Shown here: positions 1 to 64,000 of the stretch, piece after piece
Numbering within the stretch: the first letter of the stretch is position 1
How the letters are laid out: each line of letters opens with the position of its first letter
Virus record (IMG/VR): IMGVR_UViG_3300013105_000003
Coordinates: 1-64,000 of that record
DNA: 64,000 nt
Reading direction: 5' to 3' (one strand)
From: a virus
Lineage: Duplodnaviria; Caudoviricetes
Made by a program: the position numbers and the translations under genes
The notes under the pieces: generated by a model
Seen by the model: only the letters and a program-made list of their open reading frames with translations
What the model was told of the DNA's origin: nothing
Databases searched by the model: none

Positions 1-148
1 GCAGAAGAAGCTACGACTCAAGTCAGACGGTATCATAGGCTCAGGTACTGCCAAGGCTATCCAGAGGTGGCTAGGAGTATCACAGGATGGTATAATGGGC
101 GTAAGAACAGTGAAAGCTCTCCAGAGGAAGTTGAACACTCTGGTTTGA
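1..148 (+). CDS. 3' end of probable endolysin (tandem peptidoglycan-binding repeats), partial
   Basis: Frame from nt 2 reads QKKLRLKSDGIIGSGTAKAIQRWLGVSQDGIMGVRTVKALQRKLNTLV*: two DGxxGxxTxxAxQ PG_binding_1-type repeats, followed by a terminator. Confidence 0.75.
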   Translation, partial: QKKLRLKSDGIIGSGTAKAIQRWLGVSQDGIMGVRTVKALQRKLNTLV

Positions 149-159
149 TGTGGTACACT

Positions 160-204
160 TCATCCCCTGCCTTCAATCTCACGAGAGGGCAGGGGATGAT
201 TTTT
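160..204 (+). terminator. intrinsic terminator
   Basis: TCATCCCCTGCC...GGCAGGGGATGA inverted repeat followed by TTTTT. Confidence 0.85.
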
Positions 205-210
205 ACCCTG

Positions 211-240
211 TTGACTTCTACAAACACTCTGTGGTAAGGT
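211..240 (+). promoter_or_regulatory. sigma70/sigmaA-type promoter, likely leaderless transcript
   Basis: TTGACT-N18-TAAGGT with TGn extension; ATG at 248 with no SD. Confidence 0.7.
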
Positions 241-247
241 ATGATCC

Positions 248-664
248 ATGAACTTCTTCTTGAATTCCCTGCTGCCTACCTGGTTAGCTGTAACTATTAT
301 CTTCTATGCATTTAGCATAAGTGCTCATGGAATCACTTGGGGAGATATGTTTGAGCCTGGTATGAATAGTCCAAGTAATAATAAGATGAGCAGTATAGCA
401 AAGATTAGGGCAGTAAAGTTTTATCTTCGTGATGTTCCTCTTTGGCCTATTACACTACCTGTAATTGTATTTAAGAGTGCTATGAAGTTCCGTAAGATCT
501 ATCTTGGTTGGAAGGAAGAAGCTAACGCAGAGGCTCTAGACTCTTTGAATAGTCAGCTCATAGCTTTAGAAGAGTCTATAGATAAAAAGAATAAACTAGA
601 TAAGAAGGCACAAGAAACTCGTGGTAGATACCAAGCGTTCTTGACAAAATACAAGAGTCTATGA
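248..664 (+). CDS. hypothetical membrane protein
   Basis: 138-aa ORF, hydrophobic N-terminal segment, coiled-coil C-terminus. Confidence 0.7.
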   Translation: MNFFLNSLLPTWLAVTIIFYAFSISAHGITWGDMFEPGMNSPSNNKMSSIAKIRAVKFYLRDVPLWPITLPVIVFKSAMKFRKIYLGWKEEANAEALDSLNSQLIALEESIDKKNKLDKKAQETRGRYQAFLTKYKSL

Positions 665-670
665 TATGCT
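641..670 (+). promoter_or_regulatory. sigma70/sigmaA-type promoter for tRNA cluster
   Basis: TTGACA-N18-TATGCT with TGn extension, directly upstream of tRNA-His. Confidence 0.7.
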
Positions 671-676
671 TATGGC

Positions 677-751
677 GGTGGCTATAGCTTAAAGGTAAAG
701 CGCCTGACCGTGGATCAGGAGAAGAGGGATCATTACCCTCTAGTCACACCA
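677..751 (+). tRNA. tRNA-His (GTG), non-canonical features
   Basis: G-1, acceptor GTGGCTA/TAGTCAC, anticodon arm CCTGA-CCGTGGA-TCAGG, T arm GAGGG-ATCATTA-CCCTC, encoded CCA. Confidence 0.85.
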
Positions 752-752
752 A

Positions 753-824
753 GCCAGTATGGTGTAATGGAAAACACAAGAGCCTTCTAAGCTTTTGATC
801 TAGGTTCGATTCCTAGTACTGGTA
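753..824 (+). tRNA. tRNA-Arg (TCT)
   Basis: acceptor GCCAGTA/TACTGGT, anticodon arm AGAGC-CTTCTAA-GCTTT, GGTTCGATTCC T arm; no encoded CCA. Confidence 0.9.
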
Positions 825-832
825 CGTTAAAT

Positions 833-906
833 GCGACTATAGCTCAGTCAGGTAGAGCACTGTCCTTCCAAGTCAGGTGTCGTCGGTTCAAATCCGACTG
901 GTCGCT
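833..906 (+). tRNA. tRNA-Gly (TCC)
   Basis: acceptor GCGACTA/TGGTCGC, U discriminator, anticodon loop CTTCCAA, GGTTCAAATCC T arm; no encoded CCA. Confidence 0.9.
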
Positions 907-925
907 CTTTATGAAAGGTACTATT

Positions 926-1234
926 ATGAAATGCTACGCATGTGAGGTAGAGCTAGAACCTGAAGGTGGGTTCACTACAGATTACCAATTTGATAATGCT
1001 CTGTGGATTGGCTTTCATGGTGGTTATGGTATGTTCATAGATACCATGCAGCGTACCGAAATTTTGAAGGCACAAGAAGAGGCTGTTATCTGCCATGAGT
1101 GTGCTCATGCTCTTTGTGATAAAGTTCCTTGGATAAGTAAGCTTCTATACCCACACGGGTCTCACTCTCACAAAGCCTCTTATAGAGAAGAGCACCCTAA
1201 TCACTATGGATGGGATTACGATATATCATGGTAG
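926..1234 (+). CDS. hypothetical protein, putative Zn-binding
   Basis: CxxC (CYAC) and CHEC motifs; start at 926 follows GAAAGG. Confidence 0.65.
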   Translation: MKCYACEVELEPEGGFTTDYQFDNALWIGFHGGYGMFIDTMQRTEILKAQEEAVICHECAHALCDKVPWISKLLYPHGSHSHKASYREEHPNHYGWDYDISW

Positions 1235-1755
1235 ATGTTTCAAAGGTAGCGGCACAGCTAGATTTTCTGGCCAATCATTTTGTAGAGGAGCCTTGGAAGG
1301 TAGATGACCCTGATGCAGAGCATACTGTTAAGGGACTAACTACAAGTTGGGTTATCAACTATAATAAACTAAGTACTCGGGTAAAGCGCGCCTCTACGTG
1401 GATTTTCCATAAGAACAGTCAACTAGATCATCTATTTTATGAATTAGATGAGAGGTCAGTTCCATTCTTTATCTATAAAATCCAGTCTAATTTTAGAATG
1501 TTCCTGTACCATCTAAAGAAGGAAAGTAATAAGCCAGACTATTCTTTGCGTGACGGTACTGTAGTTGCCGTATGGGCAGAGACTGGAGATTATCTAATTT
1601 CTGTACAGCCAGCAGTTGGGGATAAGGTAGCCAAGTTCCTCCGTGAGAATCCAACTAATCCTTACGCTATCGAGGTTGCTGAAGAGATTCAAAAGGGCTG
1701 GGATGCCGCATACCCAGATCAGCGACATAAGACAATGTATAAGGAAACAGAGTGA
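1210..1755 (+). CDS. hypothetical protein
   Basis: 181-aa ORF tightly packed between neighbours (start may be 1228). Confidence 0.65.
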   Translation: MGLRYIMVDVSKVAAQLDFLANHFVEEPWKVDDPDAEHTVKGLTTSWVINYNKLSTRVKRASTWIFHKNSQLDHLFYELDERSVPFFIYKIQSNFRMFLYHLKKESNKPDYSLRDGTVVAVWAETGDYLISVQPAVGDKVAKFLRENPTNPYAIEVAEEIQKGWDAAYPDQRHKTMYKETE

Positions 1756-2414
1756 GCATCTCAGAGTTAGAGCAACTGCTCTCTGATAAGAGTCAGTTGG
1801 TATATGCTGCTCAGGGGCAAAAGAAGTACTTAGAGTCTCGTGTCACGGAGTTAGAGAATGAGACAGAGGCTCTTCTGGAGACAGTGAAGACGCTAGACGC
1901 TGCCTCTGCCTTCATTTCTAACTTTGCAGACTCTCGTGAGCTACTTATCCACCGTCACCTTGAGGATATCGTCTCACAGGGCCTACAGGATATCTTCGGA
2001 GAGGATCTGCGTCTAAAGGTAGACCAGAAGATAGTAGGAAAGCGTGTTGAGGTCAAATTCAAGCTGGTCTCCAAGTACGGAGACCAGGAGGTAGAGACCG
2101 ATATCCTATCATCTCGCGGTGGTGGAGTAGCTGCTGTCTGTGGGTTCCTGCTGCGTGTAGTCATGCTACTACTCTTGAACAAGGAGTATGGAACCTCTAA
2201 GGTACTCCTCTTGGACGAGGCGTTCGGTCAGGTTTCCGCAGACTACGAAGAGAACGTAGCCATTCTACTAGGTCAGCTAGCAGATCAGTATGGCGTACAG
2301 ATCATCCACGTCACACACTCAGCGTCTGGAGTCTATGAAGAGCATTCAGACACTGTATACAGATCTTCCTCCAAGGATGGAACCACTACCTACAGTAAAA
2401 TCTCTGGGGCATGA
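1752..2414 (+). CDS. Rad50/SbcC/gp46-like ABC ATPase, C-terminal half only
   Basis: coiled coil, then signature LSSRGGG, Walker B/D-loop LLLDEAFGQV and H-loop HVTHS; no Walker A. Confidence 0.75.
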   Translation: MSISELEQLLSDKSQLVYAAQGQKKYLESRVTELENETEALLETVKTLDAASAFISNFADSRELLIHRHLEDIVSQGLQDIFGEDLRLKVDQKIVGKRVEVKFKLVSKYGDQEVETDILSSRGGGVAAVCGFLLRVVMLLLLNKEYGTSKVLLLDEAFGQVSADYEENVAILLGQLADQYGVQIIHVTHSASGVYEEHSDTVYRSSSKDGTTTYSKISGA

Positions 2415-2415
2415 G

Positions 2416-2423
2416 ACGATACT
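2416..2423 (+). promoter_or_regulatory. variant of phage late-promoter motif (ACGATACT)
   Basis: one mismatch to ACGATAAT, intergenic, upstream of holin-like gene. Confidence 0.45.
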
Positions 2424-2459
2424 ATGGTAGAAACGTTCCCATACCATAAGGAGGACTTT

Positions 2460-3080
2460 ATGTCCGCTAAAGATTTTAAGGATGAGCTATCCATCCTACA
2501 GCGAGAACCTGCTCTCATTACAGGATTCATCACCACCTTCATTGGCCTTCTAGGTGCTGTAGGGCTGCAGGTAGACGATAAGACTACCTCAGCTCTCACA
2601 GCTGTCGTACTGGCTGCCCTAGCCCTTGTAGGTGCTCTAGTGATCCGATCACAGGTAACCCCTGCAGCAGTAGCTAAGGCACAGGTTGAGCTAGCTGCCT
2701 CAGGTGCTAGTGATAGTACCTCTGTAGCTGCTCCTCCCGTTGCTGCTGAGAGCAGTAGCCTAACAGTAGATGCCCCAGCTCCCCAAGTTGAGGACGACCC
2801 CCTCTACGACTCCTCAGCCGTAGTTCCTGAGGCTCCAGAAGACGGTGGTAACCCTTTACAAAGTGACGCCTCAGGTGTGGTAGACTCGACAGAGGAGGGA
2901 GGTCCACTAGACGCTGCTCTAAAGTCTCTTGAAGAGGCTAGTGCAGCTAAGGCAGACGCTCTTAATCAGACAGCCACCGCTCTGAAGGCAGTAAAGGAAG
3001 AAGCCACTAAGGCAGCTTCTGACTACGCAAGTAGAATTGCAGAGGCAGAGCACAAGCTTTCTGAAGAACAAGCTAAGTAA
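2460..3080 (+). CDS. holin-like protein with long acidic C-terminal tail
   Basis: AGGAGG before ATG 2460; REPALI followed by two TM helices and RSQVTP, as in actinophage holins; low-complexity acidic tail. Confidence 0.55.
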   Translation: MSAKDFKDELSILQREPALITGFITTFIGLLGAVGLQVDDKTTSALTAVVLAALALVGALVIRSQVTPAAVAKAQVELAASGASDSTSVAAPPVAAESSSLTVDAPAPQVEDDPLYDSSAVVPEAPEDGGNPLQSDASGVVDSTEEGGPLDAALKSLEEASAAKADALNQTATALKAVKEEATKAASDYASRIAEAEHKLSEEQAK

Positions 3081-3108
3081 TAATTACTATTTCATAAAGG
3101 ATTTTGAG

Positions 3109-3420
3109 TTGTCTGACGAAGAGCTATCAGAAGAAGAGTATGAAGCTGCTGTAGAGGCTGCACAGGAGAATGTCAAGTTGGCTATCTCTACCTACCTGCA
3201 GGTTGCTAAGCAGTCCTCACTACTTGTTACTAAATTTGCTGTAGTGGCAGAGACGTATCAAACAGAAGGTGACGGGCGGATAGAATCAAAGTCTCTTGTT
3301 CACTTTGTTGACAATATGAATCCGTGGGAAGTTCACGGTATGCTCAGTATGGTTAGCAAAGATGTGTGGATGGACTCTAGAGAAACTAGTATCTACTATG
3401 CTGATGACGATGACGAGTAA
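3109..3420 (+). CDS. hypothetical acidic protein
   Basis: ORF with TTG start after AAGGA; fills the gap to the next hairpin. Confidence 0.6.
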   Translation: MSDEELSEEEYEAAVEAAQENVKLAISTYLQVAKQSSLLVTKFAVVAETYQTEGDGRIESKSLVHFVDNMNPWEVHGMLSMVSKDVWMDSRETSIYYADDDDE

Positions 3421-3440
3421 TCCTTAATTTTAGTAAGAAC

Positions 3441-3482
3441 AAGAGACCCTGGCCTGACGGCTGGGGTCTCTTGTGTTATACT
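3441..3482 (+). promoter_or_regulatory. hairpin (possible terminator) overlapping a sigmaA-type promoter
   Basis: AAGAGACCC...GGGTCTCTT stem; CTGACG-N17-TATACT; ATG at 3489 with no SD. Confidence 0.6.
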
Positions 3483-3488
3483 CGTTTC

Positions 3489-4607
3489 ATGGACATTCGT
3501 GAACTCTTCAGCCTAGAAGACGAGAATAAGGCACTAGAGGATGGTTTCCTAACTATCCGTCGCAGTGGTGACCTTCGTGTTTATAACTATTCTGACAAGG
3601 CTGCCATAAGTGCTGAGTCCTGGGAAAACCCAGCAGTGCTAAACTCTCGTGGTCTTATTGTAGATAACTATGATCTTGTGGTAGCTCGTCCGTGGAAGAA
3701 GTTCTTCAACTACAATCAACCACAAGCTGGTGAGCTAGACTATCAGGCACCAGTAGAGGTTACTGATAAAGCTGACGGCTCTCTTGGCATCCTATTCACT
3801 TGGGATGGTGTTAGGGCAGGTATATCTACTCGTGGCTCACTTGAGTCGGATCAGGCACTACACGCACAGAAGCTTCTAGATACACCAGACTCCTTGTGGG
3901 AAGGTTATCGTCAAGGTGATCTTAAGTTCTATGGTGACATTACTCCACTAGTAGAAATTGTTTATCCAGGAAACCGTATTATTTTGAATTACGGAGATAT
4001 GGATAATCTCATCCTTCTCGGGGGTGTCCTTGTGGAGTCAGGGAGGTATGTTGGTCCTGACTATACTGCTAAGGCAATTGGTTGGCTGGGTCTACAGACC
4101 CAAACCTTTGAGTACAGCACCTTGCAGGAAGCACTAGAGGCACCTCCACGACCAAACGCTGAAGGTCTAGTAATTAGATTTCTACTAGAAGACAAGCTAG
4201 TAAAGATTAAGCAAGCAGACTATGTTAGAATGCATAGAGCTTTGTTTGGCATGAATGAACTACGAATTTGGGAAGCTCTCATGGAAGGTGTTCCATTACT
4301 AGATTTACTAGAGCCACTTCCTGATGAGGTTCACGAGTGGGTAAAGAACACCTATGCAGAGTTTGATGCAGCGACCGACGAAGAATTCATTAGACACCTT
4401 AATGAGTATGAGTGCTTGCAATTTGAACTTCCTGAGGACTACACACGTCGTGACTTTGCACAGGCAGTAATGTCAAAGAAAGACTTTGTCTCTACAGTTC
4501 TCTTCAACATAGAGGATGGACAAAACAACAAGGCTTGGTATATACTTCTCAAGAATCTCCGCCCAGCAGGTGGCGGAGACCGACCAACTCTGGAGCAAGC
4601 AAGTTGA
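3489..4607 (+). CDS. RNA ligase, T4 Rnl1-like
   Basis: SRGLIVD, KKFFNY, motif I KADGS, EGLVI, KIK; adjacent to Pnkp. Confidence 0.9.
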   Translation: MDIRELFSLEDENKALEDGFLTIRRSGDLRVYNYSDKAAISAESWENPAVLNSRGLIVDNYDLVVARPWKKFFNYNQPQAGELDYQAPVEVTDKADGSLGILFTWDGVRAGISTRGSLESDQALHAQKLLDTPDSLWEGYRQGDLKFYGDITPLVEIVYPGNRIILNYGDMDNLILLGGVLVESGRYVGPDYTAKAIGWLGLQTQTFEYSTLQEALEAPPRPNAEGLVIRFLLEDKLVKIKQADYVRMHRALFGMNELRIWEALMEGVPLLDLLEPLPDEVHEWVKNTYAEFDAATDEEFIRHLNEYECLQFELPEDYTRRDFAQAVMSKKDFVSTVLFNIEDGQNNKAWYILLKNLRPAGGGDRPTLEQAS

Positions 4608-5515
4608 CTAACAACCTAATTATCTGCAGAGGCATCCCCGCCTCTGGAAAAAGCACTCAATCTAAGAAATGGGTGTCAGAAGACTTTGAGAATCGTGCTC
4701 GTGTTAACAGGGATGACCTTCGATTCACTATTTTCGGAAAGTACGTTGGCCTGACTTGGCAGCAGGAAGAGTTGCTAACCGAGATTGAGCGTGACCTGGT
4801 GAAGACACTCCTACAGTCTGGTAAGGACGTAGTTGTAGACTCTATGTCACTACGGCCTAAGTATGTCCGTGAGTGGATGAAGTTCGCTGACCGTAACAAG
4901 GCCAACCTTGCCGTTTGGGAGTTTCCTATTTCTCTTGAGGACGCTATCAGGCGTGACTCAGAGCGGGATAAGTCTGTTGGTGAGGACGTTCTACGAAATA
5001 TCTGGAATAAGTACACTAAGAAGGGAAAGTTTCTTCCTGTAGAGTACACAGATGCACCTGACCTAGAGTACCTTGAGCCTTACCTGCCTAATCCAGAACT
5101 ACCACCTGCAATTATTATTGATATTGATGGTACCATTGCTCACAATGATGGTCACCGTGGGTGGTACGAGTATGATAAGGTGTACGCAGACAGTCCAAAG
5201 CAAAATGTCATTGATGTTGTTCTTGCCTTGATTAACTCTGGTTACTACCCTGTGTTTTGCAGTGGTCGTACTGATGACTGCTACGATGACACTCTGGCTT
5301 GGATTGAAGAGTACGTAGGTGTTAAGGTTAATACTCTTCTTATGCGCAAGACTGGAGACCGTCGTAAGGACTCCATTATTAAGTATGAGATTTTTAATGA
5401 GCACATTCGCAATAACTACAGAGTTGTTGCAGCTTTTGATGATAGACGACAGGTCACTGAGATGTGGCGTGGCATAGGGCTTACTGTCCTTCAGTGCGAG
5501 TTTGGAGATTACTGA
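4604..5515 (+). CDS. polynucleotide 5'-kinase/3'-phosphatase (T4 Pnkp/PseT-like)
   Basis: P-loop GIPASGKST, NRDDLR, HAD motif DIDGT, FDDR. Confidence 0.92.
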   Translation: MTNNLIICRGIPASGKSTQSKKWVSEDFENRARVNRDDLRFTIFGKYVGLTWQQEELLTEIERDLVKTLLQSGKDVVVDSMSLRPKYVREWMKFADRNKANLAVWEFPISLEDAIRRDSERDKSVGEDVLRNIWNKYTKKGKFLPVEYTDAPDLEYLEPYLPNPELPPAIIIDIDGTIAHNDGHRGWYEYDKVYADSPKQNVIDVVLALINSGYYPVFCSGRTDDCYDDTLAWIEEYVGVKVNTLLMRKTGDRRKDSIIKYEIFNEHIRNNYRVVAAFDDRRQVTEMWRGIGLTVLQCEFGDY

Positions 5516-5517
5516 TA

Positions 5518-5940
5518 GTGAATAAGATTAGTAAGCAAGACTTTGAGGATTTCTACCGTAATGGTAGGGAGCTTGCCTATGTGCAGAACCTGGCAAGTGA
5601 TGACTACGACCAGAAGATATATCTAGAGAAGCCAACAGATAAAGAGGAAGCTAATCTAGTTACTAGCTTGGTGAAGATTAATTCTGGTTTATTCGGAAGC
5701 TCAGACTATATCATGCATCGACCTGTGCTAGACTTAGATATTCCACACAGTCTCATTGAGTCGTCAACCAAGGGTCATAGTCATCTATACTTGGATATTG
5801 ACCTAACATGGTCTGACTATGAAAGGCTCCTAATAGTACTTTGTGACCTAGGAATAATTCAAGAAGGATTCTATGATTCGGCAGTACGGAACATGGCATC
5901 CGCAGTACGTCTACCTTGGGTAAAGAAGAAGTCTAACTAG
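5518..5940 (+). CDS. hypothetical protein
   Basis: ORF with conserved-looking HRPVLDLD..SSTKGHSHLY segment. Confidence 0.65.
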   Translation: MNKISKQDFEDFYRNGRELAYVQNLASDDYDQKIYLEKPTDKEEANLVTSLVKINSGLFGSSDYIMHRPVLDLDIPHSLIESSTKGHSHLYLDIDLTWSDYERLLIVLCDLGIIQEGFYDSAVRNMASAVRLPWVKKKSN

Positions 5941-5962
5941 TTAAAATTACGAAAGAAGTATA

Positions 5963-7009
5963 GTGACAAAACAAGCACTAGCACTTGAGTACCGACCACG
6001 TACCTTTGAGCAGGTAGTAGGTCAGCACACTGTTGTTCCTGTATTACGTGCTTTTGCTAAAAAGAAGACACCACCACCTTTGATGGTATTCTCTGGTCCA
6101 GCAGGTACAGGTAAGACCTCTATGGCTAGGATTCTTGGGGCTGCCCTTAACTGCTCTAACCCAGCACCTGACGGTGATGCTTGTGGAGAGTGCTCACAGT
6201 GTCTCTCCGTGCAAGGCAACTTCTCTATGTCCTACATGGAGTACGATTCAGCTACTAATGGTAAAGTGGCTGATGTACAAAATGTACGAGAAGTTGTCTT
6301 GCACAAGCATGAAGATAACTTTAGAGTCATTGTGTTTGATGAGGCTCACGCTATTACTACCGCTGCATTCAATAGCCTTCTTAAGATATTTGAAGAGCCT
6401 CCTATTAACACAATATTCATTCTAGTGACTACTGATCCTCAGCAGATTCCTAGGACTATCCAGAGCCGTGCTCTGTCTTTTGATTTCAGAATCATACCTA
6501 TTGGTGAGGTTGCTAAGCGTCTACTTTCTATCTCTTCGGAACTTAACTTCCAGGCAGAGCCAACTCTCCTAGCGAAGATTGCCTACTATTCAAAGGGCCA
6601 TATCCGTGACGCTATTATGGAACTGGATAAGTGTTACCGGGTAGGCATGACTTCTGCTAAGGAGTACGATGAGATTACTTTTACAGGTGACTTTTCTAAG
6701 GATATCCTCTACGCAGCTGTTCACAAGGATCACAAAGCACTCTATGAGTCTGTAGAGAATTTCTTTAAGTACTCCTCTGACCTTAAGGAGTTCACCTCAC
6801 AGTTTGTCGATTCTCTCATTGCATTGTCTAAGGCTCTGGTTGGTTTACAAGCTGATGAGCGTACTATGGAGTTGTCTCGTAACATCTCTAAAGATCAAAT
6901 TATGAAGTGTTACGAACTAGTATGGAATATGCAAGATAGAGGGTCTGCTGTTAAGAATCCAAAGTCACAGGCGCATCTATTTACAGAGGTTCTACTCCAG
7001 GTATTGTGA
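5963..7009 (+). CDS. dnaX: DNA polymerase III gamma/tau-like clamp-loader ATPase
   Basis: ALEYRPRTFEQVVGQ, GPAGTGKT, Zn cluster C..CGECSQC, DEAH, AFNSLLKIFEEPP, TIQSR. Confidence 0.92.
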   Translation: MTKQALALEYRPRTFEQVVGQHTVVPVLRAFAKKKTPPPLMVFSGPAGTGKTSMARILGAALNCSNPAPDGDACGECSQCLSVQGNFSMSYMEYDSATNGKVADVQNVREVVLHKHEDNFRVIVFDEAHAITTAAFNSLLKIFEEPPINTIFILVTTDPQQIPRTIQSRALSFDFRIIPIGEVAKRLLSISSELNFQAEPTLLAKIAYYSKGHIRDAIMELDKCYRVGMTSAKEYDEITFTGDFSKDILYAAVHKDHKALYESVENFFKYSSDLKEFTSQFVDSLIALSKALVGLQADERTMELSRNISKDQIMKCYELVWNMQDRGSAVKNPKSQAHLFTEVLLQVL

Positions 7010-7013
7010 AATC

Positions 7014-7021
7014 ACGATAAT
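7014..7021 (+). promoter_or_regulatory. phage late-promoter motif ACGATAAT
   Basis: recurrent intergenic octamer, upstream of terminase genes. Confidence 0.75.
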
Positions 7022-7055
7022 GTGGTATACATATGTCCTAAGGTAAGGAACCACA

Positions 7056-7526
7056 TTGACTGACGACACACTAAATAAGGTAACAGAACTTACCTTTAAT
7101 ACTGGTAAGGAAGTCTCTGTAGGTCAAGAAAAACTTCTAGATTCAACAGGACTAACACCTGCTTTTCAGACAGCACGACAGGATTTATTTCAGTCATTAG
7201 TGTCAGAGAGACCAGACTACGATGTAACTCAGCTTGCTTACATGGAGCGTATATCATATCTACAGGCTCGCATTAAGCAGAAGGAAGCCACTGGTGGGTA
7301 CAGCTCTGAGCAGAATTACACAATGGCTAACAGAACATTGCTTGATACGTTGGCGGCACTCCGTAAGGCTGACTTAGAACGAGAAGACAGAACTAAGTTC
7401 CAGCGTGACTTTATGGAGACAGTAGCCAAGGCTGTCCAGTATGCTACCAAGGATCTTGATGAAGATTCTCAGGATAGAGTGAAGTTCCTCCTTAGCCGTA
7501 AGTTTGAGGAGTTGCTTGGTGGTTAA
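7056..7526 (+). CDS. putative terminase small subunit
   Basis: helical 156-aa ORF directly upstream of and overlapping TerL. Confidence 0.5.
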   Translation: MTDDTLNKVTELTFNTGKEVSVGQEKLLDSTGLTPAFQTARQDLFQSLVSERPDYDVTQLAYMERISYLQARIKQKEATGGYSSEQNYTMANRTLLDTLAALRKADLEREDRTKFQRDFMETVAKAVQYATKDLDEDSQDRVKFLLSRKFEELLGG

Positions 7527-9459
7527 TAACTTCTTTCTCGATGCCTTAAATAGCAATGACGACGATGATGATAGCAAAAGAGTCTCTTCTGAAGGAGAAG
7601 CTGAGCTATTTAAAATCTTCTCTGAGAAGCCTGCAACTCTTGAAGAGTTTCTCTCCGATGATAAGTACCTAGGGTCTACTCTGTCGGGTGCCAAGCTGTC
7701 CCCTATCCAGGAAGACTTTGTAAGACACTTCGTTCAAATTCTAAAACTTGAAACCTACAGCCTCATGGCAGAGGTGTGGGGGGAGGAGTGGAAGCCACTG
7801 CGGCGTGTCAACAACCTAGCCGTGGCCTGGGGTAAGGGGTCCGGTAAAGACTTCTGTGTGCAAATTGGGTTTGCTTATATCACTCACCAGCTTCTATGTC
7901 TAAAGTCTCCACAGTCTTACTACGGCCTACCAAATCACACCTATATTCACATGATGAACGTAGCTATTTCATCAACACAGGCATCAGAAGTATTCTTCAA
8001 GCCAATGAAAGACTTGTTCGTAGAGTCCCCTTGGTTTAAGGATAAGTTCGCCAATGGTGAACTACCTGCAGAGCGTATTGGTGTAATGCGTATGAAGAAT
8101 CGAATTGACCTAGTGTCAGGACACTCAGAAGCTAGCTCTCTTGAAGGAAAGAACCTTATTGCTGCAGTAGCTGACGAGATTGCAGGGTTTGCCACAGCAG
8201 CTGATGCTTCCTCCACAGGTCGTGCTCCTGCTAAGACAGCTGAGGGCATCATGAAGATGCTTAAGAGTAGTGCTCAGACTCGATTCGCGGGGCACTACAA
8301 GGTAGTACAAATCTCATTCTCCAGAAGATTTGGTGATGCTATTATGACAGCGTTGCGAGATGCCAAAGAGAACGAGAAAGAATATGGTGACGACTCTACC
8401 TACTATTCATGTGGACCTTACTCTACGTGGGAAGTAAATCCAAAGTTTCGTCATAACTTCGAGTTTATTGAAATCCCACAGTCTAAGCAACTTGTACCTA
8501 ATGATCCTGACATTCTTACAGACTACAGGAAAGATCCAGTATTTGCTAGAGGCTACTATGAGTGTAGACCAGAGAAGTCATCAAATCCTTACTTTAAGGA
8601 CAAGGAAGCAATTAAGAATGCTTTCTCTCGTAAGGTAGAGGAAGAGCCTTTACAGATTGAGTACTTCTACGGCATTGACCACCTAGAGGATGATAAGTAC
8701 CCCTCTTGGCAGGTTAGGTTTAGTTTACATAAACTTGTTCCCAATGAGAACTGCCTTTACGCCATACACGCTGATATGGCAAAGAATGGTGACGTAGCAG
8801 GTATAGCTATGTCACATGTTAAGGGATACGAGCAGATTGACACTACCACTTTTGATGGGTACTCCAACGAGGAACTTAGACCAATCGTCAAGGTAGACTT
8901 TGCTACTGCATTTACACACGATATGTCTGCTACTGACACACTAGGTAATTCTATTCCTAGAGAGATTCAGATGAGATGGTACCGTAAGCTAGTACTGTGG
9001 CTGACTGATAAGGGTTTTAATATAGTCTCAGTAACTATGGATGGATTTCAGTCCTTGGATTCTCTACAAACTCTAGAGGCTAAAGGGTATAATACTAATA
9101 GAGTAAGTACCGATCTAAATAATACAGTGTGGCAAACTCTCAGAGACGTGATGTATGACAGTAGGCTTGATGCTTACTACAACAAACATGTAATAGCTGA
9201 ATTTGAATCTTTGACACAGCTATCTACCGGAAAAGTAGACCATCCACCAGACTTCAGTAAGGACATTGCTGACGCTCTAGCTTGTTCTGTTGCAGGAGCT
9301 GTACCTCTAGGTGGGTCAGAGGATGACGGAGATGGTGTTAACTTCTTTACTGGTAGCAGTGATGCTGGCAATCCATTTGAAGGTGGACTGGATGAGAGTG
9401 GTTTTACTAACATAAGTATAGATCCAGATACTTCACTTTCCACAGGCTCATGGTGGTAA
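7519..9459 (+). CDS. terminase large subunit
   Basis: Walker A WGKGSGKD, Walker B AVADE, nuclease HADMAKNGD and VDHP..SKDIADA; GAGGAG before GTG 7519. Confidence 0.92.
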   Translation: MVNNFFLDALNSNDDDDDSKRVSSEGEAELFKIFSEKPATLEEFLSDDKYLGSTLSGAKLSPIQEDFVRHFVQILKLETYSLMAEVWGEEWKPLRRVNNLAVAWGKGSGKDFCVQIGFAYITHQLLCLKSPQSYYGLPNHTYIHMMNVAISSTQASEVFFKPMKDLFVESPWFKDKFANGELPAERIGVMRMKNRIDLVSGHSEASSLEGKNLIAAVADEIAGFATAADASSTGRAPAKTAEGIMKMLKSSAQTRFAGHYKVVQISFSRRFGDAIMTALRDAKENEKEYGDDSTYYSCGPYSTWEVNPKFRHNFEFIEIPQSKQLVPNDPDILTDYRKDPVFARGYYECRPEKSSNPYFKDKEAIKNAFSRKVEEEPLQIEYFYGIDHLEDDKYPSWQVRFSLHKLVPNENCLYAIHADMAKNGDVAGIAMSHVKGYEQIDTTTFDGYSNEELRPIVKVDFATAFTHDMSATDTLGNSIPREIQMRWYRKLVLWLTDKGFNIVSVTMDGFQSLDSLQTLEAKGYNTNRVSTDLNNTVWQTLRDVMYDSRLDAYYNKHVIAEFESLTQLSTGKVDHPPDFSKDIADALACSVAGAVPLGGSEDDGDGVNFFTGSSDAGNPFEGGLDESGFTNISIDPDTSLSTGSWW

Positions 9460-9469
9460 TAATACCACA

Positions 9470-9478
9470 GCCGATAAT
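9470..9478 (+). promoter_or_regulatory. late-promoter motif, exact sigma28 -10 consensus (GCCGATAAT)
   Basis: intergenic, upstream of portal. Confidence 0.75.
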
Positions 9479-9521
9479 ATGTACGTAGACTTTTCTAAAC
9501 TTAGAAGACTAGAGGTATGAC

Positions 9522-11138
9522 ATGGTAGAAGATAGCAATTCTCAAGGCAGAAAACTCCCTGACCTAGAGGATTCTATCAGTAAGGCTCCCGCCCCTGGCG
9601 AGGAAGCTTACGAGATGGGAATTCCTGCCGAGCTACCTGGTGCTACATGGGGTAGTTTCACATATAACCAGAAGTTCGGATTTTCTAAGTCTGGTGTTTT
9701 CCAAGTAGGTCAGACTGACGATCACGTGGATCTAGAAAATCTACGCAAGATGAGAATTCGTGATGGTCAGACTCGTGCTCTTCTAAGAATGTTCCAACTT
9801 CCTATTATGACCTGTCTTCGTGAGGGGGAGTGGATTCGTGACCCAGCTACTGTCGATAGTGAAAACGACGGTAAGGCAGAAGTAGACTTCGCAAATGCAG
9901 TATTCAAGACACCACTTCAGTCAGGTGGTATGGAAATTCCTATTCGTGATGTTTTAAAGAGTCTTCTACTAGCTATTTTTGAGTCGTCATCTACTCTAGA
10001 AGTAGTTACTGATATGGCTACCAAGGGTCCGATGAAGGGTCTCTATATCCCACGAAAAATTGCTCACAGAGATTTAAGAACTCTAACTCCCTTAGTAAAT
10101 GCACACGGAGACTTTGTAGGTGTTAGACAGAAAGCACTATCTCCAGGTGGAATACAGATTAACTGTGATATTTCTAAGAGTGATCTTCTCCGTTATGTTT
10201 GCAACGCCGATGAAGCACCAGTAACAGGTGTATCAATGTTTGAGTCTTCCTGGTTCCACTACCAAGTAAAGACTAAGCTGTACTATATCTCTAACATAGC
10301 TGCTCAATTCGCGTCAGTTCCAGGTCGTATCGGTACTGTCTCCCAGTCTTCTACACCTCCTCAGCGTGACGCTTTCCGTAGAGCACTTGCAGGATTTAGT
10401 CACAATACTTCAATGATTATGCCAGAAGGCTTCAAGGTAGACGCATTCAATGGAAATATAGGCTTCGACTTCATGAAGCTAATTGACCACCACAATCACC
10501 AGCAATCAAAGTCTGTACTACTACAGTTCATGGACAATGATACACGTATGGCAGTTATTGAAAATGGTGGACAAGACGCCAGTGCTGATATGTTCGTACA
10601 GGCTCTAAAGGCTATTATGGATGAGATTTCTGATGTATTCACTCATCAGCTCATGCCTAAGTACATTGACTGGAACTTTAAGTCAGACAACTACCCAATT
10701 TGGAGATTTGCACCTCTTACAGACTCCTCAAAGGATACTATCAAGGATCTATTCTCTACTTTTGCTACCGCTCAAACTCTTAACATTACACCAGAGTTCT
10801 TCCGTCAGCTGGAGAAGAAGGTAGCTTCTACTAATGGTCTAGATATCGACTACGGAACTATTGAGAAGAACGAGACTATTGCTTCTGAGAAGGCAGCTGC
10901 TATTGCACAGGCACAGGCAGAGGCACTAGACCTACGTGCTCAACTAGAGGGTGGTCAGCAAAATCCTAATAGTCCAACACCACCTTCTCAAGACCCTTCT
11001 TCTGCTGCTCCCGGTATAGGAGATACTAACAAGGCAGCCGCAGCTCTCTCTGGCGAGCCTTACCTAGATGCTATTGATGACCTTTACCGAAAGGCACAGC
11101 AACTATTCCTAGCAGAGCCTGAAGTTTTCGGAATGTGA
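9522..11138 (+). CDS. portal protein (DUF935/Mu gp29-like)
   Basis: follows TerL, 538 aa, F..LIDHHNHQQSKSVL and LMPKYIDWNF segments typical of this portal family. Confidence 0.85.
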   Translation: MVEDSNSQGRKLPDLEDSISKAPAPGEEAYEMGIPAELPGATWGSFTYNQKFGFSKSGVFQVGQTDDHVDLENLRKMRIRDGQTRALLRMFQLPIMTCLREGEWIRDPATVDSENDGKAEVDFANAVFKTPLQSGGMEIPIRDVLKSLLLAIFESSSTLEVVTDMATKGPMKGLYIPRKIAHRDLRTLTPLVNAHGDFVGVRQKALSPGGIQINCDISKSDLLRYVCNADEAPVTGVSMFESSWFHYQVKTKLYYISNIAAQFASVPGRIGTVSQSSTPPQRDAFRRALAGFSHNTSMIMPEGFKVDAFNGNIGFDFMKLIDHHNHQQSKSVLLQFMDNDTRMAVIENGGQDASADMFVQALKAIMDEISDVFTHQLMPKYIDWNFKSDNYPIWRFAPLTDSSKDTIKDLFSTFATAQTLNITPEFFRQLEKKVASTNGLDIDYGTIEKNETIASEKAAAIAQAQAEALDLRAQLEGGQQNPNSPTPPSQDPSSAAPGIGDTNKAAAALSGEPYLDAIDDLYRKAQQLFLAEPEVFGM

Positions 11139-11139
11139 C

Positions 11140-11886
11140 GTGCCTCTTATGAGTGTCACAAAGGACCAACAAGCACAGGCTAGCTCTACCTCTTCCACTG
11201 TGAGTAAGGCAGTGAAGGTGTTAGTAGTGATAATTGCTGGCTTGTCTGGTCTATTCATACTTAGACTTCTAGCTATTTTGAGAAATAGAAAGAATGAAAA
11301 GATAACAGATCAAGAAGCAAACTCTCAGATAGCTCAAGTTAAGAGTGACTGGTACGACAGAGTATCTAAGTCTGTTAGTGATGGGTGGGACCGAGGCACT
11401 ACTCTGGGTATGCAAGCTGCCAAGGCTCAGGGAGTGCAGCCTATGGGCAAGGGATCTAGTAATAAAGGTTCCTTGGATGATATACTTAAAGACCTTAGAA
11501 GGTCCATTGACGATGCTGAGACACTACTCAGGACTTCAGTAGACTCTAATGGTGAGTCAGACGTTAATAAGATTGTTAAAGTAATTTCTTTGAGACAGCA
11601 AATGTCAGGCGAAGCTGCACTGAAGTACGCAGTTGCTGAAACAATGGAATCAGAACTGGCAACTCCAGACACACAGAAGATGTGGGTATCTACTAACCCA
11701 GGAGAGCCTTGCTCACATTGTAGGAAGTTGAATGGCATGGTAAGGGATTGGGGAGAAGAGTTTCCCCATAGTTTTCCAGGCATTTATAAGTTAAAGGTTT
11801 ATGGTGGTGTCCTATTAGGACCACTACGGCACCCACACTGCATGTGTGTACTGATTAGAGTTCCAAAGGAGAGTTCCAATGCCTGA
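11140..11886 (+). CDS. MuF/SPP1 gp7-like minor head protein
   Basis: follows portal; KMW..CSHC..LNG and PLRHPHCMC motifs. Confidence 0.75.
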   Translation: MPLMSVTKDQQAQASSTSSTVSKAVKVLVVIIAGLSGLFILRLLAILRNRKNEKITDQEANSQIAQVKSDWYDRVSKSVSDGWDRGTTLGMQAAKAQGVQPMGKGSSNKGSLDDILKDLRRSIDDAETLLRTSVDSNGESDVNKIVKVISLRQQMSGEAALKYAVAETMESELATPDTQKMWVSTNPGEPCSHCRKLNGMVRDWGEEFPHSFPGIYKLKVYGGVLLGPLRHPHCMCVLIRVPKESSNA

Positions 11887-12319
11887 TTCACAAAGTGCTA
11901 AGAATGCCCATGATACTAATGTCAAAGCATCAGTTAGACATACTAAGAGTGGCAAGGTAGTTAACGTCCAATCTTTCGATAGGCATTTTGATGCTTTAGG
12001 AGAGACTCTTAAGGATCAACAGCATGTAGTTCCTATGGTAGCTACTCCAGGAAAGTGGCCTAATGGTAGATCAACACCAAGTTCCCCTTCCGTAATTAAG
12101 GCAGAGGCTGCTAGGCAGGATTCAGAACTAGCAGCTGCTCTAAAAGAAGTAGAGCAGCTTAAGGCACAGCTAACAGCTGTCAACGCTCCACAGCCGCAGC
12201 AGACACAGCAAGACTCTCCGAACCAGCCAACCTACTCTCCTAAGTATGGATACGGTGATGGTGTAGGGGACTTCCCAGGGCCTGCTACAGCTCCTCCAGC
12301 TGCACCTGCAGGGGCTTAA
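11879..12319 (+). CDS. hypothetical protein (head cluster)
   Basis: ORF with SD; basic RHTKSGKVVNV segment. Confidence 0.65.
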   Translation: MPDSQSAKNAHDTNVKASVRHTKSGKVVNVQSFDRHFDALGETLKDQQHVVPMVATPGKWPNGRSTPSSPSVIKAEAARQDSELAAALKEVEQLKAQLTAVNAPQPQQTQQDSPNQPTYSPKYGYGDGVGDFPGPATAPPAAPAGA

Positions 12320-12321
12320 GT

Positions 12322-12329
12322 ACGATAAT
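12322..12329 (+). promoter_or_regulatory. phage late-promoter motif ACGATAAT
   Basis: intergenic copy of the recurrent octamer. Confidence 0.7.
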
Positions 12330-12348
12330 CTATTAGGAGGTACGAGGC

Positions 12349-12735
12349 ATGGAGCTTAGAGCAATAGAAAAACTTGCAGAGAAGTTAGCTAGACTTGACA
12401 AAGATGATCTAGGTATGATAGCATTCTTATCAGATACCTATGACGACAACTTACTAGAATTATCAAAAGGGGAACTAGATAGGTCTCCTAAACACAACTG
12501 GGTTGAAGACGCTGGAGGACTACCAGGTCCAATAGAAGATTTAGCAGTTGAGTTGCATAAGAAAGGCATGAGCATTAGTCATGCAATAGCTACTGCTGTA
12601 AGCAAGGCAAAGGTTTATGCACTAACAGCTAATGGTGCCAAGAAAGCTAAGTGGGCAGCAGCAGTAGCACAGTGGGAAGCTATGAAGGCAAAGAATAAAG
12701 CACGTACCGTAGCAAGTAAGCTAAGTAATAAGTAA
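12349..12735 (+). CDS. hypothetical protein, candidate internal head protein
   Basis: AGGAGG SD; acidic N-terminus with LLELS, then basic helical body (NWVEDAGGLP). Confidence 0.7.
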   Translation: MELRAIEKLAEKLARLDKDDLGMIAFLSDTYDDNLLELSKGELDRSPKHNWVEDAGGLPGPIEDLAVELHKKGMSISHAIATAVSKAKVYALTANGAKKAKWAAAVAQWEAMKAKNKARTVASKLSNK

Positions 12736-12767
12736 CACTAACTCTCACCAGAAAGGGTCGAAATCTT

Positions 12768-12971
12768 ATGAGCACAGTCACAGACCCAACAAATATTCCA
12801 AATCTAGCCAGTACAGGTGATCTTGAGTCTCGTCTCACTTCTGAGTATGAGAAGTGGGTAAAGGCTAAACGTAGTGGAGACTTATCAAAACAGATGCGAG
12901 ATGCTCGGGAGAGGTTTAATAAACTTCTTGACGAAATACTTCTTCTAAGACTAGAAGAGACGATAATCTGA
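12768..12971 (+). CDS. hypothetical protein
   Basis: 67-aa ORF with GAAAGG SD. Confidence 0.6.
   Translation: MSTVTDPTNIPNLASTGDLESRLTSEYEKWVKAKRSGDLSKQMRDARERFNKLLDEILLLRLEETII
12960..12967 (+). promoter_or_regulatory. phage late-promoter motif ACGATAAT
   Basis: at the end of the upstream ORF, ahead of the 13004 ORF. Confidence 0.6.
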
Positions 12972-13003
12972 GTATCTAGTACTTAGAGTTTAAGGACATT
13001 TAC

Positions 13004-14473
13004 ATGGGATCATGGGCCTACGACGATAGTTTTGATGATGTTGTTGAGCTATCAGATGCTGGAGTTGCACTTCACTTGCTGAAGTCTGTCTTCTTTCTTA
13101 ACGGACCCAGTAAGAAACACTGGAATTCCGTAAAGCACCCTAGAGATGGGCATGGTCGCTGGGCACACACATTTGGTAACAATGAGAGTATAGGTAGGGG
13201 ATCTAGTACTAGAGTTTATGGTACTCCCCGTACTAGATCATTCCCTACCCATGATGGTATGCCAAACACAACTGCTGAAGTAGGTCCAGGTGACAGGGTT
13301 TACCAGACCTCTTCAGGTTCCCATGTGGTTGTTCGTCCAGACGGCTCAGGAACTTATGTAGGTAAAGACGGTAAACAAGTTGCTCTCACAGGTAAGGGAG
13401 TAGATAGTCACTTAGGTACTAAGGGATCTAAAGATGGAAAAGATGCTCCAAAGCTAGTAGACCACCAGCCAGGAATCCAAGTACACGCTAAGAATGATGC
13501 TGAGGCAGAGACTATCTTGCAGCAGCACGAGTCTATTGATAAGAAGTTTGCTGATAAGCACCCTAATCCTGACTCATACACTCCAAAACATGCAGGCTCC
13601 GAAAGCACAGCCTCAAATGTTCCTAGTAAGGACGGTTCTAACGATTTCTCCTCACTTGATCTAAAGCCAGGTGATGAACTTCGTCGTAACGCTAAGGACA
13701 ACAATCAGACAATGATTCTGCACCTTGACGGAAGTAGTACTATTTTCGATGCTAAGGCTGGTAAAGAAACTAACAGCAATGTGACAAAGACACAAGGTCT
13801 TCTTCTAGGTAATTCCGACGTTTCAGAGGCAATGGCTGGAAAGAAGTCATGGAGTTCTATAGATGCTAGGGGTATTTCAGCTTCTCAGAAGAGTATAGAC
13901 CAGCGTTGGCCTATCATACACAAAGAGCCAATGGCTAATACTACTTTTGACCACTCAACTCATGGTCCTATTAGTGCTAACTATGCTGATGCTAAGAATG
14001 TAGTAGCTAAAGAGCATTCTAACGGCATTGCAGTTCGCAATACACATACAGGAGCTACCTTCGTCCACAAGAAGGACGGTACAGTTTCTAAATTTTCTGG
14101 AAGCGTTAATGACTTCAACGCTCTACCAGATGCTAAGGCCAAGGACTCCATTGCGAAGGCAAATGATAAGACACATGAGCATAAGACTCTAGGTGGAACC
14201 ACACCAACTAATATTGGATCTGACCCAAGTCAGAAGAACTCCCTTCGTCAAAAGCAGCAGGACGCTGCAAAGGGTGTGAAGAGTGATACCTTTGGTGGAG
14301 TAGATTCAGCTGGTAATCTCAATCTTCCCACTAGTGACGGTAAGTCTGATACAATTGTGATTGAGAACGAACAAGAACTCAATATAATCATGAAGACTTT
14401 CGAGCAGTTGGGCATTAAGGAAATCAATGGTGTACCTCTTGCTGAGTACTTCAATCTTAAAGGAAAGAAGTAA
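13004..14473 (+). CDS. hypothetical virion-associated protein with HPRxxxGxW motif
   Basis: N-terminal VVELS then WNSVKHPRDGHGRW; lies in head cluster. Confidence 0.7.
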   Translation: MGSWAYDDSFDDVVELSDAGVALHLLKSVFFLNGPSKKHWNSVKHPRDGHGRWAHTFGNNESIGRGSSTRVYGTPRTRSFPTHDGMPNTTAEVGPGDRVYQTSSGSHVVVRPDGSGTYVGKDGKQVALTGKGVDSHLGTKGSKDGKDAPKLVDHQPGIQVHAKNDAEAETILQQHESIDKKFADKHPNPDSYTPKHAGSESTASNVPSKDGSNDFSSLDLKPGDELRRNAKDNNQTMILHLDGSSTIFDAKAGKETNSNVTKTQGLLLGNSDVSEAMAGKKSWSSIDARGISASQKSIDQRWPIIHKEPMANTTFDHSTHGPISANYADAKNVVAKEHSNGIAVRNTHTGATFVHKKDGTVSKFSGSVNDFNALPDAKAKDSIAKANDKTHEHKTLGGTTPTNIGSDPSQKNSLRQKQQDAAKGVKSDTFGGVDSAGNLNLPTSDGKSDTIVIENEQELNIIMKTFEQLGIKEINGVPLAEYFNLKGKK

Positions 14474-14476
14474 GCT

Positions 14477-14680
14477 TTGACCTTTACAGGCAAGTTCGCA
14501 GAAGTATATGATGCCTTGGATGACACCAACAAGGAATTACTAATGGAGCACCTTACTCAAGGAACTTCTGCCAACGTACTTTCACGAATGTTTGAGTCTA
14601 TCAACATTAAGCTGTCCCCTACCACAATCAAGGAGCAGCGTACTAGACTTCTTGATTCGTTAGAAAGTGATGAATCTTGA
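14477..14680 (+). CDS. hypothetical protein, possible HTH
   Basis: 67-aa ORF overlapping the start of the phosphoesterase. Confidence 0.55.
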   Translation: MTFTGKFAEVYDALDDTNKELLMEHLTQGTSANVLSRMFESINIKLSPTTIKEQRTRLLDSLESDES

Positions 14681-15888
14681 AGATTAGTAAGCAAGAACAG
14701 CAAACTCTACTTGAGAAGTTTAAGGCTCGTCCAGCAGCTCCTAGTATCCCAGGTAAGGGAACCAATACAGAGTTTACTAAGAAGTTAGAGTGTAGCTCCT
14801 CTAAGGTAGAAGCTACAATAAATGACCTTCAAGGTACTATCACTGATGGTACCGCCTTTGATTTCCTTAAAGCAGAAGGTTTAGATCCTAAAGAATGGGC
14901 TATAAAATCTTTCAGAAAATCACAGTGGGATGGATTTGCTGGCCCTATGGAGAGTGTAAGATTCAGTTTTGAGAGATTAGCTGATTCTGCCGAAGGTCTA
15001 GACTTAGATGTTGAGGGCCTACTAGAAGATATAAAGAAACACAAATCACCTAAGAAGATTCTCCTAGAAGGCTCATATGGTTTTATTGTAGGTATAGGTG
15101 ACCTACAAGTTGGTAAGATAGACGGGGACGGTGACGCTGGGTGTGTCTACCGAGCTATTGAGTGTATAGATGCAGCTGCAGTTAAGTTAGAGATGTATAG
15201 AAGAGCTGGTTACGATATTGGGCATGTACATGTTGCTTGGCTAGGGGATCACATAGAAGGGTTTGTTTCTCAAGGTGGTGCTAACGCATGGAGAACGCAG
15301 CTTCCTCTTAACGATCAAATTCGTATTATACGCAGAATTATGCTTTATGCATTAAAGAAGTTTGCTCCGCTTGCTACTAGAGTATCCATGATTGCAGTTC
15401 CAGGCAATCATGGAGAAGCTGTTAGGTTTGGAAATGGTATTACTAGGTATGATGATTCTCATGATACTGAGTCTCTAATAGCAATTTCTGACGCCGTAGA
15501 GTTAAACCCAGAAGCCTTTGGACACGTAGAGTTCTATGTTCCAGATACAGATGAGTTAATAGTAGAGCTAGAGGTTGCAGGCACTCATATTGCACACCAC
15601 CACGGACATAAGTGGCGTCCTAACCAGCATTTCAAGTGGTGGGAAGGACAGGCATTCAATAGAGATTCTAAGATGCACTATGCAGACCTGTTGTTGAGTG
15701 GACACACCCACCATGAGCATATTGAAAGTAATGGAAATAGGCTATTTATCAGTGTTCCTGCCCTTGAGTCAGAGAGTACTTGGTTTAGACACAACACAGG
15801 AATCGGTGGAGCGCCTGGTATCCTGACAGCTCTAACTAAGAATGGACAGGTACATAGTGTAGATTTTCTTAGAGGTACCAAGCTGTGA
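14677..15888 (+). CDS. calcineurin-like metallophosphoesterase (Mre11/SbcD-like)
   Basis: GDLQ, LGDHIEG, PGNHGE, HHHGH, SGHTHH metal motifs. Confidence 0.8.
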   Translation: MKISKQEQQTLLEKFKARPAAPSIPGKGTNTEFTKKLECSSSKVEATINDLQGTITDGTAFDFLKAEGLDPKEWAIKSFRKSQWDGFAGPMESVRFSFERLADSAEGLDLDVEGLLEDIKKHKSPKKILLEGSYGFIVGIGDLQVGKIDGDGDAGCVYRAIECIDAAAVKLEMYRRAGYDIGHVHVAWLGDHIEGFVSQGGANAWRTQLPLNDQIRIIRRIMLYALKKFAPLATRVSMIAVPGNHGEAVRFGNGITRYDDSHDTESLIAISDAVELNPEAFGHVEFYVPDTDELIVELEVAGTHIAHHHGHKWRPNQHFKWWEGQAFNRDSKMHYADLLLSGHTHHEHIESNGNRLFISVPALESESTWFRHNTGIGGAPGILTALTKNGQVHSVDFLRGTKL

Positions 15889-15937
15889 AAGTTATTGTTT
15901 GTAAAGTATCTTATGGACGTTAAGTAAAAGTTTAATA

Positions 15938-16023
15938 GGTGTACCTTAGGATGGTACTAGTGGTTGAGACCACAAAATATGGAAGTCTCACCGCCAACCG
16001 GAGCAGGTTTATCACTTGCCCAG
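15938..16023 (+). ncRNA. candidate structured non-coding RNA
   Basis: GTACC/GGTAC hairpin; GTGG-TTGAGA-CCAC hairpin whose loop complements downstream TCTCA; GCAGGT/ACTTGC hairpin; followed by a terminator. Confidence 0.4.
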
Positions 16024-16067
16024 TGTCCCCGCAACTTGCTTCGCTACCAAGTTGCGGGGACATTTTT
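16024..16067 (+). terminator. intrinsic terminator
   Basis: TGTCCCCGCAACTT...AAGTTGCGGGGACA followed by TTTTT. Confidence 0.85.
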
Positions 16068-16095
16068 ATGTTTTTCGTAAGTATTCCCACAAACA

Positions 16096-16103
16096 ACGAT
16101 AAT
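16096..16103 (+). promoter_or_regulatory. phage late-promoter motif ACGATAAT
   Basis: after terminator, upstream of protease. Confidence 0.75.
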
Positions 16104-16143
16104 AATAGTGTACGAATTTTAGTACTCTGAAGGGGTTTAGTAT

Positions 16144-17397
16144 ATGGGTGATTCCAATGTTGTTCTCTCGTCCAAAGGTGACGACGACAACGAGTATGTA
16201 GAGCTTGCCCGCACCCCTTCCGGCAAGGTGTATCGTAAGCAGATTCTTAAGATGAATGAGTCCTTTCTTCATCCAGCCAATAAGGCACAGAGAATTACTA
16301 TCGACCAGAACTTTGCAGAGCAGCTAGTAAATAACTTTAAAGCCGGTTACTGTGATACTGTCCAGTTTCCAAAAGTTAACGAAAAGAACCAGCACGTAGA
16401 AGACCCAGACTTCAACATGGGTGAGGTTATTGACCTTACTTATGACGACAAGGGAGTATGGGCTTACATTGATGTGCGGAAGAATGCTGATGACATTGGC
16501 AAGACCTATCTAGGTGCTAGTGCCATGATGAGTTTGGATTACGAAGACCACTCTACAGGTAATCACGTAGGTCCAACTCTATTACACGTAGCTGCTACTA
16601 ATAGACCTTATTTGACTAATCTTGCTCCTTACGAGTCAGTTTCTTTAAGTAACAGCCAAAACAACGATAATTTTATTGTAATGCTCTCAGAAGATGAGAA
16701 TACCTCCGGCTCAGAGTCGGACGAAGACGAAAGCAGGAGTTCAATGGACCGCCTAGAAGAACTACTAAAGGAGCTTTCCGACGTTTATGACATTGACGTT
16801 GAGGCTCTTCAGAAGGCTCAGAAGGAAGCTGCAGAAGCTAAGACTGATGAGGAAGCTGCAAAGGCTGACAAGAAGGTTGAAGAGGCTGAGGCTAAGGTAG
16901 AGGATACCAAGGAAAAGACTGAAGAGGCTAAGGCTGAGGTTGAAGAGAAGGTAGCAGAGCCAGTCGCTGCTAGTGCTGACTCAGACCTTGATGAGCTAAT
17001 TGCTAAGCTTTCTGATGTTCTAAAGTCTGCAGACCCTAACCTAGTATCTCTCTCTGATTCAGAGGTAAGTGTTGCTGACCTAGCCAATGGTGTCATTGAG
17101 CTATCTAACAACTACAAGACTATGAGTAACACAGTAGGCACCCTTAACCGTAAGAGTGCAGAGGCTGATGTTGACGAAGCAGTACGGGCAGGAAAGATTC
17201 TACCCGCACAGCGTGACGCATATGTTGAACTAAAGCTCTCAAACGAGTCCATGTATGAGTCCCTAATTCCAGAGACTGCAATTGTTTCACTCTCCAATGA
17301 GAAGGGTGTTGCAATTCATGATATGCCCAACAACGGAGCAACTGTAGATAGTGATGCTGCTGAAATTGCACGCATCGCCGCAAAGCTAAAAAAGTAA
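16144..17397 (+). CDS. Mu gpI-like prohead protease fused to scaffold
   Basis: GPTLLHVAATNRPYL motif, acidic coiled-coil, AVRAGKILPAQ; upstream of decoration/capsid genes. Confidence 0.85.
   Translation: MGDSNVVLSSKGDDDNEYVELARTPSGKVYRKQILKMNESFLHPANKAQRITIDQNFAEQLVNNFKAGYCDTVQFPKVNEKNQHVEDPDFNMGEVIDLTYDDKGVWAYIDVRKNADDIGKTYLGASAMMSLDYEDHSTGNHVGPTLLHVAATNRPYLTNLAPYESVSLSNSQNNDNFIVMLSEDENTSGSESDEDESRSSMDRLEELLKELSDVYDIDVEALQKAQKEAAEAKTDEEAAKADKKVEEAEAKVEDTKEKTEEAKAEVEEKVAEPVAASADSDLDELIAKLSDVLKSADPNLVSLSDSEVSVADLANGVIELSNNYKTMSNTVGTLNRKSAEADVDEAVRAGKILPAQRDAYVELKLSNESMYESLIPETAIVSLSNEKGVAIHDMPNNGATVDSDAAEIARIAAKLKK
16664..16671 (+). promoter_or_regulatory. internal late-promoter motif for nested scaffold
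   Basis: ACGATAAT in AT-rich patch 80 nt before in-frame AGGAG-ATG. Confidence 0.6.
16744..17397 (+). CDS. nested in-frame scaffolding protein (Mu gpZ-like)
   Basis: AGGAG SD before in-frame ATG 16744 (MDRLEELLKELS). Confidence 0.65.
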   Translation: MDRLEELLKELSDVYDIDVEALQKAQKEAAEAKTDEEAAKADKKVEEAEAKVEDTKEKTEEAKAEVEEKVAEPVAASADSDLDELIAKLSDVLKSADPNLVSLSDSEVSVADLANGVIELSNNYKTMSNTVGTLNRKSAEADVDEAVRAGKILPAQRDAYVELKLSNESMYESLIPETAIVSLSNEKGVAIHDMPNNGATVDSDAAEIARIAAKLKK

Positions 17398-17453
17398 GTA
17401 AGAGTCCCTGCACATTCAAGGGCAATTTAATTAGAAGATAAGGAGAAAGTCAA

Positions 17454-17870
17454 ATGGCTTCTTACGAAGGTAACAGACTTCCTGCCCCTGGTTTCTACGC
17501 TGGGACTGCTACACCACCAGTTGAGATTCTATACAGTGAAGTTGGTCTATTCCAAAAGGGTGGAACCCTTAAGCCAGGTCAAGGCGTAATTGTCGAAGGT
17601 ACTGGTCTTAAGTTTGACACCGCAACCAATCGCTACGTCAAGGCTGCATCAGCTTCAGAGGTAGAAGGATTTATCCGCTACGCAACTGACACAGGCAGTG
17701 ACGCCAGTGCACCAGTTTTCCAGGCAATCATTGTTCTTGGGGGCAAGCTAAAGGCACAGACACTTTCCGTTGATGGTGGTGCTACCAAGCTAGATGATAC
17801 CTCAGGTCCAACCACAGCAACTGCTCTTGGTGGTCGCTACATCGCTTCCCGCAGAGTACTTGAATTCTGA
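17454..17870 (+). CDS. head decoration protein
   Basis: 138 aa between scaffold and MCP; TLKPGQGVIVEGT lambda gpD-like pattern. Confidence 0.7.
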   Translation: MASYEGNRLPAPGFYAGTATPPVEILYSEVGLFQKGGTLKPGQGVIVEGTGLKFDTATNRYVKAASASEVEGFIRYATDTGSDASAPVFQAIIVLGGKLKAQTLSVDGGATKLDDTSGPTTATALGGRYIASRRVLEF

Positions 17871-17918
17871 TAATAGATCAGGCATTAAACGCCTGTTAAA
17901 CATAAGAAAGGTAATATA

Positions 17919-18923
17919 ATGGCTGATCTTAAGCTACTAGAGCCAGCAGTCGCAACAGGCGTCGTGCAGCAAATGGCTCTACCCGATGACTTTACTTGGT
18001 ATGGTAAGGTTGCCACTACTCCACTAACACAGTCTGAGACTGCTAAGTGGACTGTCCGTCGTGGTTCCTACAACGTTGCACAGCCTAACACTGTTGACGC
18101 TGAAGCTCACATTGCTCCCCGTAAGGGCCAGCATGAAGTTGCTGCAGCTCTTGTCAACTCTCGTGAGAAGAAGGTTCTACCTGGTAGCTACCTTAACTTC
18201 ACTCAGGAGTTCGGTGAGGTAAACCCACAGCGTGAAACTGCAGAAGCTCTTCTACTAGAGGAAATGACTGACCTTAAGGGTCGCGTTGACCGCCTAGTTG
18301 AGTGGTCACTGTGGCAGGCAGTCCAGGGTAGTCTCGTATTCAACACTGAAGATGTTTCTGCATCAGTTGACTACGGCTTCCAGGCTTCACACAAGCAGAC
18401 TGCTGCAACCGGATGGGACGCTGCAACTCAGATTGAGATTGTCAATCAGATTCGTGCAATTCAGAAGCTTGTTAAGCGTGATGCTCAGGTAAACGTTACT
18501 GACGCTTATCTTTCACAGGAGCTAATGAACCTAGTGTTCGACTCCTTCGCAAAGAACAACTCTCTTAACCTACTTACCGAGCAGGCTAAGCAGGACTTTG
18601 CCAATGGTGGTACCATGCGTAACTTCATGGGTATTAACTGGCACGTTGTTACTGAGACCTACAACGCTGAGGATGGTGCTCAGACTCTAGTAGACTACCT
18701 ACCAGAGAACCGTATTATCTTCGGTAACTTCTCAGTCAACAACCCACTGAAGCTCGCTCAGGGTACCTCTGGTGACGCTCAGATTGGTCAGTTCGTTACT
18801 GGACCATTCTCCAAGTCTTGGGACTCCCAAGACCCATCAGGTCGGACGATTCTGGTAGGGCACAACTTCCTCCCAGTTATCACCTACCCAGACCAAATTG
18901 TGGTTCTTGACGCTACTTCTTGA
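17919..18923 (+). CDS. major capsid protein (lambda E family)
   Basis: RVDRLVEWSLWQAVQG, VDYG, SKSWDSQDPSGR, FLPVITYPD; highly biased codons; strong terminator downstream. Confidence 0.88.
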   Translation: MADLKLLEPAVATGVVQQMALPDDFTWYGKVATTPLTQSETAKWTVRRGSYNVAQPNTVDAEAHIAPRKGQHEVAAALVNSREKKVLPGSYLNFTQEFGEVNPQRETAEALLLEEMTDLKGRVDRLVEWSLWQAVQGSLVFNTEDVSASVDYGFQASHKQTAATGWDAATQIEIVNQIRAIQKLVKRDAQVNVTDAYLSQELMNLVFDSFAKNNSLNLLTEQAKQDFANGGTMRNFMGINWHVVTETYNAEDGAQTLVDYLPENRIIFGNFSVNNPLKLAQGTSGDAQIGQFVTGPFSKSWDSQDPSGRTILVGHNFLPVITYPDQIVVLDATS

Positions 18924-18943
18924 TCCCGTAGGTAGTAAGTTAT

Positions 18944-18982
18944 AAGTAAATGCCCCTCTTAGGTAGAGGGGCATTTACTTTT
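18944..18982 (+). terminator. intrinsic terminator
   Basis: AAGTAAATGCCCCTCT/AGAGGGGCATTTACTT followed by TT. Confidence 0.88.
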
Positions 18983-18985
18983 GGT

Positions 18986-18993
18986 ACGATAAT
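18986..18993 (+). promoter_or_regulatory. phage late-promoter motif ACGATAAT
   Basis: immediately after capsid terminator. Confidence 0.75.
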
Positions 18994-19022
18994 ATTAGTA
19001 AGTCTAACAACTAGGAGTAAAT

Positions 19023-19211
19023 ATGGTTGACAAGAAGACAGAAGACAAGCCAGAGGATAAGGTAGAAGACAAGTCTACTGCTAAGGCAGAAAAGGTCTCA
19101 GACGGTCCTAAGGCACCTAACGAAGACAAGAGTCTGCCTCAGGGTATCTATGGTGGTCCAGCTACCATTAATAACCCTGTCGAGCAGAGTGTTGCCTCTA
19201 AGGGAAAGTAA
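19023..19211 (+). CDS. small hypothetical protein
   Basis: AGGAG SD, 62 aa, own promoter motif. Confidence 0.7.
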   Translation: MVDKKTEDKPEDKVEDKSTAKAEKVSDGPKAPNEDKSLPQGIYGGPATINNPVEQSVASKGK

Positions 19212-19220
19212 AGCACATCT

Positions 19221-19266
19221 AAAGTATGCTTACCCATATTCACGATAATATGGGTAAGCATACTTT
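19221..19266 (+). repeat. 20-bp perfect inverted repeat with ACGATAAT (19242-19249) at its apex; terminator plus promoter
   Basis: AAAGTATGCTTACCCATATT-CACGAT-AATATGGGTAAGCATACTTT. Confidence 0.85.
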
Positions 19267-19290
19267 ATTTTACCTAGAAACGGAGTTACC

Positions 19291-19626
19291 GTGGGTTTTT
19301 ATTTCAGTAACAAGGTTGACACCAGCCTCCCATACTACAAGGTCACTGTCACTAGTGAGGCTGGCTTCCTAGCCTTTGGAGAGCCTTGGAAGCGTGGTTC
19401 ACAGATTTTCATTCAGGCAGATTCAGACAAGTATGAAGAGACCAAGGATAGAGAAGGCAACTCTTGGCTAGACAAAACTAGCACAGAGTATGAAGTTAAA
19501 CTTCTAGATCCCCAGAAGGACGCCAAGCTAAAGGAAACTCTAGTATTGGTAGATGACAGTTCTGATCCTGTAATCGAGAACAAGCCAACTAATAGTAGAG
19601 CCAAGAAGTCAGTTCCTAAGGAGTAA
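19291..19626 (+). CDS. hypothetical protein (head-tail region)
   Basis: GGAG SD, 111 aa. Confidence 0.65.
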   Translation: MGFYFSNKVDTSLPYYKVTVTSEAGFLAFGEPWKRGSQIFIQADSDKYEETKDREGNSWLDKTSTEYEVKLLDPQKDAKLKETLVLVDDSSDPVIENKPTNSRAKKSVPKE

Positions 19627-19632
19627 AGTAAC

Positions 19633-20154
19633 ATGGCAGACCCTGTAGGATTTCAACTACCTTCTCCAGCTGACTTTGATACTTTTGTTGAGCTAGATGA
19701 CAGTGCTGATGTTTCAGACTGGACCTCTGCCCAAAAGGTGTGGCTTATAAGACAAGCTGCGGACTTGATGCTCCTTGCTACCGGAATGGATGATGGAGCA
19801 CCAGTAGCAGTCTCTGACACCCCCTTAGGCAGAATGGTATTCAATGGGATACTTGATATGGCATTTTACTTAGGTAGTTCGTTTGATGACAGGTCTGCTC
19901 AGCAGTACTCTCCTTTCGCTTCAGAGCGTATTGGTGAGTACAGTTATTCTAAGTTCATTACTTCGATTACTAATAAGCAAGGCACTGGTGTAACTTTATT
20001 TGATAACGCTGTCACTTATTACTTGTCTAAGCAGTCAGGTAATCAGGATAACGGACAGTTCGCACATTCCTCAGAAGATGTATTCGCTACTAATTTCAAA
20101 GACTATGAGAGAGAAGTAAGAAGTGACTCTCATTGGTATGGTGGGTGGAGATGA
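19633..20154 (+). CDS. head-to-tail adaptor
   Basis: position; SERIGEYSYS motif typical of gp15/gp6-like adaptors. Confidence 0.75.
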   Translation: MADPVGFQLPSPADFDTFVELDDSADVSDWTSAQKVWLIRQAADLMLLATGMDDGAPVAVSDTPLGRMVFNGILDMAFYLGSSFDDRSAQQYSPFASERIGEYSYSKFITSITNKQGTGVTLFDNAVTYYLSKQSGNQDNGQFAHSSEDVFATNFKDYEREVRSDSHWYGGWR

Positions 20155-20534
20155 GTTTTAGAAGTCTTCTTAGAGATAGAGTAGATATAGAGAGACCAAC
20201 TCTTGACCTGTCTACAGGTAGTGCTATCACAACTTATCAGGTAATATACCCAAGTGTCAGATGCAACATGGACCTACAGCTTATTCGTAGAGGTCGTGAC
20301 CCTATCTGGACTCCAGAAGCTAAGACCACCCCAAAGCTTCGTAAAGGTGTTCTATTCTTTCTAGTAGGGGCAGATATCCAAGATGGAGACCGTGTTAGGT
20401 GGGTACGTGGAGGTTCTGGACTCTTTACTGTAGAGCGTGGTGTAGATACTCCTAAGCGTCCAGGTAAGGAACACCACATTGAGGTGTGGGTTGAGGAAGT
20501 AGCTCCTCAAATTGCAAGGGGGCAGAATCCATAA
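20151..20534 (+). CDS. head-to-tail stopper/closure protein
   Basis: position; ADIQDGDRV and HHIEV motifs. Confidence 0.7.
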   Translation: MSFRSLLRDRVDIERPTLDLSTGSAITTYQVIYPSVRCNMDLQLIRRGRDPIWTPEAKTTPKLRKGVLFFLVGADIQDGDRVRWVRGGSGLFTVERGVDTPKRPGKEHHIEVWVEEVAPQIARGQNP

Positions 20535-20944
20535 TGGCAACTAAGCATTTTAGAATTACCTCAAAGGGATTAGATGGGGCTATCAATCACTACGAGTCAG
20601 ACTCTAAGACACCTATAAAGTACATTGAAGCACTTGATCTAGAACTCGCTAAAACGCTTCTAAAGGCCAAAGGACTCACTCACGTCATCACCGGACGACT
20701 AAAGGCTTCTGGTCGCTCTAGCAGCGATTGGGACGGTGTAACAAACGTCTGGACAGGTACTATCGCATTCGGTGGACGAGAGTTTGGTGTTGACTACGCA
20801 ATCTTTGAGCAAGATAGGAAAATTGCATGGTCCTGGCGTCATGGTGCAGTTGTAAACCACGATTTCATGGCCCCTGTTTATGAGTCTGAGATTAACTTTG
20901 AGAAGATTATGCTTTCTAACAAGCTGAATAGTAAGGGGCTGTGA
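20534..20944 (+). CDS. neck/tail completion protein (HK97 gp10-like)
   Basis: VITGRLKASG, DYAIFE, FMAP motifs. Confidence 0.65.
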   Translation: MATKHFRITSKGLDGAINHYESDSKTPIKYIEALDLELAKTLLKAKGLTHVITGRLKASGRSSSDWDGVTNVWTGTIAFGGREFGVDYAIFEQDRKIAWSWRHGAVVNHDFMAPVYESEINFEKIMLSNKLNSKGL

Positions 20945-21456
20945 TGACAGACGTAACTGAGCCTTCTGCTATAGAATTACTTACACCTTCAGCAACAATG
21001 ATGTTGAAGAATCTTCCTAGTATGGTAGCTTTGGCAGACGCTGGTATACTAGGGTCTGATAGTACAGGGATCTATATATTCCAAGGTACCGACAATAACA
21101 AACCATTCCGTAACATTGAAGGTACAGGAATGTGTTCAATAGTCGTATCAGCTTGGCAGGACGGTGGACAGAGGAGTCCCTTCAGCTCTGCTAAGTTTTG
21201 TACTTTACAGCTTTTAGTGTTTGCAGACGAGTCCAGAGGTATTAACAACTCTGTAGCTAATCACGATGCACAGTCTAAAGCCTTGAAGATTTATAACGCC
21301 TTTGATCCTATTTTTCATGATAATAGAAACCTAAGCAAAAACTGGTGGGGTCTTGAAATACAAGATTCCCGGTGGGCAGGTGGGCCTAACATCTACCCTG
21401 TTGAAGAAGAGGATGGTATGTATGTCCTCCAGGCTACTTACACAGTAAAAATCTAA
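20941..21456 (+). CDS. putative tail terminator
   Basis: position and size in connector cluster. Confidence 0.55.
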   Translation: MMTDVTEPSAIELLTPSATMMLKNLPSMVALADAGILGSDSTGIYIFQGTDNNKPFRNIEGTGMCSIVVSAWQDGGQRSPFSSAKFCTLQLLVFADESRGINNSVANHDAQSKALKIYNAFDPIFHDNRNLSKNWWGLEIQDSRWAGGPNIYPVEEEDGMYVLQATYTVKI

Positions 21457-21489
21457 TTTAATTTCTAGTGCGGAAAGAAGAAACATAAA

Positions 21490-22542
21490 ATGGCTCTAAG
21501 AGTACACATGCAAGCTCCCCTTGGGCAGACCTCAGGATATCACAGAGATGGTCTGGGCCTAGTTCGGGCATTTAATAAGTCTGGTGCTTACGTCACTATC
21601 CAGCCCTCTGATGTAGTCACTCCAATTCCTGAGGATATCTCAAAGGTACTGACACACGAACCAGACTACCCTTTCGATCTATTTGTTAATCACCTTAACC
21701 CTCACACTCTCAAAATACCAGAAGACATAAAAGACGTTGCCTGGAAGAAGGTTGCTTGGACAATGTGGGAGTGGGATTCTTTTGGACCTAACACAGAACT
21801 AGTCAGAAAGAACCTAGAAGGTTACGACTTAGTTCTTGGATACGATGACACCTCAGTACAAGCTCTAAAGGCTACAGGCACTGATGTTCCAGTACGTAAG
21901 TTACAAGGTGGTTATGAGCCTGATGTATGGGCCGATGACGATGGAAAAATGCCAGAGAGAGATTGGTTTGCAGAAGAGTTTGTTTTTGTTATTGCAGGCG
22001 AGCTAACTCCTCGAAAGAATCCTTACGTTCTATGTAAGGCTCTTAACCAGCTATGGGAAGAGGGTTATAAGTTCAAGCTTATTATGAAGAATAAGTTTGA
22101 CTTCCAATTACCTGCTCGAATGGAAGAGGCTTACCCATTCCTTACCATTGAGAATGGTACTTGGCCTGTTCATAAAATGCGTGAGTTGTATGAGTCTGCT
22201 CATTGCTATGTAGCCCCCTCACAGGGGGAAGGAAAGAATCTTCCAGCTATCGAGTCAGGCACTACTGGTTGTGCTCTTATTCTCTCAGATGTTGCAGGTC
22301 ACCGTGAGTGGGGTCATCCAGAGTTCGCTACCTTTGTTGGTGGCACTTGGAATAACTATGACGCTGGGTGTGGCTGCCTTAATGTTGATGTTGTTGAACT
22401 CCGTGAAGCTTGTAGAGATTTGATGGATAACCGAAACAAGGCTAAGCAGATGGGAAGGCTTGCTCACGATATTCTTCCAGCAACCCTTTCTTGGGACAGT
22501 GTAGTTCGTAAACTGACCACAGAGTATTTGAGTAGGATTTGA
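21490..22542 (+). CDS. GT-B glycosyltransferase (GT4-like)
   Basis: SGY, TMWEW, RKNP, PSQGEGKNLPAIES (ExxxxxxxE motif). Confidence 0.88.
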   Translation: MALRVHMQAPLGQTSGYHRDGLGLVRAFNKSGAYVTIQPSDVVTPIPEDISKVLTHEPDYPFDLFVNHLNPHTLKIPEDIKDVAWKKVAWTMWEWDSFGPNTELVRKNLEGYDLVLGYDDTSVQALKATGTDVPVRKLQGGYEPDVWADDDGKMPERDWFAEEFVFVIAGELTPRKNPYVLCKALNQLWEEGYKFKLIMKNKFDFQLPARMEEAYPFLTIENGTWPVHKMRELYESAHCYVAPSQGEGKNLPAIESGTTGCALILSDVAGHREWGHPEFATFVGGTWNNYDAGCGCLNVDVVELREACRDLMDNRNKAKQMGRLAHDILPATLSWDSVVRKLTTEYLSRI

Positions 22543-22543
22543 G

Positions 22544-22786
22544 ATGATTGAAGTAATTGATATTAGGTGTCCAGTAGGAGCTAAGAACCTACTGCTGCGC
22601 TCTAGAGTAACTCATGAAGAGACTGAAACAATCTCTGATGGTAACTTAATTGAAATTAGTTGCCGTGACTGTACACGTTCACAACGTAAAGAAATGGCAG
22701 ACGCAGGAATGCCTACAGGATTCAGAGTGATACATAGGTTCTTCTTGGATGGTCAGTTGTGTGAGAGTATTCGGGAGGCTATCTAA
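22544..22786 (+). CDS. small Cys-containing, putative Zn-binding protein
   Basis: IRCP..LL and IEISCRDC, reminiscent of Mu Com-type Zn ribbons. Confidence 0.6.
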   Translation: MIEVIDIRCPVGAKNLLLRSRVTHEETETISDGNLIEISCRDCTRSQRKEMADAGMPTGFRVIHRFFLDGQLCESIREAI

Positions 22787-22804
22787 TAAACTTCTACGTT
22801 TCAT

Positions 22805-22812
22805 ACGATAAT
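22805..22812 (+). promoter_or_regulatory. phage late-promoter motif ACGATAAT
   Basis: upstream of major tail gene. Confidence 0.75.
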
Positions 22813-22910
22813 ATTAGTGATAACGGCTTTCAGCGGAGGAACCGTGCTGGTCATAAGAGTGCCAGAGCCACCGCTAGAGGGTTAGCGGATAACAAGTAAG
22901 GATTAAAAAC

Positions 22911-23459
22911 ATGGCTGCTCCAATTATCGAGGGTTTCTCCCTCTCCCACGCCGCAATCCTCGACGGTGCCACAGGTGCCGAAGCTGCTGACATTTATGGT
23001 GTCCGACAGGCTTCCATCGAGGTTGACACAGACTCCTACGACAACACTGGTGACGACGCAGTACTTTCAACCTGGCAGTGGGTTAACTTCGCAACTGTCA
23101 CAGTCCAGTCAGGCTACATTCCATTCGACCTAGTTGCTCTTCTAGCTAACACCACAGTTACCTCTTCAGGTTCTGGTGCTTCAATGAGTGCATCAATGGC
23201 ACTCTGGGGCGAGAAGGCACTAAGTGTCGCCCCCCGTCCAATGCTTGTCCGCATTCCCTCTAGAGGTAGTGGTGGAGAAAGCCGTGTCCTAGAAATTGTA
23301 CTTTACAAGGTACAGTTCGCACCTATGTCATTCGACGGTCCTCAGTACCGTGACGGTCTAGTTGTTTCCTACTCAGGTAAGGCTGTTATGTCTTCAACTG
23401 ACGAAAAGGGACAGCCACTTTCAGAGCGTTCAATCGGTCGAATTGTCACCCATATCTGA
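22911..23459 (+). CDS. major tail protein
   Basis: precedes frameshifted chaperones; highly biased codons; 182 aa. Confidence 0.8.
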   Translation: MAAPIIEGFSLSHAAILDGATGAEAADIYGVRQASIEVDTDSYDNTGDDAVLSTWQWVNFATVTVQSGYIPFDLVALLANTTVTSSGSGASMSASMALWGEKALSVAPRPMLVRIPSRGSGGESRVLEIVLYKVQFAPMSFDGPQYRDGLVVSYSGKAVMSSTDEKGQPLSERSIGRIVTHI

Positions 23460-23532
23460 TATACTTAAGTAAGACTGTATAACTTAATACATAAAACTTA
23501 ATTTTACCATCTAACAGAGAGTGATTAACGCC

Positions 23533-24192
23533 ATGAGCGTATCTGAAAATACAGACACAGTAGATGATGTAGCCACTGAGGCTGCTCCTGGACTGTCCGC
23601 ACCGGAACAGGGGCAGCTTCAGAACGTTGTCCCTGAGGTTGAAGAGGCTAAGCCTATGCCTCTTGAATCATCCGACACTGAGCCTCTAGAAGCTGATCCT
23701 GTAAAGGACGAAATTACAGCTCTCCTAGAGACTCCCAATGGTCCATTCGCACTATCGACTGGTACTCGTGTAGTTGTTCGGCAGCTAAAGCTTCGTGAGT
23801 TCCTTGCACTACTTCGCATTGTAACTCGCGGAGCTGCACCAGCCCTAGGTAACGTTAGCCTAGACTTTGACAATCCAAACCAGTTTGTCCAGTCACTATT
23901 TGGTATTGTTCTCTTTGCAATTCCTGAGGCTACCGAAGAGACCATTGAATTCGTCCAGACTGTTGTTGAGCCAGCTGACCTAAAGGGACTTGATGCAAAG
24001 TCATCTATGGCTAAGCGTGAGGCTCTTATGGATGAGCTATTCAACCCAGAGCTAGAAGACCTCATTAACATTGTTGGTGTTGTAGTCGCTTCTGAAGGGG
24101 CGGACCTCCAGAAGTTGGGAAAACGACTGAAGACCATGTTCGGGGTAGCGAGCAAGATGGGCCTGACAGGGAACATCTCCGTCACCAAGTAA
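23533..24192 (+). CDS. tail assembly chaperone (G)
   Basis: between MTP and TMP; slippery G GGA AAA near 3' end. Confidence 0.8.
   Translation: MSVSENTDTVDDVATEAAPGLSAPEQGQLQNVVPEVEEAKPMPLESSDTEPLEADPVKDEITALLETPNGPFALSTGTRVVVRQLKLREFLALLRIVTRGAAPALGNVSLDFDNPNQFVQSLFGIVLFAIPEATEETIEFVQTVVEPADLKGLDAKSSMAKREALMDELFNPELEDLINIVGVVVASEGADLQKLGKRLKTMFGVASKMGLTGNISVTK
24117..24123 (+). other. -1 programmed ribosomal frameshift site GGGAAAA
   Basis: X XXY YYZ heptamer in correct phase; -1 frame is open from 24117 to 24677. Confidence 0.85.
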
Positions 24193-24677
24193 AGCAAGAC
24201 AAGACAGGCAGTTTTACTGCAGTCATTGACTTGTTAGCTAGTGAATATGGTTGGTCACAAAAAAGAATATTGAACACAACTATTGCTAATCTCTCTAAGA
24301 TGGTAGATAACATTAAAGAGAGGCAAAGGGTGAGGCTAAAGCAAACTATTGTAATCCAAGAGTGGGCAGCCAAGCACATAGCAGGAGTTGTAGCTGGTTC
24401 CGTAGAGGATAAAGGCGGAAAGTTCCAGAAGGCCGTATCCAAACAGAGATTTCCTTGGAAAGAGTTTGGATTCCCAGAAATGGTCAATGAAGACGATGAC
24501 TATGATGACGAAGACGACACTGAGTACTTTACACCCAAGCCTCCACCACCATATCGAGAAGAAGGTGAAGATCCATCCTTTGACTACATTCTAGGTGACG
24601 GAAACATGAAGGGCGCTATGCGAGACAACAAGGGTGTTGGAGATATGAGGTTGGCTGTAAGCAAACTAGCACGATAA
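24117..24677 (+). CDS. tail assembly chaperone frameshift extension (GT)
   Basis: open -1 frame; LASEYGWS typical of the T part. Confidence 0.8.
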   Translation, partial: GKTTEDHVRGSEQDGPDREHLRHQVKQDKTGSFTAVIDLLASEYGWSQKRILNTTIANLSKMVDNIKERQRVRLKQTIVIQEWAAKHIAGVVAGSVEDKGGKFQKAVSKQRFPWKEFGFPEMVNEDDDYDDEDDTEYFTPKPPPPYREEGEDPSFDYILGDGNMKGAMRDNKGVGDMRLAVSKLAR

Positions 24678-24678
24678 T
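24671..24678 (+). promoter_or_regulatory. phage late-promoter motif ACGATAAT
   Basis: upstream of tape measure. Confidence 0.7.
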
Positions 24679-24739
24679 ATAAATGAATATATTTAATCCG
24701 CAGAAGCGGTGGTAATTCTTTAAATTAGGGAGTAATAGT

Positions 24740-27700
24740 ATGACTGATAGAGAAATCAGTTGGAAGGCAGTAGCCGACTTTTCTTCCTTAATTGCTCAGT
24801 CAAAGGCAGCCCAGAAGTCCCTTAAAGACCTCAAGGACGAACAGCACAACCTAGCTACTTCCTTTGATGAAGACTCTAAAAGAATTACCACCGCTTCTAA
24901 GGATCAAAATAAGTCAATTGATGACACTGTTAAGTCATACAGAGAAGCTTCTAAAGCCAGTAAAGACTCCGCTGATGGTGCGGTAAGGGACAGTAAGAGA
25001 AAGGGTGACTCTTACAAGGCAGAAGCAAATGTTCTTGAGAACATCAAGAGAGCACATCGTGAACTAGATGTAGCCGAGAAGAAGCGCGCTGATATGGGTC
25101 AGCGTCTTTTCACAATCCAGAATGCTTTAGCAGCAGCTTCCCAAGATGTAGCTGATGCTACAGAGCGTAAAACTAAAGCAACAAATGACTCAGGTAGAGC
25201 CAGCCGCGATGCTATCAAGGCAGAGCAGAACCTTATTAGTGCTCGTCGTAGTCAGCAGAGAATTTCCTCAGCTGGTGCTCAAGCTGAAAGCGACCGTACT
25301 AAAGCAATTAAAGAAGCTGCGGCTGAAGAGCAGAAAGCTGCCCTAGCAGAAAAAGCTTTGGAGACTGCAAGAACTGCTAGTGCTAGAGCTACTAGAGAAA
25401 TTGAAGCTGCTCAACTTCGTTCTACAAGAGCACGTAGAGACGATGTAAGCACAACTAGTGGAGCAGTTGCTGCCACTAGATCAGTCACAGGAGCTACTAG
25501 AGAAAGCACTGCTGCCACTAGGGATGAGACTGCAGAGCTTGTAAGAAACTCTAATACTAAGAAGACCTTCTTACAGTTTCTACAGAATATACAATCAGCT
25601 CAGCATGGGTATAAGGGTACAATAGAGTCAGTAACTGCAGCCCAGACAAGCCATGCCCGTGCCCTATCCCGTAGCCTAGCAGCTTCTAGGGAACTTGAAA
25701 AAGCAGAGAGCGATCTTAACAACGCTAGGCGGACTATGGCTTCTAGCGAGGCAGCCGTCGCTGACGGTGAGGCTAGAGTTGGTGAAGCTCGAACCATTCT
25801 ATCTCACGCAACTGAAGATGTTAACAAGGCAGAGGCAGAACTAACTGCAGTACGAGCAAGCGCAGGTGCAGGTTCCCGTGAAGCTGTACAGGCCGAGCAG
25901 AATCTAAATGCAGCTCGTTCTAGTTACACTAGAATTTCTTCTACAGTTTCTTCTATTGATAGAGATATTGCTGTAGCTAGGAATGAGGGAGCACGAGCTA
26001 ACCAAGTTATTGAATCCTCTGAAGCTAGAATTAACAATGCTAGGCAGCGTTCGCAGCTAACAGGTGCTGCTCTGGTACGTGCTACTACTAGACTGAATGG
26101 CGAAATGAATGCCTCTCAGTCTATTGTTAAGCAGGTTGGTAATGCCTTTAGTTCACTAAGCTCAATATTCTCCGGTATGTCTAGTGGTTTTAAAGACCTC
26201 ATGGGCATGTTTGGGAGAATGGCTCTCATTCTACTTCCACAGCTTCTTCCTCTTGTTGGTGCATTAGCTGGAGGGTTCGTCCAGCTAACCTCCTCTTTCG
26301 TTCCTATGGTTGGTCTCCTAGGTGCCTTACCTGGTATGCTACTAGGAGCTGTAACAGGATTTGCAGCACTTAAGGGTGCCTTTGGTGGAGTATCTAAAGC
26401 TCTGAAGGCTTACAGTACCGAGCAAGCCAAGGCTGGCGTTGACGGTACTAAAGCTGCCAACGCTGCTAAGAAAAATGCTAAGGCTATTGCTGATGCACAG
26501 CGAGCAGTGTCAGACGCAAAGAAGAATGCTGCACAAGCCAACAAGGACGCTTCTCAGAAGGTAGTTAAAGCAGAGGCAGATGCTGCAGACGCTAATAAGA
26601 GTGCAGCAGCAGATGTTAAGCAGGCAGAAGCTGATAAGATCAAGGCATTCAAGGATGCTGCCTCTAGAGTAGCAGATGCTGTCCAGTCTGCAAAGGATAG
26701 TGTAGCTAGTGCTAATGCAAATGTAATTGAGTCTGAGAAAAACCTAATATCAGCACAGGCAGATTCAAAGAAGGCACAACAGGCACTGAATGACGTTCGT
26801 AAGGATGCCATTAGAGAACTAGAAGATATGCAGAAGGCTGCAAGAGATGCTTCCTTCTCAGAACGTGATGCTACTCTAAACCTTATTGATGCTAGAAACG
26901 CACTAGCAAAGGTTAAGGAAGATCCTACGGCTTCTGACTCAGAGGTTGCTAAAGCACAGCTACAGTATGATGAAGCACAGGCTAGACTCTCCGATGCAGA
27001 GCAAGCCAAGAAGGATGCTGTTGCAGCAAATGCAGAGGCACAGTCTAAGGGCATTACAGGAACTAAGGCATACACTAACGCACAAGATGCAGCAGCTGCT
27101 GCAGCTGAGAAGGTAGCCCAAGCTCAGCAAGCTCTCGTTAAGTCCCAGCAGGAGCAGACTAGAGCCGTACAGGATGCTGCTAAGTCTATTGCTAAGGCAG
27201 AGGCAGATGCTGCAGACCAGAGAAAATCAGCTACCAAGTCTGTAGCCGATGCTCAGAAGAAGCAAGCAAAGACTCAGAAAGATGGAATTGCCTCCATCGT
27301 TGCTGCTCGTCAGGCACAGGCTAAAACAGAAGCTCAGGGTGCCGAGAGTATTCGTAAGGCCCAAGAGTCCGTAGCAACTGCTATGGAGAATGCTGCTGAG
27401 GCTACCAGAGCAGCTTCTTCGTCTGCTAACGCTTACCAAGCTGCCCTAAACAAACTGTCACCCTCACAGCGTCAGTTTGTACAGTTCCTTATTGGTCTTA
27501 AGCCTAAGCTAGATCAGCTAAAGGAAACTGCTGCTAAGAATATGCTTCCTGGTGTTGAGGCTGGTATTCGTGGTGCAATGCCACTATTCCCAGCGTTCAA
27601 TAGATCAGTAGGTAATACAGCTAAAGCATTCGGAGACGCCTCATCAAGCATTGGTAAGACATTAGGGTCCGGAGAGGGCTTTGGTGCAATGAAGCGTGTC

Positions 27701-30700
27701 TTTAAGGCCAACGATGATGCTGTAAAAGAAGCTGCAGGCTCCTCAGGTCACTACACTATTGCACTTGTCCGAATCATGGATGCTGCCCGACCATTGGTTA
27801 AGTGGATCGGTCACCTTGTTGCTACCTTCGGTAACTACCTAGATAACGCTACTAAGGTAAACAAGGAAAATGGTCATCTATCTGGATTCTTTGATTCTGC
27901 AAAGAGTAGTGCCGCTACCTTCGGCTACATTGTTAAGAACCTTGGCGGGATTATTTGGGGTTTGTTTAAGGCTGCCAAGGGAACTGGTGATGAGTTAAAC
28001 TCTAACTTCAATAAGCACCTTAAGGATATGAATGAGCAGGTTAACTCTCAGGATGGTCAGAAGAAGCTAAAGAAGTGGTTTGAAGACATTAAGCCAGTTG
28101 TCCAAGCAACAGGTAGAGTTTTCACTAACCTAGCAAGAGGCATTGGCTCCCTTACAGGTGGTAAGAACGACAAGCAAGGTAAGGGTCTAAAGAACCTTGC
28201 TGACATGCTTAATGGTCTAGCAAATGGTGTTGGTCCTGACTCACCCCTTATTAAGTTCTTTGGAAAGCTTAATGAGTCCGGTGCTCAGAAGCAGACATTT
28301 GATGCAATTGGTGGGCTATTCAAATCAATTACTGATTTTGGTGCTAGTAAGGGTGGACAGACTGTACTAGCTACAATGGCTACCGAACTTGGCCTTGTTG
28401 CAGATGCCCTTGGCAAGATCATGAGTAACCAAGTTGGAGCGGCTATTCTAACTAGTTTGATGGTTGCTGCTGCTACTATCAAGGTTGCTAAGTTTATCGG
28501 TGCTTCTACAGGTATTAGCTCTGTTGCTGGAATGGCTAAGAATGCTGCAGCTAAGAGAAAAGCACAGGGTAAGAGAAGCTGGACTAACAGAGCAACGGGA
28601 GGTCGCATAGGTCGTGGAGGCTCTGGTGGCACAGGTAGTGTTGCTGGAGATGTAGCCTCAACTGAAGCACAAGCCGAATCAGCAGGAGCCGCAGTATCAC
28701 GAGGTATGGAAGCTGGTATTAACAGTAACAGTGCTGAGGTACTACGCTCTATTGACCTTATGACTGATGGAATTATTAGTCACATTAGAACTAACCTAGA
28801 AATTCACTCACCTTCAAAGGTAACTACTCGTCTTGGTGAGGATACAGCACTAGGTTTTATTAACGGTCTTCAGGGAGAAAACAAGCAAGCTTCTACTGCA
28901 GCTGAGAGTCTTGAAACTGCTACTTTGAAATCATTGAGTGACGCAGACTCCAAGATGAGACTAAAGGGTGAAGAGGCTGGCCGTGCTTACTCTCAAGGTC
29001 TGAAGTCAACCTCAAGCTCTGCAATGGTTTCTCCCGGTGTAGTTGCTGGAGGTAAGGCAGCAAAGCCAAAGAGTGGTCCAATGCCACCTGTAGCAACTCC
29101 TAGAGGCAATAGAGGTATGGCTGTTCGAGGAGCCATTGGTAGTGCTGGTGGCGCTGCTATGATGGGTTCCATGTTCCTGCCTGGTAAGGCTGGGGAGATT
29201 GCTGGTCAGGCTGGTATGCTGGCTATGATGATTTCTATGCTACCTAAGCTAGAGACTGTTACTAAGACAATCAAGGCAATTACTAGTGCCTTGAAGCTTC
29301 AAACAGTAGCTCAGAAACTTGGAGCTGTTGCAGCTAAGATTTATGCTGCTGGACAGTGGTTAGTAAACATTGCTATGGAAGCAAATCCAATCGGTCTTAT
29401 AATTATTGGATTAATTGCATTAGGTGTAGCCTTTTACGTACTTTGGAAGAAATCTGAAACATTCCGCGATATCGTAACTGGTGCCTGGAATGCTATTAAG
29501 GCAGCAGCAGTAGCAGTATTTGACTGGTTTAAGAAAATCGGTAGTACTATATTCGATGCTTTGAAGACTGCTGCAGAGTCAGTATTTGGATGGTTGAAGA
29601 AGAACTGGAAACTAATCCTTGCTATTCTAACTGCACCATTCGGAGGAATGGTTGTATATCTTACGATAAAGTTCTGGCCCCAGATAATTGGATTCCTAAA
29701 TAAACTATGGGGCTGGGTCAAGGGAGCCTTTAAGAAACTGTGGTCTGGCGTCAAGGCTGTCTTTATGGCACCTTTCGATGCAGCCAAGGCACTAATTAAT
29801 CAGTTCACTGACTCTAAGTCTGGTGTCCGAAAGATTCTGACTGCAGTATGGAACTGGGTATCCGGTACATTTAGAAAACTTTGGTCAGGATTAAAGTCTG
29901 TATTACTTGCACCACTAGACCTAGCCAAGACTCTTATTAATCAGATATTCGATTCTAAGTCTGGTTTCCGTCATATCCTTAGTTCTGTATGGTCTTGGGT
30001 TACAGGGACTTTCCGAAAAACCTGGAGTGGTCTAAAGTCACTTATTACTTCACCAATTACTGATGCAAAGAACGCAATTTCTACTCTGCTCGGCAAGGGT
30101 AAGGGCGGACTACAGACAGTCTTCACTAAGGCTCTCGATGGTATTAAAACTATTTGGAATGGCCTACAGTCAATTGCACTAAAGCCAATCAACTTTATGC
30201 GTACCAAAGTATTCAAGGGTCTAGCCGACGCATACAACTGGGTTGTTGATAAGATTCCAGGTGCTGGTAGTCTTAAGATTAATACTAAGGCTTCTCAGTT
30301 CCAGCCTCTGAAGCTAGCACAAGGCGGTAGAGTTCATGGTAACTCACCAACTCCTGTTGCTGACAACGTTCCTGCCATGCTTACTGCTGGTGAGTGGGTA
30401 CAGCCTGTCTCTACCGTAAAGCACTATGGTTCTGGTGTCATGGAGGCTCTTCGTAAGCGTCAGATTCCAAAGGAAGCACTTTCAAGATTTGCTTCCGGTG
30501 GTATTGCCGAAGGTAGAGAAGCTAGTGTACTAACAGCTAACAAGAGAAAGAAGAGACTACTTACTGCTCATCTACGTGATGGTGGTATGGCTGGTAGCTC
30601 AGGGTATTCTCTAGGGTCTATGGGTGGAGCTGCTACTCTATCTAACTACTATGACTCTACTGCAGTTGGGCATGAACATGCAACAGGTTCTGGTGCCAAG

Positions 30701-33628
30701 GTTGGCGGTGGAGGCGGGAGCTGGGGTCTAGGTGTTACTACCAAGGGAGCTAGTGTTCCTTACCGTCCCGGTATGCATTCTGCCCTAGTACGGTATGGTA
30801 AGACTCTACGCTCTCGTGGTATGTCAATTCTTGAAAACCCAGCTTTCGGTGCTGTCCATCCAGTACACATGGGAGGTTCACTTCACTACGTAGGTGAAGC
30901 AATGGACGTTTCAGGTGGTCCCGGTTGGCCTGGTAGTGGTAACAAGGTTTACTCTGAGGCACTAGCTAAGGGCTTTGCAGCAATCTGGAAGTCCGCAGGA
31001 CACTACGATCACGTTCACATTGACACAGGTCTTTACAAGGAATACAACAACAAGACCTCAATGATTGGTTCAAATTACTCAATTGGTACAGGTGAGCTAG
31101 GCTCCTCAGACGAAGGTAACTGGTTTACTAACACATTCTCTTCATTGAAGGATCTTCTTGGTGGACTTAACCCAATCAGTAAGTTGAAGAGTGGTATCAG
31201 TGCTGTAAAATCTGTTGCTGATAACTCAGGTATTGGTAAGCTTCTTGGTAAGCTAGCAGCTGCCCCACTAAACCTAGCAGTGTCTGCTCTTAAGAGTGCT
31301 TTCTTTGGGTCAGACTCTTACGAAGGTGCTGACGTTAATAACCCAGCAGGAGCAGAGTCAGTAGCTAGATGGTCACCTACTGTCAAGAAGGCTCTAAAGA
31401 TGCTAGGCATCCCACAGAAGCCTGAGTATGTAAAAAACTGGCTCACTCAGATTGGTTGGGAATCCTCAGGTAACCCAAGTGCTATTCAGGGTGATATTGG
31501 AGATATTAACAACCGTACAGGTCAGCTCGCTCGTGGTCTAGTACAGGTTGTGCCCGGTACCTTCAAGGCTTATCACCTAAAGGGCCACGACAACATCTTC
31601 AGTGCTCTTGACAACTTGCTTGCAGGTATGCGCTACGCTAAGTCTGTATATGGGCTAAGTGGATTCTCTAACTTCATCGGTAAGGGTAGCAAGCACGGAT
31701 ACTCTGAGGGTGGATTCACTGGCAGTGGTTACAAGTATGAGCCAGCTGGAGTCGTTCACCGTGGCGAGGTTGTGTGGTCACAGCAGGACGTAGCTGCTCA
31801 CGGCGGTGCTCATAAGGTTGATTCCATGCGTAAGCACCGTGGCAGTAAGGTTGCCGGGTACGCTACTGGTGGTATTGTTGCTCCTCCAGATGGTAAGGCT
31901 ATTAGAGGAATTCAGCCTGGCCTACACATGATGGCATGGAAGATGATTCGTCAGCTCTTCCACCTACCAACTGTTCGTGGTATGAAGTCACCTTGGGCAG
32001 ATGGTTGGGACAGCTCAGTTACTAAGGCATTCACCAAGGCCAACTACACTGTTCCAGACCTGTCTACAATTACTAAGGCACTTGATGTTTCTAAGTACCT
32101 ATCTCCAGTTGTCAACATGTTCCGACACACTCAGTCACGTCTTCCCGGTAAGACCGGAATGGAACGCTACGCTACAGTAGGACCAACAAACTACAAGCAG
32201 CACCCTTCACTCACTCGCGCCGTACAGAAGGTCATTGGCATTAAGGATGATGGTGTATGGGGTAGTAAGATGAGTAAGTCATACATGCAGTGGCGTGCAG
32301 ACAAGGGACTACCCAGCAGATCACACGGTAGAAGTCACAACTATGTAACTACTCCTGACTGGAAGTGGCTAGCTGAAGAGCGTTACCCAAGTTCTTATGG
32401 AGCTAAGAATCGTTACACAGATAAGAACTACAAGGGTGTCCGCCTAGAGGATATTGCCAATAAGTACGGCATCTCCATGTGGCAAGCTGCTGCACTGTTC
32501 CAAGGTAAGAACAAGGATTACATCAGCAAGCACACTCTTAAGGCAACTAGTCACCTAGCTCAGTTTGATGCTGACCAGATGAGTGGCTCTACTTCATGGC
32601 TAAATGGTAATATGATCAAGTCTTACCAAGCCATGTTCGGTGTACACCAAGACGGTACGTGGGCTACTGGTATGGCTGACTGGTCTACCTATGCAATGCG
32701 TAAGCAAATGGGTAAGAAGACAGATTCTATCTTCCCTCCTTGGTGGTCACTAGACCCACTACAGAAGGCTATTGAGGACCAGAATAAGAACAACGCTGAC
32801 CAGAAGGAATTCCTCAAGGATCTAGATATCCTGTCAGGGTGGGGCTTTGGTAACCTTGTAGACAAGCTGCAAAGTGATGGCCCAACAGATGGTCTACCAG
32901 TAGCTAGAATTGCTGTCAAGAACCAAGCACTCGCAAAGCAATACGATGACCAGCTAAAGGAACAAGCAAGTCTTGATTCTACAGGAACCGAGGACTTTAC
33001 TAAGTTCGTTGCTACTGTAATGGCTCCCGGTGTCCAGATGGGAATTCGTAGTATTGCCCAAACTCTTGGCATTGCAGACTTCGCTGTAGTAGATATGTAT
33101 GATAAACTAATAAAGAGTGGAAGACTAAAGAAGGGTGAGCGTACTGCTCGTCTCGATAAGGAAACTACTCAGTTTAAGAGTGGTTTGTTCTACGCTGCTA
33201 CAGGTGGTCGTGTGCCAGGTACTGGGACTGGTGATACTGTTCCAGCAATGCTAACACCCGGTGAGTTTGTACTGAAGAAGGCAGCAGTTAAGGCAATCGG
33301 TATGGAGAACCTTTACAACCTCAATAACATGCAGAAGTTTGCTACTGGTGGTCAGGTTTACTCCTTTAACGATTCCAGTAGAGGATTTGGTACTAGAATG
33401 CCTGACTTCACTGGTGTTAACATCTTCTCTAAGCGTCTACTTAAGGGAGACACTACTACAAGTGATCGTAAGACCCTTGATGACGACAAGAAGGTTGTTT
33501 ACAACTACACCACTATCAATAATCCAAAGGCTGAGAAGTCTACTGCAGATATCAACAGACTACTACGTAAGAAGGCAGCCCTTGGTTTCATGGCCGTTGC
33601 CGCAGACACGACAAAGGTGAACAACTAA
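24740..33628 (+). CDS. tape measure protein with C-terminal peptidoglycan-hydrolase domains
   Basis: 2962 aa Ala-rich helical; IHSPSKV; Trp-periodic region; HxxGxAxD/HxDHVH peptidase-like; ESSGNP..GLVQ lytic transglycosylase. Confidence 0.92.
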   Translation: MTDREISWKAVADFSSLIAQSKAAQKSLKDLKDEQHNLATSFDEDSKRITTASKDQNKSIDDTVKSYREASKASKDSADGAVRDSKRKGDSYKAEANVLENIKRAHRELDVAEKKRADMGQRLFTIQNALAAASQDVADATERKTKATNDSGRASRDAIKAEQNLISARRSQQRISSAGAQAESDRTKAIKEAAAEEQKAALAEKALETARTASARATREIEAAQLRSTRARRDDVSTTSGAVAATRSVTGATRESTAATRDETAELVRNSNTKKTFLQFLQNIQSAQHGYKGTIESVTAAQTSHARALSRSLAASRELEKAESDLNNARRTMASSEAAVADGEARVGEARTILSHATEDVNKAEAELTAVRASAGAGSREAVQAEQNLNAARSSYTRISSTVSSIDRDIAVARNEGARANQVIESSEARINNARQRSQLTGAALVRATTRLNGEMNASQSIVKQVGNAFSSLSSIFSGMSSGFKDLMGMFGRMALILLPQLLPLVGALAGGFVQLTSSFVPMVGLLGALPGMLLGAVTGFAALKGAFGGVSKALKAYSTEQAKAGVDGTKAANAAKKNAKAIADAQRAVSDAKKNAAQANKDASQKVVKAEADAADANKSAAADVKQAEADKIKAFKDAASRVADAVQSAKDSVASANANVIESEKNLISAQADSKKAQQALNDVRKDAIRELEDMQKAARDASFSERDATLNLIDARNALAKVKEDPTASDSEVAKAQLQYDEAQARLSDAEQAKKDAVAANAEAQSKGITGTKAYTNAQDAAAAAAEKVAQAQQALVKSQQEQTRAVQDAAKSIAKAEADAADQRKSATKSVADAQKKQAKTQKDGIASIVAARQAQAKTEAQGAESIRKAQESVATAMENAAEATRAASSSANAYQAALNKLSPSQRQFVQFLIGLKPKLDQLKETAAKNMLPGVEAGIRGAMPLFPAFNRSVGNTAKAFGDASSSIGKTLGSGEGFGAMKRVFKANDDAVKEAAGSSGHYTIALVRIMDAARPLVKWIGHLVATFGNYLDNATKVNKENGHLSGFFDSAKSSAATFGYIVKNLGGIIWGLFKAAKGTGDELNSNFNKHLKDMNEQVNSQDGQKKLKKWFEDIKPVVQATGRVFTNLARGIGSLTGGKNDKQGKGLKNLADMLNGLANGVGPDSPLIKFFGKLNESGAQKQTFDAIGGLFKSITDFGASKGGQTVLATMATELGLVADALGKIMSNQVGAAILTSLMVAAATIKVAKFIGASTGISSVAGMAKNAAAKRKAQGKRSWTNRATGGRIGRGGSGGTGSVAGDVASTEAQAESAGAAVSRGMEAGINSNSAEVLRSIDLMTDGIISHIRTNLEIHSPSKVTTRLGEDTALGFINGLQGENKQASTAAESLETATLKSLSDADSKMRLKGEEAGRAYSQGLKSTSSSAMVSPGVVAGGKAAKPKSGPMPPVATPRGNRGMAVRGAIGSAGGAAMMGSMFLPGKAGEIAGQAGMLAMMISMLPKLETVTKTIKAITSALKLQTVAQKLGAVAAKIYAAGQWLVNIAMEANPIGLIIIGLIALGVAFYVLWKKSETFRDIVTGAWNAIKAAAVAVFDWFKKIGSTIFDALKTAAESVFGWLKKNWKLILAILTAPFGGMVVYLTIKFWPQIIGFLNKLWGWVKGAFKKLWSGVKAVFMAPFDAAKALINQFTDSKSGVRKILTAVWNWVSGTFRKLWSGLKSVLLAPLDLAKTLINQIFDSKSGFRHILSSVWSWVTGTFRKTWSGLKSLITSPITDAKNAISTLLGKGKGGLQTVFTKALDGIKTIWNGLQSIALKPINFMRTKVFKGLADAYNWVVDKIPGAGSLKINTKASQFQPLKLAQGGRVHGNSPTPVADNVPAMLTAGEWVQPVSTVKHYGSGVMEALRKRQIPKEALSRFASGGIAEGREASVLTANKRKKRLLTAHLRDGGMAGSSGYSLGSMGGAATLSNYYDSTAVGHEHATGSGAKVGGGGGSWGLGVTTKGASVPYRPGMHSALVRYGKTLRSRGMSILENPAFGAVHPVHMGGSLHYVGEAMDVSGGPGWPGSGNKVYSEALAKGFAAIWKSAGHYDHVHIDTGLYKEYNNKTSMIGSNYSIGTGELGSSDEGNWFTNTFSSLKDLLGGLNPISKLKSGISAVKSVADNSGIGKLLGKLAAAPLNLAVSALKSAFFGSDSYEGADVNNPAGAESVARWSPTVKKALKMLGIPQKPEYVKNWLTQIGWESSGNPSAIQGDIGDINNRTGQLARGLVQVVPGTFKAYHLKGHDNIFSALDNLLAGMRYAKSVYGLSGFSNFIGKGSKHGYSEGGFTGSGYKYEPAGVVHRGEVVWSQQDVAAHGGAHKVDSMRKHRGSKVAGYATGGIVAPPDGKAIRGIQPGLHMMAWKMIRQLFHLPTVRGMKSPWADGWDSSVTKAFTKANYTVPDLSTITKALDVSKYLSPVVNMFRHTQSRLPGKTGMERYATVGPTNYKQHPSLTRAVQKVIGIKDDGVWGSKMSKSYMQWRADKGLPSRSHGRSHNYVTTPDWKWLAEERYPSSYGAKNRYTDKNYKGVRLEDIANKYGISMWQAAALFQGKNKDYISKHTLKATSHLAQFDADQMSGSTSWLNGNMIKSYQAMFGVHQDGTWATGMADWSTYAMRKQMGKKTDSIFPPWWSLDPLQKAIEDQNKNNADQKEFLKDLDILSGWGFGNLVDKLQSDGPTDGLPVARIAVKNQALAKQYDDQLKEQASLDSTGTEDFTKFVATVMAPGVQMGIRSIAQTLGIADFAVVDMYDKLIKSGRLKKGERTARLDKETTQFKSGLFYAATGGRVPGTGTGDTVPAMLTPGEFVLKKAAVKAIGMENLYNLNNMQKFATGGQVYSFNDSSRGFGTRMPDFTGVNIFSKRLLKGDTTTSDRKTLDDDKKVVYNYTTINNPKAEKSTADINRLLRKKAALGFMAVAADTTKVNN

Positions 33629-36285
33629 TGTGGCGTAATGAAAGAATTCTAAGAACTAACTACGCTGTTAACCCCTCCTACCGAGCTACTTCTGGCACGA
33701 CTGCGGTACGGACCAACCTCTGTACCAACCCTTCAATGGGCGCAAGTATTACAGGTCACAGTATGTGGGCTGGTACTGGTGGCACAGCAACTGTTGCGTG
33801 GAGAAATGCTTCGGACACACCACGAGGCAACACTGGCTACGGGCGGATCACTTGGACTGCTGCACCATCTTCTGGTGGAGGATACGCAAGTTCTACTGCT
33901 ATTGTTCCTGGTGGAACCACATACACATGGTCGATGTACATTCGCCCGTCAGTCACGATTGGTATGTACCCATCAGTTCAGTTTTACAATAGTAGTGGTA
34001 CTCCGACAACTAGCCCACCGGCAGGTACTGTTGTTTCTTGCCCAGCAAATCAATGGACTCGTATATCATTTACAGGAACAATGGCATCTACGGATGCACA
34101 GTATCAGTTCCGTATCTACGCTAACGGTGCAGGTATAACCTCAACTACCACCATTGACTATGATGATTGTTTGGTTGAAGCAACTGACACGTTGCAGCCA
34201 TACTTCGATGGTTCGTCAAAGTTGAATTTGTCGACAGACCCACAGTTTGCCAACTCAAATAACGGCTCGCTGCTGCTAGTGTCGTTCGACCCAAATGTTT
34301 CTCACACGGGAAATTTAGGATCAAGAAGAACTGATACTACTGGTGGAGTTTCAACTATTATTAGTACTTATGGAAACGGTGCACCAGTTACTCCAATTGT
34401 TACTCCAGGAGTATCCTACACATTTTCTTCATGGGTTCTTATAAAATCTCAGTCTGTTACAAGTGGGTATTTAAGGTTAAACTGGAGAAATTCTTCTGGA
34501 AGCGTTACATCTTCGACAACTGGAACTACTATAACTATTCAGCCTGGTTCGTCATGGGTTCAACTATCAGTTACTGGGGTAGCACCTACAGATGCTGCTT
34601 CAATGTATGTTACTTCTGCTGTTGGCAGAATTAGCGGAAATAACATACCGGGTGAAGATGTTGGCTGGATCGCTGATGCTCTGCTAGAGGCTGGTGCTAC
34701 CTCTCCTGGTCCGTTCTACCAAGGGCTGACACCTGCATGGACAGGCACAGCAAATGCTTCCACGTCTGTACTCAACGGTGCCGCCGCAGTTAACGGCTCT
34801 GCTGCGTATGCTTACTCACCATATGGTTGGACGGGGTGGGCTACTGGCAATGGGAGTTACTGTGTCTTAAACCCTAAAATGAATGCATCAGCCTCACTTT
34901 CAATATTTAGTGTAGGTGCTGCGTCTCTAAACCCACAAGCAAATGCTGGAGAGTATTGGTCCGGTCAGTTTGAAGCCCGAGTAGTGCCTGGGACTACTAA
35001 TGATCCGGTCACGATGACAGCTATGTTGTATGGCTACAACAACTCATCTTCTACAGGTAACACAACTACTTCTGTCGGCGTTGTATTACCAACTGACGGT
35101 TCGTGGCAGTCTGTATCAGCCATTGCAGGTGTTCCAATGGGTGCTGGGACTACGAACGTCAGGTGGTTGATCTATCTACCTACGACTGCTGTAAGTGGAG
35201 CTATATTTGAAGTTCGGAAAATAGTCACCGAGAAAGTAGCTGGAGCTGGAATACCGGCAGGTCCATATTTCGACGGTAACAACGTGGGCAATACAGACAT
35301 TACGTACCGTTGGACAGGTGCTGCAGACTTGTCAACCTCCCAGCAGTATATTGCCCAAGCTGCTGGACCTGTAACTGGTAATGGTACGTACTCAACAATG
35401 AATGCAGGAGAGCACTGGTTCTGTGATTACACTGACTTAACTAACTATGCTTTTGGTATTACTAAGGTTGAAAACTCTACTCCTGAGATTAGTGGAACAT
35501 TCACAAGTATTCCCCAACGAAATGGTGTAGTTGGAAGACCTAATAGAAGTTATGCAGCTGGAGAACTCTCTCTGAGCATGTGGGTAGTAGGGTGTACAGA
35601 GGGCGGCACTGTCCCAGACTACAGTACACCTATTAGACGTGCTTTGTTTGAAAGAAACCTATCAATGCTACACACTCTGCTAGGTGCTCAGAACGGCCCT
35701 GTAACGCTCATGAAGTACCGTACAGCTCCTGGTGATGGTTATACTTCACCATATGAGTCTGTGAGCACTAGAGCCTATCTAACAGGTTCTACGTCCATTG
35801 ATACTATGCTTGGTAGACAGCGTGCTGAGGTAGTATTTACATTTACACTAATTGACTCTTTCTGGACAAACATTAATCCAAACACAGCGTCAGTAACAGG
35901 CATACCAAAGCTAACAGTAAACCTAGATAAGATGGGTGACGCTCCAGTAGATGATGCCGTTATTACAATTACTGGTCCTGTTAACCTTCCTACTGTAACC
36001 TGCCCAGAGTCTGGAGTATCTTTCAGCTATAATGGTAACCTTACAACAGGTCAGACGTTGGTAGTAGATTGTAATACGTGGGATGCTAAAATTGGTTCTA
36101 CTAGTGTGGTAGCAAATATGTCACACTCAGGCCATGCACGATTTATGTATATCCCACCTCGCAGCCTTCCAACTGCTATGATGGGAGCCTTTAACTTCTA
36201 TCCAACATTGACTCTAACTGGGTCAGGTGGGACAGCAGTTACTGGTTTATCTGTTAAATATTCTACCAAATATCAGGTAGCCTAA
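33628..36285 (+). CDS. distal tail protein (Dit) with N-terminal carbohydrate-binding modules
   Basis: follows TMP; C-terminal Dit-like segment (GDAPVDDAVITITGP..P); RTNL..NPS / YFDG CBM-like repeats. Confidence 0.75.
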   Translation: MWRNERILRTNYAVNPSYRATSGTTAVRTNLCTNPSMGASITGHSMWAGTGGTATVAWRNASDTPRGNTGYGRITWTAAPSSGGGYASSTAIVPGGTTYTWSMYIRPSVTIGMYPSVQFYNSSGTPTTSPPAGTVVSCPANQWTRISFTGTMASTDAQYQFRIYANGAGITSTTTIDYDDCLVEATDTLQPYFDGSSKLNLSTDPQFANSNNGSLLLVSFDPNVSHTGNLGSRRTDTTGGVSTIISTYGNGAPVTPIVTPGVSYTFSSWVLIKSQSVTSGYLRLNWRNSSGSVTSSTTGTTITIQPGSSWVQLSVTGVAPTDAASMYVTSAVGRISGNNIPGEDVGWIADALLEAGATSPGPFYQGLTPAWTGTANASTSVLNGAAAVNGSAAYAYSPYGWTGWATGNGSYCVLNPKMNASASLSIFSVGAASLNPQANAGEYWSGQFEARVVPGTTNDPVTMTAMLYGYNNSSSTGNTTTSVGVVLPTDGSWQSVSAIAGVPMGAGTTNVRWLIYLPTTAVSGAIFEVRKIVTEKVAGAGIPAGPYFDGNNVGNTDITYRWTGAADLSTSQQYIAQAAGPVTGNGTYSTMNAGEHWFCDYTDLTNYAFGITKVENSTPEISGTFTSIPQRNGVVGRPNRSYAAGELSLSMWVVGCTEGGTVPDYSTPIRRALFERNLSMLHTLLGAQNGPVTLMKYRTAPGDGYTSPYESVSTRAYLTGSTSIDTMLGRQRAEVVFTFTLIDSFWTNINPNTASVTGIPKLTVNLDKMGDAPVDDAVITITGPVNLPTVTCPESGVSFSYNGNLTTGQTLVVDCNTWDAKIGSTSVVANMSHSGHARFMYIPPRSLPTAMMGAFNFYPTLTLTGSGGTAVTGLSVKYSTKYQVA

Positions 36286-36287
36286 CA

Positions 36288-36295
36288 ACGATAAT
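36288..36295 (+). promoter_or_regulatory. phage late-promoter motif ACGATAAT
   Basis: upstream of tail-tip gene. Confidence 0.75.
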
Positions 36296-36341
36296 ATTAA
36301 CGACCACTACATCGGCTTGACCGGGAAGGTTTGTTTTACCT

Positions 36342-39300
36342 ATGAAGTACCTAGAGTTTTCACTTGTCGCATCCGGCAGAATCTTATTCAATGCTTTCTC
36401 TAAGCAATTTGACATTCAGGATGACTTCTCCCCCTCAACTTTGTCATTTAGTCTAGACCGTACTGATGCTGCTAACACAGACTTCTCAGGTGCTTTTGTA
36501 AAGGTAAAGGTTGACGGAGTTCAACTAAAGTCATATTACATTATTAATGGAAACTCAGTAGACTATGTAACCAGTGATGGTATACCTGCCAGGGCGTACT
36601 CAGCTTCTTCTATTCATAGTGAATTTGAAGACTCCCCAGTAGTCCCTTCCGCTTGGCCTAATCCAGTTCCATCAGGCCACGACTTCCAGAATGCCACTCC
36701 TGGAACTATTATCAAAACTCTAGTGACCAGAGTGCAGCAACTTGGATACCTTCAGAATATTGATACTTCGACTTTCACCGGAACACATGACTCTAATGGT
36801 GTGACGTGGCCTTCTATGATGGATAGAAGTTACACTACAGGTGATACAATTCTATCTGTTATCCAAGGTCTCTACACTGATGGTATGTGTGACCCCGAAA
36901 TGGATGGTTATTCTCTTAACGTATACGTTGCAGGTGGTCTAGATAAGACACTAACTCCAGATAAGGTTGTCTTTAGAGTAGGACAGAACCTTACTGAAGG
37001 CTCTACTACCACAGATGCTTCTGATTTCTACACTGATATCTTTGCTATTGGTGACGGTAGTGCAGCAGTTATGAAAACTCGACCAGCTTCTTACAACGTT
37101 CTTGGTCGTAGAAGAATGAGGTTTGCTCAGTACGCTGGTATTACTGACGTTAACCTTCTTGGTGTTCTTGCTGACCTAGAACTAGATCAGTATAATCACA
37201 TTAAGACAGAGCGTTCTTGTTCTGTCTCCCCAGACTTCTACACACCTTTTGTTGACTATAACATTCACAACTTAGTACCTTTTGATAAGGGTGACGGTTC
37301 TCTAGAGAATATTAGAATCAAGCAAATTTCTGTCACTCAGAGTGACGAGGATGGGTCTTTCTCAGTTGGTATTACTCTAGGTGATATCCTTGAAGATGCT
37401 GACCAGAAACTGAAGCGCAGACTAGACGCTATCACAGGTGCAAATGCTGGTGGTGGAGCAGTACCTAGTGATAAAACTGATGACAAGATGCCACCTGCAC
37501 CTCCTGTCTCTATTAGTTTTACAACTACACCATACCTTGACGACCAGACACGTAGAAAAGTTCTGGCTATAATTAACTGGCCCCCAGTTACAACTAATGC
37601 TGATGGTACCCCAGCAGCAGACATTGACCACTATGAAATTCAGTCGAAGGTAGGAAATGCTGCAGATTTTGGTCCCGTATCCACTGTCCCTACTGCACAA
37701 GCTGTAGTGTCTGGATATGACCCTAGTACAAAGCTACAGGTTAAAGTTAGAACTATAGACACTTCAGGACTAGCTTCAACTTGGACTACCTCTAGTGTCT
37801 ACACCATGATTGACAACACACCTTCTACCCTAAAAACTCCATCTACTCCAACAGTTACCGCCAAGTACCAAAACCTAACTATTACTTGGGATGGTAAGGA
37901 TAATCTAGGAAATTTCCCAACTTTAGATTGTGTTGCTATAGAGGTCCACTTAGCTACAAGTTCGGCTACCTTCACTCCTACCTCCGCTACCAGAATTGGT
38001 GTAATTTCCTATATCACTTCTGGTGTAGGTGGATTTACTACGGTAACTAATTTACTTCCTACCACGACTTACTATGTCCGTTTTATAGCTCTTGGTAAGA
38101 ATGGAACTGTCTCACCAGCATCTACCTCAGGAAGTGCTACTACTGAAGCACTCATCGTTGACCCAGCGGTTATTACTCAGATCAACACTGACGTAACCAA
38201 TACCAAAAATACTGTTGCTCAGAACGTCACTGACCTGAATCAAGCCAAGACTGACCTGTACAGTCCTGGTGGGACAGTTGACCTGGTGAAGACCACGCTT
38301 ACGGGTCAGATCACGTCGGGTGACACAGCTACTCTGAATGCTGCTAAGTCAGATGCTCAGGCCAAGGCAGACGCAGCGAAGCTGGCAGCAACTACCGCAG
38401 CTGCTGCCGACGCACAGACGAAAGCCAACGCGGCTCAACAAGCTGCTGTGACTGCGGCCACCACCGCAGCTGCTGCGGATGCTCAGGCCAAGGCTGATGC
38501 TGCTACCGCAGCTGCTACAGCAGCCGCCGCAGCTGATGCGAAGACTAAAGCTGACGCTGCCCAATCTGCTGCTACAGCAGCCGCTAAGACGTATGCAGAC
38601 GCTCAGGTATCCGGTGCAAGCACCACGACACTCGCTACCGCTGCTGCTGATGCTCAGGCCAAGGCAGACGCAGCGAAGCTGGCAGCAACCACCGCAGCTG
38701 CCCTGGATGCTCAGGCCAAAGCTGACGCTGCTAAGTCAGCTGCAACTACAACGGCTGCTGCTGATGCTACGACAAAAGCGAACAACGCTAAGCAAGCTGC
38801 TATTGATGCCGCCGCGCTCGACGCCACAGCGAAGGCCAATCAGGTTGCAGCAGAGGCTCAGTCTCGTGGCCCGGACCTAGTAACCAACGGTACTGGGTAC
38901 TTGGGAACGAACCGGAATTTCACATCTTCTCTAACATTTACAGCAGCTGATGCCCCTCCTGGTATGCCCGGTGCATTTATTCGTACTTCTGGCTCGTATG
39001 CTTCCATCTTCTCCGATGACTATATTCCAGTAGACCCTACTCGAAAGTATGTCCTGAGTGCATGGGCACGTGAGACAGCAAGCACCGGAGTTTCTAGGTT
39101 TTACTCTGGATTTACTGCGTATGATTCACAGAATACAGCTATTCAACCACTGCACTACTGGTACGAGCCAACCACCAGTACGACTATTGCAGCCTCCCTG
39201 AAACCTGGAGATACAACGGCTACCGTTGTCAGTGGTGCCGGGTGGGTAGCTAGTGCCTCCCAGTTCCTTCTAGCTTGGAACTACACAGATACTGCTGGTC

Positions 39301-42197
39301 GTGTATGGCCTATCGGTACCTACTCACGGTGGACTGGAAACATCGCATCAGTATCTGGGAACACCATTACGCTATCTACAGCTTGGACAGGTCCAACTCT
39401 TCCTGTAGGTCACCCTGTAGTTAACTCACACAACGGAGGAAACTATGTCTACTGTGTTGCGTCTAACGCAACAGTACCCACAGTCTGGACAAAGTTCACG
39501 TCCCCCGTCATCACTGGAACCACAGATGGCAGCAAGGGTTATGCAACTGTAAACTTTCCTCCAGGTACAGCAAAGATCAAGTTCCTATTCTTGTCTCAGT
39601 ACACAGGATCAGCTGCTGACTGTCGTCAGGCATATAGCGGAATTTCCATGTCGGAGGCAGGTGCTGCACAAGCTACTGCCGATGCTGCACAGACAACTGC
39701 GTCCGGTAAGAACACTATTTCTTGGTACACCACCGCTGCACCTGCACTGGCACCAGGCACTCAGTCTGGTGATATCTGGAACCAGTACGTCATCCGCACA
39801 GCTGCCTACATAGCAGCACAGCACCCTGAGTGGACCGCTGCACAGAAGGCCGCAGCTGCCGACAACCGTATGGCTATTCTGGCCTCTTGGCAGTCAGATG
39901 GGACTAACTGGAAATCCTCTGCACTGTCCGAGACGTATCTTCCACAGGTCAACATCGGAGTAGGTACTTACGGTGAGCTGGACGGTATCCGGCTTAAGGC
40001 AACCTCTGTCCAAGCTGACGTTGTGGTGGTGAAGGGTTCTGTTGACGATACTGTCATTAAAGATGGTGCAGTTACCACAGATAAGATATTTGCAGGTGCA
40101 GTTACTGCTGGTAAAGTAAGTGCCAATGCTATCACTGCTGACAAGATTGATGCTACTTCTTTAATTGCTAGTAATGTTAGTGCACAGAACATAGCCGCAA
40201 ACCTAGGCACGTTCATGCAGATTAAGGCCAATAATATCTTGGCTGGTAATATTAATGTGGCATTGACATTTACTGCTGGTGGTAAGGGTATCTTCGGTGA
40301 TCCAAACGGAGTTAACACCACTATTGACGGTACTGACGGGTCGGTTCGGACCAACAAACTTGACCCAGATGGAAATATTTACCCTTCTACCATGCTGGGT
40401 GGGGCTGGTAAGGACTTGCTGCAAATTGGTAATGATACTAACCCATCAGCAGCAGCGATTACATCTAACGGTGACATTACTGCAAACACTGTCGCTTCTG
40501 TAGGAGATATGAGTGTTGGTGGTATGCCCCTGATTGGTTCTAGAGTTTCTCCTGGAACGGTCATCAGGACCAACTACTTCCCCACATCACAAGATTTTGA
40601 AAACGGGATGGTGGCTCCCACCTACACCGGGAGTTGCACGGCAGCTATATCAACCGCGTTCGTGCACTCTGGCACGAGTTCTTGCGCTATCACTGCAACA
40701 GCCACCGCAACGGGCGCTCAAGCTTTCTGGACTGGTACAACCGGTACTACAATGGGCGTAAGCACGGGAGACACCGTGACGCTCTCCGCGTGGATGTACA
40801 TTCCCTCAACAGTCACCCAGAACGCCAACAACGCCATAAAGCTGACGGGTGGTGCGTTCGCTGCTACAGCGGGCGTCAACCCTAACTGGACTCTGCGAAA
40901 CCAGTGGCAGCGGGTATCTGTCACTGCTACTGTCACCACTGTCACTGGTAACATCTACCCGACTCTATGTGCGCCTGCAACTAATGGGCAAGTTATCTAC
41001 TTTGACGACGTGCAGCTAGAGGTCGGTAGCGTTGCTACTGACGCTTTCAGTGTGAATAGCCAGTCGCTCGGATACAGCTACATGTTCCTTCCCAGTACGT
41101 GGATAGCTTTGGAATATACTCCAGCGGCTCCCCTTGGGTACAGCGACACGTTGTCTTGGGGTTGTGTAGCAAGAGCACCTTTCGCTTCCATAGTCCAAGG
41201 CAAAACCATCACAGCCGGTGGAAGCATCTCCCCCATCGGGCAGTTCTCAGTGGCTCTGGACCCGTGGCGCAGCTACCAGCTGGTGATGCACTGGCGTGGC
41301 TACACAGGCACTACAGGGTCGTACAGCAACGTCACGACCCGGTTCTACATGACCAACGCGACAGACCCCAACGGTGAGGCACCCGACCCCACAACGGCAG
41401 GAGTCGCTCTAGGTCAGCAATCAGAAAACTTTGTTGGTAATACTGCCACTGGACTTGATGATCAGCTGACCATCAACTTCACAACTGACGATCCTTCTGG
41501 TGTTGGTGCGAAGGTGCAGTACAAATTCTTGCTTGGAATTTTTGCAAACGGTAACACCTTCACACCGGACACTGTAAACGTTCCTACCCAAGATAACTGG
41601 GTAGTTACTATCTTCGATACTGGTAGGGTTCCGTGGCCCTCCCCAGTCACTGTTCCTGGTGCTGGTACTAAGCGTACTTACATATCTACCTGGAATGCTG
41701 ATAACTCTAGGTCGTGGGGCGCTAACGGAAGTGTATACACAATTAGTGGTAGTACTACTGGTTACATTAGACAGGGTGTTACTAATGGTGTGCAGTACTA
41801 TGGTGCAGTCTCATTTGGTGGGAAGGCAGTCAGTGGAGAAACCACTAAGACAATTGCACAGGCTGTTCCTAGTGGTGCACTCATTCAGAAGGCCGAAGTG
41901 TTTATGCACATCAACTGGTCCGCAGATGACACTGGGCAGATCAAGATGCGCCCACTTGGTGCCAATGCTGTTCCTTCTACTATGGCAACTCCGACTGGTG
42001 CTAGTCCTGTCATTTACAACTTCAACTCACATAGTGCCGGTGCATGGATTCAAGTTCCCACGTCTTGGTTCACTACGACCAACAACGGTGTCATTATCGC
42101 TACCCCAGACTGGCTCTTCAACAACAGTCAGTTTGCTGGAGCTGCGCACCCAACAGCTTCTTGGCGACCACAGGTTAGACTCACATACACCCGATAA
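36342..42197 (+). CDS. tail tip/Tal-central fibre protein (FN3 domains, coiled coil, CBM-like modules)
   Basis: 1951 aa after Dit; FN3-like segments, Ala-rich repeats, AVTADKI repeats, C-terminal RPQVRLTY. Confidence 0.82.
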   Translation: MKYLEFSLVASGRILFNAFSKQFDIQDDFSPSTLSFSLDRTDAANTDFSGAFVKVKVDGVQLKSYYIINGNSVDYVTSDGIPARAYSASSIHSEFEDSPVVPSAWPNPVPSGHDFQNATPGTIIKTLVTRVQQLGYLQNIDTSTFTGTHDSNGVTWPSMMDRSYTTGDTILSVIQGLYTDGMCDPEMDGYSLNVYVAGGLDKTLTPDKVVFRVGQNLTEGSTTTDASDFYTDIFAIGDGSAAVMKTRPASYNVLGRRRMRFAQYAGITDVNLLGVLADLELDQYNHIKTERSCSVSPDFYTPFVDYNIHNLVPFDKGDGSLENIRIKQISVTQSDEDGSFSVGITLGDILEDADQKLKRRLDAITGANAGGGAVPSDKTDDKMPPAPPVSISFTTTPYLDDQTRRKVLAIINWPPVTTNADGTPAADIDHYEIQSKVGNAADFGPVSTVPTAQAVVSGYDPSTKLQVKVRTIDTSGLASTWTTSSVYTMIDNTPSTLKTPSTPTVTAKYQNLTITWDGKDNLGNFPTLDCVAIEVHLATSSATFTPTSATRIGVISYITSGVGGFTTVTNLLPTTTYYVRFIALGKNGTVSPASTSGSATTEALIVDPAVITQINTDVTNTKNTVAQNVTDLNQAKTDLYSPGGTVDLVKTTLTGQITSGDTATLNAAKSDAQAKADAAKLAATTAAAADAQTKANAAQQAAVTAATTAAAADAQAKADAATAAATAAAAADAKTKADAAQSAATAAAKTYADAQVSGASTTTLATAAADAQAKADAAKLAATTAAALDAQAKADAAKSAATTTAAADATTKANNAKQAAIDAAALDATAKANQVAAEAQSRGPDLVTNGTGYLGTNRNFTSSLTFTAADAPPGMPGAFIRTSGSYASIFSDDYIPVDPTRKYVLSAWARETASTGVSRFYSGFTAYDSQNTAIQPLHYWYEPTTSTTIAASLKPGDTTATVVSGAGWVASASQFLLAWNYTDTAGRVWPIGTYSRWTGNIASVSGNTITLSTAWTGPTLPVGHPVVNSHNGGNYVYCVASNATVPTVWTKFTSPVITGTTDGSKGYATVNFPPGTAKIKFLFLSQYTGSAADCRQAYSGISMSEAGAAQATADAAQTTASGKNTISWYTTAAPALAPGTQSGDIWNQYVIRTAAYIAAQHPEWTAAQKAAAADNRMAILASWQSDGTNWKSSALSETYLPQVNIGVGTYGELDGIRLKATSVQADVVVVKGSVDDTVIKDGAVTTDKIFAGAVTAGKVSANAITADKIDATSLIASNVSAQNIAANLGTFMQIKANNILAGNINVALTFTAGGKGIFGDPNGVNTTIDGTDGSVRTNKLDPDGNIYPSTMLGGAGKDLLQIGNDTNPSAAAITSNGDITANTVASVGDMSVGGMPLIGSRVSPGTVIRTNYFPTSQDFENGMVAPTYTGSCTAAISTAFVHSGTSSCAITATATATGAQAFWTGTTGTTMGVSTGDTVTLSAWMYIPSTVTQNANNAIKLTGGAFAATAGVNPNWTLRNQWQRVSVTATVTTVTGNIYPTLCAPATNGQVIYFDDVQLEVGSVATDAFSVNSQSLGYSYMFLPSTWIALEYTPAAPLGYSDTLSWGCVARAPFASIVQGKTITAGGSISPIGQFSVALDPWRSYQLVMHWRGYTGTTGSYSNVTTRFYMTNATDPNGEAPDPTTAGVALGQQSENFVGNTATGLDDQLTINFTTDDPSGVGAKVQYKFLLGIFANGNTFTPDTVNVPTQDNWVVTIFDTGRVPWPSPVTVPGAGTKRTYISTWNADNSRSWGANGSVYTISGSTTGYIRQGVTNGVQYYGAVSFGGKAVSGETTKTIAQAVPSGALIQKAEVFMHINWSADDTGQIKMRPLGANAVPSTMATPTGASPVIYNFNSHSAGAWIQVPTSWFTTTNNGVIIATPDWLFNNSQFAGAAHPTASWRPQVRLTYTR
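38340..38870 (+). repeat. about eight DAxxKAxxA Ala-rich repeats (~19-aa period) in tail-tip protein
   Basis: 41-nt identical duplication at 38352 and 38649. Confidence 0.8.
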
Positions 42198-42215
42198 CAG
42201 AGAGGTAAATCTAGA

Positions 42216-42428
42216 ATGGCTGCAGACCTACCCGCAGACCCTACGAAGTTCACCAACGATGAGATGTCTGCGATGAGAGACGCAATGTCTCAAGAGACAG
42301 ACAGACGTGCTCAGCTGGCTTCCGCACCACAGACTGCCGTAACTGCGTGCTGGCAATATCAAGCTGCTGGTGGAGACCCCAACGACATACTCGAAGCTGT
42401 GCAGGATTGGATTAGTAAACGAGCATAA
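42216..42428 (+). CDS. small hypothetical protein (possible fibre chaperone)
   Basis: GAGG SD, 70 aa, directly after tail-tip gene. Confidence 0.65.
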   Translation: MAADLPADPTKFTNDEMSAMRDAMSQETDRRAQLASAPQTAVTACWQYQAAGGDPNDILEAVQDWISKRA

Positions 42429-42465
42429 CGGTCTACAAACCTTAAAGTAATAGTAAAGAGTAAAA

Positions 42466-42530
42466 CACGACACTCCCAAAACAACGATAATATATGAGTA
42501 AATCATTTGTCTTTTGGGAGTGTTGTCGTG
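42466..42530 (+). promoter_or_regulatory. RBS-occluding hairpin with ACGATAAT (42484-42491) in its loop
   Basis: ACACTCCCAAAA/TTTTGGGAGTGT 12-bp stem covers the GGGAG SD; extension covers GTG 42528. Confidence 0.7.
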
Positions 42531-43121
42531 GCTAATTTGAGAAAACTTTGGGGTCGTGTCAGTCCTCACAAGCGTCTAATGAAGCTATTCGACTGGTTAG
42601 GCCCAAGAGGCACTTTACTACTTCTTTGCGGATTTATCTGGATTCAGACTGGTGTTGGTACATTACAAGGATACAGCGGTGCTCCAGATGATGCACCTCA
42701 CCTTCTAATACCAGCAACTATCAGGGGGTCTTTGTGGATCATATCTGGTATAGTAGCAATTGTTCTATGCCCTACTCGTAGTATTAAATATCACAGAGTA
42801 GCTATCACTGTCCTACCATTAATGCCACTTGTGAGATTAATCTCATACTTATTTTCTTGGATGTGTTCATGGAGTTTATTCAACTTTGCATTTCCTTCAT
42901 TTCCATTGGACGGGTCAGCTAGGGCTGAGTATCAGAGTACCTTCTGGCAAGCTGACTTACTTCTTGTAGTTGCTCTTATGCTTGCACCAGCTACATGGAA
43001 AATGATTAGTAACTACCTATCACAAGAGCAGTTGGGGGATTACGACAGGACTGTTAAAGTAGTGTCAGAGGAGAGTGAAGAAGCCTCTTCAGGGGATGAG
43101 AGAAGTGGTGAGGTCCGTTGA
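42528..43121 (+). CDS. multi-pass membrane protein (possible lysis accessory/holin)
   Basis: about four hydrophobic segments; GGGAG before GTG 42528. Confidence 0.7.
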   Translation: MANLRKLWGRVSPHKRLMKLFDWLGPRGTLLLLCGFIWIQTGVGTLQGYSGAPDDAPHLLIPATIRGSLWIISGIVAIVLCPTRSIKYHRVAITVLPLMPLVRLISYLFSWMCSWSLFNFAFPSFPLDGSARAEYQSTFWQADLLLVVALMLAPATWKMISNYLSQEQLGDYDRTVKVVSEESEEASSGDERSGEVR

Positions 43122-43636
43122 TTACTTCAACTATAGTAAGTGTGGCAATACTTACTTCAACTTCCGCACCAAATGTAGAAAGCTTAGCACAAGGAGATAA
43201 CAAGTGGACTCTTCTTGGCATTGTTATTACTTCCCTAGTAGCTCCTGCAGTTATTCTTCTTATTAATAGCAGAGCACTTAGACCACCTAGCAAGCCCGAC
43301 GAGGAACCTAATATAGTTTCTACTGACAGAGGAACTTCTTTTTCTATAGAAGGAATGTCAACCAACATGGTAGAGGTACTTCTCTCCATGTGGAAGAAAC
43401 TAGATGAGATGGAAGACAATCAGGAATCTTGGTCTGCAGAACGGCAAGAGTTTATTCGTATCAATGAGGAACTTCGCAGACACAATAGAGCACTCGCTGA
43501 GGGTTTTGATGAGGTTATTGACTGGATTGATCGTGGTGCTAAGCCACCACCACCTTCTGTGGCACAGCACGTAAGGGATCTAGTACAAAGAGCTATAGAA
43601 AATGGCACCTTTGACGGGTTAAACTCAGACCATTAA
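43118..43636 (+). CDS. single-TM membrane protein with coiled coil (possible lysis accessory)
   Basis: TM WTLLGIVITSLVAPAVILLI, coiled coil, WIDRGAKPPPP. Confidence 0.7.
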   Translation: MITSTIVSVAILTSTSAPNVESLAQGDNKWTLLGIVITSLVAPAVILLINSRALRPPSKPDEEPNIVSTDRGTSFSIEGMSTNMVEVLLSMWKKLDEMEDNQESWSAERQEFIRINEELRRHNRALAEGFDEVIDWIDRGAKPPPPSVAQHVRDLVQRAIENGTFDGLNSDH

Positions 43637-43701
43637 TATGCTATACTATATAGGTAGCCACTTAACCTGAGTTTGCAGCAAGTCCTCAACTCTGGTATAC
43701 T
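43611..43701 (+). promoter_or_regulatory. tandem sigmaA-type promoters starting the replication block
   Basis: TTGACG-N17-TAATAT (43611-43639) and TTGCAG-N17-TATACT with TGG extension (43673-43701). Confidence 0.65.
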
Positions 43702-43766
43702 GAGAGAAGATAGCACTGAATCATTCACTTGACCATGAGAGTCTCGATAGAGACAGTATAGACCAG

Positions 43767-43877
43767 ATGTATAAAGAAGCACGACTAGATGCTCTTAATG
43801 ATCCTGGTTATATGCTTGATATGATTGATGCTATGCAGAGACAGAGAGCATATAAGCGAGTCGTAGAAGAGGACTAA
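43767..43877 (+). CDS. small hypothetical protein
   Basis: MYKEARLDALNDPGYMLDMIDAMQRQRAYKRVVEED*, stop overlaps helicase ATG; start may be further upstream. Confidence 0.4.
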   Translation: MYKEARLDALNDPGYMLDMIDAMQRQRAYKRVVEED

Positions 43878-45478
43878 TGAGCGAACCCCTCCAAGTAAAT
43901 ACGAGGATGAAGCTAGCGGGAAAGATTAAGGGCCTACCTAATATAGAACTACCAACACTTGATGCATGGAATTATGGTCCTTGTGAGCACCATAGTATCT
44001 CTAAGCCAGACTGTGAATACCGAGCATGTGGTGGGGACTTGTTCTCTCACCAGAAGGTTGCTGTCTCTTGGCTATATCTAGTCAAGAATGGAATGGTAGC
44101 AGATGCTCCAGGAGTTGGCAAGTCTAACGAGGCTATGGCTCTACTAGCTTTACTTAAGCAAAAGGGTGAACTTAACAAGCGAGCTATTGTCATTACTAAT
44201 ACTCCAGTAGTGCCTCAGTGGCTTGCAGAGTTTCGTAGATTCGCACCTGGTCTAAAGGTTCAAGCTATCCTACCAAAGACTTCTAAAGCCAAGAGACTTG
44301 CACAGTACACTGACCCAGAGCCTTGGGACGTACTAGTAGTAGGGTTCCATTCAGCACTAAAGGATGCAGACCTCCTAGAGAAGATCGAGGCAGGCGTTCT
44401 TATTACTGATGATGTTGACGCTCTACTGACACACGCTGCTAAGGTTCATAAGCTGATTGTAAAGCTATCTAACATTGCTGAGCGTACTGTAGTGATGAAT
44501 GCTACAGTTTATAGAACCAATGCCTTAGAACTACATGCAGCCATGCAACCAATTGGTGGAACTTACTTATTTGGTCCAAAGCAATTCTTTGAAGATAGGT
44601 ATATCATCAAAGAGTGGGAGAGGGATGCTCAGACAGGTCTTAACAGGTCTAAAGTAGTAGGACTCAAGAACGGAGTTGAGTTACGCGAGAAGATTAGTCC
44701 TTGGATTATTCGTCGCAACTACTCTGATATTTCAGACATTCGTATGCCTTCAATTGCTCCTCCAACGGAGATTTGGCTAGATATGCATAAGGCACAGAGA
44801 GATAAGTATACTGAGCTGCAGCAGGGAATTCTACGCAGACGTAAAGCAGGAGAAGAAGAAGAGCTAAAGGAAGTAGCCGCAATTGCCGCCTATACTTACG
44901 GAGGTTCTATCTGTTCTGGACTTCCAGGTCTCGGAGAGCCTGATGGACCACAAGCATCATCAAAGCTTGATTGGTTTATGAAAACTATTCAAGATGAGTG
45001 GGCTGACGAGAAGGTAGTTGTATTTGTTAAGAACATTGGCCTAGTTCAAGCTCTTCACGCACGACTTGACAACGTTGGGGTCAAGTATGCTACAGTGTGG
45101 GGAAAAAACAAAGACTCACTTGAGCGAGCGAGGGAAGTTAGTAAGTTCTGGGAAGATCCAGAGTGTCGTGTTATTGTAGGTACCTCTGCTATGATTAGAT
45201 CAATTAACTTGCAGATCGCTAGAATTGCTTGCTTTATTGACACTCCAGGGCTAACTCCAGCTAACGTAACTCAGGCTCTTGGGCGAATTAGACGTGCAGG
45301 TAGCAAGCATGATAGAATCTTTCCGTTCATGCTACTCATTCAAGACTCACAAGAGTCCCGCTACTTGGAGGTACTACAGCATCGTGAAGCTATTAGCAAC
45401 TTCATTTGGGACGACGAGACTAACGCAGTCTTTGAGAAGCTGTCTGCTAAAGAACTCATGCACCTGATCGTGCCATGA
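43877..45478 (+). CDS. SNF2-family helicase/translocase
   Basis: ADAPGVGKS, WLAEF, SKLDW, KVVVF, INLQ, QALGRIRR; Walker B appears as TDDVD. Confidence 0.85.
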   Translation: MSEPLQVNTRMKLAGKIKGLPNIELPTLDAWNYGPCEHHSISKPDCEYRACGGDLFSHQKVAVSWLYLVKNGMVADAPGVGKSNEAMALLALLKQKGELNKRAIVITNTPVVPQWLAEFRRFAPGLKVQAILPKTSKAKRLAQYTDPEPWDVLVVGFHSALKDADLLEKIEAGVLITDDVDALLTHAAKVHKLIVKLSNIAERTVVMNATVYRTNALELHAAMQPIGGTYLFGPKQFFEDRYIIKEWERDAQTGLNRSKVVGLKNGVELREKISPWIIRRNYSDISDIRMPSIAPPTEIWLDMHKAQRDKYTELQQGILRRRKAGEEEELKEVAAIAAYTYGGSICSGLPGLGEPDGPQASSKLDWFMKTIQDEWADEKVVVFVKNIGLVQALHARLDNVGVKYATVWGKNKDSLERAREVSKFWEDPECRVIVGTSAMIRSINLQIARIACFIDTPGLTPANVTQALGRIRRAGSKHDRIFPFMLLIQDSQESRYLEVLQHREAISNFIWDDETNAVFEKLSAKELMHLIVP

Positions 45479-45978
45479 GTATTCTATTGCGAACTGTTCA
45501 TGGATCACATTTATACAACTTAAACCATGATAACTCAGACACAGATTACTATGAGGTTTACTCTGGAAAGGGTAGAGCCAAACAGACTATAGTAGGAGAT
45601 ATTGATACACTACGTATAAGCTATGACTCTTTCATGTTCCAGTGTCGTAAAGGTGTGCCTCAGGCACTAGAGGCTTTGTACTCACCTGTTAAAGAGATAG
45701 ATGAAATACCTTTTATCACAGATTCATTTAATCCTATAAGTACAGAAGTTTATAAGACTTATGTACGGACTATTAGGAATTTCTGGAAAGAGGGTAGCCT
45801 GAAGAGAAAACGTCATGCTGTCAGGCTTTGTATCAATCTATCATGTATAATGAGGTATGGAAGGTTTAACCCCTCTCTAACTCAGATAGAGAAAATATTC
45901 GTAGTAGCCTATGGAGACGTGGACGAAGAGGAATGTCCAGCTCTTAACATGTTAGGATTCCCACTTTATATATGGTAG
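45475..45978 (+). CDS. Pol-beta superfamily nucleotidyltransferase (RlaP/YcgL-like)
   Basis: GSHLYNL..NSDTDY motif and KGVPQALEAL. Confidence 0.75.
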   Translation: MSILLRTVHGSHLYNLNHDNSDTDYYEVYSGKGRAKQTIVGDIDTLRISYDSFMFQCRKGVPQALEALYSPVKEIDEIPFITDSFNPISTEVYKTYVRTIRNFWKEGSLKRKRHAVRLCINLSCIMRYGRFNPSLTQIEKIFVVAYGDVDEEECPALNMLGFPLYIW

Positions 45979-46748
45979 ATAAAAAGAAGCCAAAAGTATC
46001 TATTGCTCCTAACGAAGATGAGAGGTGGAGTTTAGCCAAGGCAGGTAATACTGAGGCGCAAAACTCACTTGTTATAGAGCATGAGCCACTAGTGTATCAA
46101 GTTGTAGGAACAATGATCTTCAAGTTCCCTGACCACATTGAGGCTGATGACTTACACTCTTACGGCATGTTAGGGCTGTGGAAGGCTGTGAAGACCTATG
46201 ACCCTTCCAAGGCATCCTTCCGCACCCATGCAGCTTTTAGGATTAGGAATGCGATCTATGATGAGTTGCGCATCCAGGACTGGGCACCTGTAACAGTTCG
46301 TCAGAAGGCCAAGGAACTAAATAAGCTAAGAGAAGAATTCGTTAAAACTAACCGAAGACCTCCTACAGACGAAGAGCTAGGGGAGCTAGTAGGTAAGGAC
46401 GAAGACTGGGTACGCACTTTCAAACAACAGCTTGAAGCAACAGAGCACCGCCCGATGGAAGAACTAGAGAACACGTATGGTAGTATAGAAGCAGTACCAG
46501 ATTTCTCTACCTCTAAGAATGTATCAGAGTCCGGTGCTATGGCTTTAATCCTGCAGCAGTCCTTTGTGAGTTGGTTAGATGAACTACCCAACTCTCTCAA
46601 GTGTTTGTGGATAGTGATATACTACTGTGGTAAGTCTAAAAAAGAAGCAATGGTTATACTAGGCTTACGAACATACGAAATATCAGAACAGAATAAAAGA
46701 CTCATCAATGAGTTCAGGAAATTTTACGAGCATTTACAGTTAAACTAA
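45972..46748 (+). CDS. RNA polymerase sigma factor, FliA/WhiG (sigma28) family
   Basis: DDLHSYGMLGLWKAVKTYDP, FRTHAAFRIRNAIYDELRIQDWAP..VR, RPPTDEEL. Confidence 0.9.
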   Translation: MVDKKKPKVSIAPNEDERWSLAKAGNTEAQNSLVIEHEPLVYQVVGTMIFKFPDHIEADDLHSYGMLGLWKAVKTYDPSKASFRTHAAFRIRNAIYDELRIQDWAPVTVRQKAKELNKLREEFVKTNRRPPTDEELGELVGKDEDWVRTFKQQLEATEHRPMEELENTYGSIEAVPDFSTSKNVSESGAMALILQQSFVSWLDELPNSLKCLWIVIYYCGKSKKEAMVILGLRTYEISEQNKRLINEFRKFYEHLQLN

Positions 46749-46761
46749 GAGAGGCTTTACA

Positions 46762-48183
46762 TTGGATTACTCTGCCGTTGTCTTAGCAGGAATCATACCA
46801 AATAGCCTTGAAAGTTTCATTCATGCTAGAAACAGACTTAGCCCTGAGAACTTCAAAGATGACCCTTACAATGGTTATTTGTGGAGACTACTAACCTCAG
46901 TAGTTGACAAGTACAACCAATTACCCTCTCCTGAGGTAGTGAGAGACTCTGTAGAGCAGAGTATGGATTCAGCTTCCGCTGCTCTTACCTTGCAGAAGTA
47001 TGTTGAGTACGCTAAGACTGCTGTATCCTCCGGTGATTTTAAGTACGCGGTAGACCAGCTACTTGATGAGGAGACTACTCGTAGGACTGGTGAGGCTCTA
47101 GCTATTGCCTATCAAATCTTTGATACTGGGTTTGAGAAAGATGGAGTATCTCACCAAGGGCATGAGGCTGTACGAGAGTTTCTTCTAACAGAAATCTCTT
47201 CTATTGATAAGACATATTCCTATGCTGATATGGATGAGGGTTCCATCTCAAGCAGCGTCAATGATATTCTCAAGGAATACCAGCACACTAAAGAGTCTGG
47301 TGACTTGTCGTATATCCCTAGTGGTATAAAGTGTATTGACGATGCTATTGGTGGTGTCTCCGTAGGAGACTTAGGTCTTATTGGAGCCTACACTTCAATG
47401 GGTAAGAGTCAGCTGTCAGTACATTGGGCCTACCAAGCTGCCATGCAAGGAAAGAATACTTATTACGCAACTACTGAGACAACACGCGGACAGATCATTA
47501 ACCGTATGCTGGCTAGGCACTCAAGGAACCCTAAGTTTGGTCTGCCAGACGGCTTGGACCATAAGAAAATTCGTCTAGGCCAGTTGAGCGAAGAGCAGGA
47601 AAAAGCTTTCTATATGGTCCTGAAGGATTTCAGAGACAACAAAGACTACGGGAAACTATTCATTGCTCAGCTAGCAGGTAACACTACAGTACAGTCACTA
47701 GAGCAGCAAATGATGAAAGAGCAAAGAGAATGGAACATTGACCTATGTGTAGTTGACTATCTCAACCTCCTGAAGCCTACTCGAAAGCGTAACAGTGCCG
47801 TAGAAGAAGGTAATGATAAGCTATCAGAGGCTAAGGTACTAGCTACTTCCTTCAACGGTCATGGAATTGCTATCATTAGTCCTTGGCAGATGAACCGAGA
47901 AGGTTATGACGAAGCTCTCATCTCTCAAGAGTTCCGTATTGATAGACTAGCTCAGACTTCAGAAGCTGAGAAGTCAGCTGACTGGATTATCTCACTTTAT
48001 CAGGACCAGGAACGTAAGAACGAAGTATATCTTAAACTACTAAAGACTCGTGACTCAGCTTTCGGACCAAAGGAGAAGGTATCTGTGGACTACCGTAATG
48101 CTTTCTTTAGCAGTGGTCAGGCTACTGGAATGAATCTAGGATTCTCTAAGGGTGGTTTTGACGGACTAGGGATTTCACTATGA
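46762..48183 (+). CDS. dnaB: replicative DNA helicase
   Basis: GAYTSMGKS, VVDYLNLL, QMNR, EKSAD, LKTRD. Confidence 0.88.
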   Translation: MDYSAVVLAGIIPNSLESFIHARNRLSPENFKDDPYNGYLWRLLTSVVDKYNQLPSPEVVRDSVEQSMDSASAALTLQKYVEYAKTAVSSGDFKYAVDQLLDEETTRRTGEALAIAYQIFDTGFEKDGVSHQGHEAVREFLLTEISSIDKTYSYADMDEGSISSSVNDILKEYQHTKESGDLSYIPSGIKCIDDAIGGVSVGDLGLIGAYTSMGKSQLSVHWAYQAAMQGKNTYYATTETTRGQIINRMLARHSRNPKFGLPDGLDHKKIRLGQLSEEQEKAFYMVLKDFRDNKDYGKLFIAQLAGNTTVQSLEQQMMKEQREWNIDLCVVDYLNLLKPTRKRNSAVEEGNDKLSEAKVLATSFNGHGIAIISPWQMNREGYDEALISQEFRIDRLAQTSEAEKSADWIISLYQDQERKNEVYLKLLKTRDSAFGPKEKVSVDYRNAFFSSGQATGMNLGFSKGGFDGLGISL

Positions 48184-48815
48184 GTGATAATCCTCTAGCA
48201 AAGTATCTTCCTAAAGAAGATGCCTCTAGAAGTAGTGCTCTGGACCTCATAGAGAGAGCTAATGCGCAGTTTTCATGTGTGGATATTCTCAATAGAGAGT
48301 ATGGCTATGAGATACCAAAGGGAGGCTCTGGATCGACAAAGCAACACTGCCTGTGGGGGTGGGAGCACAAAGACGGTGGTGTAGAGAAGTGTATGCGCTA
48401 CTACTGGGAAAGTGACACAGCTTACTGTTTCCGAGACCACGGAGTAATTGATGTGGTGTCTATTAGAGCTACCCAAAAAGGTCTGTCTAAGCTACGAACA
48501 GCCAAGCTGCTTCTCACAGAAGCAGGTATTTTTAATAATGATCCTTGGAATGTTAGAGTAGAGAAAGCACAGGAACATCTAAAGAATCCTACGAAGCATA
48601 CTATGGATATGAGACTTGCCGAGAGTATGTATACCTCCAGGTTGAAATCCATTGAGGGTTATGGTACTCTACAGTATAGGTCTGAGGTAGTGAATCTAAA
48701 GAACTCCATGATGGAGGAACTAGATCCTTCTTGGAACTCTGAGAAGTTACTAGAGTGGATAGAGAAGTCGAGAACTAAGATGGAAGTTGCAATAGAGTGG
48801 CTAAGAAAGACCTAG
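48180..48815 (+). CDS. primase-like Zn-binding domain protein
   Basis: follows helicase; C..H..YCF CHC2-like pattern; no TOPRIM motifs. Confidence 0.55.
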   Translation: MSDNPLAKYLPKEDASRSSALDLIERANAQFSCVDILNREYGYEIPKGGSGSTKQHCLWGWEHKDGGVEKCMRYYWESDTAYCFRDHGVIDVVSIRATQKGLSKLRTAKLLLTEAGIFNNDPWNVRVEKAQEHLKNPTKHTMDMRLAESMYTSRLKSIEGYGTLQYRSEVVNLKNSMMEELDPSWNSEKLLEWIEKSRTKMEVAIEWLRKT

Positions 48816-49018
48816 ATAATTTCTGTAATGGAAAGATAACACAGCCTCACCTCCCTAAGATCACCAAGGGTGGAAGATTCCTTGGTGATAACTCACTGTG
48901 TAGGTGGGTTGGGAAAGTTTATGTTTGCACTCATTACATCTCTTGTGGTGAGTGTGGACGTGTACTTAAGTATGAGTGGCAGATGAAGAAAGAAGATTGT
49001 CCAGACTTCCATGAGTGA
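48797..49018 (+). CDS. small Cys-rich hypothetical protein
   Basis: several Cys incl. CGEC; overlaps both neighbours. Confidence 0.5.
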   Translation: MAKKDLDNFCNGKITQPHLPKITKGGRFLGDNSLCRWVGKVYVCTHYISCGECGRVLKYEWQMKKEDCPDFHE

Positions 49019-49829
49019 TCTACTTGGTTACGAAGGCATCGACCGTTTGTATGAGTTTACAGATGGTCTAGCTCCTATTCTCCTACTAGGGCCTGCTGGC
49101 CTAGGTAAGAGTAGGTGGTGCCAGACTAGAGCAGAAGAGTTTGCTGGCAAGTCGATGACCAAAGTATTGACCTTTCCTAGAGTCGCAGACTTAGATGAAT
49201 ATGCTGAAATTTATGCTGGTCAGTTTAAGAACTCGTGGTCTCTAGACCTAACCCAGATTTTCTCAGGTAAGGCAACTAATCTTTTAGTAGTTCCAGCACT
49301 TGCTTCATTCCTAAGAAAAGCATCTAATCCATTTACGAGAGTTTTTCTACACTCTGATAATCCTGTTTCTCCTGAGATACGAAACCTTGTAACTGAAGTC
49401 AGTGTACCCTTGTTGTCTGATTCTGCCATGAGACAGCTCTGCAAAGAAAGAGGATTTGAGTATGATGAGACAGAGTTTGCTGTAGACTTTGCTCAGGGAA
49501 TACCTGGGGATATCTCCACTGCCTTCTCCGTGCTCAAGCGCCGAACGATGGTATTTGAGTTTCGTGAGTTGCTTATGGAAGACAAGATTGGTAAGATGGA
49601 AGACGAGATTAAGAAGTCTGTCAAGTCTTCTGATATCATGTACTTACATAATATTCTCAACTCCTTTGATACTGGGAAGTGGACTCTCTTTAAGGAACAC
49701 GAGGTAGCTTTTCTTAAGAGGGTACAGGAATTGATGCGGAACGTTCTGAGTTACACAAACTCTAACGCAGAGATTTCCTTTGTCACAGTATTTCATGCAG
49801 CTGCACACGCTTATCACGGAAGGGTATAA
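49011..49829 (+). CDS. clamp-loader delta-prime (HolB)-like AAA+ protein
   Basis: LLLGPAGLGKS P-loop, degenerate Walker B, FAQGIPG lid motif. Confidence 0.55.
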   Translation: MSDLLGYEGIDRLYEFTDGLAPILLLGPAGLGKSRWCQTRAEEFAGKSMTKVLTFPRVADLDEYAEIYAGQFKNSWSLDLTQIFSGKATNLLVVPALASFLRKASNPFTRVFLHSDNPVSPEIRNLVTEVSVPLLSDSAMRQLCKERGFEYDETEFAVDFAQGIPGDISTAFSVLKRRTMVFEFRELLMEDKIGKMEDEIKKSVKSSDIMYLHNILNSFDTGKWTLFKEHEVAFLKRVQELMRNVLSYTNSNAEISFVTVFHAAAHAYHGRV

Positions 49830-50794
49830 TGGCTAGAGTACATATGCACGACTTTAACAAGTTGCGTTATAGTGGTGCAAAGAATGCTCGTGCCATTGCT
49901 GTACTTGGTGACTTAGGTGTAGCACGCTGTGAGTCTGTAGAAGCCATTCTAAGAGGCTACAAAGAGAAGAACCTCCCCGTACACCACTCTTACGCTGAGA
50001 ACTCTGCACAGCTGTTCCTAGACCTCTCACAGCGTAACATGTATGGATCTGAGTCTGTGTATGTAGCAGAGAATGCAGCAGAGTGGCTGAGTGAAAGTGA
50101 TGTTCCCAAACTACACCGCCTACTGGCTAAGGTTGCTGGGCAGACTAACCTTATCGTCACTGGAAGTAAATTTACTAACCTTGAGGTTGCAGAGCAGTTC
50201 AAACGATCTATGTCTGCTACATATAATATAAACTTCTCCTCGACGGATGCTGGACAGAAACATGTCCAGACATTAGTAGAGCGAGAATTTGACCTCAGCG
50301 AAAAGCAAGCTATACTTCTGTCAGATAAGTTACAGTACAATGTGGATAGTATACTTCAGCTGTCAACTAAGGCCAAAGCCTTTGATAACTTAACATACCC
50401 AGAGCTAGACGATTTAGCAGAGGCTTCCAAAGACATTGCCTTTGCTGAGGCACTGATTAGGCTACGTCTGGCAGATGCTATGTCACTAACAGAGAATATG
50501 ACAAGGAACAATGCAGAAATGACCCTGCTAACTGTTCTACGACATTTCCGACACATTACCACAATCTATCCAGTTACTCGTCAAGTGAAGATGCCAGGAG
50601 TAGCACAGTCCAAACAGGTACGTCTTCCTTTGAAGACTATCCAAAGATGGTGGACTATTGCAGGCAGATATCCCCCGAGAGAACAAATTCGTCGTCACTT
50701 GCTTTTGGTCGAAACGTCTGATAGGATATACCGAGAGCCGAACCGCGCCAAGAATACTTTTGGTGCTTTTGAACGTCTAGTCTTATCATGGTAA
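49829..50794 (+). CDS. putative clamp-loader delta (HolA)-like protein
   Basis: size, adjacency to delta'-like gene, LSQRNMYG resembling HolA SLF segment, terminal FERLVL. Confidence 0.45.
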   Translation: MARVHMHDFNKLRYSGAKNARAIAVLGDLGVARCESVEAILRGYKEKNLPVHHSYAENSAQLFLDLSQRNMYGSESVYVAENAAEWLSESDVPKLHRLLAKVAGQTNLIVTGSKFTNLEVAEQFKRSMSATYNINFSSTDAGQKHVQTLVEREFDLSEKQAILLSDKLQYNVDSILQLSTKAKAFDNLTYPELDDLAEASKDIAFAEALIRLRLADAMSLTENMTRNNAEMTLLTVLRHFRHITTIYPVTRQVKMPGVAQSKQVRLPLKTIQRWWTIAGRYPPREQIRRHLLLVETSDRIYREPNRAKNTFGAFERLVLSW

Positions 50795-50803
50795 AGGAAA
50801 ACT

Positions 50804-51403
50804 ATGAAGGTATTAAACTTTTCACAAGAAGCTATCTTAGATAGTGAACTAAAGCCAATCAGTGGTTATAGAAACCATAAGAGCAATCTAGGTTTTGTGT
50901 ACCAGTGGTACCAGAATCCAGAGGCTGTCCCTCGTATTTCTGCTAAGGCACGAGAACTTATGTCAAGGAATTTCCTTGGAAAGTTCAAGAGCTTAAGAAC
51001 ATATCAAGTAGGATCTGGTTGGTACTGTACTGAGGTTGCAGCACCTCTGGGTAAGCCTAGTGGAGCTATATTCTATATGTCTATAGACGACAGCAACACT
51101 GCGGTAGTTGAAGCATACGTGCGTAACCTAAGAAACTCCAGTCCATTATCTGTGCTGACTTCTTTTGCTTTTAATATGACACCGCAGGTGAGTGTAGTAC
51201 CTAACGTTGATGGAACTACTCAAATCTATTCTATTCTTTCAGCAGAGCGCGGGATCTTTCTTGACATATCTAGTGAGATAACTCCTGATGGTATTATGGT
51301 AGACTGGAGGAACGGACTCTACAGTACACCTGAGGTATCTGCTCCTGAGAGCACTGTAATTGGACGAACCTCACTAACATTGGCAGGTTTTAGAGAAGAA
51401 TGA
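50804..51403 (+). CDS. hypothetical protein
   Basis: AAGGA SD; between clamp-loader-like genes and polymerase. Confidence 0.65.
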   Translation: MKVLNFSQEAILDSELKPISGYRNHKSNLGFVYQWYQNPEAVPRISAKARELMSRNFLGKFKSLRTYQVGSGWYCTEVAAPLGKPSGAIFYMSIDDSNTAVVEAYVRNLRNSSPLSVLTSFAFNMTPQVSVVPNVDGTTQIYSILSAERGIFLDISSEITPDGIMVDWRNGLYSTPEVSAPESTVIGRTSLTLAGFREE

Positions 51404-53628
51404 CAAAGCGAGACTTCCAAGGCATCTTTACTATCAGTGATCTTAACTCATTAGTTTCAGAGCTGACTCATGGTCCAGAAACTGTAGCTTTTGACGTGGA
51501 GACTTCCCACAGTTCTAAGGAGAGTGTCAAGAAGAGGGCGCTAGATACAACACACCCAGATTTCTTTGTTACTGGATTTAGTATAACTAACAATACCTCA
51601 TGGGCACGATATATCCCTCTTCGTCATGAAGAGGACCATCCATTTGATACCGTGGAGGTGTGGGAAAAGTTTCGACCTATCTTAGAGTATAAGAATATCG
51701 TTGCACACAATTATGCATTCGAGCGTGGTGCCCTGTCTTCTCTACAGCGTAGTGGTGATGCCCTGGCACCAATTCTTCCTCGTAAGACTGGTCACGACAC
51801 AATGCTACTGGCTAACTCGTTGGCAGCTTTTGCTAACGTAGGTCTGAAGGTTCTTACTCGTGAAGTACTTGGAGTGGAACAGACAGAATACTGGGAGCTA
51901 TTCGGTGACGTTGTTCTTAACAAGGATGGAAAGGTTTCCAAGGCAGCTGTAGAACGTCAGCGTTTTAGTCAATTAAAAGTCTCTCAGGCTGTTATTGATT
52001 ATGGTTGTGATGACTCTGCTCTCTGTCTAGAACTACTAGAAATTCTTCTTCCACAACTCATGCAGCAGCCAGAGCAGCTTCGTAGTTATGCAGTAGATTT
52101 GCGTTGTATGATTCTGCTAGCTGAGATGCATGAGCATGGTTTCGCTTTTGACTGGAAGTCTCTGGAAAGAGATAACCAGAATGGCAAGACTTTTATCCCT
52201 CTACTAGAGGAGCATGTGCGAGAAAATCTAGCAAAGCTCACTGTGGATCCTGAGGTAAAGGCTCTAGCTCGTTCTCTTAACTTCAACTCACCAAAGCAGA
52301 AGCAAGAACTTCTTTACAAAGGATTTGGTCTACGGACAGATCGTCTTACAAATACTGGATCTATGTCCACCGATGCTAAGACTCTCCAGATTCTTGCTAA
52401 GCAGCACCCTGAGGTTAAAGGGATGGTTCACGTTGTGGAAGCAAAGAAGATGATGAGTTCTTTTACTCAGAAATATCTTACTGACTACTCTGAGTCATGG
52501 GACCACAAGGTTCACCCTACGTACAGAATCGCTTCTGACGGTGTAGATCAGGCTGGAGGTACTATTAGTGGTCGTTTCAGCTCTAGTAATCCTAATATCC
52601 AGCAGGCTACCTCTAAGTGGCTTTGGTCACTAGTGCAGGACGACGAAGGAAAGCACACTAAGGACGGGGTTAACGGATTCCAGTACTGGGGAGGTAATTT
52701 CAAGAGGTACTTCTCAGCACGAGATAAGAAGTACGTACTCTATGGTGACTTTGCTAACCAAGAGATGAGAATGCTTGCAGGTATTGCTAACGAAAAGGTT
52801 CTACAAGAAGCTTTTGCTCGTGGGGAAGACCTGCATCGTAAGACAGCTGCACTCATGTATGGAATTCCTGCCTCAGTAGTTACTGATGAACAACGCACTA
52901 AAGCCAAGACAACTGGCTTTGCCAACCTCTATGGCTCGGGTGTTAAGGGTATTGCAGACTTGTTGGCTATTACCTTTGAGGAGGCAGAAGACCTAGTGAA
53001 TAGGTATAAGTCTCAGTTCTCAGCTGTAGCAAACTGGGATGCTGCCTCTCGTGTAATGGGAATTAAGAATGGATACGTAAGAACCTGGACAGGACGTAGA
53101 ATTCCTCTACTGAACGCCCATAGTTCAAATCCTCGATTGGTAGCTTCAGCAGAACGAGCAGCAGTCAACTATCAAATTCAGGGTGGTGCAGCTGACTACA
53201 CTAAGCTAGCTATGCTAAGATGTAAGAAGTTCCTTCAAGAAGCTGATCTATGGGGACCAGAGAAAGTAATGATGGTAGTGAATGTCCACGACTCTCTTGG
53301 GTTTGAGTGCGATAATTCCATCCATCCTGAGAAGGTTAAGGAAATTCTACAGAAAGCTATTGTATTTAGCCCGTCTGAAGAAGTTCCTTCTGCAGCAAAG
53401 TACAACTTCCCAGAGTTCGCTTTTGATTGGGAGCTAGGAAAGTGCTGGGGAGACGCTAAAGATGGTGGCGGTATGTATGACTGGAAGGAAGGACAGCAGG
53501 TAGTCTTTCACAAAGAGTCTAGTCAGTGGATGGTAGAAGGTGCTGAGCCTACTATCATTGATTTGCAGCCACCAAGCCGTGAGCCTGAAAAGGTATCTAT
53601 TACAGAATTGAAGTTTAATGAAGACTAA
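51400..53628 (+). CDS. polA: DNA polymerase family A with 3'-5' exonuclease
   Basis: ExoI FDVET, ExoIII YGCDD, SGRFSSSNPNIQ, motif A DFANQEMR, motif B KTTGFANLYG, motif C VHDS. Confidence 0.93.
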   Translation: MTKRDFQGIFTISDLNSLVSELTHGPETVAFDVETSHSSKESVKKRALDTTHPDFFVTGFSITNNTSWARYIPLRHEEDHPFDTVEVWEKFRPILEYKNIVAHNYAFERGALSSLQRSGDALAPILPRKTGHDTMLLANSLAAFANVGLKVLTREVLGVEQTEYWELFGDVVLNKDGKVSKAAVERQRFSQLKVSQAVIDYGCDDSALCLELLEILLPQLMQQPEQLRSYAVDLRCMILLAEMHEHGFAFDWKSLERDNQNGKTFIPLLEEHVRENLAKLTVDPEVKALARSLNFNSPKQKQELLYKGFGLRTDRLTNTGSMSTDAKTLQILAKQHPEVKGMVHVVEAKKMMSSFTQKYLTDYSESWDHKVHPTYRIASDGVDQAGGTISGRFSSSNPNIQQATSKWLWSLVQDDEGKHTKDGVNGFQYWGGNFKRYFSARDKKYVLYGDFANQEMRMLAGIANEKVLQEAFARGEDLHRKTAALMYGIPASVVTDEQRTKAKTTGFANLYGSGVKGIADLLAITFEEAEDLVNRYKSQFSAVANWDAASRVMGIKNGYVRTWTGRRIPLLNAHSSNPRLVASAERAAVNYQIQGGAADYTKLAMLRCKKFLQEADLWGPEKVMMVVNVHDSLGFECDNSIHPEKVKEILQKAIVFSPSEEVPSAAKYNFPEFAFDWELGKCWGDAKDGGGMYDWKEGQQVVFHKESSQWMVEGAEPTIIDLQPPSREPEKVSITELKFNED

Positions 53629-53839
53629 ATCCTCCTTTGAAGCACACACAGGACAGACAATCTCAGTAGAATTAGTTGAGTCCGATTTTCCAGAAGGCTC
53701 TCTTGATGGTCTTTCTCTTCCTGAGAAATTCAAGAAGATGAGTCAGATGGGTGACCTTCTGGTGATTAAGAGATTTAAAGACACAGGAGTCTGGCCTGCA
53801 GACTTTGCAGACCAAATGGCTACCAACGCAGTTAAGTAA
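53618..53839 (+). CDS. hypothetical protein
   Basis: 73-aa ORF overlapping the end of polA. Confidence 0.55.
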   Translation: MKTKSSFEAHTGQTISVELVESDFPEGSLDGLSLPEKFKKMSQMGDLLVIKRFKDTGVWPADFADQMATNAVK

Positions 53840-53847
53840 GGATTGAA

Positions 53848-54135
53848 ATGCCAAAGTATCGTAAGAAGGCTGTAGAGATTGAAGCTATGCAGTGGGAGGG
53901 TAGTGCAGCAGAAGCTACGCCAATAATTGGTTGGGCACTATCCTATGATGTGTCAATACGTTACTACTGTCCTGAGAACTGTGCTAATGACACACATGTA
54001 TTACGAGTCCAAACCTTAGAAGGCACAATGACCGCTAAGCCAGGAGACTACATAATTAAGGGAATTCAAAATGAGTTCTATCCGTGTAAGCCTGATATAT
54101 TCTTGGCAACATATGAGCCAGTTGATGGTGTATAA
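53848..54135 (+). CDS. conserved phage protein (PGDYG-like)
   Basis: KYRKKAVEIEAMQW, TLEG..AKPGDYIIKG..EFYPCKPDIF. Confidence 0.8.
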   Translation: MPKYRKKAVEIEAMQWEGSAAEATPIIGWALSYDVSIRYYCPENCANDTHVLRVQTLEGTMTAKPGDYIIKGIQNEFYPCKPDIFLATYEPVDGV

Positions 54136-54143
54136 TAGAGTTA

Positions 54144-54632
54144 ATGGATAACATAGACCTACTTCTTTCAGCCTTGTCAGATATCCTCATCCAGTCCACA
54201 GAAATCCGCAACTCTTATCTTGAAGATGATTCAGTGGTGGGTGAGATTGAAGATGTTGGTGACTTGTACCTACGATTCAAGCAGTTCCGTAACGGCCTAG
54301 ACCGTATAGAGAACTTGTTGAATCAGTCTATTAGAATCAAGGCCAAAGCCGATAATATGTATGCAGAATCATGCTATGATATAGAAGACGCAGAAGTTCA
54401 ACTAGTAGATAAAAAGACACAAGATTACCAGTCAAGTAGAGACAGAAGTATTGAAATAAACGCAGCGACTATCACCGAACGAAGAGCATCACGAAGACTA
54501 TCAAAACTACTAACTGAAGCGCGAGCAACCGTCCAGGTAATTAGCAATCATCACAAGGGCCTAGAGTCTAGTAAGAGAGACCTGGAGACGAGAATGCGAG
54601 CACTCAGCTTCATATCACCATACGAGAAGTAA
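54144..54632 (+). CDS. helical protein, possibly UvsY-like recombination mediator
   Basis: 162-aa coiled-coil upstream of gp32-like SSB; function inferred from size and context only. Confidence 0.4.
   Translation: MDNIDLLLSALSDILIQSTEIRNSYLEDDSVVGEIEDVGDLYLRFKQFRNGLDRIENLLNQSIRIKAKADNMYAESCYDIEDAEVQLVDKKTQDYQSSRDRSIEINAATITERRASRRLSKLLTEARATVQVISNHHKGLESSKRDLETRMRALSFISPYEK
54348..54361 (+). promoter_or_regulatory. possible internal late-promoter motif upstream of SSB
   Basis: GCCGATAATATGTA, identical 14-mer to the portal promoter at 9470. Confidence 0.4.
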
Positions 54633-54695
54633 TCAACTAATAAAACAATTAATTAAACAATCAAACAAACATCAAAGAAAGAAAAGAAATTAATC
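54633..54695 (+). promoter_or_regulatory. A-rich unstructured leader of SSB (candidate translational operator)
   Basis: 63 nt with only 3 G and no SD. Confidence 0.5.
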
Positions 54696-55709
54696 ATGCA
54701 GGTATCATTCACTGACACAGCCCTTCTCAAGAAGGACAACAAGAAGGCTCCAAAATTCCGTGTGGAGAATAAGGGCGACACAGACCGTATCGTCATCATC
54801 TCCCCTCCAGAGCTATACTACGTACACGGCATCAACATGCCAGTCATCGACCCACAGACTGGCGAGAAGATCATGGAGACTCGGGAGAACCCATCTAACG
54901 GAAACACTTGGGAAGTTCCTAAGGAAGAGTTTGTTTCTGAAATGATGTGTTCTGGGAACCCAAAGGTTGTCTCAGAGGCAGATGGTGTTGACCCAGATGG
55001 TTGTACTATTTGCGCAGCTTACGTTGAGAATCCTGGAAAGTTCAAGAAGCCAGTTCCAAAGTACGCTTGTGTAGTTGCTCGTTACAAGACTGCCTTTGAG
55101 GAGACAACTCCTCAGCTAGATCCAGTACAGGCAGAGATTCTAGTGTGGGTGCTCACTCAGAAGCGTTTCGAGAAGATTTTCGCAATTGCCAAGGAGTACG
55201 GTGACCCTGTTGGTAAGCTAGACCTACTATGTGGCCCTTGCAAGAACGTCAAGATGCACAACTATGAGATTGCAGCTGCTGGTAAGTGTGCCTACAAGGA
55301 GTCCGAAGAGGTTCAAGAGTTTGTAGCTCGTGCTCTAAAGTCTTCAGGTATCACCAATGACGTTATCAAGTCAACTGTTGCTTACGCACAGACTGAGGTT
55401 AGCGTTAAGATGGCAATTAGCAAGGTTCTAGAGCGTTACGCACTAGAAGGTCATGGTGCCGTTGGTGGCGGAGCAGTTGATGTAGAGTTCAACGCTCTTG
55501 CCGCAGACTCTCACAAGGCTGCTGAGAGTGCTAGCGGAGACAGTCCTTGGGGTGCCGTCTCCTCTCCTGTTGCTTCCGCTCCTGACTTTGTAGAAAAGCC
55601 AGCAGAGGCAGCTGTCCCAGCCCCTAAGGCTGAGGAAGCTCCAGCACCAGCTCCTGCAACAGAGTCAAAGCCTGTTTCCCTAGATGACATTCTAGCTGGA
55701 CTAGGCTGA
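54696..55709 (+). CDS. single-stranded DNA-binding protein, T4 gp32-like
   Basis: H..C..CTIC Zn ligands, Pro/Ala linker, acidic tail SLDDILAGLG. Confidence 0.75.
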   Translation: MQVSFTDTALLKKDNKKAPKFRVENKGDTDRIVIISPPELYYVHGINMPVIDPQTGEKIMETRENPSNGNTWEVPKEEFVSEMMCSGNPKVVSEADGVDPDGCTICAAYVENPGKFKKPVPKYACVVARYKTAFEETTPQLDPVQAEILVWVLTQKRFEKIFAIAKEYGDPVGKLDLLCGPCKNVKMHNYEIAAAGKCAYKESEEVQEFVARALKSSGITNDVIKSTVAYAQTEVSVKMAISKVLERYALEGHGAVGGGAVDVEFNALAADSHKAAESASGDSPWGAVSSPVASAPDFVEKPAEAAVPAPKAEEAPAPAPATESKPVSLDDILAGLG

Positions 55710-55720
55710 CCCAACAACGT

Positions 55721-55756
55721 AAGTGGGGATCAGGATTAAGGTCTTGGTCCCCACTT
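55721..55756 (+). terminator. hairpin, probable terminator
   Basis: AAGTGGGGATCAGGA/TCTTGGTCCCCACTT. Confidence 0.7.
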
Positions 55757-55772
55757 GCAGTTACCTTATATT

Positions 55773-56291
55773 ATGACTAATTCACCTACTCTATACATGG
55801 GGATAGACCTAGCACAGAGGTATAGTGGCTTTGCTATTCTTAATGATGAAGCGTCTTTGGAGTGGTACTCTACATTTGATGCAGGACCAGAGTCTGACGG
55901 ATTCAGAAATAATGTCACTAAGCTATGTGATTTCATTGAATCAACAATATCAGAACAAGGTCTAAACCTAGCTCCAGTCGTAGTGTACATAGAAGACTGT
56001 CCACATATGCTTGTAAAACCTGCGTTAGTTCTTAGACTGCAGGGTGCTTTGAGACAGAGAATCTATACACTTATGCCAGAGTCGGAAGTACATATGATGA
56101 TGCCTAGTACATGGCAGCGCCACTATGGGTGGGCCAAGACTCCCGGCACAACCTCTAAAGGATTCTCTACGTTTGCTTGCAAGGCTCTAGGTTATGAGTT
56201 TGACAAGTCCGTTAAGGGCAAGCAAGCAACAGACTTACACGATGCAGTATTGATTGCGAGATATGGATATGAAAAAGCCAACAGCAGATGA
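55773..56291 (+). CDS. RuvC-like Holliday junction resolvase
   Basis: MGIDLA..SGFA, VYIED, PSTWQ, DLHDAVLIA. Confidence 0.8.
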   Translation: MTNSPTLYMGIDLAQRYSGFAILNDEASLEWYSTFDAGPESDGFRNNVTKLCDFIESTISEQGLNLAPVVVYIEDCPHMLVKPALVLRLQGALRQRIYTLMPESEVHMMMPSTWQRHYGWAKTPGTTSKGFSTFACKALGYEFDKSVKGKQATDLHDAVLIARYGYEKANSR

Positions 56292-56607
56292 AGTTCTACA
56301 GTGTCCCATTCATTGGCGTCACGGTAAAGATACGGGGGCAGATACAGTAGAAGATTACTTGATCACTCTACTACTTGAGGTAGTAAAGTGGCAAGATGTG
56401 TTTGATGGAAAGAGACCTTTCGGAAATAGTGACTGGCTCGTTAATGATATTGGGTACTCTTTAGCAATTGAGGATTTAATTGATTCTCAACCTGATATTT
56501 ATGGAGAACTAGATTTTAACTACGGAGCAGTAGAAGAAGCTGTGTATGATGCTGTAGAGGGTATTAAAGAAAACCTACACAGACTGAGAGGTTTAGATGA
56601 TTCCTGA
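56269..56607 (+). CDS. hypothetical protein
   Basis: contains FDGKRPFGNSDW. Confidence 0.65.
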   Translation: MKKPTADEVLQCPIHWRHGKDTGADTVEDYLITLLLEVVKWQDVFDGKRPFGNSDWLVNDIGYSLAIEDLIDSQPDIYGELDFNYGAVEEAVYDAVEGIKENLHRLRGLDDS

Positions 56608-56776
56608 TGAGGATGGAGTTTCCAGTGCTTGGGTCCGGCAAAGTTTTGTAGAGGATTTAGACTTTGATGAGAATGGAGAAATCACAGTCGAAGTTCCACA
56701 CAAGACCAACCCAGGAGAGACTTTGACAGTTACATTTAAAAGAATCAAACTAGGTGAGACTTATAATGACAAGTGA
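56597..56776 (+). CDS. small hypothetical protein (not in ORF track)
   Basis: 59 aa MIPDEDG...YNDK*, GAGG SD, overlaps both neighbours. Confidence 0.55.
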   Translation: MIPDEDGVSSAWVRQSFVEDLDFDENGEITVEVPHKTNPGETLTVTFKRIKLGETYNDK

Positions 56777-57065
56777 AGGAGATTTCGTAGCTCCACCACC
56801 TCCAGGAAAGCCAGGACCAAAGCCTGGGCAGGCGGGTAGAAAGTCTAAGATTTTCACAGAGGATAAGCTGACACTACTGACAAGCAATCCTGGAAAGTGG
56901 ATTGTATTGAAGCAACCAGCCACACAAAACCAGTACTCAAATGCGATACAATGGACTAAGAGGAACAACGGATTCAAGGTAGTCGGAAGACACAGCCCAG
57001 ATAATCCACCGGAAGCTAAAATTACACTATTTGCAATATACAACCCAGAGGAATTAAATGGTTAA
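56766..57065 (+). CDS. hypothetical protein
   Basis: Pro-rich N-terminus, NPGKW. Confidence 0.6.
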   Translation: MTSEGDFVAPPPPGKPGPKPGQAGRKSKIFTEDKLTLLTSNPGKWIVLKQPATQNQYSNAIQWTKRNNGFKVVGRHSPDNPPEAKITLFAIYNPEELNG

Positions 57066-58260
57066 GGCAGTTGAAAAGAAGGCATCAGGCCGCGAGCTAC
57101 TCGCTAAGATGCGTGCTAAGAAGGACTCTGTTGTAGGAGATGTTGTAAACCTAAGTATTAGTGCAATCCCTACTGGCAACTTGACCATTGACGTTATGAC
57201 CGGAATCGGTGGACTACCAAGAGGTCGAATTTCTACCCTGTATGGTTCTTACAGCTCTGGAAAAACTACGAGTGCTATTCATGCTATGGCACAAGCACAG
57301 CACAGATTGCTTGAGTCTGGTAACACAGACCGTCTCGTAGTCTTTGTAGACTATGAGCACTCTTATGACCCTGAGTATGCCCTAGGGCTAGGTCTAGACT
57401 CCTCTCTAGATAACTTTGTGTATATTAATCCAGACTCTCTTGAAGAGGGAATGCAGGCAGCAATTGACCTTATCAACACAGGTGACGTAGAAATCATTAC
57501 GTTTGACTCTGTAGCTGCAATGGTTCCACAGAAAGAGCTAGATGGTGAAGTTGGCAAAGCCGAGATGGGTAACCGAGCTAAGCTACTTGCACAGTCCTGC
57601 CGTATGCTAGCCTCCAAGGTTGCTAAGTACGACACTACAGCCATTTTCTGTAACCACGTCATGGAGAAGATCGACACATCCTTTGTAGGGCAGCAGCTTG
57701 CTTCTAGAGGTATTAAGCAGTGGACTTCTCCTGGTGGTACAGCACTTCCTTTCTACTCATCACTTATGATTTTCTTTGAGAAGTCCATCTCACAGGAAAA
57801 GGCTGAGAAGATTAATCCGCTGACTAACACAGAGATTAAGGAAGTCATCGGTCAGGTTACCAAGATGACTGTTACTAAGAACAAGGTAGGTCAGGCATAT
57901 CGTACTACGAACCTTCTCTTGACTGTACGTAACGGATTCTCTAATTACTACAGTGTGTATGAGGTTCTGCTAGGTCACAAGGTCTTCAAGAAGACGGATA
58001 CTGGTACTGTCCACAAGCTGACCATTCCAACAACTGATGGTACAGAAGAAATTAAGGGTAAGGTTAATGTCCTTGATAAGATGGAAGAAGACACTCAGTG
58101 GTTCGCTAAGCTAGAGGAAAAGGCTAGAGAGATTCTAGAGCAGCATGGGATGGACACTGTTGATAGCAGTCTCTACTCCTCTGATGGTAATATTGATATT
58201 CAGGCTGCACTAGAAGTAAGTCAAGATGAAGTAGACGAAATGAAGCTAAAGGAAGCATGA
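57058..58260 (+). CDS. recA: RecA/UvsX recombinase
   Basis: GIGGLPRGRI, GSYSSGKTT, DSVAAMVP..E, PGGTALPFYSS, KNKVG. Confidence 0.95.
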   Translation: MVKAVEKKASGRELLAKMRAKKDSVVGDVVNLSISAIPTGNLTIDVMTGIGGLPRGRISTLYGSYSSGKTTSAIHAMAQAQHRLLESGNTDRLVVFVDYEHSYDPEYALGLGLDSSLDNFVYINPDSLEEGMQAAIDLINTGDVEIITFDSVAAMVPQKELDGEVGKAEMGNRAKLLAQSCRMLASKVAKYDTTAIFCNHVMEKIDTSFVGQQLASRGIKQWTSPGGTALPFYSSLMIFFEKSISQEKAEKINPLTNTEIKEVIGQVTKMTVTKNKVGQAYRTTNLLLTVRNGFSNYYSVYEVLLGHKVFKKTDTGTVHKLTIPTTDGTEEIKGKVNVLDKMEEDTQWFAKLEEKAREILEQHGMDTVDSSLYSSDGNIDIQAALEVSQDEVDEMKLKEA

Positions 58261-58448
58261 GAATGAGTGATGAAAACACACCAGAGATTCCAGCCACTTT
58301 TCGAGATGACTTAAGTAGAATTATCAACCACCACAGTATAGATGCTAAGTTAAATGTCCCAGACTTTATTCTTGCCTCTTTTATCGAGAATGTTCTAGTT
58401 GACTTTAATTTTGCAAACTCTGCAACTAGGAGATGGGAAGGTAAGTGA
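58257..58448 (+). CDS. hypothetical protein
   Basis: INHHSID..NVPDFILA pattern. Confidence 0.65.
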   Translation: MRMSDENTPEIPATFRDDLSRIINHHSIDAKLNVPDFILASFIENVLVDFNFANSATRRWEGK

Positions 58449-59497
58449 AAACTGTAGACAAGGCTACTCTAGAAGAGTCTGTAAACTCTCTTACCCCACA
58501 ATTTATTACAGAGCCAGGTAAACTTAAAGTACAGATTCTAGAGGATTGGTTAGATGAAGAAGATAGTATTGAACCTCTTAGTGTCATCCATGTGTATCTA
58601 TACACTGAGAGCGGTAGATTCCAAACCAATTACCGGACTTTTAAGTCTCTTCTCGGTTCACTCTACATTCAAGAGCAGCTAATGAAGTTAGTGGCTCCTA
58701 GTGTTCTAGAGAGCCTTGTCAACAGTGTCCTTGCTGATATCCCAGCACACAAGGGTCCATCTTTCGTCATCGACTCTCAGGACATTGCTTCTGATGTAGT
58801 ACGTAATGCAGGAATACTACCCTTCTATCTGTCAGAGTCCATCGAGTACCTAACAAGTACTTTCTGTTACGCTGTAGATGGTAGTGGACAAACTGATAAG
58901 ATTGAGTACTTGCCTCTAGTTCACGAGGATAACTCAACAAAGGTGTCGGTGATTCATAAGGATCTATCTATAACTATCTTTGATGACTTGTGGTATGGGG
59001 GTGTTGCTCTTACTCAGTCTAGCTCTGGTAGACTGGTTCCTACTGTCACTTACTTTATGGCTCGTGATGATGACAACTACATCATTACACTTCCAGGAGT
59101 CAATCTCCGGTACTCGGTACCTAAGAATGGTGCTACAGTTGAAGATGGACTAGCGTGGATTGAGGATGCCGTAGGAATGGCTGCTAGCATTCTTCCTAGC
59201 GAGATGGAGAAGATCAAGCACTTGGCGAGTAAGGACATAGAAAGAGACCTCGCAACTATCATTAAGGATATTCTAAAAACAGTACAGCTTCCACAAGGGC
59301 AGCGAGCAAGGGTAGTAGCTGATGTTATTAATGATTTTGAAGACTCTTCTGCCTATGGGCTGATGCTTAACGTCGGTGCAGCACAGTTGACAGATGATTT
59401 GTCCTTTGCTATACTAGACAAGACACAACAAGCAGCAGGCAAGGTTCCAAGTGTTCTAGGCCACCGATGCTCCCACTGCCACCAACTAACGGAATGA
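58445..59497 (+). CDS. hypothetical protein, possibly DUF932-like, C-terminal CxxC
   Basis: GGVALTQSSSG..V..MARD segment; HRCSHCH end. Confidence 0.55.
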   Translation: MKTVDKATLEESVNSLTPQFITEPGKLKVQILEDWLDEEDSIEPLSVIHVYLYTESGRFQTNYRTFKSLLGSLYIQEQLMKLVAPSVLESLVNSVLADIPAHKGPSFVIDSQDIASDVVRNAGILPFYLSESIEYLTSTFCYAVDGSGQTDKIEYLPLVHEDNSTKVSVIHKDLSITIFDDLWYGGVALTQSSSGRLVPTVTYFMARDDDNYIITLPGVNLRYSVPKNGATVEDGLAWIEDAVGMAASILPSEMEKIKHLASKDIERDLATIIKDILKTVQLPQGQRARVVADVINDFEDSSAYGLMLNVGAAQLTDDLSFAILDKTQQAAGKVPSVLGHRCSHCHQLTE

Positions 59498-59498
59498 T

Positions 59499-59933
59499 AT
59501 GACTAGTCTTAAAGGAATTACCTCAGGTAATCTAATCAGTGCTCTGCATATATTTACTGAGGCTGACAGTGAGTTACACTTCTATCTTGATTGGAGAGAA
59601 GAGGAGACTCCTTACCCACTTGTTGTCTCAGTAGACTGTAGTGATGACTACATATGGGGTTGTGCAGATTTTGAGGATTTGACTAATGCTGATATGCCAT
59701 TGTTACGAAGGTGCTACCTAGATGCCAAAGAACTTGTAGGAGACCTGAGTTTGACTACTTACGGATTCCCACTTGGTTCTTTGTTCTGTGCAAGAAAGAG
59801 AAAACTTTATCCGACTAACCTTCTCAATCATTTCGGATTTAGTTATTGGCCTGAAGAGATTAGACAAGGGTGGATTAAATTGCTTGAAGAGGCACCTAAC
59901 TTTGAACTAGTGAGAGAAGTAGGCAGTGTCTGA
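59499..59933 (+). CDS. hypothetical protein
   Basis: CSDDYIWGCADFE, LFCARKR. Confidence 0.65.
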   Translation: MTSLKGITSGNLISALHIFTEADSELHFYLDWREEETPYPLVVSVDCSDDYIWGCADFEDLTNADMPLLRRCYLDAKELVGDLSLTTYGFPLGSLFCARKRKLYPTNLLNHFGFSYWPEEIRQGWIKLLEEAPNFELVREVGSV

Positions 59934-60153
59934 CAATTATAACCCAGATGAGATTCTTGAGGATCCAAAATCTCACCCTCTTCACAAGATGTATGCAGCG
60001 ATAAACATTGCTATACGAGACAAGGGAGAGCACTGGTATAAGTGTGCTAACTGTGGTGACCCATACCCAGAAACCGAAGAGTGGCAAAATAGTACCGTTT
60101 GTAGTGACAGCTGTGGAAATTCTTATATCAGATATTTAAACGAAGGATTTTAA
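59926..60153 (+). CDS. small Zn-finger-like protein
   Basis: CANCG..VCSDSC. Confidence 0.6.
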   Translation: MSDNYNPDEILEDPKSHPLHKMYAAINIAIRDKGEHWYKCANCGDPYPETEEWQNSTVCSDSCGNSYIRYLNEGF

Positions 60154-60154
60154 A

Positions 60155-60427
60155 ATGCCAGTAGAAGTTAGATACTATGATTACGATGGAGACGGTACTT
60201 GGCTAAGGCTAGTCAACCTAGAGCCAGATCCGCGAGATGAGCCAGAAGATGAGAGTGTAGTTGACGTTTGTGTAAAAAATGACCTCGATGAGAGTTCTAT
60301 AGCAGTGAGGCTAACTGCGGACGATGTGAAGAGGTTAATTACAGATTTGCAATCTACTCTTCCTAAGACAGTAGCCGGGAGTATTGACACTCCTATTGTT
60401 ACTACTATAAATCCTAGTTGGTCGTAA
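60155..60427 (+). CDS. hypothetical protein
   Basis: AAGGA SD, packed ORF. Confidence 0.6.
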   Translation: MPVEVRYYDYDGDGTWLRLVNLEPDPRDEPEDESVVDVCVKNDLDESSIAVRLTADDVKRLITDLQSTLPKTVAGSIDTPIVTTINPSWS

Positions 60428-60428
60428 T

Positions 60429-60803
60429 ATGGCTGATAAGTACAGTCCCCAAAAAGGTGATAGGGTTAAGTTGACAATTGAGGCTACTGTAGTAGAGTCA
60501 GATGACTACAAGGCAAAAAAGGGTTGCCTTAGTTATGTTCTCTTAGAGGCTGACACTCCTGAGTACCTAGACCCTGTGTATCTAGAGCTAGTAGGAGTAC
60601 TCGAAAAATCTTGTACTCTAGAGAAGATAGAGAAGCCTCTAGAAGAAGGTTGGGTAGTGGTTAAGTCTTTATCAAGTCAACAAAAGAATGAGACTGCTGT
60701 CTATCACAAAGACGGGTATTTGTACCTAGATAGTGGCTGTACCATATTCTGGAATAAGCTGGCTGGTGTTGAAGTAATTACTAGACTAGAGTCAGCTAAG
60801 TAA
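60429..60803 (+). CDS. hypothetical protein
   Basis: packed ORF. Confidence 0.6.
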   Translation: MADKYSPQKGDRVKLTIEATVVESDDYKAKKGCLSYVLLEADTPEYLDPVYLELVGVLEKSCTLEKIEKPLEEGWVVVKSLSSQQKNETAVYHKDGYLYLDSGCTIFWNKLAGVEVITRLESAK

Positions 60804-60839
60804 GATGTTTATGTAAAACTCTTGCAATTCCAACAATCT

Positions 60840-60880
60840 AATGTCAAGGTCTCGTCATTTCGATGAGACCTTACATTTTT
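60840..60880 (+). terminator. intrinsic terminator
   Basis: AAGGTCTCGTC/GATGAGACCTT stem followed by ACATTTTT. Confidence 0.75.
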
Positions 60881-60881
60881 G

Positions 60882-60889
60882 ACGATAAT
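60882..60889 (+). promoter_or_regulatory. phage promoter motif ACGATAAT
   Basis: right after terminator, upstream of RNR. Confidence 0.7.
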
Positions 60890-60930
60890 ATTAGAACACA
60901 AAAGACTATAGATAATAGAAAGAAGACCAC

Positions 60931-63036
60931 ATGACAGTCTCTGGCATTAACTTCTCATTTACCCTTCCCAATTCGTTTGTAGATGAGTACCGAGACAAGA
61001 AGCCACCATTTGGATATGTAGACGCTGCAGGAACCTCTATGGGAGAGGTAGTCTTTGCACGTACCTACTCTCGTAAGAAGGAAGACGGAGCTAAAGAGCA
61101 GTGGTATGAGGTATGTGAGCGTGTTATCAATGGCATGTTCTCCATTCAAAAGGATCACTGCCTTTCCAGCCGACTTCCTTGGAATGGACCAAAGGCACTA
61201 GCAACAGCCAAGGATGCTTACGACAGACTATTCAACCTCAAGTGGTCTCCTCCAGGGCGTGGTCTCTGGATGATGGGATCAAAGCTAGTAAATGAGCAGC
61301 ACAATGCAGCTGCACTTCAAAATTGTGCCTTTGTAAGTACTAAAGATATGACAAAGTTTGACCCCGCCAAGGTGTTTGCATTCCTTATGGAAGGTTCTAT
61401 GCTTGGAATTGGTATGGGATTTGACACCAAGGGGTCTCAGCTAGGGCTAGTAGTGCAGAAGCCAAAGGATGACGCTGAGATATTTACTATTCCTGACACT
61501 CGTGAGGGTTGGGTAGAGGCTACCAAGCAGATTATTAATGCATACCTAGTAGAAGGCAAGTCAAAGCCTAAGTTCGATTACACCGCTATTCGTCCATCAG
61601 GTGCCCCTATTAAGACATTTGGTGGTACTGCCTCTGGGCCAGCACCTTTGATTACTCTCCACGAGAATCTAGTCAAGATGTTTGAAGCTAACATCGGTGA
61701 GCCTGTAGGTGCCAAGATTATTGCAGATATTGGTAACATGATTGGTGTCTGTGTTGTTTCTGGTAACGTCCGTCGCTCAGCAGAACTTCTTATGGGCAGC
61801 ATTGAAGATGACGAATTCCTTAACCTCAAGAACCTAGACAAGAACCCAGATCGCTCAGACTGGTATTGGATGAGTAATAACTCAGTAGAGGCTAAGGTTG
61901 GTGATGACCTTTCAGCAATTGCTGAAGGTGTCAAGCGTAACGGTGAGCCTGGAGTTATCTGGATGGACGTTACACGTAAGTATGGGCGACTAAAGGATGC
62001 ACCTAACAACAAGGACTGGCGTGCAGCTGGCTATAATCCTTGCGCAGAGCAGTCTCTAGAGTCCTTTGAGTGCTGCACCCTATCAGAGTCATACCTAATG
62101 AATACGGACTCGTTAGAGGACTATCTGAAGACTCTGAAGGTTGCCTACCTGTATGCTAAGACAGTAACCCTACTCCCAACGCACTGGCCCGAGACGAATG
62201 CAATTATGCAGCGTAATCGTCGTATCGGAATGAGTATGTCAGGTATTGCTGACTTTGTTGACTCTCATGGCCTACCTAGCCTCCGCGAATACATGGACAA
62301 GGGTTACGATGAGGTACAGCGACTCGATGAAGTATACTCTGAGTGGCTATGTGTTCGTCCATCTATTAAGACAACTACAGTCAAGCCAAGTGGTACTGTC
62401 TCACTCCTAGCTGGAACGTCTCCAGGCGTTCACTGGACTGTTGGCGGTAGCTACTTTATTAGACGAGTTATCTTTGACAAGAATGATCCTGTAGTTGAGC
62501 AGTTCCGCAACTCTGGGTACCCAGTGATAGACTCTGTATACACTCCTGAAACCTCAGTAGTAGTGGAGTTCCCAATTAAGTCTAAGGCTAAGCGATCTGA
62601 AGCTGACGTAAGTATCTTTGAAAAGGCATTCCTTGCCTCAGAGGCACAGCGTTACTGGTCTGACAACTCTGTATCAGTTACTGTATCATTCGATCCTGAG
62701 ACTGAAGGTGACCACATCGAGAAGATTCTTCACATGTATGAAGGTTCTTTGAAGACTGTATCATTCCTTCCAATGGGTGGAGCATACCAACAGATGCCAT
62801 ATGAGTCAATTACTGAGGATGAGTGGGAAGAGCGTAGAGTACAGATTCTACCTGTAGACCTATCACCAATTTATGGTCTTGAGGCAGAGGATGCAGCAGG
62901 AGAAAAGTACTGCAGTACGGACGCTTGCGAAATTAAGGAATTTACATCTACGGTAGAAGATTATAAGAGTGGCCTAGATATTAATTACGAACAGATTGTA
63001 GAATTAGAAACTAAGACAGCGAAGTTAAATGACTAA
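60931..63036 (+). CDS. nrdJ: class II (AdoCbl-dependent) ribonucleotide reductase
   Basis: RTYSR, PPGRGLW, LQNCAF, GNVRRSA, NPCAEQ, TTVKPSGT, C-terminal CSTDAC. Confidence 0.92.
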   Translation: MTVSGINFSFTLPNSFVDEYRDKKPPFGYVDAAGTSMGEVVFARTYSRKKEDGAKEQWYEVCERVINGMFSIQKDHCLSSRLPWNGPKALATAKDAYDRLFNLKWSPPGRGLWMMGSKLVNEQHNAAALQNCAFVSTKDMTKFDPAKVFAFLMEGSMLGIGMGFDTKGSQLGLVVQKPKDDAEIFTIPDTREGWVEATKQIINAYLVEGKSKPKFDYTAIRPSGAPIKTFGGTASGPAPLITLHENLVKMFEANIGEPVGAKIIADIGNMIGVCVVSGNVRRSAELLMGSIEDDEFLNLKNLDKNPDRSDWYWMSNNSVEAKVGDDLSAIAEGVKRNGEPGVIWMDVTRKYGRLKDAPNNKDWRAAGYNPCAEQSLESFECCTLSESYLMNTDSLEDYLKTLKVAYLYAKTVTLLPTHWPETNAIMQRNRRIGMSMSGIADFVDSHGLPSLREYMDKGYDEVQRLDEVYSEWLCVRPSIKTTTVKPSGTVSLLAGTSPGVHWTVGGSYFIRRVIFDKNDPVVEQFRNSGYPVIDSVYTPETSVVVEFPIKSKAKRSEADVSIFEKAFLASEAQRYWSDNSVSVTVSFDPETEGDHIEKILHMYEGSLKTVSFLPMGGAYQQMPYESITEDEWEERRVQILPVDLSPIYGLEAEDAAGEKYCSTDACEIKEFTSTVEDYKSGLDINYEQIVELETKTAKLND

Positions 63037-63370
63037 AGAACTAGCATTCTCAGTTACCATGCAGGATCTAGAAGTACAGACTTTCAGAGCTGGCGGCGCT
63101 GGGGGGCAGAATCAGAATAAGAGAGACACAGGAGTCCGTCTGATTCACCACCCCTCTGGTGCAAGAGCTGAGTGTAGAGAAGAACGCTCTCAGCTACAAA
63201 ATAAGAAAAAGGCACTGAAGAGACTATCTGTAGACCCTAAGTTTGTTTATTGGGCACATGTTCAATCTGGTAGCCTAAAGGATGCTGAGCAGTGGGTTGA
63301 AGAGCAAATGGTAGAGTCTAACCTAAAAGTAGAAGTTAAAGATGAGAAGGGTCGCTGGGTAGATGAGTGA
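63029..63370 (+). CDS. stand-alone RF-1 domain peptidyl-tRNA hydrolase (GGQ)
   Basis: FRAGGAGGQNQNK..GVRLIHHPSG...RSQLQNK. Confidence 0.88.
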   Translation: MTKELAFSVTMQDLEVQTFRAGGAGGQNQNKRDTGVRLIHHPSGARAECREERSQLQNKKKALKRLSVDPKFVYWAHVQSGSLKDAEQWVEEQMVESNLKVEVKDEKGRWVDE

Positions 63371-63638
63371 TAATAAGCCAAAGCAAGTAGTTAAGTTCTG
63401 GGCTGATTGGTGCGGTCCTTGTAAGAGATTTGCACCCATCTTTGAGGAAGTGCAGGAAGAGTATCCTGATTTCCAGTTTATGAGTGTAGATATTGATGCA
63501 CAGCCAGAAGCAGCTAAGGTGTTTGGAGTTACTACAATTCCTTACGTGGTAGTTCTTAATAATGGTGAAACTGTAGGAGAGATTAACGGTATCATTTCTA
63601 AGCCAACCTTGCGTAAGCTACTTGACTCTGTAGAGTAA
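63363..63638 (+). CDS. trxA: thioredoxin
   Basis: FWADWCGPCK, TIP. Confidence 0.95.
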   Translation: MSDNKPKQVVKFWADWCGPCKRFAPIFEEVQEEYPDFQFMSVDIDAQPEAAKVFGVTTIPYVVVLNNGETVGEINGIISKPTLRKLLDSVE

Positions 63639-63736
63639 GAGTGCTATAGTAGGTACTTCAACAGTCAACCCCTCCACAATGGGTCTTACCAAAATGGTGT
63701 GGAGGGGTTGACGCATACCTAAGAGTCTGGTAGTAT
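63622..63736 (+). promoter_or_regulatory. two sigmaA-type promoters separated by a 15-bp hairpin
   Basis: TTGACT-N17-TATAGT; GTCAACCCCTCCACA/TGTGGAGGGGTTGAC; TTGACG-N17-TAGTAT; leaderless ATG 63744. Confidence 0.7.
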
Positions 63737-63743
63737 CGTACTC

Positions 63744-64000
63744 ATGAACAAGATTAGTGAAGTTGTCGCCCAGGTCCGTCGTCTCGCTGCAGAGAATCCT
63801 GACTTTGTCTATGAGAAGGTTAAGAGTAAGAGCAGTGAAGATAGCCCAAAGTGCCTTTACACTCACAATGGTAAGGGTAGTTGCATCATAGGACAGGCTA
63901 TTCTAGCTGTAGATGATAGCCTCTACAGTAAGCTGGCTGACTATGATGAGGGATTAATCTTTGGATATTCCGCAACCATTGTTGTACATGACCTGTACCC
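63744..64000 (+). CDS. hypothetical protein, partial
   Basis: MNKISEVVAQVRRLAAENPDFVY..CLY..GSCIIGQA runs off the window. Confidence 0.7.
   Translation, partial: MNKISEVVAQVRRLAAENPDFVYEKVKSKSSEDSPKCLYTHNGKGSCIIGQAILAVDDSLYSKLADYDEGLIFGYSATIVVHDLY

Follow-up and report, generated by a model that had tools for sequence, protein, structure and literature searches.

A divergent bacterial-type clamp-loader gene set predicted in a tailed phage with a family A DNA polymerase

Introduction

Does a tailed phage that carries a family A DNA polymerase encode a bacterial-type clamp loader of its own, and which sliding clamp would that loader serve? The question was raised by a first-pass annotation of the window (the whole 64,000-nt stretch of phage DNA analysed), which reported a DnaX and a distant gene pair resembling HolB and HolA just upstream of polA. 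In surveys of viral replicases from 2011 and 2016, gamma was the sole subunit of the bacterial loader with a homologue recorded in phages (PMC3201878, PMC4889955). Here we examined the candidate loader genes, the polymerase and the clamp across the complete 125-kb genome of this phage. Two relatives served for comparison: a metagenomic one (L008; 31–39% protein identity) and Microbacterium phage Magritte (OR553905.1), whose identity to the present phage is only 22–31%. The coordinates of the features are given in Table 1.

Table 1. Predicted replication features of the phage, with strand and basis of assignment
Feature	Position	Strand	Basis
DnaX, gamma-length clamp-loader ATPase, 348 aa	5963..7009	+	TIGR02397, Pfam and PHROG matches; motif positions
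DnaB-like replicative helicase	46762..48183	+	PF03796 at 1e-22, phrog_19 at 7e-54, synteny with L008 and Magritte
Small putative primase-like protein, zinc-finger-like region	48180..48815	+	Counterpart of Magritte gp59 by position and sequence
Predicted delta-prime-like (HolB-like) inert AAA+ subunit, 272 aa	49011..49829	+	hhalign against HolB, ESM Atlas, family alignment
Coupling junction between delta-prime-like and delta-like genes	49818..49831	+	Direct reading of sequence
Predicted delta-like (HolA-like) subunit, 321 aa, no P-loop	49829..50794	+	hhalign against HolA, ESM Atlas, Foldseek
Family A DNA polymerase with 3'-5' exonuclease domain, 742 aa	51400..53628	+	PF00476 at 2.4e-74, phrog_17 at 3.7e-87
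DnaN, three-domain beta clamp, ~366 aa	G000:C1:117821-118921, outside the window	-	Pfam, TIGR00663, PDB

Results

The phage encodes a gamma-length DnaX, a beta clamp and a single detectable polymerase

The DnaX reported at 5963–7009 was confirmed. It matched TIGR02397 at 2.5e-74 with 250.7 bits, reaching the curated equivalog cut-off of 250 bits, and the alignment joined aa 4–346 to model positions 2–353 of 355; matches to Pfam DNA_pol3_delta2 (4e-28) and phrog_5846 (2e-62) agreed. All ATPase motifs are kept, with a Walker A of GPAGTGKT (aa 45–52), a Walker B of DEAH (aa 126–129), TTD at sensor 1, GHIRDA at sensor 2 and SRA (aa 168–170) as the SRC-type arginine finger, and the four cysteines of the zinc module are C64, C74, C77 and C80. 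The chain stops at 348 aa and lacks tau domains IV–V, which bind DnaB and Pol III alpha. This absence is expected in a genome that lacks Pol III alpha. Neither Pol III alpha nor PolB was found when the complete 125-kb genome was searched with PF07733 and PF00136, and PolA is the only polymerase detectable there. PolA showed no conserved motif for clamp binding, and its N- and C-termini differ among the present phage, L008 and Magritte.

The statement that no clear clamp gene is present was correct for the window, but not for the whole genome, in which a dnaN lies further to the right. Its product matched all three beta-clamp domains (PF00712 at 2.3e-15, PF02767 at 6.6e-4 and PF02768 at 1.1e-3) and TIGR00663 at 2.2e-27 over aa 1–339, under the trusted cut-off of that model, and its best PDB sequence matches were all beta clamps. 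The protein is acidic (pI 5.5), a property tied to ring clamps that need a loader (PMC3201878). The choice between the host beta clamp and a divergent clamp of the phage, which the first-pass annotation had left open, is thereby largely settled in favour of the phage's own three-domain clamp.

A gene pair upstream of polA resembles HolB and HolA

The two genes upstream of polA, present as ORFs at their reported coordinates, were invisible to conventional searches. Sequence searches of Pfam, PHROGs, NCBIfam and PDB gave no match for either product, so that the pair's resemblance was not checkable by simple search. Against the curated thresholds, the 49011 protein gave nothing at E ≤ 1 with the HolB models TIGR00678 and PF13177, and the 49829 protein missed the HolA models PF06144, PF21694 and TIGR01128, with one member of its family matching PF06144 at E 0.017.

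Profile-profile comparison with hhalign gave specific answers for both. The 49011 family matched HolB with a probability of 96.5% (E 7.6e-10), which inclusion of the Magritte homologue gp62 raised to 98.3% (E 2.3e-14); the match reached past the AAA+ core to take in the lid and the first part of the collar. Its probability against HolA was 2–3% (2.0% without gp62); against DnaX it was 2.9%, and 95.1% (E 3.4e-8) once gp62 was added, with HolB still the stronger match. The 49829 family matched HolA with a probability of 96.8% (E 2.7e-10, 297 columns) in a colinear, full-length alignment of aa 6–319 to positions 7–329 of 343, compared with 16% for HolB and 8.9% for DnaX. Reversed-template controls stayed below 1% (0.1% for HolA). 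The family profiles also retrieved Magritte gp62 at 4e-6 and gp67 at 8.7e-13. The best NCBIfam matches of gp62 were HolB models (holB 9e-7), and gp67 matched TIGR01128 holA at 1.7e-13 with 50.6 bits, short of the cut-off of 80.

The structural comparisons pointed the same way, despite AlphaFold2 models of low confidence (pLDDT 43–45). For the 49829 protein, the Foldseek check that had been proposed ranked the E. coli delta chains 1jr3_D, 3glh_A and 1jqj_C first (E 2e-4 to 2e-3) even with the poor model, to which we attribute the low global TM of these matches. Residues 7–321 of this protein gave a TM of 0.72 to HolA clusters of the ESM Atlas, with a feature score of 0.95–0.96. The same check of the 49011 protein was divided: Foldseek on its own poor AlphaFold2 model (pLDDT 43) returned nothing, whereas all ten structural neighbours of its ESM Atlas model (10/10) were clamp-loader families, namely RFC, DnaX and HolB-type clusters, at TM 0.61–0.67 over residues 1–272. 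We also compared the hydrophobic clamp-binding wrench in domain I of E. coli delta, L73-F74, which aligns with M71-Y72 of the delta-like protein. It is conserved only by half: in the 12 family members aligned, a hydrophobic residue, commonly L, mostly fills the first position, and the second varies.

These results suggest that the 49011 protein belongs specifically with delta-prime (HolB) and the 49829 protein specifically with delta (HolA), and the gamma, delta-prime-like and delta-like assignments of the first-pass annotation all held under testing. A different role for the pair, in which the P-loop protein is a helicase loader or another AAA+ adaptor and the 49829 protein its partner, appears quite improbable. 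Its attraction lies in the position of the pair directly downstream of the DnaB and primase-like genes, in the ESM feature neighbours of the 49011 protein, which are generic AAA+ families with one DnaA-like cluster among them, and in the SEA-PHAGES annotation of the Magritte homologues as no more than 'ASCE ATPase'. Such a role is at odds with HolB- and HolA-specific profile matches that extend past the AAA+ core and, for the delta-like protein, over the full length; every structural neighbour in the ESM Atlas is a clamp-loader subunit, and the degenerate ATPase motifs are hard to square with an active loader ATPase.

The delta-prime-like protein has lost catalytic motifs

The claimed P-loop of the 49011 protein was found as GPAGLGKS, in a protein whose ATPase motifs are degenerate, as had been described. 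In the family alignment GxxGxGK is retained and followed by S, A, K or R, and the Walker B position is D, N or E without the catalytic Glu. The zinc module is missing from the sequence and alignment, and no SRC arginine finger was found, the aligned position reading NLV. Over nine family members this position is NLV, SGT, SVS, DVT, ALC, DVA, DSC or DVC, and the arginine is kept in the counterparts from Magritte (gp62, SRG) and Streptococcus phage Dp-1 (gp18, SRA). The lid motif is GIPG, compared with GSPG in E. coli delta-prime, and the family ends in an invariant HAYHGRV. The delta-prime-like protein is thus unusually stripped, with the zinc module and SRC arginine finger gone and Walker A and B degenerate. 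Since it lacks the SRC arginine finger, the mark of a working delta-prime, we regard it as a HolB homologue, not an orthodox HolB.

The pair is conserved within a replication module

The two genes meet at TAATG, where the stop codon TAA (49827–49829) and the start codon ATG (49829–49831) overlap by one base, which implies translational coupling; a Shine-Dalgarno-like run, GGAAGGG, lies within the final codons of the delta-prime-like gene. The layout of the junction is identical in L008, GGGAGGGTTTAATG. The order DnaB, primase-like, delta-prime-like, delta-like and PolA is kept in L008 and Magritte at 22–39% identity. The primase-like protein had no match in a Pfam search; BLASTP aligned it with Magritte gp59 ('DNA primase') at 38% identity over 64 aa (E 4e-11).

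This conservation bears on whether the pair is a decaying clamp-loader remnant, with DnaX working alone as a homo-oligomer. The catalytic motifs are gone from the 49011 protein, and phages RSL1 and Ma-LMM01 yielded only gamma homologues in the surveys of 2011 and 2016, for which a DnaX-only homo-oligomeric loader was assumed (PMC3201878, PMC4889955); the delta-prime-like and delta-like family profiles matched nothing in these two genomes. However, both ORFs are intact, and their families (n = 9 for 49011 and at least 12 for 49829) extend down to 22–32% identity; many residues are invariant, and the overlap junction is kept. This pattern indicates purifying selection on the pair, and delta and delta-prime are non-catalytic by nature. 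Decay is therefore very hard to credit.

Gene order gives no evidence that dnaX and the pair, which are 42 kb apart, are co-regulated.

The whole set recurs in a distant cultured phage

Magritte shares the plan of the present phage, with DnaX at the left end, close to the terminase gene, and the clamp near the right end, and the genomes are alike in size (133 kb and 125 kb). Its genes 4, 62 and 67 are annotated 'ASCE ATPase', none of the three as a clamp-loader subunit; gene 69 is annotated DNA polymerase I, and a DnaN-like gene lies at 128.1 kb. Unlike in the present phage, four small ORFs lie between its delta-prime-like and delta-like genes, its DnaX has no zinc module and gp62 keeps the arginine.

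The recurrence of the five-gene set in so distant a genome argues for a co-adapted phage set, and weighs against mixed phage-host machinery, in which the pair would work with host DnaX/tau or the phage loader would act on the host beta clamp. Such an arrangement, by which host Pol III might be recruited or host clamps stripped so as to shut down host replication, is in our view improbable. The distance between dnaX and the pair would suit it; a delta-prime-like protein without an arginine finger could be a passive adaptor, and free E. coli delta is able to open and unload beta. However, the phage carries a DnaX in which every motif is present and a full-length DnaN of its own, and the pair has diverged so far from bacterial HolA and HolB that ordinary sequence searches do not connect them, which makes a fit to host partners doubtful.

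Discussion

We consider it likely that this phage carries a bacterial-type clamp system that is complete in itself, consisting of DnaX, the delta-prime-like and delta-like proteins and its own beta clamp, with PolA tethered to DNA. The homology of each part, the gene order, the conservation and the absence of other polymerases were observed; assembly, stoichiometry, clamp loading and the use of the clamp by PolA are predicted. On the pattern of the E. coli gamma3-delta-delta-prime complex, a single copy each of the delta-like and delta-prime-like subunits would join three DnaX protomers through their C-terminal helical domains, and the TAATG coupling of the two non-ATPase subunits would fit their 1:1 production. 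The phage beta dimer would be opened by the delta-like subunit and set on primed DNA by ATP-bound DnaX, and the clamp would tether the family A polymerase in a replisome shared with the adjacent DnaB helicase.

With the arginine finger of the delta-prime-like protein lost, the adjoining DnaX ATP site would be without the arginine that acts on it in trans, and two competent ATP sites may drive the loader. More tentatively, delta-prime could be fully inert, having no arginine finger, zinc module or usable ATP site, so that one of the three DnaX sites would be permanently hydrolysis-deficient in a loader whose clamp serves a family A polymerase; we hold this to be possible, at somewhat short of even chances. 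If true, such a loader would be a natural minimal gamma complex that tells how few active sites a bacterial-type loader needs. An arginine-finger-less delta-prime is a small natural variant on which clamp-loader mechanism can be tested.

As this locus shows, delta and delta-prime partners, which the earlier surveys missed, can exist and escape Pfam, PHROG and NCBIfam models, so phage loaders scored as 'gamma only' may be complete. By homology, a function can be assigned to two orphan protein families and to the three Magritte 'ASCE ATPase' genes, and Magritte offers a culturable relative in which the putative PolA-beta clamp replisome can be studied.

Among known systems, T4 gp44/gp62 and gp45 with a family B polymerase likewise bring together a pentameric AAA+ loader encoded by the phage, a ring clamp and a polymerase of the phage's own, an arrangement that is predicted here. 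T4 has an RFC/PCNA-type system, in which the clamp subunit has two domains and gp62 accompanies four identical ATPase subunits (PMC4889955); the present system, in contrast, is bacterial-type, its beta clamp having three domains and delta and delta-prime each having a homologue of their own. Profile comparison finds the same three kinds of subunit as in the E. coli gamma complex (gamma3-delta-delta-prime; 1JR3, 3GLF). The present phage differs in having no tau extension, chi or psi, in a delta-prime-like protein that is 60 residues shorter than E. coli delta-prime and has neither its zinc module nor its SRC arginine, and in a partner polymerase of family A instead of Pol III alpha.

The closest design is that of Dp-1 (HQ268735.1), which encodes DnaN (gp10), DnaX (gp17), a delta-prime-like protein (gp18) and HolA (gp19) together with PolA; its relatives include phage MS1, Bacillus phage Flasso and Clostridium phage phiCTP1. 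Dp-1 and the present phage have in common a beta clamp, a gamma-length DnaX, delta-prime-like and delta-like proteins and a family A polymerase. Because DnaN, DnaX, delta-prime and HolA are already annotated alongside PolA in Dp-1 and in a few more cultured phages, the present phage is a very divergent new lineage of a known design and not a new kind of system. The divergence is seen in the direct profile-to-sequence similarity to gp18 and gp19, which is weak (77% and 13% probability), and in the curated models: gp18 (PF13177, 6e-11) and gp19 (PF21694, 1.2e-6) pass the Pfam thresholds, whereas the present pair matches no curated model. The three loader genes are contiguous in Dp-1, whereas here dnaX is 42 kb away from the other two, and gp18 keeps the SR arginine that the present delta-prime-like protein lacks along with the zinc module. 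The Dp-1 annotation dates from its GenBank deposit.

A DnaX of gamma length in a complete phage genome

The IMG/VR phage record is a complete genome of 125,231 bp with direct terminal repeats, and the window is its first 64 kb. The first-pass annotation had proposed a complete bacterial-type clamp loader (gamma, delta', delta) together with a family A polymerase, and all three ORFs that it assigned to the loader are present. The DnaX protein matched the NCBIfam model TIGR02397 (dnaX_nterm) at 2.5e-74 and 250.7 bits, at or above the curated cut-off of 250, with the whole model spanned. It keeps the Walker A motif GPAGTGKT, the four-cysteine zinc module, the Walker B motif DEAH and sensor 1, as well as an SRA arginine finger and the sensor 2 arginine. 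The protein ends after domain III and is therefore gamma-length, without the tau extension. Directly upstream of dnaX, a polynucleotide kinase/phosphatase is encoded at 4535-5515 (PNKP HAD domain, 2e-46, plus a P-loop kinase domain), and the structural region holds two giant ORFs at 24740-33628 (2962 aa) and 36342-42197 (1951 aa).

Features of the loader system in the phage and in Microbacterium phage Magritte (OR553905.1). Coordinates are those of the window unless marked; L160 and L166 are stretches of Magritte, and L008 is a metagenomic relative locus.
Feature	Coordinates	Strand	Length	Remarks
DnaX	5963-7009	+	348 aa	Pfam DNA_pol3_delta2 4e-28; phrog_5846 'clamp loader' 2e-62
Sigma-70-family factor	45972-46748			Sigma70_r2 5.5e-17; directly upstream of DnaB; same position filled in L008
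Primase-like protein	48180-48815	+	211 aa	Cys/His-rich segment, 38% over 64 aa to Magritte gp59 'DNA primase', E 4e-11
P0001, delta-prime-like	49011-49829	+	272 aa	
P0002, delta-like	49829-50794	+	321 aa	
PolA	51400-53628	+	742 aa	
dnaN, beta clamp	genome 117,821-118,921	-	366 aa	outside window; all three beta domains; TIGR00663 2.2e-27
Magritte gene 4, DnaX	L160:1292-2377			PF13177 1e-19; annotated 'ASCE ATPase'
Magritte gene 62, delta-prime-like	L166:7505-8302			annotated 'ASCE ATPase'
Magritte gene 67, delta-like	L166:9290-10282			annotated 'ASCE ATPase'
Magritte DnaN-like frame	Magritte 128,140-128,442			near right genome end

Two divergent proteins are homologous to HolB and HolA

P0001 and P0002 had zero matches in Pfam, PHROGs and NCBIfam, and phmmer and hmmsearch, run with the single proteins and with family profiles, found nothing significant among PDB sequences. 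Neither protein matched any of 50,697 phage records in tblastn, megablast of the locus likewise gave no match, and a search of IMG/VR for related loci with two alignments returned no relatives; a metagenome scan found two related loci. The P0001 family comprised 9 cluster representatives with identity down to 31%. When 1.84 billion proteins were searched exhaustively with a P0002 profile, 14 hits at E <= 0.001 emerged; 12 full-length members of this family, with identity as low as 22%, were aligned.

The two families were compared, profile to profile, with references built from 23 HolA, 29 HolB and 16 DnaX proteins from a spread of Pseudomonadota genomes. The P0002 family matched HolA at 96.8% (E 2.7e-10; aa 6-319 to HolA 7-329 of 343), as against 16% for HolB and 8.9% for DnaX. 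The P0001 family matched HolB at 96.5% (E 7.6e-10), HolA at 2.0% and DnaX at 2.9%; with Magritte gp62 included, the values were 98.3% for HolB (E 2.3e-14, 201 columns), 3.1% for HolA and 95.1% for DnaX (E 3.4e-8). Reversed-template controls gave 0.1-0.8% and the HolA, HolB and DnaX profiles recovered one another at 95-100%, so the comparison is both sensitive and discriminating. In hhalign, a four-sequence profile aligned with a single E. coli HolB only in a Walker B-like segment and with the phage DnaX only in the P-loop.

Structural comparisons pointed the same way for both proteins in the ESM Atlas. The P0002 model superposed on HolA clusters with a TM of 0.72 (residues 7-321) and reached feature scores of 0.95-0.96 against PF06144 clusters, and all 10 of the 10 structural neighbours of the P0001 model were clamp-loader subunit families (TM 0.61-0.67). 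The Foldseek check proposed in the first-pass annotation succeeded for one protein. Although both AlphaFold2 models were poor (pLDDT 45 for P0002 and 43 for P0001) and derived from shallow alignments of 6 and 4 sequences, respectively, the P0002 search placed 1jr3_D, 3glh_A and 1jqj_C, all of them chains of E. coli delta, at or near the top; for P0001 nothing meaningful was found.

Each family profile found one gene in Magritte, gp67 for P0002 (E 8.7e-13) and gp62 for P0001 (E 4e-6). By itself, gp67 matches NCBIfam holA TIGR01128 nearly full length (1.7e-13), and gp62 matches holB TIGR00678 (9e-7) and four further delta-prime models. At the level of sequence, this transitive chain from the families through gp67 and gp62 to holA and holB closes the homology argument. 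The earlier observation is confirmed, and its gamma, delta' and delta interpretation is supported by the TIGR02397 cut-off, the HolB and HolA profile matches, the ESM Atlas and the Magritte chain.

Anatomy of the two accessory subunits

P0001 aligns colinearly with HolB from the N-terminus onward. The P0001 family retains GxxGxGK, with S, A, K or R in place of S/T at the next position; its Walker B aspartate is variable (D/N/E) and precedes a hydrophobic residue instead of Glu, and the zinc module that HolB and DnaX carry has been lost. The P0001 lid motif GIPG corresponds to GSPG of E. coli delta-prime, in which Gly takes the place of the sensor 2 arginine. At the SRC position the family members carry NLV, SGT, SVS, DVT, ALC, DVA, DSC or DVC, with arginine in none of the nine; this arginine is present in Magritte gp62 (SRG) and in gp18 (SRA) of Streptococcus phage Dp-1 (HQ268735.1). 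Because P0001 lacks it, the protein, though a delta-prime homologue, misses one of the functional features that define delta-prime, and we call it delta-prime-like rather than HolB. By analogy with the E. coli mechanism, the lost arginine finger predicts that the facing DnaX ATP site would not be activated in trans. P0002 has no P-loop, and M71-Y72 is its residue pair that lines up with the E. coli delta wrench, L73-F74; across the family only the first of these positions tends to be hydrophobic.

A phage beta clamp and the only polymerase detected

The first-pass annotation saw no clear clamp gene, which holds for the window but not for the genome, where dnaN was found. It had proposed loading of the host beta clamp or of a divergent clamp of the phage's own; the three-domain phage DnaN favors the latter and speaks against the former. 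The best PDB sequence matches of this DnaN are beta clamps, and its pI is 5.5; among viral homologues of beta and PCNA, an acidic pI has been linked to ring clamps that require a loader (Kazlauskas and Venclovas, PMC3201878). Neither Pol III alpha (PF07733) nor PolB (PF00136) was detectable in the complete genome, and thus PolA is the only polymerase found. The best-supported reading is a phage-autonomous loader of the gamma3-delta-delta-prime type, whose subunits would assemble at 3:1:1 and place the phage beta clamp; the clamp would then serve PolA as a tether. A clamp-binding motif in PolA was considered and is unsupported: the window protein starts with MTKRDFQGIF and that of Dp-1 with MAQKGLF, and the L008 and Magritte termini share none.

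Precedents in other phages

In surveys from 2011 and 2016, the loader subunits recorded for phages that have both PolA and beta (RSL1 and Ma-LMM01) were limited to a gamma homologue (PMC3201878, PMC4889955). In four other DnaX-bearing phages, Nodularia phage kac68v161, Ma-LMM01, RSL1 and Erwinia phage Alexandra, our family profiles detected neither a delta-like nor a delta-prime-like gene, which does not by itself establish absence. A search of phage records with E. coli HolA returned only three, apparently bacterial contigs. In Dp-1, which also has PolA, GenBank annotates gp10 as DnaN, gp17 as DnaX, gp18 as 'gamma-tau subunit' and gp19 as 'HolA'; gp18 passes PF13177 and matches the HolB profile at 97.1%, and gp19 passes PF21694 and matches the HolA profile at 97.6%. 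Phage MS1, Bacillus phage Flasso (where the annotation is 'DNA polymerase III delta subunit') and Clostridium phage phiCTP1 encode gp19 homologues. The design is therefore already known. New are the very divergent lineage, with two accessory subunits that escape every curated model, the 42 kb between dnaX and the P0001/P0002 pair, and a delta-prime without arginine finger and zinc module.

Gene order and the P0001-P0002 junction

The replication genes run in the order sigma factor, DnaB, primase-like gene, delta-prime-like, delta-like and PolA, which is kept in L008 and, with a few small ORFs inserted, in Magritte. The whole plan is common to Magritte, where DnaX (31% identity, E 2e-63) is a left-end gene next to the terminase region, and Magritte offers a culturable model for the loader system. 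A sigma factor is also known from Dp-1, in which a sigma-28-like protein is encoded 2.1 kb downstream of the loader genes.

The P0001 gene ends in GGA AGG GTA TAA, and the last A of the stop codon is the first base of the P0002 ATG; GGAAGGG forms a Shine-Dalgarno-like run within the codons of the invariant P0001 C-terminus. In L008, whose proteins are 31-39% identical, the junction is the same (GGGAGGGTTTAATG). This shared TAATG overlap and Shine-Dalgarno-like run indicate, as judged from the sequence, that the two genes are translationally coupled and made in roughly equal amounts. At 49806-49831, and at 6786-6812 of L008, the codons of the invariant HAYHGRV C-terminus double as a ribosome-binding site resembling GGAGG and as the TAATG overlap for the delta-like gene that follows, so these residues may be under dual constraint. 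In Magritte, the delta-prime-like and delta-like genes lie apart and the delta-prime-like C-terminus is VLRGE, not HAYHGRV.

The primase-like protein has no Pfam match and no obvious catalytic primase domain, and may be either a primase fragment consisting only of the zinc finger or an accessory protein. A 199-aa ORF (50804-51403) that separates the delta-like gene from polA has no Pfam or PHROG match; nothing corresponds to it at this place in L008 or Magritte, and it appears to be lineage-specific. The L008 DnaB (2716-5205) is 829 aa long with LAGLIDADG and Hint matches, and the L008 PolA (7974-11369) is 1131 aa long and its DNA_pol_A match falls into two parts; both appear to carry inteins, whereas the window versions, DnaB being 473 aa, do not.

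Follow-up and report, generated by a model that had tools for sequence, protein, structure and literature searches.

We found that the genome of this uncultured phage carries a recurrent box, aACGATAATAT, and encodes a sigma factor of the sigma-28 family. The boxes are probably the -10 regions of about 22 middle/late promoters read by this phage sigma, and the system as a whole is most likely a sigma-28-derived form of a known kind, in which a sigma encoded by the phage is paired with middle/late promoters of a single element (phiEco32 gp36, T4 gp55). Motif statistics, placement, orientation and conservation, as well as the family affinity and substitutions of the sigma, were observed directly; promoter activity, start point, timing and the identity of the reading sigma are what we infer, and it is by correlation that the sigma is linked to the motif. 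An earlier note had read the boxes as -10-only promoters matched to the phage sigma, an interpretation that at the level of sequence is partly supported overall, by the family affinity, the loss of an arginine, the conserved CGATA core and the distribution of the sites.

Within the window, the whole 64,000-nt stretch of DNA analysed, the octamer ACGATAAT was observed 12 times, in each case on the + strand (7014, 12322, 12960, 16096, 16664, 18986, 19242, 22805, 24671, 36288, 42484 and 60882), while 0.69 copies were expected and shuffled sequences gave a maximum of 3. Further forms included the GC-type GCCGATAAT, confined to 9470 and 54348, and ACGATACT at 2416; all motif coordinates listed in the earlier note were correct. 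An unbiased 8-mer count over the whole genome identified CGATAATA and ACGATAAT as the most over-represented words. The full motif is longer, aACGATAATAT-N2-T-R. Scanned with a PWM, the complete genome (125,231 bp) returned 22 sites of at least 13 bits, of which 21 are on the + strand and the last, 123777, on the - strand; the best score below these (12.0 bits) fell within a gene. Behind the bases A-C-G-A-T-A-A-T-A-T, with offsets counted from the C of CGATA, 15 of 21 sites have T at offset 12 and 20 of 21 a purine at offset 13. We would number the box C-13 G-12 A-11 T-10 A-9 A-8 T-7 A-6 T-5, with the start of transcription predicted at the conserved purine, 7 nt after T-7. Under this numbering the CGATAA core occupied -13 to -8 in 21 of the 22 sites, the exception being site 2417 (CGATAC), and A was found at -14 in 18 of 21. 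Read as G-A-TAATAT, the motif is also compatible with GnTAnnnT, the extended -10 pattern of the actinobacterial primary sigma.

The downstream gene was co-oriented with the site in all 22 cases, and the sites described here for the window are all on the + strand. The variant site ACGATACTAT (2416-2425; PWM 14.4 bits) lies ahead of a holin-like gene with a holin PHROG match, and ACGATAATGT (7014-7023) ahead of a small gene and the large terminase subunit gene. The portal gene starts 50 nt downstream of CCGATAATAT (9471-9480), and ACGATAATCT was observed both 26 nt before gene 12349-12735 (12322-12331) and 43 nt before the 489-aa gene 13004-14473 (12960-12969). A copy of ACGATAATAA (16096-16105) precedes the protease/scaffold gene (16144-17397) by 47 nt and has orthologues in the relatives L005 (2454), L006 (175) and L008 (8464) and in the Microbacterium phage Magritte (18361). 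The remaining upstream sites in the window share the form ACGATAATAT. One of these (18986-18995) lies immediately 3' of the terminator hairpin downstream of the major capsid gene and is conserved in L005 (5371) and L006 (3065), and the next (19242-19251) lies within a 19-bp hairpin (loop and 3' arm), 48 nt before gene 19291-19626; in its orthologues (L005 5644, L006 3323) the motif is invariant and the hairpin stems carry compensatory changes. The site at 22805-22814 lies ahead of gene 22911-23459, major-tail-like by position, with orthologues in L006 (6961) and in Magritte (29541), the latter ahead of an annotated major tail protein. Additional sites precede the 2962-aa tape measure gene by 68 nt (24671-24680), the 1951-aa tail protein gene by 53 nt (36288-36297) and gene 42507-43121 by 22 nt (42484-42493, within a long hairpin; orthologues L001 1220, L003 787, Magritte 43605). 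The last (60882-60891) lies 3' of a terminator hairpin, 48 nt before the ribonucleotide reductase gene.

Together, the genes behind the sites comprise holin, terminase, portal, protease/scaffold, head-tail, tape measure and tail genes, the lysin operon, ribonucleotide reductase and tRNAs. The earlier note proposed a late sigma; the predicted regulon is better described as middle/late than as purely late, and it includes reductase and tRNA genes. The reductase and tRNAs are not typical late genes. Most of the sites were found 22-105 nt before a start codon, and three of the 22 are clearly gene-internal (16665, 54350, 86587). One of these, CCGATAATAT at 54349-54358, lies inside gene 54144-54632 and is of uncertain function; its conservation in L002 (11397) may reflect coding sequence only. 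Another, ACGATAATTT at 16664-16673, is internal to the protease/scaffold gene and is followed by an in-frame ATG (16681) without a Shine-Dalgarno sequence, making it a candidate start of a leaderless nested scaffold transcript. The same arrangement of internal site and ATG was observed in L005, L006 and Magritte. The codons at this site differ (NDN versus VDIPE), so that each phage has its own motif variant, and the site is kept at the DNA level although the encoded amino acids change.

Instead of promoters, the boxes could be asymmetric sites for a phage DNA-binding regulator, or they could act at the level of RNA, for instance in processing. In cluster A mycobacteriophages, the stoperators are asymmetric sites arranged along transcription and bound by the phage repressor, and the orientation and intergenic placement of our sites would fit such a role; two sites also lie within hairpins. 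Actinophages are moreover known to carry asymmetric, transcription-oriented intergenic repeats that often have no explanation, as in Microbacterium clusters EC and EI (PMC7302621). However, the box has the composition of a -10, rich in A and T and carrying A at -11 as well as T at -7, and is followed by the T/purine pair at start-site spacing; its core is also the sigma-28 -10 core in a genome that encodes a sigma of that family. The variable distance to start codons argues against a translational signal, and a start codon without a Shine-Dalgarno sequence after the internal site in four lineages calls for an mRNA 5' end there. We therefore consider a regulator site or RNA signal quite unlikely.

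The phage sigma (45972-46748, + strand, 258 aa) is FliA/WhiG-like and has the group 3 architecture (sigma2, sigma3 and sigma4, no region 1.1). Pfam Sigma70_r2 matched its region 2 with 61.8 bits and matched nowhere else in the whole genome, where this is the single sigma gene. In line with the earlier note, FliA_WhiG (NCBIfam TIGR02479) was the best family, about 70 bits above SigBFG, with residues 34-249 aligned to positions 2-220 of the 224-position model, at a score of 120.9 bits that does not reach the curated cut-off of 189.6. The closest solved structures were WhiG (6PFJ) and FliA. An AF2 model showed three helical domains, with a pLDDT of about 90 for sigma4, and the top Foldseek matches of this model were SigD, sigma-28 and WhiG. 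A T7-type polymerase gave no match in the genome in a search whose control was also silent, and all ORFs above 500 aa were otherwise accounted for by family match or position.

Several substitutions were observed at residues that contact sigma-28 promoters (roles and numbering after PMC12784957). In P. aeruginosa sigma-28, R97 reads G-15/G-14 (PMC12784957); the phage has V107 at this extended -10-reading position (inferred equivalent in E. coli, R91), and the stretch around it, at the start of region 3.0, reads DWAPVTVRQ in the phage compared with DWxPRSVRQ in cellular homologues. Across the phage clade the position is occupied by V, I, K or Y. In addition, H86 replaces the Tyr that stacks on A-11, and the wedge-position Ile is Phe. 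The recognition helix of sigma4.2 reads SESRVSQ in sigma-28 and RTYEISE in the phage, such that S224, R225 and Q228 of the P. aeruginosa protein, of which S224 and Q228 read the TAAA of the -35, correspond to Y235, E236 and E239, placing two Glu in the helix. Pfam region 4 was found in the cellular homologues and not in the phage-clade sigmas, and the acidified helix agrees with the earlier suggestion that region 4 is divergent.

The promoters show matching features. TAAA was observed at sigma-28 spacing (14-17 nt) in only 3 of the 22 sites (background 2.6%), in agreement with the earlier statement that there is no conserved TAAA -35, and stop codons of the genes upstream confound a looser enrichment of TAA between -37 and -24. 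GC at -15/-14 was present in only 2 of 22. The loss of the Arg and the gain of two Glu in sigma4.2 fit promoters lacking both GC and a -35 element. In our model, host core RNA polymerase carrying the phage sigma would read the boxes, with recognition of the CGATA core retained; because the sigma has lost the Arg for the extended -10 GC and the TAAA-reading residues of sigma4.2, its promoters would need no -35. Since the CGATAA core is identical to that of sigma-28, the host's own FliA/WhiG could in principle read the boxes, leaving the phage sigma redundant or acting on host genes. Yet -35 contacts are described as essential for initial recognition by sigma-28, and loss of both GC bases as severely defective (PMC12784957), whereas both elements are mostly missing here; the phage also has its own, correspondingly altered sigma, which changes together with the motif across lineages. 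Reading by the host sigma-28 is accordingly most improbable. The converse idea, that the phage sigma cross-activates host WhiG targets, looks unlikely, disfavoured by the invariant T at -7 and by a sigma that would read neither the extended -10 nor the -35.

Relatives keep sites at orthologous places with a shifted motif (CCGATACTAT, CGATACTTCGG, and GYCGATATCCCTG in Magritte), and the only part constant across them is CGATA, the sigma-28 -10 core. The variants at orthologous sites, CGATAATAT, CGATACTAT, CGATACTTCGG and CGATATCCCTG, have lineage-specific tails, with downstream sequences AATAT, ACTAT, ACTTCGG and ATCCCTG. Exact copies of CGATATCCCTG were all on the + strand (10/10; control 0), CGATACTTCGG was on the + strand in 7 of 7 cases, and CGATACTAT, seen here at 2416, is the norm in L015/L016. 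Over the four or five lineages covered, a set that does not include the L006 and L008 sigmas, a sigma with Val or Ile accompanies A at -14, and one with Lys (L003, L015/16) accompanies C at -14. Magritte gp47, the syntenic sigma, annotated only as "DNA binding protein", retains Arg, and the Magritte sites read G(C/T)CGATAT. Magritte, a cultured phage, shows the same regulon layout. With gp47 as a very diverged homologue, the phage sigma is not a recent capture. The phage relatives, the one source of evidence on the host, suggest Actinomycetota.

The same comparison weighs on a further reading, that the boxes are strong -35-independent promoters at which SigA/sigma-70, the primary sigma of the host, recognises TAATAT as its -10 hexamer and the G two positions before it as an extended -10, and that the phage sigma has another role. 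The variants CGATAATAT and CGATACTAT do fit GnTAnnnT, the other promoter class of the genome likewise has extended -10 boxes (TGnTAnnnT), and many actinobacterial promoters lack a -35. However, the invariant C and near-invariant A upstream of the G play no part in primary-sigma recognition, and the relatives conserve CGATA rather than TAnnnT: in CGATACTTCGG the hexamer becomes TACTTC and in CGATATCCCTG TATCCC, both without the final T. The substitutions of the phage sigma match the features missing from the promoters, and the two promoter classes occupy different regions of the genome. We judge a primary-sigma origin of the boxes unlikely, while according it some weight.

The TTGACA-type and CGATA-type promoters occupy complementary parts of the genome. 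Promoters of the form TTGACA-N17/18-TAnnnT were observed at 59-101 kb (+) and 111-119 kb (-), and in the first 59 kb this type was found only within genes (based on crude ORF calls), except at 211 and 641 beside the tRNA cluster. A consensus scan identified a candidate host primary-sigma promoter at 43672-43701 (+), TTTGCA-N18-TATACT with a TGG extended -10, and a second candidate at 43611-43639; behind them lies an operon encoding an SNF2 helicase, a 167-aa protein, the sigma and DnaB. The TGGTAtACT box of the former is conserved in L001, and L002 has a TGCTATACT box. Judged from these boxes, the 43672 promoter may drive the sigma operon. The position of the sigma gene in a replication operon behind a host-type extended -10 promoter would imply a cascade, in which the host sigma leads to the phage sigma and this in turn to the virion, lysis, reductase and tRNA genes.

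A variation on our model is that the phage sigma4, with its two acidic residues, no longer reads DNA. Instead of making a -35 contact, the sigma could be tethered, like T4 gp55, through a sliding clamp loaded on DNA, or the hairpins at 19242, 42484 and their orthologues, in whose loops the CGATA core lies, could be extruded as cruciforms to give a single-stranded -10. We observed a DnaN-like clamp (117821-118921, -) and a clamp-loader-like AAA+ protein (5963-7009), but nothing ties them to transcription, and we hold these possibilities to be very unlikely. Clamp tethering, if true, would mean that actinophages had independently evolved late transcription coupled to replication, starting from a sigma-28 scaffold. 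The clamp-loader-like gene lies directly upstream of the first late promoter.

Reading of the boxes by the phage sigma would extend the few known phage sigma/promoter systems, which include T4 gp55, SPO1 gp28 and gp34 and phiEco32 gp36, by a branch derived from sigma-28. The lineages would form a natural specificity series (Arg, Lys and Val/Ile against G(C/T), C and A at promoter -15/-14) that makes testable both the sigma-28-type reading of the -10 and the dispensing with a -35, and, as the layout recurs in cultured Magritte, testable at the bench in an existing host-phage pair. It would also guide the annotation of transcription units in related phages of this group, offer a possible explanation for some unexplained asymmetric intergenic repeats of actinophages, and supply compact orthogonal pairs of sigma and promoter that might be used in Actinomycetota.

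Among known systems, phages of the sigma-encoding Microbacterium clusters EC and EI have between 5 and 12 co-oriented repeats, located in short gaps between genes at 21-30 bp from the next start codon, which the paper nowhere links to the sigma (PMC7302621); that repeat is a different motif of 18 bp (TAGaCTATaGGTgTaAgC). The bacterial sigma-28 factors (FliA of E. coli and P. aeruginosa, SigD of B. subtilis, WhiG of Streptomyces; promoter TAAA-N15-GCCGATAA) are, like the phage sigma, three-domain group 3 proteins, and their promoters share the core C-13 G-12 A-11 T-10 A-9 A-8 with the phage boxes, the Magritte box G(C/T)CGATAT being close to GCCGATAA. Unlike those promoters, the phage boxes lack GC at -15/-14 and TAAA and have an invariant T-7 and A-6 T-5, and the genes they serve are those for virion and lysis proteins, not for flagella or sporulation. 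The late promoters of T4 are likewise -10-only (TATAAATA) and read by host core polymerase with the phage sigma gp55, but gp55 is truncated, lacks sigma4 and requires both gp33 and gp45, the sliding clamp loaded on DNA, whereas the sigma described here is full-length. In phiEco32 and phage 7-11, a phage sigma (gp36 in phiEco32) serves single-element middle/late promoters of the form tAATGTAtA, with the core AATGTA centred at -11.5 (PMC4331800; PMC12276001). The phiEco32 motif is unrelated to ours, the hosts are Enterobacteria rather than probably Actinomycetota, and gp36, described as distantly homologous to sigma factors and as having a compact C-terminal domain, needs the co-factor gp79, in contrast to a clear sigma-28 type with a well-predicted sigma4 fold. 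The phage studied here nevertheless has its own sigma and one -10 element without a -35, set apart from host-type early promoters. The likeness to phiEco32 would thus extend to a phage sigma acting with host core polymerase on one 9-12-nt element near -10 as the sole evident consensus, and to early genes on host sigma promoters, with the two promoter classes spatially separated (PMC4331800; PMC12276001).

The motif studied here, an aCGATAATAT-type box whose exact 8-mer form is ACGATAAT, was observed 12 times in the window, with 12 of 12 copies on the + strand against 0.69 expected. Every site coordinate in the earlier note was correct, as was its description of the motif as over-represented and one-stranded. 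In an unbiased count, CGATAATA and ACGATAAT topped the over-represented 8-mers of the genome. Alignment of all genome copies gave the consensus aACGATAATAT with no conserved column 5' of the box and, counting from the C, a T at offset 12 (15 of 21) and a purine at offset 13 (20 of 21). A PWM scan of the whole genome returned 22 sites with at least 13 bits, 21 on the + strand and 1 on the - strand, while the best site under this threshold scored 12.0 bits and lay within a gene. All 22 sites were oriented as the gene downstream, and the majority were 22-105 nt 5' of a start codon in a crude ORF set that leaves just 7% of the genome intergenic. Two boxes (18986 and 60882) were directly 3' of terminator-like hairpins, and TAAA was not conserved when the sigma-28 -35 element was looked for at the 22 sites, both as had been claimed. 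TAA was enriched at -37 to -24 in 11 of the 22; this was rejected as a -35 element, with stop codons of upstream genes as the best explanation. An Rfam search returned tRNAs only, and the motif is therefore outside known RNA families.

The sole - strand site (123777) stands back to back with a + strand site at 123816, within genome positions 123400-123830 (8170-8600 of L013, another part of this genome). It points into a stretch of about 300 nt that shows GC-rich pairing, no convincing ORF and no Rfam match, and that may be a non-coding RNA. A further weak CGATAAT was observed at 123681 (-).

The complete genome is 125,231 bp long with a GC content of 0.448, and the window is its first 64 kb. 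The ends of the assembly overlap each other, and the record carries the labels direct terminal repeats and 100% complete. Genes run on the + strand up to about 105 kb and then on the - strand up to about 123.7 kb. The virion module (2.4-42.5 kb, +) contains PHROG matches to holin-like, terminase, portal, protease/scaffold and tail structural protein genes, a major capsid protein with the Phage_cap_E fold, and a 2962-aa gene taken as the tape measure from its size and position. The replication module (43.9-59 kb) encodes an SNF2 helicase, the sigma, DnaB, DNA polymerase I and RecA, and its DNA had no match in a DNA search of the phage collection. Microbacterium phage Magritte is the nearest named phage, with a shared gene order and identities of 34.7% (capsid) and 27.7% (polymerase), and the lysin is similar to endolysins of Microbacterium and Curtobacterium phages; because of these two likenesses, the host is probably a member of the Actinomycetota.

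An RNA ligase gene (RNA_lig_T4_1) adjoins that of a polynucleotide kinase-phosphatase at window 3471-5515, with the phage tRNA set nearby, and the two look like a T4-type tRNA repair pair. ARAGORN reported a tRNA with anticodon CTA, of the amber suppressor type and labelled tRNA-Pyl, at genome 115789-115873 on the - strand (11789-11873 of L012, another part of this genome), with tRNA-Lys, tRNA-Asn and tRNA-Gln as neighbours; TAG is the stop in 17 of 120 long ORFs, and genome recoding was not obvious. A clamp-loader-like AAA+ protein (DNA_pol3_delta2) is encoded at window 5963-7009, just 5' of the first predicted late promoter, and the opposite arm carries the gene of a DnaN-like sliding clamp (genome 117821-118921, - strand, L024). 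A group 1 glycosyltransferase gene (window 21490-22542), flanked by the head-tail genes on one side and the major tail gene on the other, is kept throughout the phage group, both in metagenomic DNA of related phages (L006 5552-6613, L008 19505-20545, L009 13314-14453) and in Magritte (L017 28082-29212), and may act in virion protein glycosylation. The supposed gap 5' of the SNF2 helicase holds a reading frame (window 43735-43876) conserved at the protein level (...LDRDSIDQMYKEARLDALNDPGYMLDMIDAM...), with counterparts in the related phages L001 (about 2500-2650) and L002 (about 960-1105). Its conserved start codon is not obvious, and it is probably a small unannotated gene.

Sigma region 2 was matched by a single gene of the genome, 45972-46748 (+), and a second sigma was rejected on this ground. 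The FliA/WhiG identity proposed for its 258-aa product held as the best family (120.9 bits over the full length vs 49.8 for SigBFG), although the score is under the curated 189.6-bit cut-off. Among solved structures, S. venezuelae WhiG (6PFJ, 73.7 bits) matched best, followed by FliA of P. aeruginosa and of E. coli, and an AlphaFold model (mean pLDDT 79.9, about 90 in sigma4) had SigD, sigma-28 and WhiG as its first matches. Residues were compared in the P. aeruginosa sigma-28 (Pa) numbering of PMC12784957, whose offset from the PDB chain was verified on D66, Y76, I79 and R82. In the phage sigma, Val107 takes the place of the Arg responsible for reading the extended -10 GC (Pa R97), His86 that of the Tyr stacking on A-11 (Pa Y76), and Phe89 occupies the wedge position (Pa I79). 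The predicted divergence of region 4 was also borne out, with Tyr235, Glu236 and Glu239 at Pa sigma4.2 positions S224, R225 and Q228; in the same alignment, cellular homologues retain TYA...DWxPRSVRQ...ESRVSQ. With Val107 and the sigma4.2 substitutions, the phage sigma would be without exactly the contacts for the two elements absent from the boxes. It is a sigma-28-family protein by descent that fails several of the features defining membership. Reading of the boxes by a host sigma-28 is unlikely, since they carry neither the GC nor the TAAA element (PMC12784957).

The P. aeruginosa sigma-28 open complex contains (-15)GCCGATAA(-8), with A-11 flipped out (PMC12784957). In the same numbering the phage box reads C-13 G-12 A-11 T-10 A-9 A-8 T-7 A-6 T-5, and the T/purine pair lands on -1/+1, the usual start-site signature. 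Genes downstream of boxes include holin-like, terminase, portal, protease/scaffold, head-tail, tape measure and tail protein genes and the lysin operon, and boxes also precede ribonucleotide reductase, two tRNA genes and the gene that occupies the place of the major tail protein. Stoperator-like regulator sites would match this orientation and placement but are at odds with the start-site signature and the sigma-28 core. A phage RNA polymerase as the reader was rejected, with no match found (the control was silent) and no large ORF left unexplained. Judged from sequence, the boxes are probably promoters read by the phage sigma, and the earlier note's pairing of -10-only promoters with this sigma is largely supported in silico; its suggestion that the sigma might cross-activate host targets was unsupported.

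A second promoter class, TTGACA-N17/18-TAnnnT and often TGn-extended, was found at 59-101 kb (+) and 111-119 kb (-), and within the virion module it was observed inside genes only (crude ORF calls). One box of this class, TGGTAtACT, is conserved 5' of the operon containing the sigma. The layout of the two classes suggests a cascade in which the host sigma would act first and the phage sigma second.

Searches with the sigma and with the capsid protein recovered relatives from metagenomic data, at identities of 81-38% and 86-38%, respectively. A search of viral contigs with a single protein detected no relative; the one match from the profile search, L014, was weak and partial and is without the motif. 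In close relatives ACGATAATAT was observed at orthologous positions (L001 1220; L003 787; L005 2454, 3023, 5371 and 5644; L006 175, 731, 3065, 3323 and 6961), with diverged flanking DNA. Distant lineages keep the site positions with an altered motif tail: CCGATACTAT in L015/L016, CGATACTTCGGrTG (the CGATACTTCGG motif) in L008, with seven of seven copies on the + strand, and G(C/T)CGATATCCCTG in Magritte, with ten exact copies, all ten on the + strand, and 0 in the control. The sigma-28 -10 core, CGATA, is the sole part constant across all of these lineages. A host primary sigma reading an extended -10 (GnTAnnnT) would fit the box of this phage, but leaves the invariant C and A unexplained, as it does the L008 and Magritte variants. 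Recognition by the phage sigma is addressed by position R97, where Arg (Magritte gp47) occurs with G at -15, Lys with C at -14, and Val or Ile with A at -14. This residue/promoter covariation, observed in few lineages, supports what would be direct reading by the sigma. No enriched CGATA motif was found in 21 kb of L009 (capsid 38% identical, GC 0.60). Human-faecal "Bacteriophage sp." fragments were rejected as clade members; they match sigma region 2 only, show no CGATA-type enrichment and are uninformative either way.

In Magritte, sites precede the scaffold gene and also occur within it; others follow the capsid gene and the tail genes, precede the major tail protein gene, or are located in the tRNA region and close to the right end. 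This layout parallels that of the present genome. Magritte gp47 (L019 4156-4896; OR553905.1 47155-47895), annotated "DNA binding protein", occupies the same position as the phage sigma and is a diverged FliA/WhiG-like sigma by its matches to TIGR02479 (53 bits) and in hhalign (probability 95%). Magritte gp60 (L019 10645-11346) has weak ECF-sigma similarity and is absent from this phage.

One box lies inside the protease/scaffold gene (16144-17397), at window 16664, and was present in five of five lineages (window, L005, L006, L008 and Magritte). In four of the five, an in-frame ATG without a Shine-Dalgarno sequence follows 16-19 nt after the box C (window 16664-16700, ATG 16681; L005 3023; L006 731; L017 18767). 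The codons bearing the box differ between lineages (Asn-Asp-Asn vs Val-Asp-Ile-Pro-Glu), and each phage therefore spells its own motif. Such a pattern would be difficult to account for without selection on the internal DNA element itself. This arrangement suggests that transcripts from the box may be leaderless and encode a nested scaffold protein; the predicted product from ATG 16681 is an acidic C-terminal protein of 238 aa.

Sites 19242 and 42484 lie within strong hairpins (window 19220-19275 and 42466-42530) with the CGATA core in the loop, and such hairpins were also observed in L005 (5620-5680), L006 (3300-3350) and L015 (2650-2700). The stems vary among relatives in a compensatory manner, with the box in the loop unchanged. 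These hairpins may combine terminator and promoter in one compact unit, or may serve as a structure presenting the -10 element.

Our literature search, incomplete in its coverage, turned up no description of a phage WhiG/FliA-type sigma regulon with its promoters, and the main text of a phage sigma survey mentions neither FliA nor WhiG (PMC9429907). Microbacterium phage clusters EC and EI are reported to have sigma genes together with unexplained asymmetric intergenic repeats (PMC7302621). The pairing of sigma and motif is directly testable in Magritte. T4 gp55 works by a mechanism similar to the sigma/promoter pairing proposed here. The proposed mechanism is also like that of phiEco32 gp36, with its single-element promoters (PMC4331800, PMC12276001).

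Follow-up and report, generated by a model that had tools for sequence, protein, structure and literature searches.

A conserved structured RNA element between the exonuclease and protease genes in a narrow clade of uncultivated phages

Introduction

Between two genes of an uncultivated phage lies a gap of 255 nt, and the question is what kind of element this gap holds. An earlier note had proposed an undescribed structured RNA with its own terminator, located 5' of the protease gene, and had described a pseudoknot whose layout recalls the pistol ribozyme. Little is known about structured RNAs in lytic phages, and a function has been assigned to very few of them. The DNA analysed here, referred to as the window, comprises the first 64 kb of an IMG/VR phage record of 125,231 bp, which has direct terminal repeats and a G+C content of 44.8%.

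Genes around the gap

The gap (15889-16143) is flanked by two ORFs on the plus strand, 14677-15888 and 16144-17397. The first encodes an Mre11/SbcD-like exonuclease of the metallophosphoesterase type (phrog_284 exonuclease, E 1.8e-81; Metallophos) and is the last gene of the operon that bears the RNA element in its 3' region. The downstream gene encodes a Mu-I-like head maturation protease/scaffold (PF10123, phrog_328), and 3' of it lie a gene of 138 aa and an E-type major capsid gene. Exonuclease homologues precede the protease gene in all relatives examined. The closest cultured relatives of the capsid and exonuclease proteins belong to phages of Microbacterium, Gordonia and Streptomyces. 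Since these nearest relatives are actinobacterial phages, the host of the window phage may be actinobacterial too.

Two minor features of the region were also recorded. An ORF of 67 aa (14477-14680), located 5' of the exonuclease gene, has a weak, sub-threshold match to MgtE_N (E 7e-4), and counterparts of 62-70 aa are found in the same position in the related contigs L003, L005, L011 and L012-L015. A cluster of three tRNA genes (His-GTG, Arg-TCT and Gly-TCC) was identified by both ARAGORN and Rfam at 678-907, and at the site of the element ARAGORN found neither a tRNA nor a tmRNA.

Predicted fold of the window copy

Every feature that the earlier note had listed in 15938-16067 is present in the sequence where it had been placed. 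The GTACC/GGTAC hairpin is found at 15941-15957, GTGG-TTGAGA-CCAC at 15960-15973, TCTCA at 15986-15990 and GCAGGT/ACTTGC at 16003-16019. These are followed by a 15-bp GC-rich hairpin, 16024-16062, and then by TTTTTATGTTTTT.

The stretch 15938-16066 (129 nt) has a minimum free energy of -58.8 kcal/mol (z = -7.2), and none of 200 shuffled sequences folds as well. When the terminator is left out, the remaining 86 nt (15938-16023) have a z-score of -2.7, and again none of 200 shuffles is as good.

The predicted fold consists of four helices on the plus strand. P1 (15941-15957) has the stem GUACC/GGUAC and the loop UUAGGAU. P2 (15960-15994) is a long bulged hairpin, in which the outer GUGG/CCGC part pairs 15960-63 with 15991-94 and the inner part, (U)GAGAC/GUCUC(A), pairs 15965-70 with 15985-90 around a loop at 15971-15984. 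The junction J2/3, CAAC (15995-15999), leads to P3 (16000-16021), a nearly invariant hairpin with one conserved G-U pair, formed by GG-A-GCAGGU, the loop UUAUC and ACUUGC-CC. The terminator hairpin P4 has its 5' arm at 16024-38 and its 3' arm at 16048-62; the arms enclose the 9-nt loop CUUCGCUAC (16039-47), and the U-tract UUUUUAUGUUUUU follows at 16063-16075. A terminator scan did not report this large hairpin because its limit for the loop was 8 nt.

Phages that carry or lack the element

Protease homologues from the Logan and ENA assemblies were used to reach related contigs. Four related contigs from uncultivated phages have the same element directly 5' of the protease gene: L003, L019, L004 and L010, with proteases 77%, 71%, 63% and 61% identical to that of the window, respectively. 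Together with the window they make up a comparison set of five copies from one narrow clade, and each copy sits directly 5' of the protease promoter. In L005, L011 and L012-L015, where the protease identity is 53-55%, model R1 found no element and there is no terminator at the exonuclease-protease junction. In these relatives the junction is either a short promoter-bearing gap or is occupied by inserted protein genes.

The gap and a 2-kb stretch gave no BLAST match against 50,697 phage records, and no close DNA relative was found in the phage, IMG/VR, JGI metagenome and GTDB collections. Pattern scans for the conserved motifs in viral contigs, metagenome contigs and GTDB genomes (with 63 hits in the latter) returned only chance matches in coding DNA, as checked by reading the hits or by model R1. 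According to this model, the element has no second copy in its own 125-kb genome, where it is single-copy, and no copy in two IMG/VR relatives. Scans of IMG/VR with the motif patterns and with R1 gave no further copy of the element, and searches for further contigs with shorter protease fragments returned nothing useful.

In comparison with L003, using 40-nt windows, the nucleotide identity climbs to 78% from 15920 onward and stays at 78-98% across 15920-16020, against 35-60% in the 3' end of the exonuclease gene and the rest of the gap.

Conserved helices and compensatory changes

Folded singly, the five copies give the same helices P1-P4. The stem of P1, 4-6 bp long, varies by copy (GUACC/GGUAC, CACC/GGUG, GGCC/GGCC, AUUACC/GGUAAU), and the loop core U(A/G)GGAU does not change in any of the five. 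In three of the copies an extra hairpin of unrelated sequence separates P2 from P1. In P2, the outer UGG/CCG part is invariant. The inner helix is formed by GAGAC/GUCUC in the window, by GAGGC/GUCUC in L003 and by GAUUC/GAGUC in L004, L010 and L019; two positions are changed on both sides, and 96% of the cells are paired. P3 has the form GG-n-GCAGGU/ACUUGC-CC, and five of its six pairs never vary. As the P3 pairs and the outer part of P2 are invariant, covariation neither supports nor opposes these helices.

P4 has a stem of 13-17 perfect base pairs in all five copies, with a different sequence in every phage. Its 9-nt loop, (A/C)UUCGCUAC, is invariant at eight positions out of nine. In the apical 10 bp all 50 cells hold standard pairs, and eight of the ten pairs are changed on both sides; slid controls are 30-53% paired. 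As a control we used the terminator that follows the capsid gene in these phages; neither its loop nor its stem is kept, only the promoter behind it. In the window this control terminator lies at 18950-18993 (AAATGCCCCTCT-TAGG-AGAGGGGCATTT), directly 5' of a copy of the promoter motif described below, and it is not conserved in L003 and L004.

MAFFT alignments put P1 and P2 wrongly where the extra hairpin is present, and model R1, which has the same basis, is no better. A second model, R2, was therefore built from the three long copies (L004, L010 and L019) only. A search with R2 finds the window at an E-value of about 2e-15 and L003 at 1e-16, both outside its training set. R2 also aligns all five copies correctly from P2 onward, in an alignment (A11) in which the CA(A) of J2/3 is conserved and unpaired. 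In A11, standard pairs make up 92.6% of the 163 pair cells, and changes on both sides are seen in 15 of 33 pairs; none of 500 shuffles reaches any of these measures, and slid controls are 36-48% paired. P1 is off register in A11, so the figure of 60% paired for this stem understates the helix seen in the single folds. Structural conservation, on which the earlier note had made its proposal depend, is thus present in five copies and recovered by a model that detects the window independently.

Three of the four helices are supported by compensatory changes among the compared sequences. P1 and P4 have clearly changed several times within this set, while the changes in the inner part of P2 may represent one or two events only. 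No consistent tertiary or loop-loop pairing was seen by eye among the five sequences.

A plain hairpin favoured over the pseudoknot

The complementarity between the TTGAGA loop and TCTCA, which the earlier note had read as a pseudoknot, is real. However, in all five homologues the two segments pair with each other as the strands of a single long bulged hairpin, with compensatory changes. This hairpin is P2, found independently in the single-sequence folds of the five copies, and it is the same as the alternative long stem that the note had mentioned. The changes in its inner helix, from A-U to U-A at the fourth pair and from G-C to U-G at the third, fit a plain hairpin. Further, a pseudoknot in L004, L010 and L019 would need some of the same bases for its other stem. 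The comparison of the copies thus favours the extended hairpin.

In three relatives the small GTGG/CCAC hairpin is reduced to three or four pairs, including a G-U wobble. GUGG has two potential partners, CCAC (or UCAC) in the P2 loop and the invariant CCGC. As both partners are conserved, a conformational alternative is possible, in which pairing of GUGG with CCAC would take the place of that with CCGC.

These results also bear on the idea of a self-cleaving ribozyme, either pistol-like or of a new class. The element is a compact multi-helix RNA with conserved unpaired bases, an H-type pseudoknot is sterically possible in the window sequence, and the hairpin, A-rich linker and complementary segment give it a superficial likeness to the pistol ribozyme. 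However, the Rfam models of the pistol and other ribozymes give no match in the window, L010 or L019 at E-values up to 10, the supposed pseudoknot partners form an ordinary long stem with compensatory changes, and both the pistol core and the cleavage junction are missing. We consider a ribozyme extremely improbable, and the pistol-like layout was not upheld.

Strand, coding potential and RNA class

The element could also be a small protein gene, or nothing more than an ordinary terminator preceded by hairpins that arose by chance. This genome has many terminators, and an ORF of 63 aa (15939-16130) overlaps the element in the window. This ORF is not conserved, its frame carrying stops in all four relatives. 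On both strands of the relatives nearly every frame contains several stops, and never fewer than one. The covariation and the independent detection by R2 also argue against chance hairpins, and we give this explanation almost no credence.

A function at the DNA level was considered as well, with the hairpin or cruciform and its fixed loop serving as a nick, origin or operator site. P4 is a GC-rich inverted repeat with an invariant 9-nt apex, a layout similar to that of hairpin origins. The strand asymmetry speaks for RNA instead: the G-U pairs of P2, of P3 and of P4 in L010 lie on the plus strand, conserved G-T pairs in terms of DNA being found on that strand only, and P1-P3 fold 2.5-12 kcal/mol better on the plus than on the minus strand in all five copies. 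In addition, the cumulative GC skew has no turn near 16 kb, and the differences in stem sequence between phages make a sequence-specific duplex operator unlikely. A DNA-level element is in our judgement highly improbable.

An Rfam scan, which the earlier note had proposed, gave no family match for the five copies at the gathering score, pistol included. Overall the Rfam scans returned merely sub-threshold hairpin matches and the three tRNAs, and none of the riboswitch aptamer classes in Rfam was matched.

Taken together, the five copies show the plus strand of 15938-16075 to encode a conserved non-coding RNA domain of about 130 nt, predicted to fold into the four consecutive helices P1-P4. The central proposal of the earlier note, an undescribed structured RNA with its own terminator 5' of the protease gene, is borne out because the element is conserved, shows covariation, contains no conserved ORF and matches no Rfam family. 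Like the entries of an IMG/VR phage catalogue with more than 10,000 candidate structured RNAs, of which 1241 have a predicted terminator (PMC10690425), it is a conserved intergenic phage RNA motif, the comparison with the catalogue being by kind alone. It therefore counts as a new family within a kind of RNA that has been described before.

Transcriptional context

Between the RNA element and the protease gene lies the motif ACGATAAT (16096-16103, plus strand), which is likely the promoter of the protease gene and dependent on a phage sigma factor. In the 125-kb genome this motif occurs 17 times on the plus strand and once on the minus strand. The copies are located mostly 30-45 nt 5' of start codons, often right after terminators, and they span 7014-60889 of the window and extend beyond it. 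A phage sigma factor gene is found at 45972-46748 (Sigma70_r2, E 5.5e-17). Together, the motif copies and the sigma factor look like a phage-specific promoter regulon. One copy (16664-16671) lies inside the protease/scaffold ORF.

The motif before the protease gene is kept in L003, L004, L005, L010, L011 and L019. This conserved position between P4 and the protease gene suggests that the protease gene has its own promoter and that the element belongs to the upstream unit, which starts at the ACGATAAT motifs at 12322 and 12960. The element lies 3' of the exonuclease gene on the same strand, and the predicted terminator of the operon is also that of the element. In the phage of L004, represented by the overlapping contig L086, the exonuclease stop codon lies 3 nt before P1, which implies that there the element is co-transcribed with the exonuclease gene.

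In the window, a consensus scan found no sigma-70-type promoter 5' of P1, and no ACGATAAT motif occurs between the exonuclease gene and P1. The A/U-rich flank at 15920-15940 (plus strand) is kept in comparison with L003 and L004/L086 and is a candidate 5' leader, processing region or weak promoter. A stretch resembling TAAAA-n-TT-n-ATA-n is found in the 5' flank of L003, and in L086 it falls within the coding end of the exonuclease gene. Since about 20 A/T-rich bases 5' of P1 are kept in L003 and L086, a weak promoter of its own or a processing site is possible.

With its GC-rich hairpin and U-tract, P4 should stop transcription just before the protease promoter. The U-tract is good in the window, L010 and L019, weaker in L004 and poor in L003, so P4 may terminate inefficiently in some of the phages.

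One candidate function for such an arrangement is a 3'-end module that acts in cis only. P4 would terminate the exonuclease operon and shield the protease promoter from read-through, and P1-P3 would protect the 3' end of the mRNA or govern its decay, as lambda sib or an RNase III/RNase J site does. The position at the end of the operon on the same strand, abutting the stop codon in L004/L086, and the hairpin with U-tract directly followed by a promoter agree with it, and it accounts for the position no less well than does the small-RNA reading discussed below. However, simple stabilisers and terminators need no fixed loops, so those of the element are left unexplained. The control terminator of the same phages conserves neither loop nor stem, and the more distant relatives manage without any terminator at the junction. 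We regard a purely cis-acting module as possible but on the unlikely side.

Alternatively, the element could be a conditional terminator, i.e. a riboswitch-like or factor-responsive attenuator in which P1-P3 sense a ligand, a protein or an RNA and determine whether transcription proceeds beyond P4 to the head genes. Such a mechanism would be expected to have a conserved structured domain immediately 5' of a terminator hairpin, as is the case here, and GUGG with its two conserved partners, CCAC and CCGC, could provide a switch. Against this, none of the known aptamer classes is matched, there is no evident conserved pairing of an antiterminator with the variable arms of P4, and the protease gene has its own conserved promoter after P4. 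A fixed P4 loop would also be unexpected in an expression platform. Such a conditional terminator appears quite improbable to us.

Proposed function and comparison with known systems

The two loops that remain fixed on fully diverged stems point to a specific molecular partner. The explanation that we favour, tentatively and at somewhat less than an even chance, is a stable small RNA derived from a 3'UTR that would act in trans through these loops late in infection. In this scheme the element would be transcribed together with the exonuclease gene, starting from the ACGATAAT promoters at 12322 and 12960, and the domain would then persist as a stable small RNA, either by 5' processing or through its own weak promoter. 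P1 and P4, with their covarying stems, would display the fixed loops U(A/G)GGAU(G) and AUUCGCUAC, which would be read in trans by a phage or host protein or by a complementary RNA. P4 would then serve both for termination and insulation of the operon and as a recognition hairpin.

The phage genome shows no enrichment of sites complementary to either loop, the counts being at or below chance. Two 8-mers, at 92941 and 111872, were considered as loop targets and rejected, being in the number expected by chance. Other copies of TTCGCTAC, at 20083 and 22324, lie in coding sequence without a hairpin and were likewise set aside.

A precedent for a small RNA of this type is known from the phage PAK_P3, in which abundant late ncRNAs are processed from 3'UTRs and have no transcription start of their own (PMC10914365). 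As for ncRNA1 and ncRNA2 of that phage (PMC10914365), the small RNA region follows a protein gene on the same strand, has no evident promoter and is kept in close relatives. There is, however, no sequence or Rfam relationship with the PAK_P3 ncRNAs, and the phage lineage and probably the host phylum are different. The element, in contrast to those RNAs, has covariation-supported helices and two invariant loops, and it is known here from sequence alone.

P4 is similar to intrinsic terminators in being a GC-rich hairpin with a U-tract in the window that ends an operon. It differs from them in that its 9-nt loop is fixed across diverged stems, about 85 nt of conserved structure precede it and the U-tract is poor in L003.

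The P1 loop, (A/G)GGAUG on a short stem, resembles a single GGA site of the CsrA type, as found in the sRNAs that titrate CsrA/RsmA (CsrB, RsmZ). Those sRNAs have many GGA hairpin sites, whereas the element has one fixed GGA loop, its other GGA motifs vary between copies and there is no Rfam match. Also, the nearest protein relatives are from actinobacterial phages, whose hosts are not known to have CsrA.

A further reading goes beyond the 3'UTR-derived small RNA. The element could represent a new functional class of RNA, gained by this phage clade as an RNA-only insertion ('moron') between the exonuclease and head genes, with fixed loops that contact a specific host or phage factor. If so, it could be a cofactor of assembly, act as a decoy or sponge that counters a defence protein or RNA-binding protein of the host, or resist the 5'-3' exoribonuclease of the host and in this way give rise to the small RNA. 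We hold this to be unlikely.

Being short and well defined, with three helices that have compensatory support, the element is a practical target for pull-down, probing and mutagenesis. Its practical value is limited for now, with phage and host uncultivated and five copies known.

The exonuclease-protease junction

In the contigs compared, the boundary between these two genes behaves like a hot spot for insertions: the window clade has the RNA element there, and relatives have protein genes. At this place L005 has an endonuclease VII gene and a gene of 116 aa (L005 1880-2901), L012-L015 have two genes of about 260 aa (L012 2337-3941), and L011 has tandem promoter motifs only (L011 3907-4000).

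In the L004 phage, the exonuclease encoded by L086 is 83% identical to that of the window, whereas the protease is only 63% identical. This difference suggests a mosaic boundary at or near the RNA element. Three separate assemblies (L086, L087 and L088), from five samples, contain the exonuclease gene of this phage on a contig of its own, each time 1313 nt long, and a fourth assembly has the same contig with 1263 nt. At its end, which falls within the RNA element, L086 overlaps the first part of the L004 contig (L004 1-55).

Finally, the public call of the protease gene in L010 (144-1520, 458 aa) begins inside the RNA element and spans P3 and P4. This call is an over-extended annotation artefact, and the start that is consistent with the homologues is the ATG near position 270.

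Follow-up and report, generated by a model that had tools for sequence, protein, structure and literature searches.

Genes Surrounding the Hairpin

The window, i.e., the whole stretch of DNA analysed, corresponds to the initial 64 kb of a virus record that is 125,231 bp long, carries direct terminal repeats and represents an uncultured, siphovirus-like phage of 125 kb. Around the hairpin described below, every large gene is carried on the + strand. The upstream side is occupied by a tape-measure-like gene (2962 aa), a Dit-like gene (885 aa) and a tail-tip or fibre gene (1951 aa; 36342-42197), and the tail block ends with a 70-aa ORF at 42216-42428 (phrog_7100), to which homologous small ORFs of 62-76 aa are found at the same position in relatives. 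On the downstream side, a gene for a 197-aa membrane protein (42528-43121) of unassigned function, which contains four hydrophobic segments and ends in an acidic tail, is followed by a gene for a 172-aa membrane protein with a TTG start and one strong transmembrane segment (43118-43636). The hairpin lies between the two sides, with its 5' arm at 42465-42481 in the untranslated spacer just upstream of a promoter motif and its 3' arm at 42512-42530, where the SD GGGAG (42516-42520) and the GTG start codon (42528-42530) of the 197-aa gene are located; the 5' arm is thus positioned as anti-SD and anti-start.

Downstream of the membrane-protein pair, the + strand carries a replication block including an SNF2 helicase and a sigma factor. 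Just 3' of the pair, at 43611-43701, two sigma-70-like promoters were noted (TTGACG-17-TAATAT and TTTGCA-18-TATACT with TG), which are candidate starts for the helicase/sigma/replication block in a scan that as a whole was at chance level.

Start Codon and Downstream Membrane Proteins

The stored gene call for the first membrane protein, P0001 (180 aa, ATG at 42579), begins too late, and a start at GTG 42528 gives 197 aa. Six homologues of the 197-aa protein, with 59-78% identity, were compared together with their DNA. All six have ATG, GTG or TTG where GTG 42528 aligns, with a GGAG-like SD upstream of it; the stretch 5' of the stored gene call is conserved at the protein level, in the form of an N-terminal extension. 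Since the relatives keep the start codon, the SD and the N-terminal extension, the start lies within the stem, as the sequence-only reading had assumed in taking this GTG to be the true one. Between the stop of the first gene and the TTG start of the 172-aa gene there is a 4-nt overlap, which is also present in the relatives L003-L007, and the two genes are, therefore, probably translationally coupled.

Searches of Pfam and PHROGs gave no function for either membrane protein, the 197-aa protein being without a Pfam match, and the ESM Atlas returned only unnamed phage clusters for the 197-aa protein and no function for either. A search of the whole genome with eight endolysin-type Pfam families retrieved nothing but an SLT domain, which lies within the 2962-aa tape-measure gene; neither an endolysin gene near the membrane-protein pair nor, among the eight families tried, a stand-alone endolysin was found. 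The toxic or lysis-related role that had been proposed for the pair is a guess. The SLT (lytic transglycosylase) domain within the tape-measure-like protein is located at 31457-31651.

Promoter Motif in the Loop and Phage Sigma Factor

The loop of the hairpin contains the -10-only, sigma-28-type promoter motif ACGATAATAT on the + strand (42484-42493). Its core ACGATAAT occurs in 12 copies in the 64-kb window, all of them on the + strand, versus 0.69 expected. Genome-wide, CGATAAT was located at gene boundaries in about 20 + strand copies, with the consensus aCGATAATAT and two further conserved positions (T-R) 12-13 nt downstream, counted from the C. No -35 element was evident, there being no information content upstream of position -5 in the 20 genome sites selected by CGATAAT; the upstream arm of the hairpin is therefore free to evolve.

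Promoters of the sigma-28 type (FliA/WhiG/SigD) have the consensus TAAA-N15-GCCGATAA, in which GCCGATAA is the -10 box. The -10 box of the phage motif matches the sigma-28 core, with CGATAA being invariant in the 20 sites because these had been selected by CGATAAT, and the base preceding CGATAA is A in 17 of the 20 sites and not C. While the CGATAA core is common to both, the phage motif differs from sigma-28 promoters in being without the -35 TAAA, which lies about 15 nt upstream in the consensus, and in extending 3' as ATAT.

The sigma factor encoded by the phage (45972-46748, +; Pfam Sigma70_r2, 5.5e-17) is FliA/WhiG-like; its best NCBIfam match is TIGR02479 FliA_WhiG at 6.4e-35, with a score of 120.9 bits that is below the family cut-off of 189.6 bits. 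A sigma gene occupies the same position in L002, L003, L017 and L018, and in a phage collection only weak matches to the sigma factor were obtained, in unannotated faecal phage contigs. The FliA/WhiG-like sigma is presumed to be the reader of the ACGATAAT promoters.

All nine AT-rich loci from relatives have the motif 43-51 nt 5' of the homologous gene, even those as distant as 41-47% protein identity, and in L002 the tail-fibre gene is likewise preceded by it. The reading of ACGATAAT as a genuine motif and a candidate phage promoter was supported by its strand specificity, its location at gene boundaries, its conservation in AT-rich relatives and the presence of an encoded FliA/WhiG-like sigma. 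With the motif being enriched, conserved and sigma-28-like, and with a FliA-like sigma encoded, a transcription start near 42498 (+) is a reasonable inference, the position being predicted from the conserved T-R, located 12-13 nt beyond the motif's C, and from the spacing known for sigma-28 promoters. In the tail operon, the same ACGATAAT motif is borne by the closest promoters on the upstream side, 24671 and 36288.

Pairing and Stability of the Hairpin

The arm ACACTCCCAAAA at 42470-42481 has its exact reverse complement TTTTGGGAGTGT at 42512-42523, leaving a 30-nt loop between the 12-bp arms with ACGATAAT at 42484-42491 inside it. The 12-nt perfect complementarity, the GGGAG in the 3' arm and the motif in the loop had all been claimed before, and each string was found at its coordinates. 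The further claim of an extension by CACGACA/TGTCGTG over the GTG needs one correction; CACGACA (42466-42472) overlaps the 12-mer by 3 nt, and the two pairings are, therefore, mutually exclusive. Overall, the helix pairs 42465-42481 with 42512-42529, which can be achieved in two ways. The first is composed of the 12 bp, a 3-nt bulge and 4 bp (CACG/CGTG); the second, which is the minimum-energy fold, has 15 contiguous bp including one G-U (42467-42481 with 42512-42526), followed by a 1-nt bulge and 2 bp involving G42528 and U42529. With its 17 pairs, this fold takes in GGGAG together with two of the three GTG bases, and two small inner helices are formed within the loop.

The 73-nt hairpin was calculated to fold at -26.9 kcal/mol, compared to -11.7 ± 2.6 kcal/mol in shuffled sequences (z -5.8; reached by 0 of 200), and the duplex of the arms at -24.5 kcal/mol, compared to -14.4 ± 2.0 kcal/mol for non-cognate pairs. 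In absolute terms, this stability is ordinary, with 128 genome peaks being equally stable in 80-nt folds, mainly in GC-richer coding DNA. The hairpin is unusual by its position, in a short intergenic spacer and exactly over a ribosome-binding site. Rfam covariance models run against 42000-43000 revealed nothing at E up to 1.

Counting perfect arms of at least 12 bp with loops of at most 60 nt, the 125-kb genome contains 16 inverted repeats versus 0.37 expected from Markov-1 simulations, and most of the others have a terminator build of stem plus T-run. Among the 16, the arm of the 42465 hairpin is the shortest (12 bp) and only one loop exceeds its 30 nt; it is for this reason the weakest and most chance-like on repeat statistics alone. 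Its place at the chance end of this set, together with its ordinary absolute stability, would agree with the inverted repeat being a lineage-specific accident without selected function, such as a 3-nt insertion beside an A-rich spacer opposite a U- and G-rich ribosome site. We consider such an accident unlikely; by a rough estimate, it would need chance placement in the intergenic few percent of the genome, exactly over SD and start and with a promoter in the loop, and the pairing continues both past the 12-mer and into the loop.

It is extremely improbable that the two 12-bp arms constitute a DNA operator, at which a protein bound on both sides of the promoter would repress. A perfect inverted repeat does bracket the -10, and the arm centres are 42 bp apart, i.e., about four helical turns, but the 12-mer was found nowhere else in the 125-kb genome or in the relatives, and the 30-bp gap far exceeds that of dimeric operators. 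The pairing also extends via a G-U wobble, with the + strand RNA at -26.9 kcal/mol being more stable than the - strand at -24.2 kcal/mol, and the conserved SD and start region by itself accounts for the right half-site.

As regards termination, the hairpin departs from an intrinsic terminator in its 30-nt loop and in being without a U-tract, the + strand continuing as GGCTAATTTG, and it is omitted by the terminator scan. The hairpin might nevertheless serve chiefly at the 3' end of the tail-operon message, where it could terminate transcription weakly, stabilise the RNA as a 3' stem or provide an RNase III-type processing site; its overlap with the ribosome-binding site would then be secondary. 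Within the window, no other hairpin is present between the tail genes and the loop promoter, and terminator-then-promoter pairs are common in the genome (16024/16096, 18944/18986, 19220/19242 and ~60860/60882). With ~26 bp in total, interrupted by internal loops, the helix has sufficient length for RNase III, as judged from the known T7 and lambda sites. The loop and the + strand sequence after the stem argue against this role, as the phage's other terminators all have T-runs, and even if it were true, uncleaved RNA would keep the ribosome site locked; the probability that we assign to it is low.

On the minus strand (42440-42465), TTTTACTCTTTAC comes directly after this hairpin and gives it a terminator-like, T-rich tail that is missing on the + strand. 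To the right of the hairpin, neither a minus-strand gene nor an above-chance promoter that would need a minus-strand terminator was observed.

Predicted Opening of the Ribosome-Binding Site in Long and Short Transcripts

The sequence-only reading had held that read-through RNA from the tail operon is silent and that RNA started at the loop promoter is translated. To compare the two transcripts, the opening cost was calculated as the energy for unpairing positions -14 to +3 around the start. It amounted to 16.3 kcal/mol in the RNA derived from upstream and to 5.7 kcal/mol in the loop-promoter RNA; with other flanks, the values were 24.6 and 6.1 kcal/mol, respectively, and none of 120 mononucleotide shuffles of the upstream part reached 24.6 kcal/mol. 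Together with the 200 shuffles of the hairpin, these shuffles stand against a chance origin of the repeat. The difference of 10.6 kcal/mol is the largest among 17 motif-linked genes and is above that of all 36 control genes, for which the maximum was 5.8 kcal/mol. The leader of the promoter-started RNA was calculated to fold at -6.0 kcal/mol (z +1.16), which is less structured than its shuffles. The fold energies, thus, bear out the contrast between the two RNAs, the long one being locked and the short one unusually open, and from them we infer that translation would be blocked on the long RNA.

Such a block presupposes read-through from the tail genes into the hairpin, which may occur; the terminator scan revealed no above-chance terminator between the promoter at 36288 and position 42465. 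The stop codon of the 70-aa ORF lies 36 nt 5' of the first paired base, and ribosomes ending at this ORF should, because of this distance from the stem, not melt the hairpin.

Comparison with Relatives

In the opening-energy test, eight relatives gave p values of 0.03-0.72 (Fisher combined p 0.35), revealing no such lock, and the cognate duplexes between arm and ribosome-binding site in the relatives had unremarkable ranks. In aligned columns, 52.8% of the cells pair, compared to 49.6 ± 2.8% in shuffles, with no covariation. The putative hairpin lock is seen in one genome only and not in the relatives compared, and, since there are relatives without it, it is not essential to this membrane-protein gene family.

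The eight relatives without the repeat count in favour of its accidental origin, as does L003, which has an identical 3' arm and the same promoter but a 5' arm that differs essentially by a CCC indel, the CCC being missing. Against this stands that T4 likewise has relatives that retain gene e while the inhibitory structure over its ribosome site is missing, as listed in one review (PMC3014915, section 29).

At the same junction, relatives have other hairpins in its place. A canonical terminator lies 38 nt 5' of the motif in L018/L019, whereas in L017 the -10 itself forms the 3' arm of a perfect 20-bp hairpin, after which comes a U-rich stretch; L003, L005 and L006 have plain hairpins 5' of the motif. 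That the relatives' hairpins act there on the end of the upstream RNA speaks for such a 3'-end role of the 42465 hairpin as well. The common theme across the relatives is that the membrane-protein gene is insulated from the tail operon by means that vary from phage to phage.

Besides its canonical terminator, the distant relative L018 has a moderate promoter-enclosing helix over a GTG start (ACATCTTTCA/TGAAAGTGT; 5986-6003 with 5932-5941), for which a p value of 0.033 was obtained that is non-significant after eight tests. In L007, at 265-280, the motif is the 3' arm of a short hairpin, ATCGTC-aaac-GACGAT.

Closer relatives were sought in viral contigs by protein and alignment scans and by exact match with the 3' arm, and none was found. 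The exact-match scan with the 3' arm in metagenome contigs returned nine stretches, all unrelated; genome contigs yielded no relative, and in the phage collection neither the region nor the membrane protein was matched at the DNA or protein level.

Proposed Mechanism and Comparison with Known Systems

We consider it somewhat probable that the hairpin is a translational insulator whose effect depends on the position of the transcription start, as in T4 gene e and I-TevI. RNA from the tail genes would carry both arms, and a hairpin of about -25 kcal/mol would form once the 3' arm has been made, burying the SD GGGAG and most of the GTG, so that the 197-aa protein and its coupled 172-aa partner would remain untranslated from the long RNA. 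RNA polymerase with the FliA-like sigma would start at ACGATAAT in the loop, near 42498, and the resulting RNA, being without the 5' arm and having an unusually unstructured 30-nt leader, would be translated. Since the upstream tail operon (promoters at 24671 and 36288) uses the same promoter class, no temporal switch is expected, only separate expression levels; the likely effect would be the uncoupling of the membrane-protein dose from the abundant tail mRNA rather than delayed expression.

For T4 gene e, long early transcripts form an inhibitory structure over the ribosome site, and RNA from late promoters just upstream of the gene is without the 5' part of the structure and is well translated; this scheme is presented as experimentally proven and is shared by I-TevI, I-TevII, I-TevIII, segB, Aeh1 mobE, soc, 39, 25 and 26 (PMC3014915, section 29; PMC2988022, section 12). 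Judged by these sections, the 42465 hairpin resembles gene e in having a putative phage-specific, -10-only late promoter in or beside the 5' strand, so that the promoter's own transcripts would be without that strand and would be translated. A stable helix covering SD and start is present here as well, with an opening cost of 16-25 kcal/mol. Differences are found in the promoter, which here is the sigma-28-type ACGATAAT and in T4 is TATAAATA read by gp55, and in its position, which at 42465 is wholly within the loop. Furthermore, the phage is unrelated to T4, and the long RNAs would share the class of the embedded promoter, whereas in T4 they are of an earlier class.

The mechanism is, therefore, not new, following the same scheme as T4 gene e and I-TevI, and no new kind of mechanism is opened; the 42465 hairpin is a plausible further case of it. 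If it works as proposed, the T4 trick would have arisen also in a lineage of uncultured phages unrelated to T4, whose sigma and promoter are of another type. Promoter, arm and ribosome site would, in addition, form a simple, testable unit for studying the FliA-like late regulon of this phage.

Long, imperfect hairpins between phage operons are also known from the lambda N leader and the T7 intergenic RNase III sites, where they alter translation or stability of neighbouring messages. The 42465 hairpin is likewise long, imperfect and intergenic; those sites differ from it in being without a promoter in the loop, and for the present one cleavage is hypothetical.

Other Hairpins Associated with the Promoter Motif

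The sequence-only reading had grouped the 42465 hairpin with sites at 7014 and 19221 as a recurring design. This was not borne out, with 19221 being an ordinary terminator, 7014 being background and the motif class as a whole not exceeding controls. At 19220-19267 (+), a perfect 21-bp stem precedes TTTT, and the -10 reaches from the loop into the 3' arm. This hairpin leaves the ribosome site of the next gene free (difference in opening cost 0.0 kcal/mol) and acts on termination, not translation. At 7014-7059 (+), a weak 8-bp stem, AATGTGGT/ACCACATT, adjoins the motif and is indistinguishable from background, with an opening difference of 3.5 kcal/mol, a duplex rank of 5 out of 22 and 18.0 start-spanning pairs versus a genome mean of 15.8.

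Start-spanning pairs were not enriched at 18 motif sites compared to genome-wide or shifted controls (p 0.94 and 0.66, respectively), and the opening difference at 17 motif sites did not differ significantly from that of 36 control genes (Mann-Whitney p 0.087). At a threshold of at least 4.7 kcal/mol, picked post hoc, five motif sites with heterogeneous structures stood against one control. Moderate opening effects via dissimilar structures were found at 12323, 66459, 69007 and 86587, which are leads only.

Overlapping terminator-promoter modules were observed at non-homologous places in two phages, namely at 19220-19267 of the window and at 5931-5977 of L017. In both, a U-rich stretch comes after a perfect hairpin of 20-21 bp that has a CGATAAT -10 in its loop and 3' arm; upstream RNA would be terminated there, and the promoter RNA, starting inside the 3' arm, cannot form the terminator. 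They share with the 42465 hairpin a promoter nested in a hairpin that acts only on RNA started upstream. In contrast to the 30-nt loop, missing U-tract and coverage of SD and start codon at 42465, these modules have short loops and U-tracts, end transcription and leave the next ribosome site untouched. A similar build is known from the PeSL promoter-plus-stem-loop cassettes of T4-type phages, in which a promoter is nested in a hairpin with a short loop and a U-tract and transcription is ended.

A broader view would be that -10-only, sigma-28-like promoters spawn a family of nested promoter-in-hairpin modules, since without a -35 the arms evolve freely, and that these modules insulate late units; we regard this as quite unlikely. 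In each module, RNA made from the nested promoter would always escape the hairpin, which would act solely on RNA that was started upstream, by termination at window position 19220 and in L017 and by a translation lock at 42465 and possibly at 69007 and in L018. If true, nested modules would provide a general, evolvable insulation of neighbouring late transcription units.

Past the 64-kb window, at 68990-69043 of the genome (G000), TCTCTCT before the motif complements AGAGAGA beside the SD of the next gene, which makes this site a weaker candidate for a second promoter-enclosing lock (4.7 kcal/mol), with a terminator just upstream. Also past the window, at 66433-66466 (G000), the motif forms the 3' arm of a short hairpin (TATCGTAC...GTACGATA).
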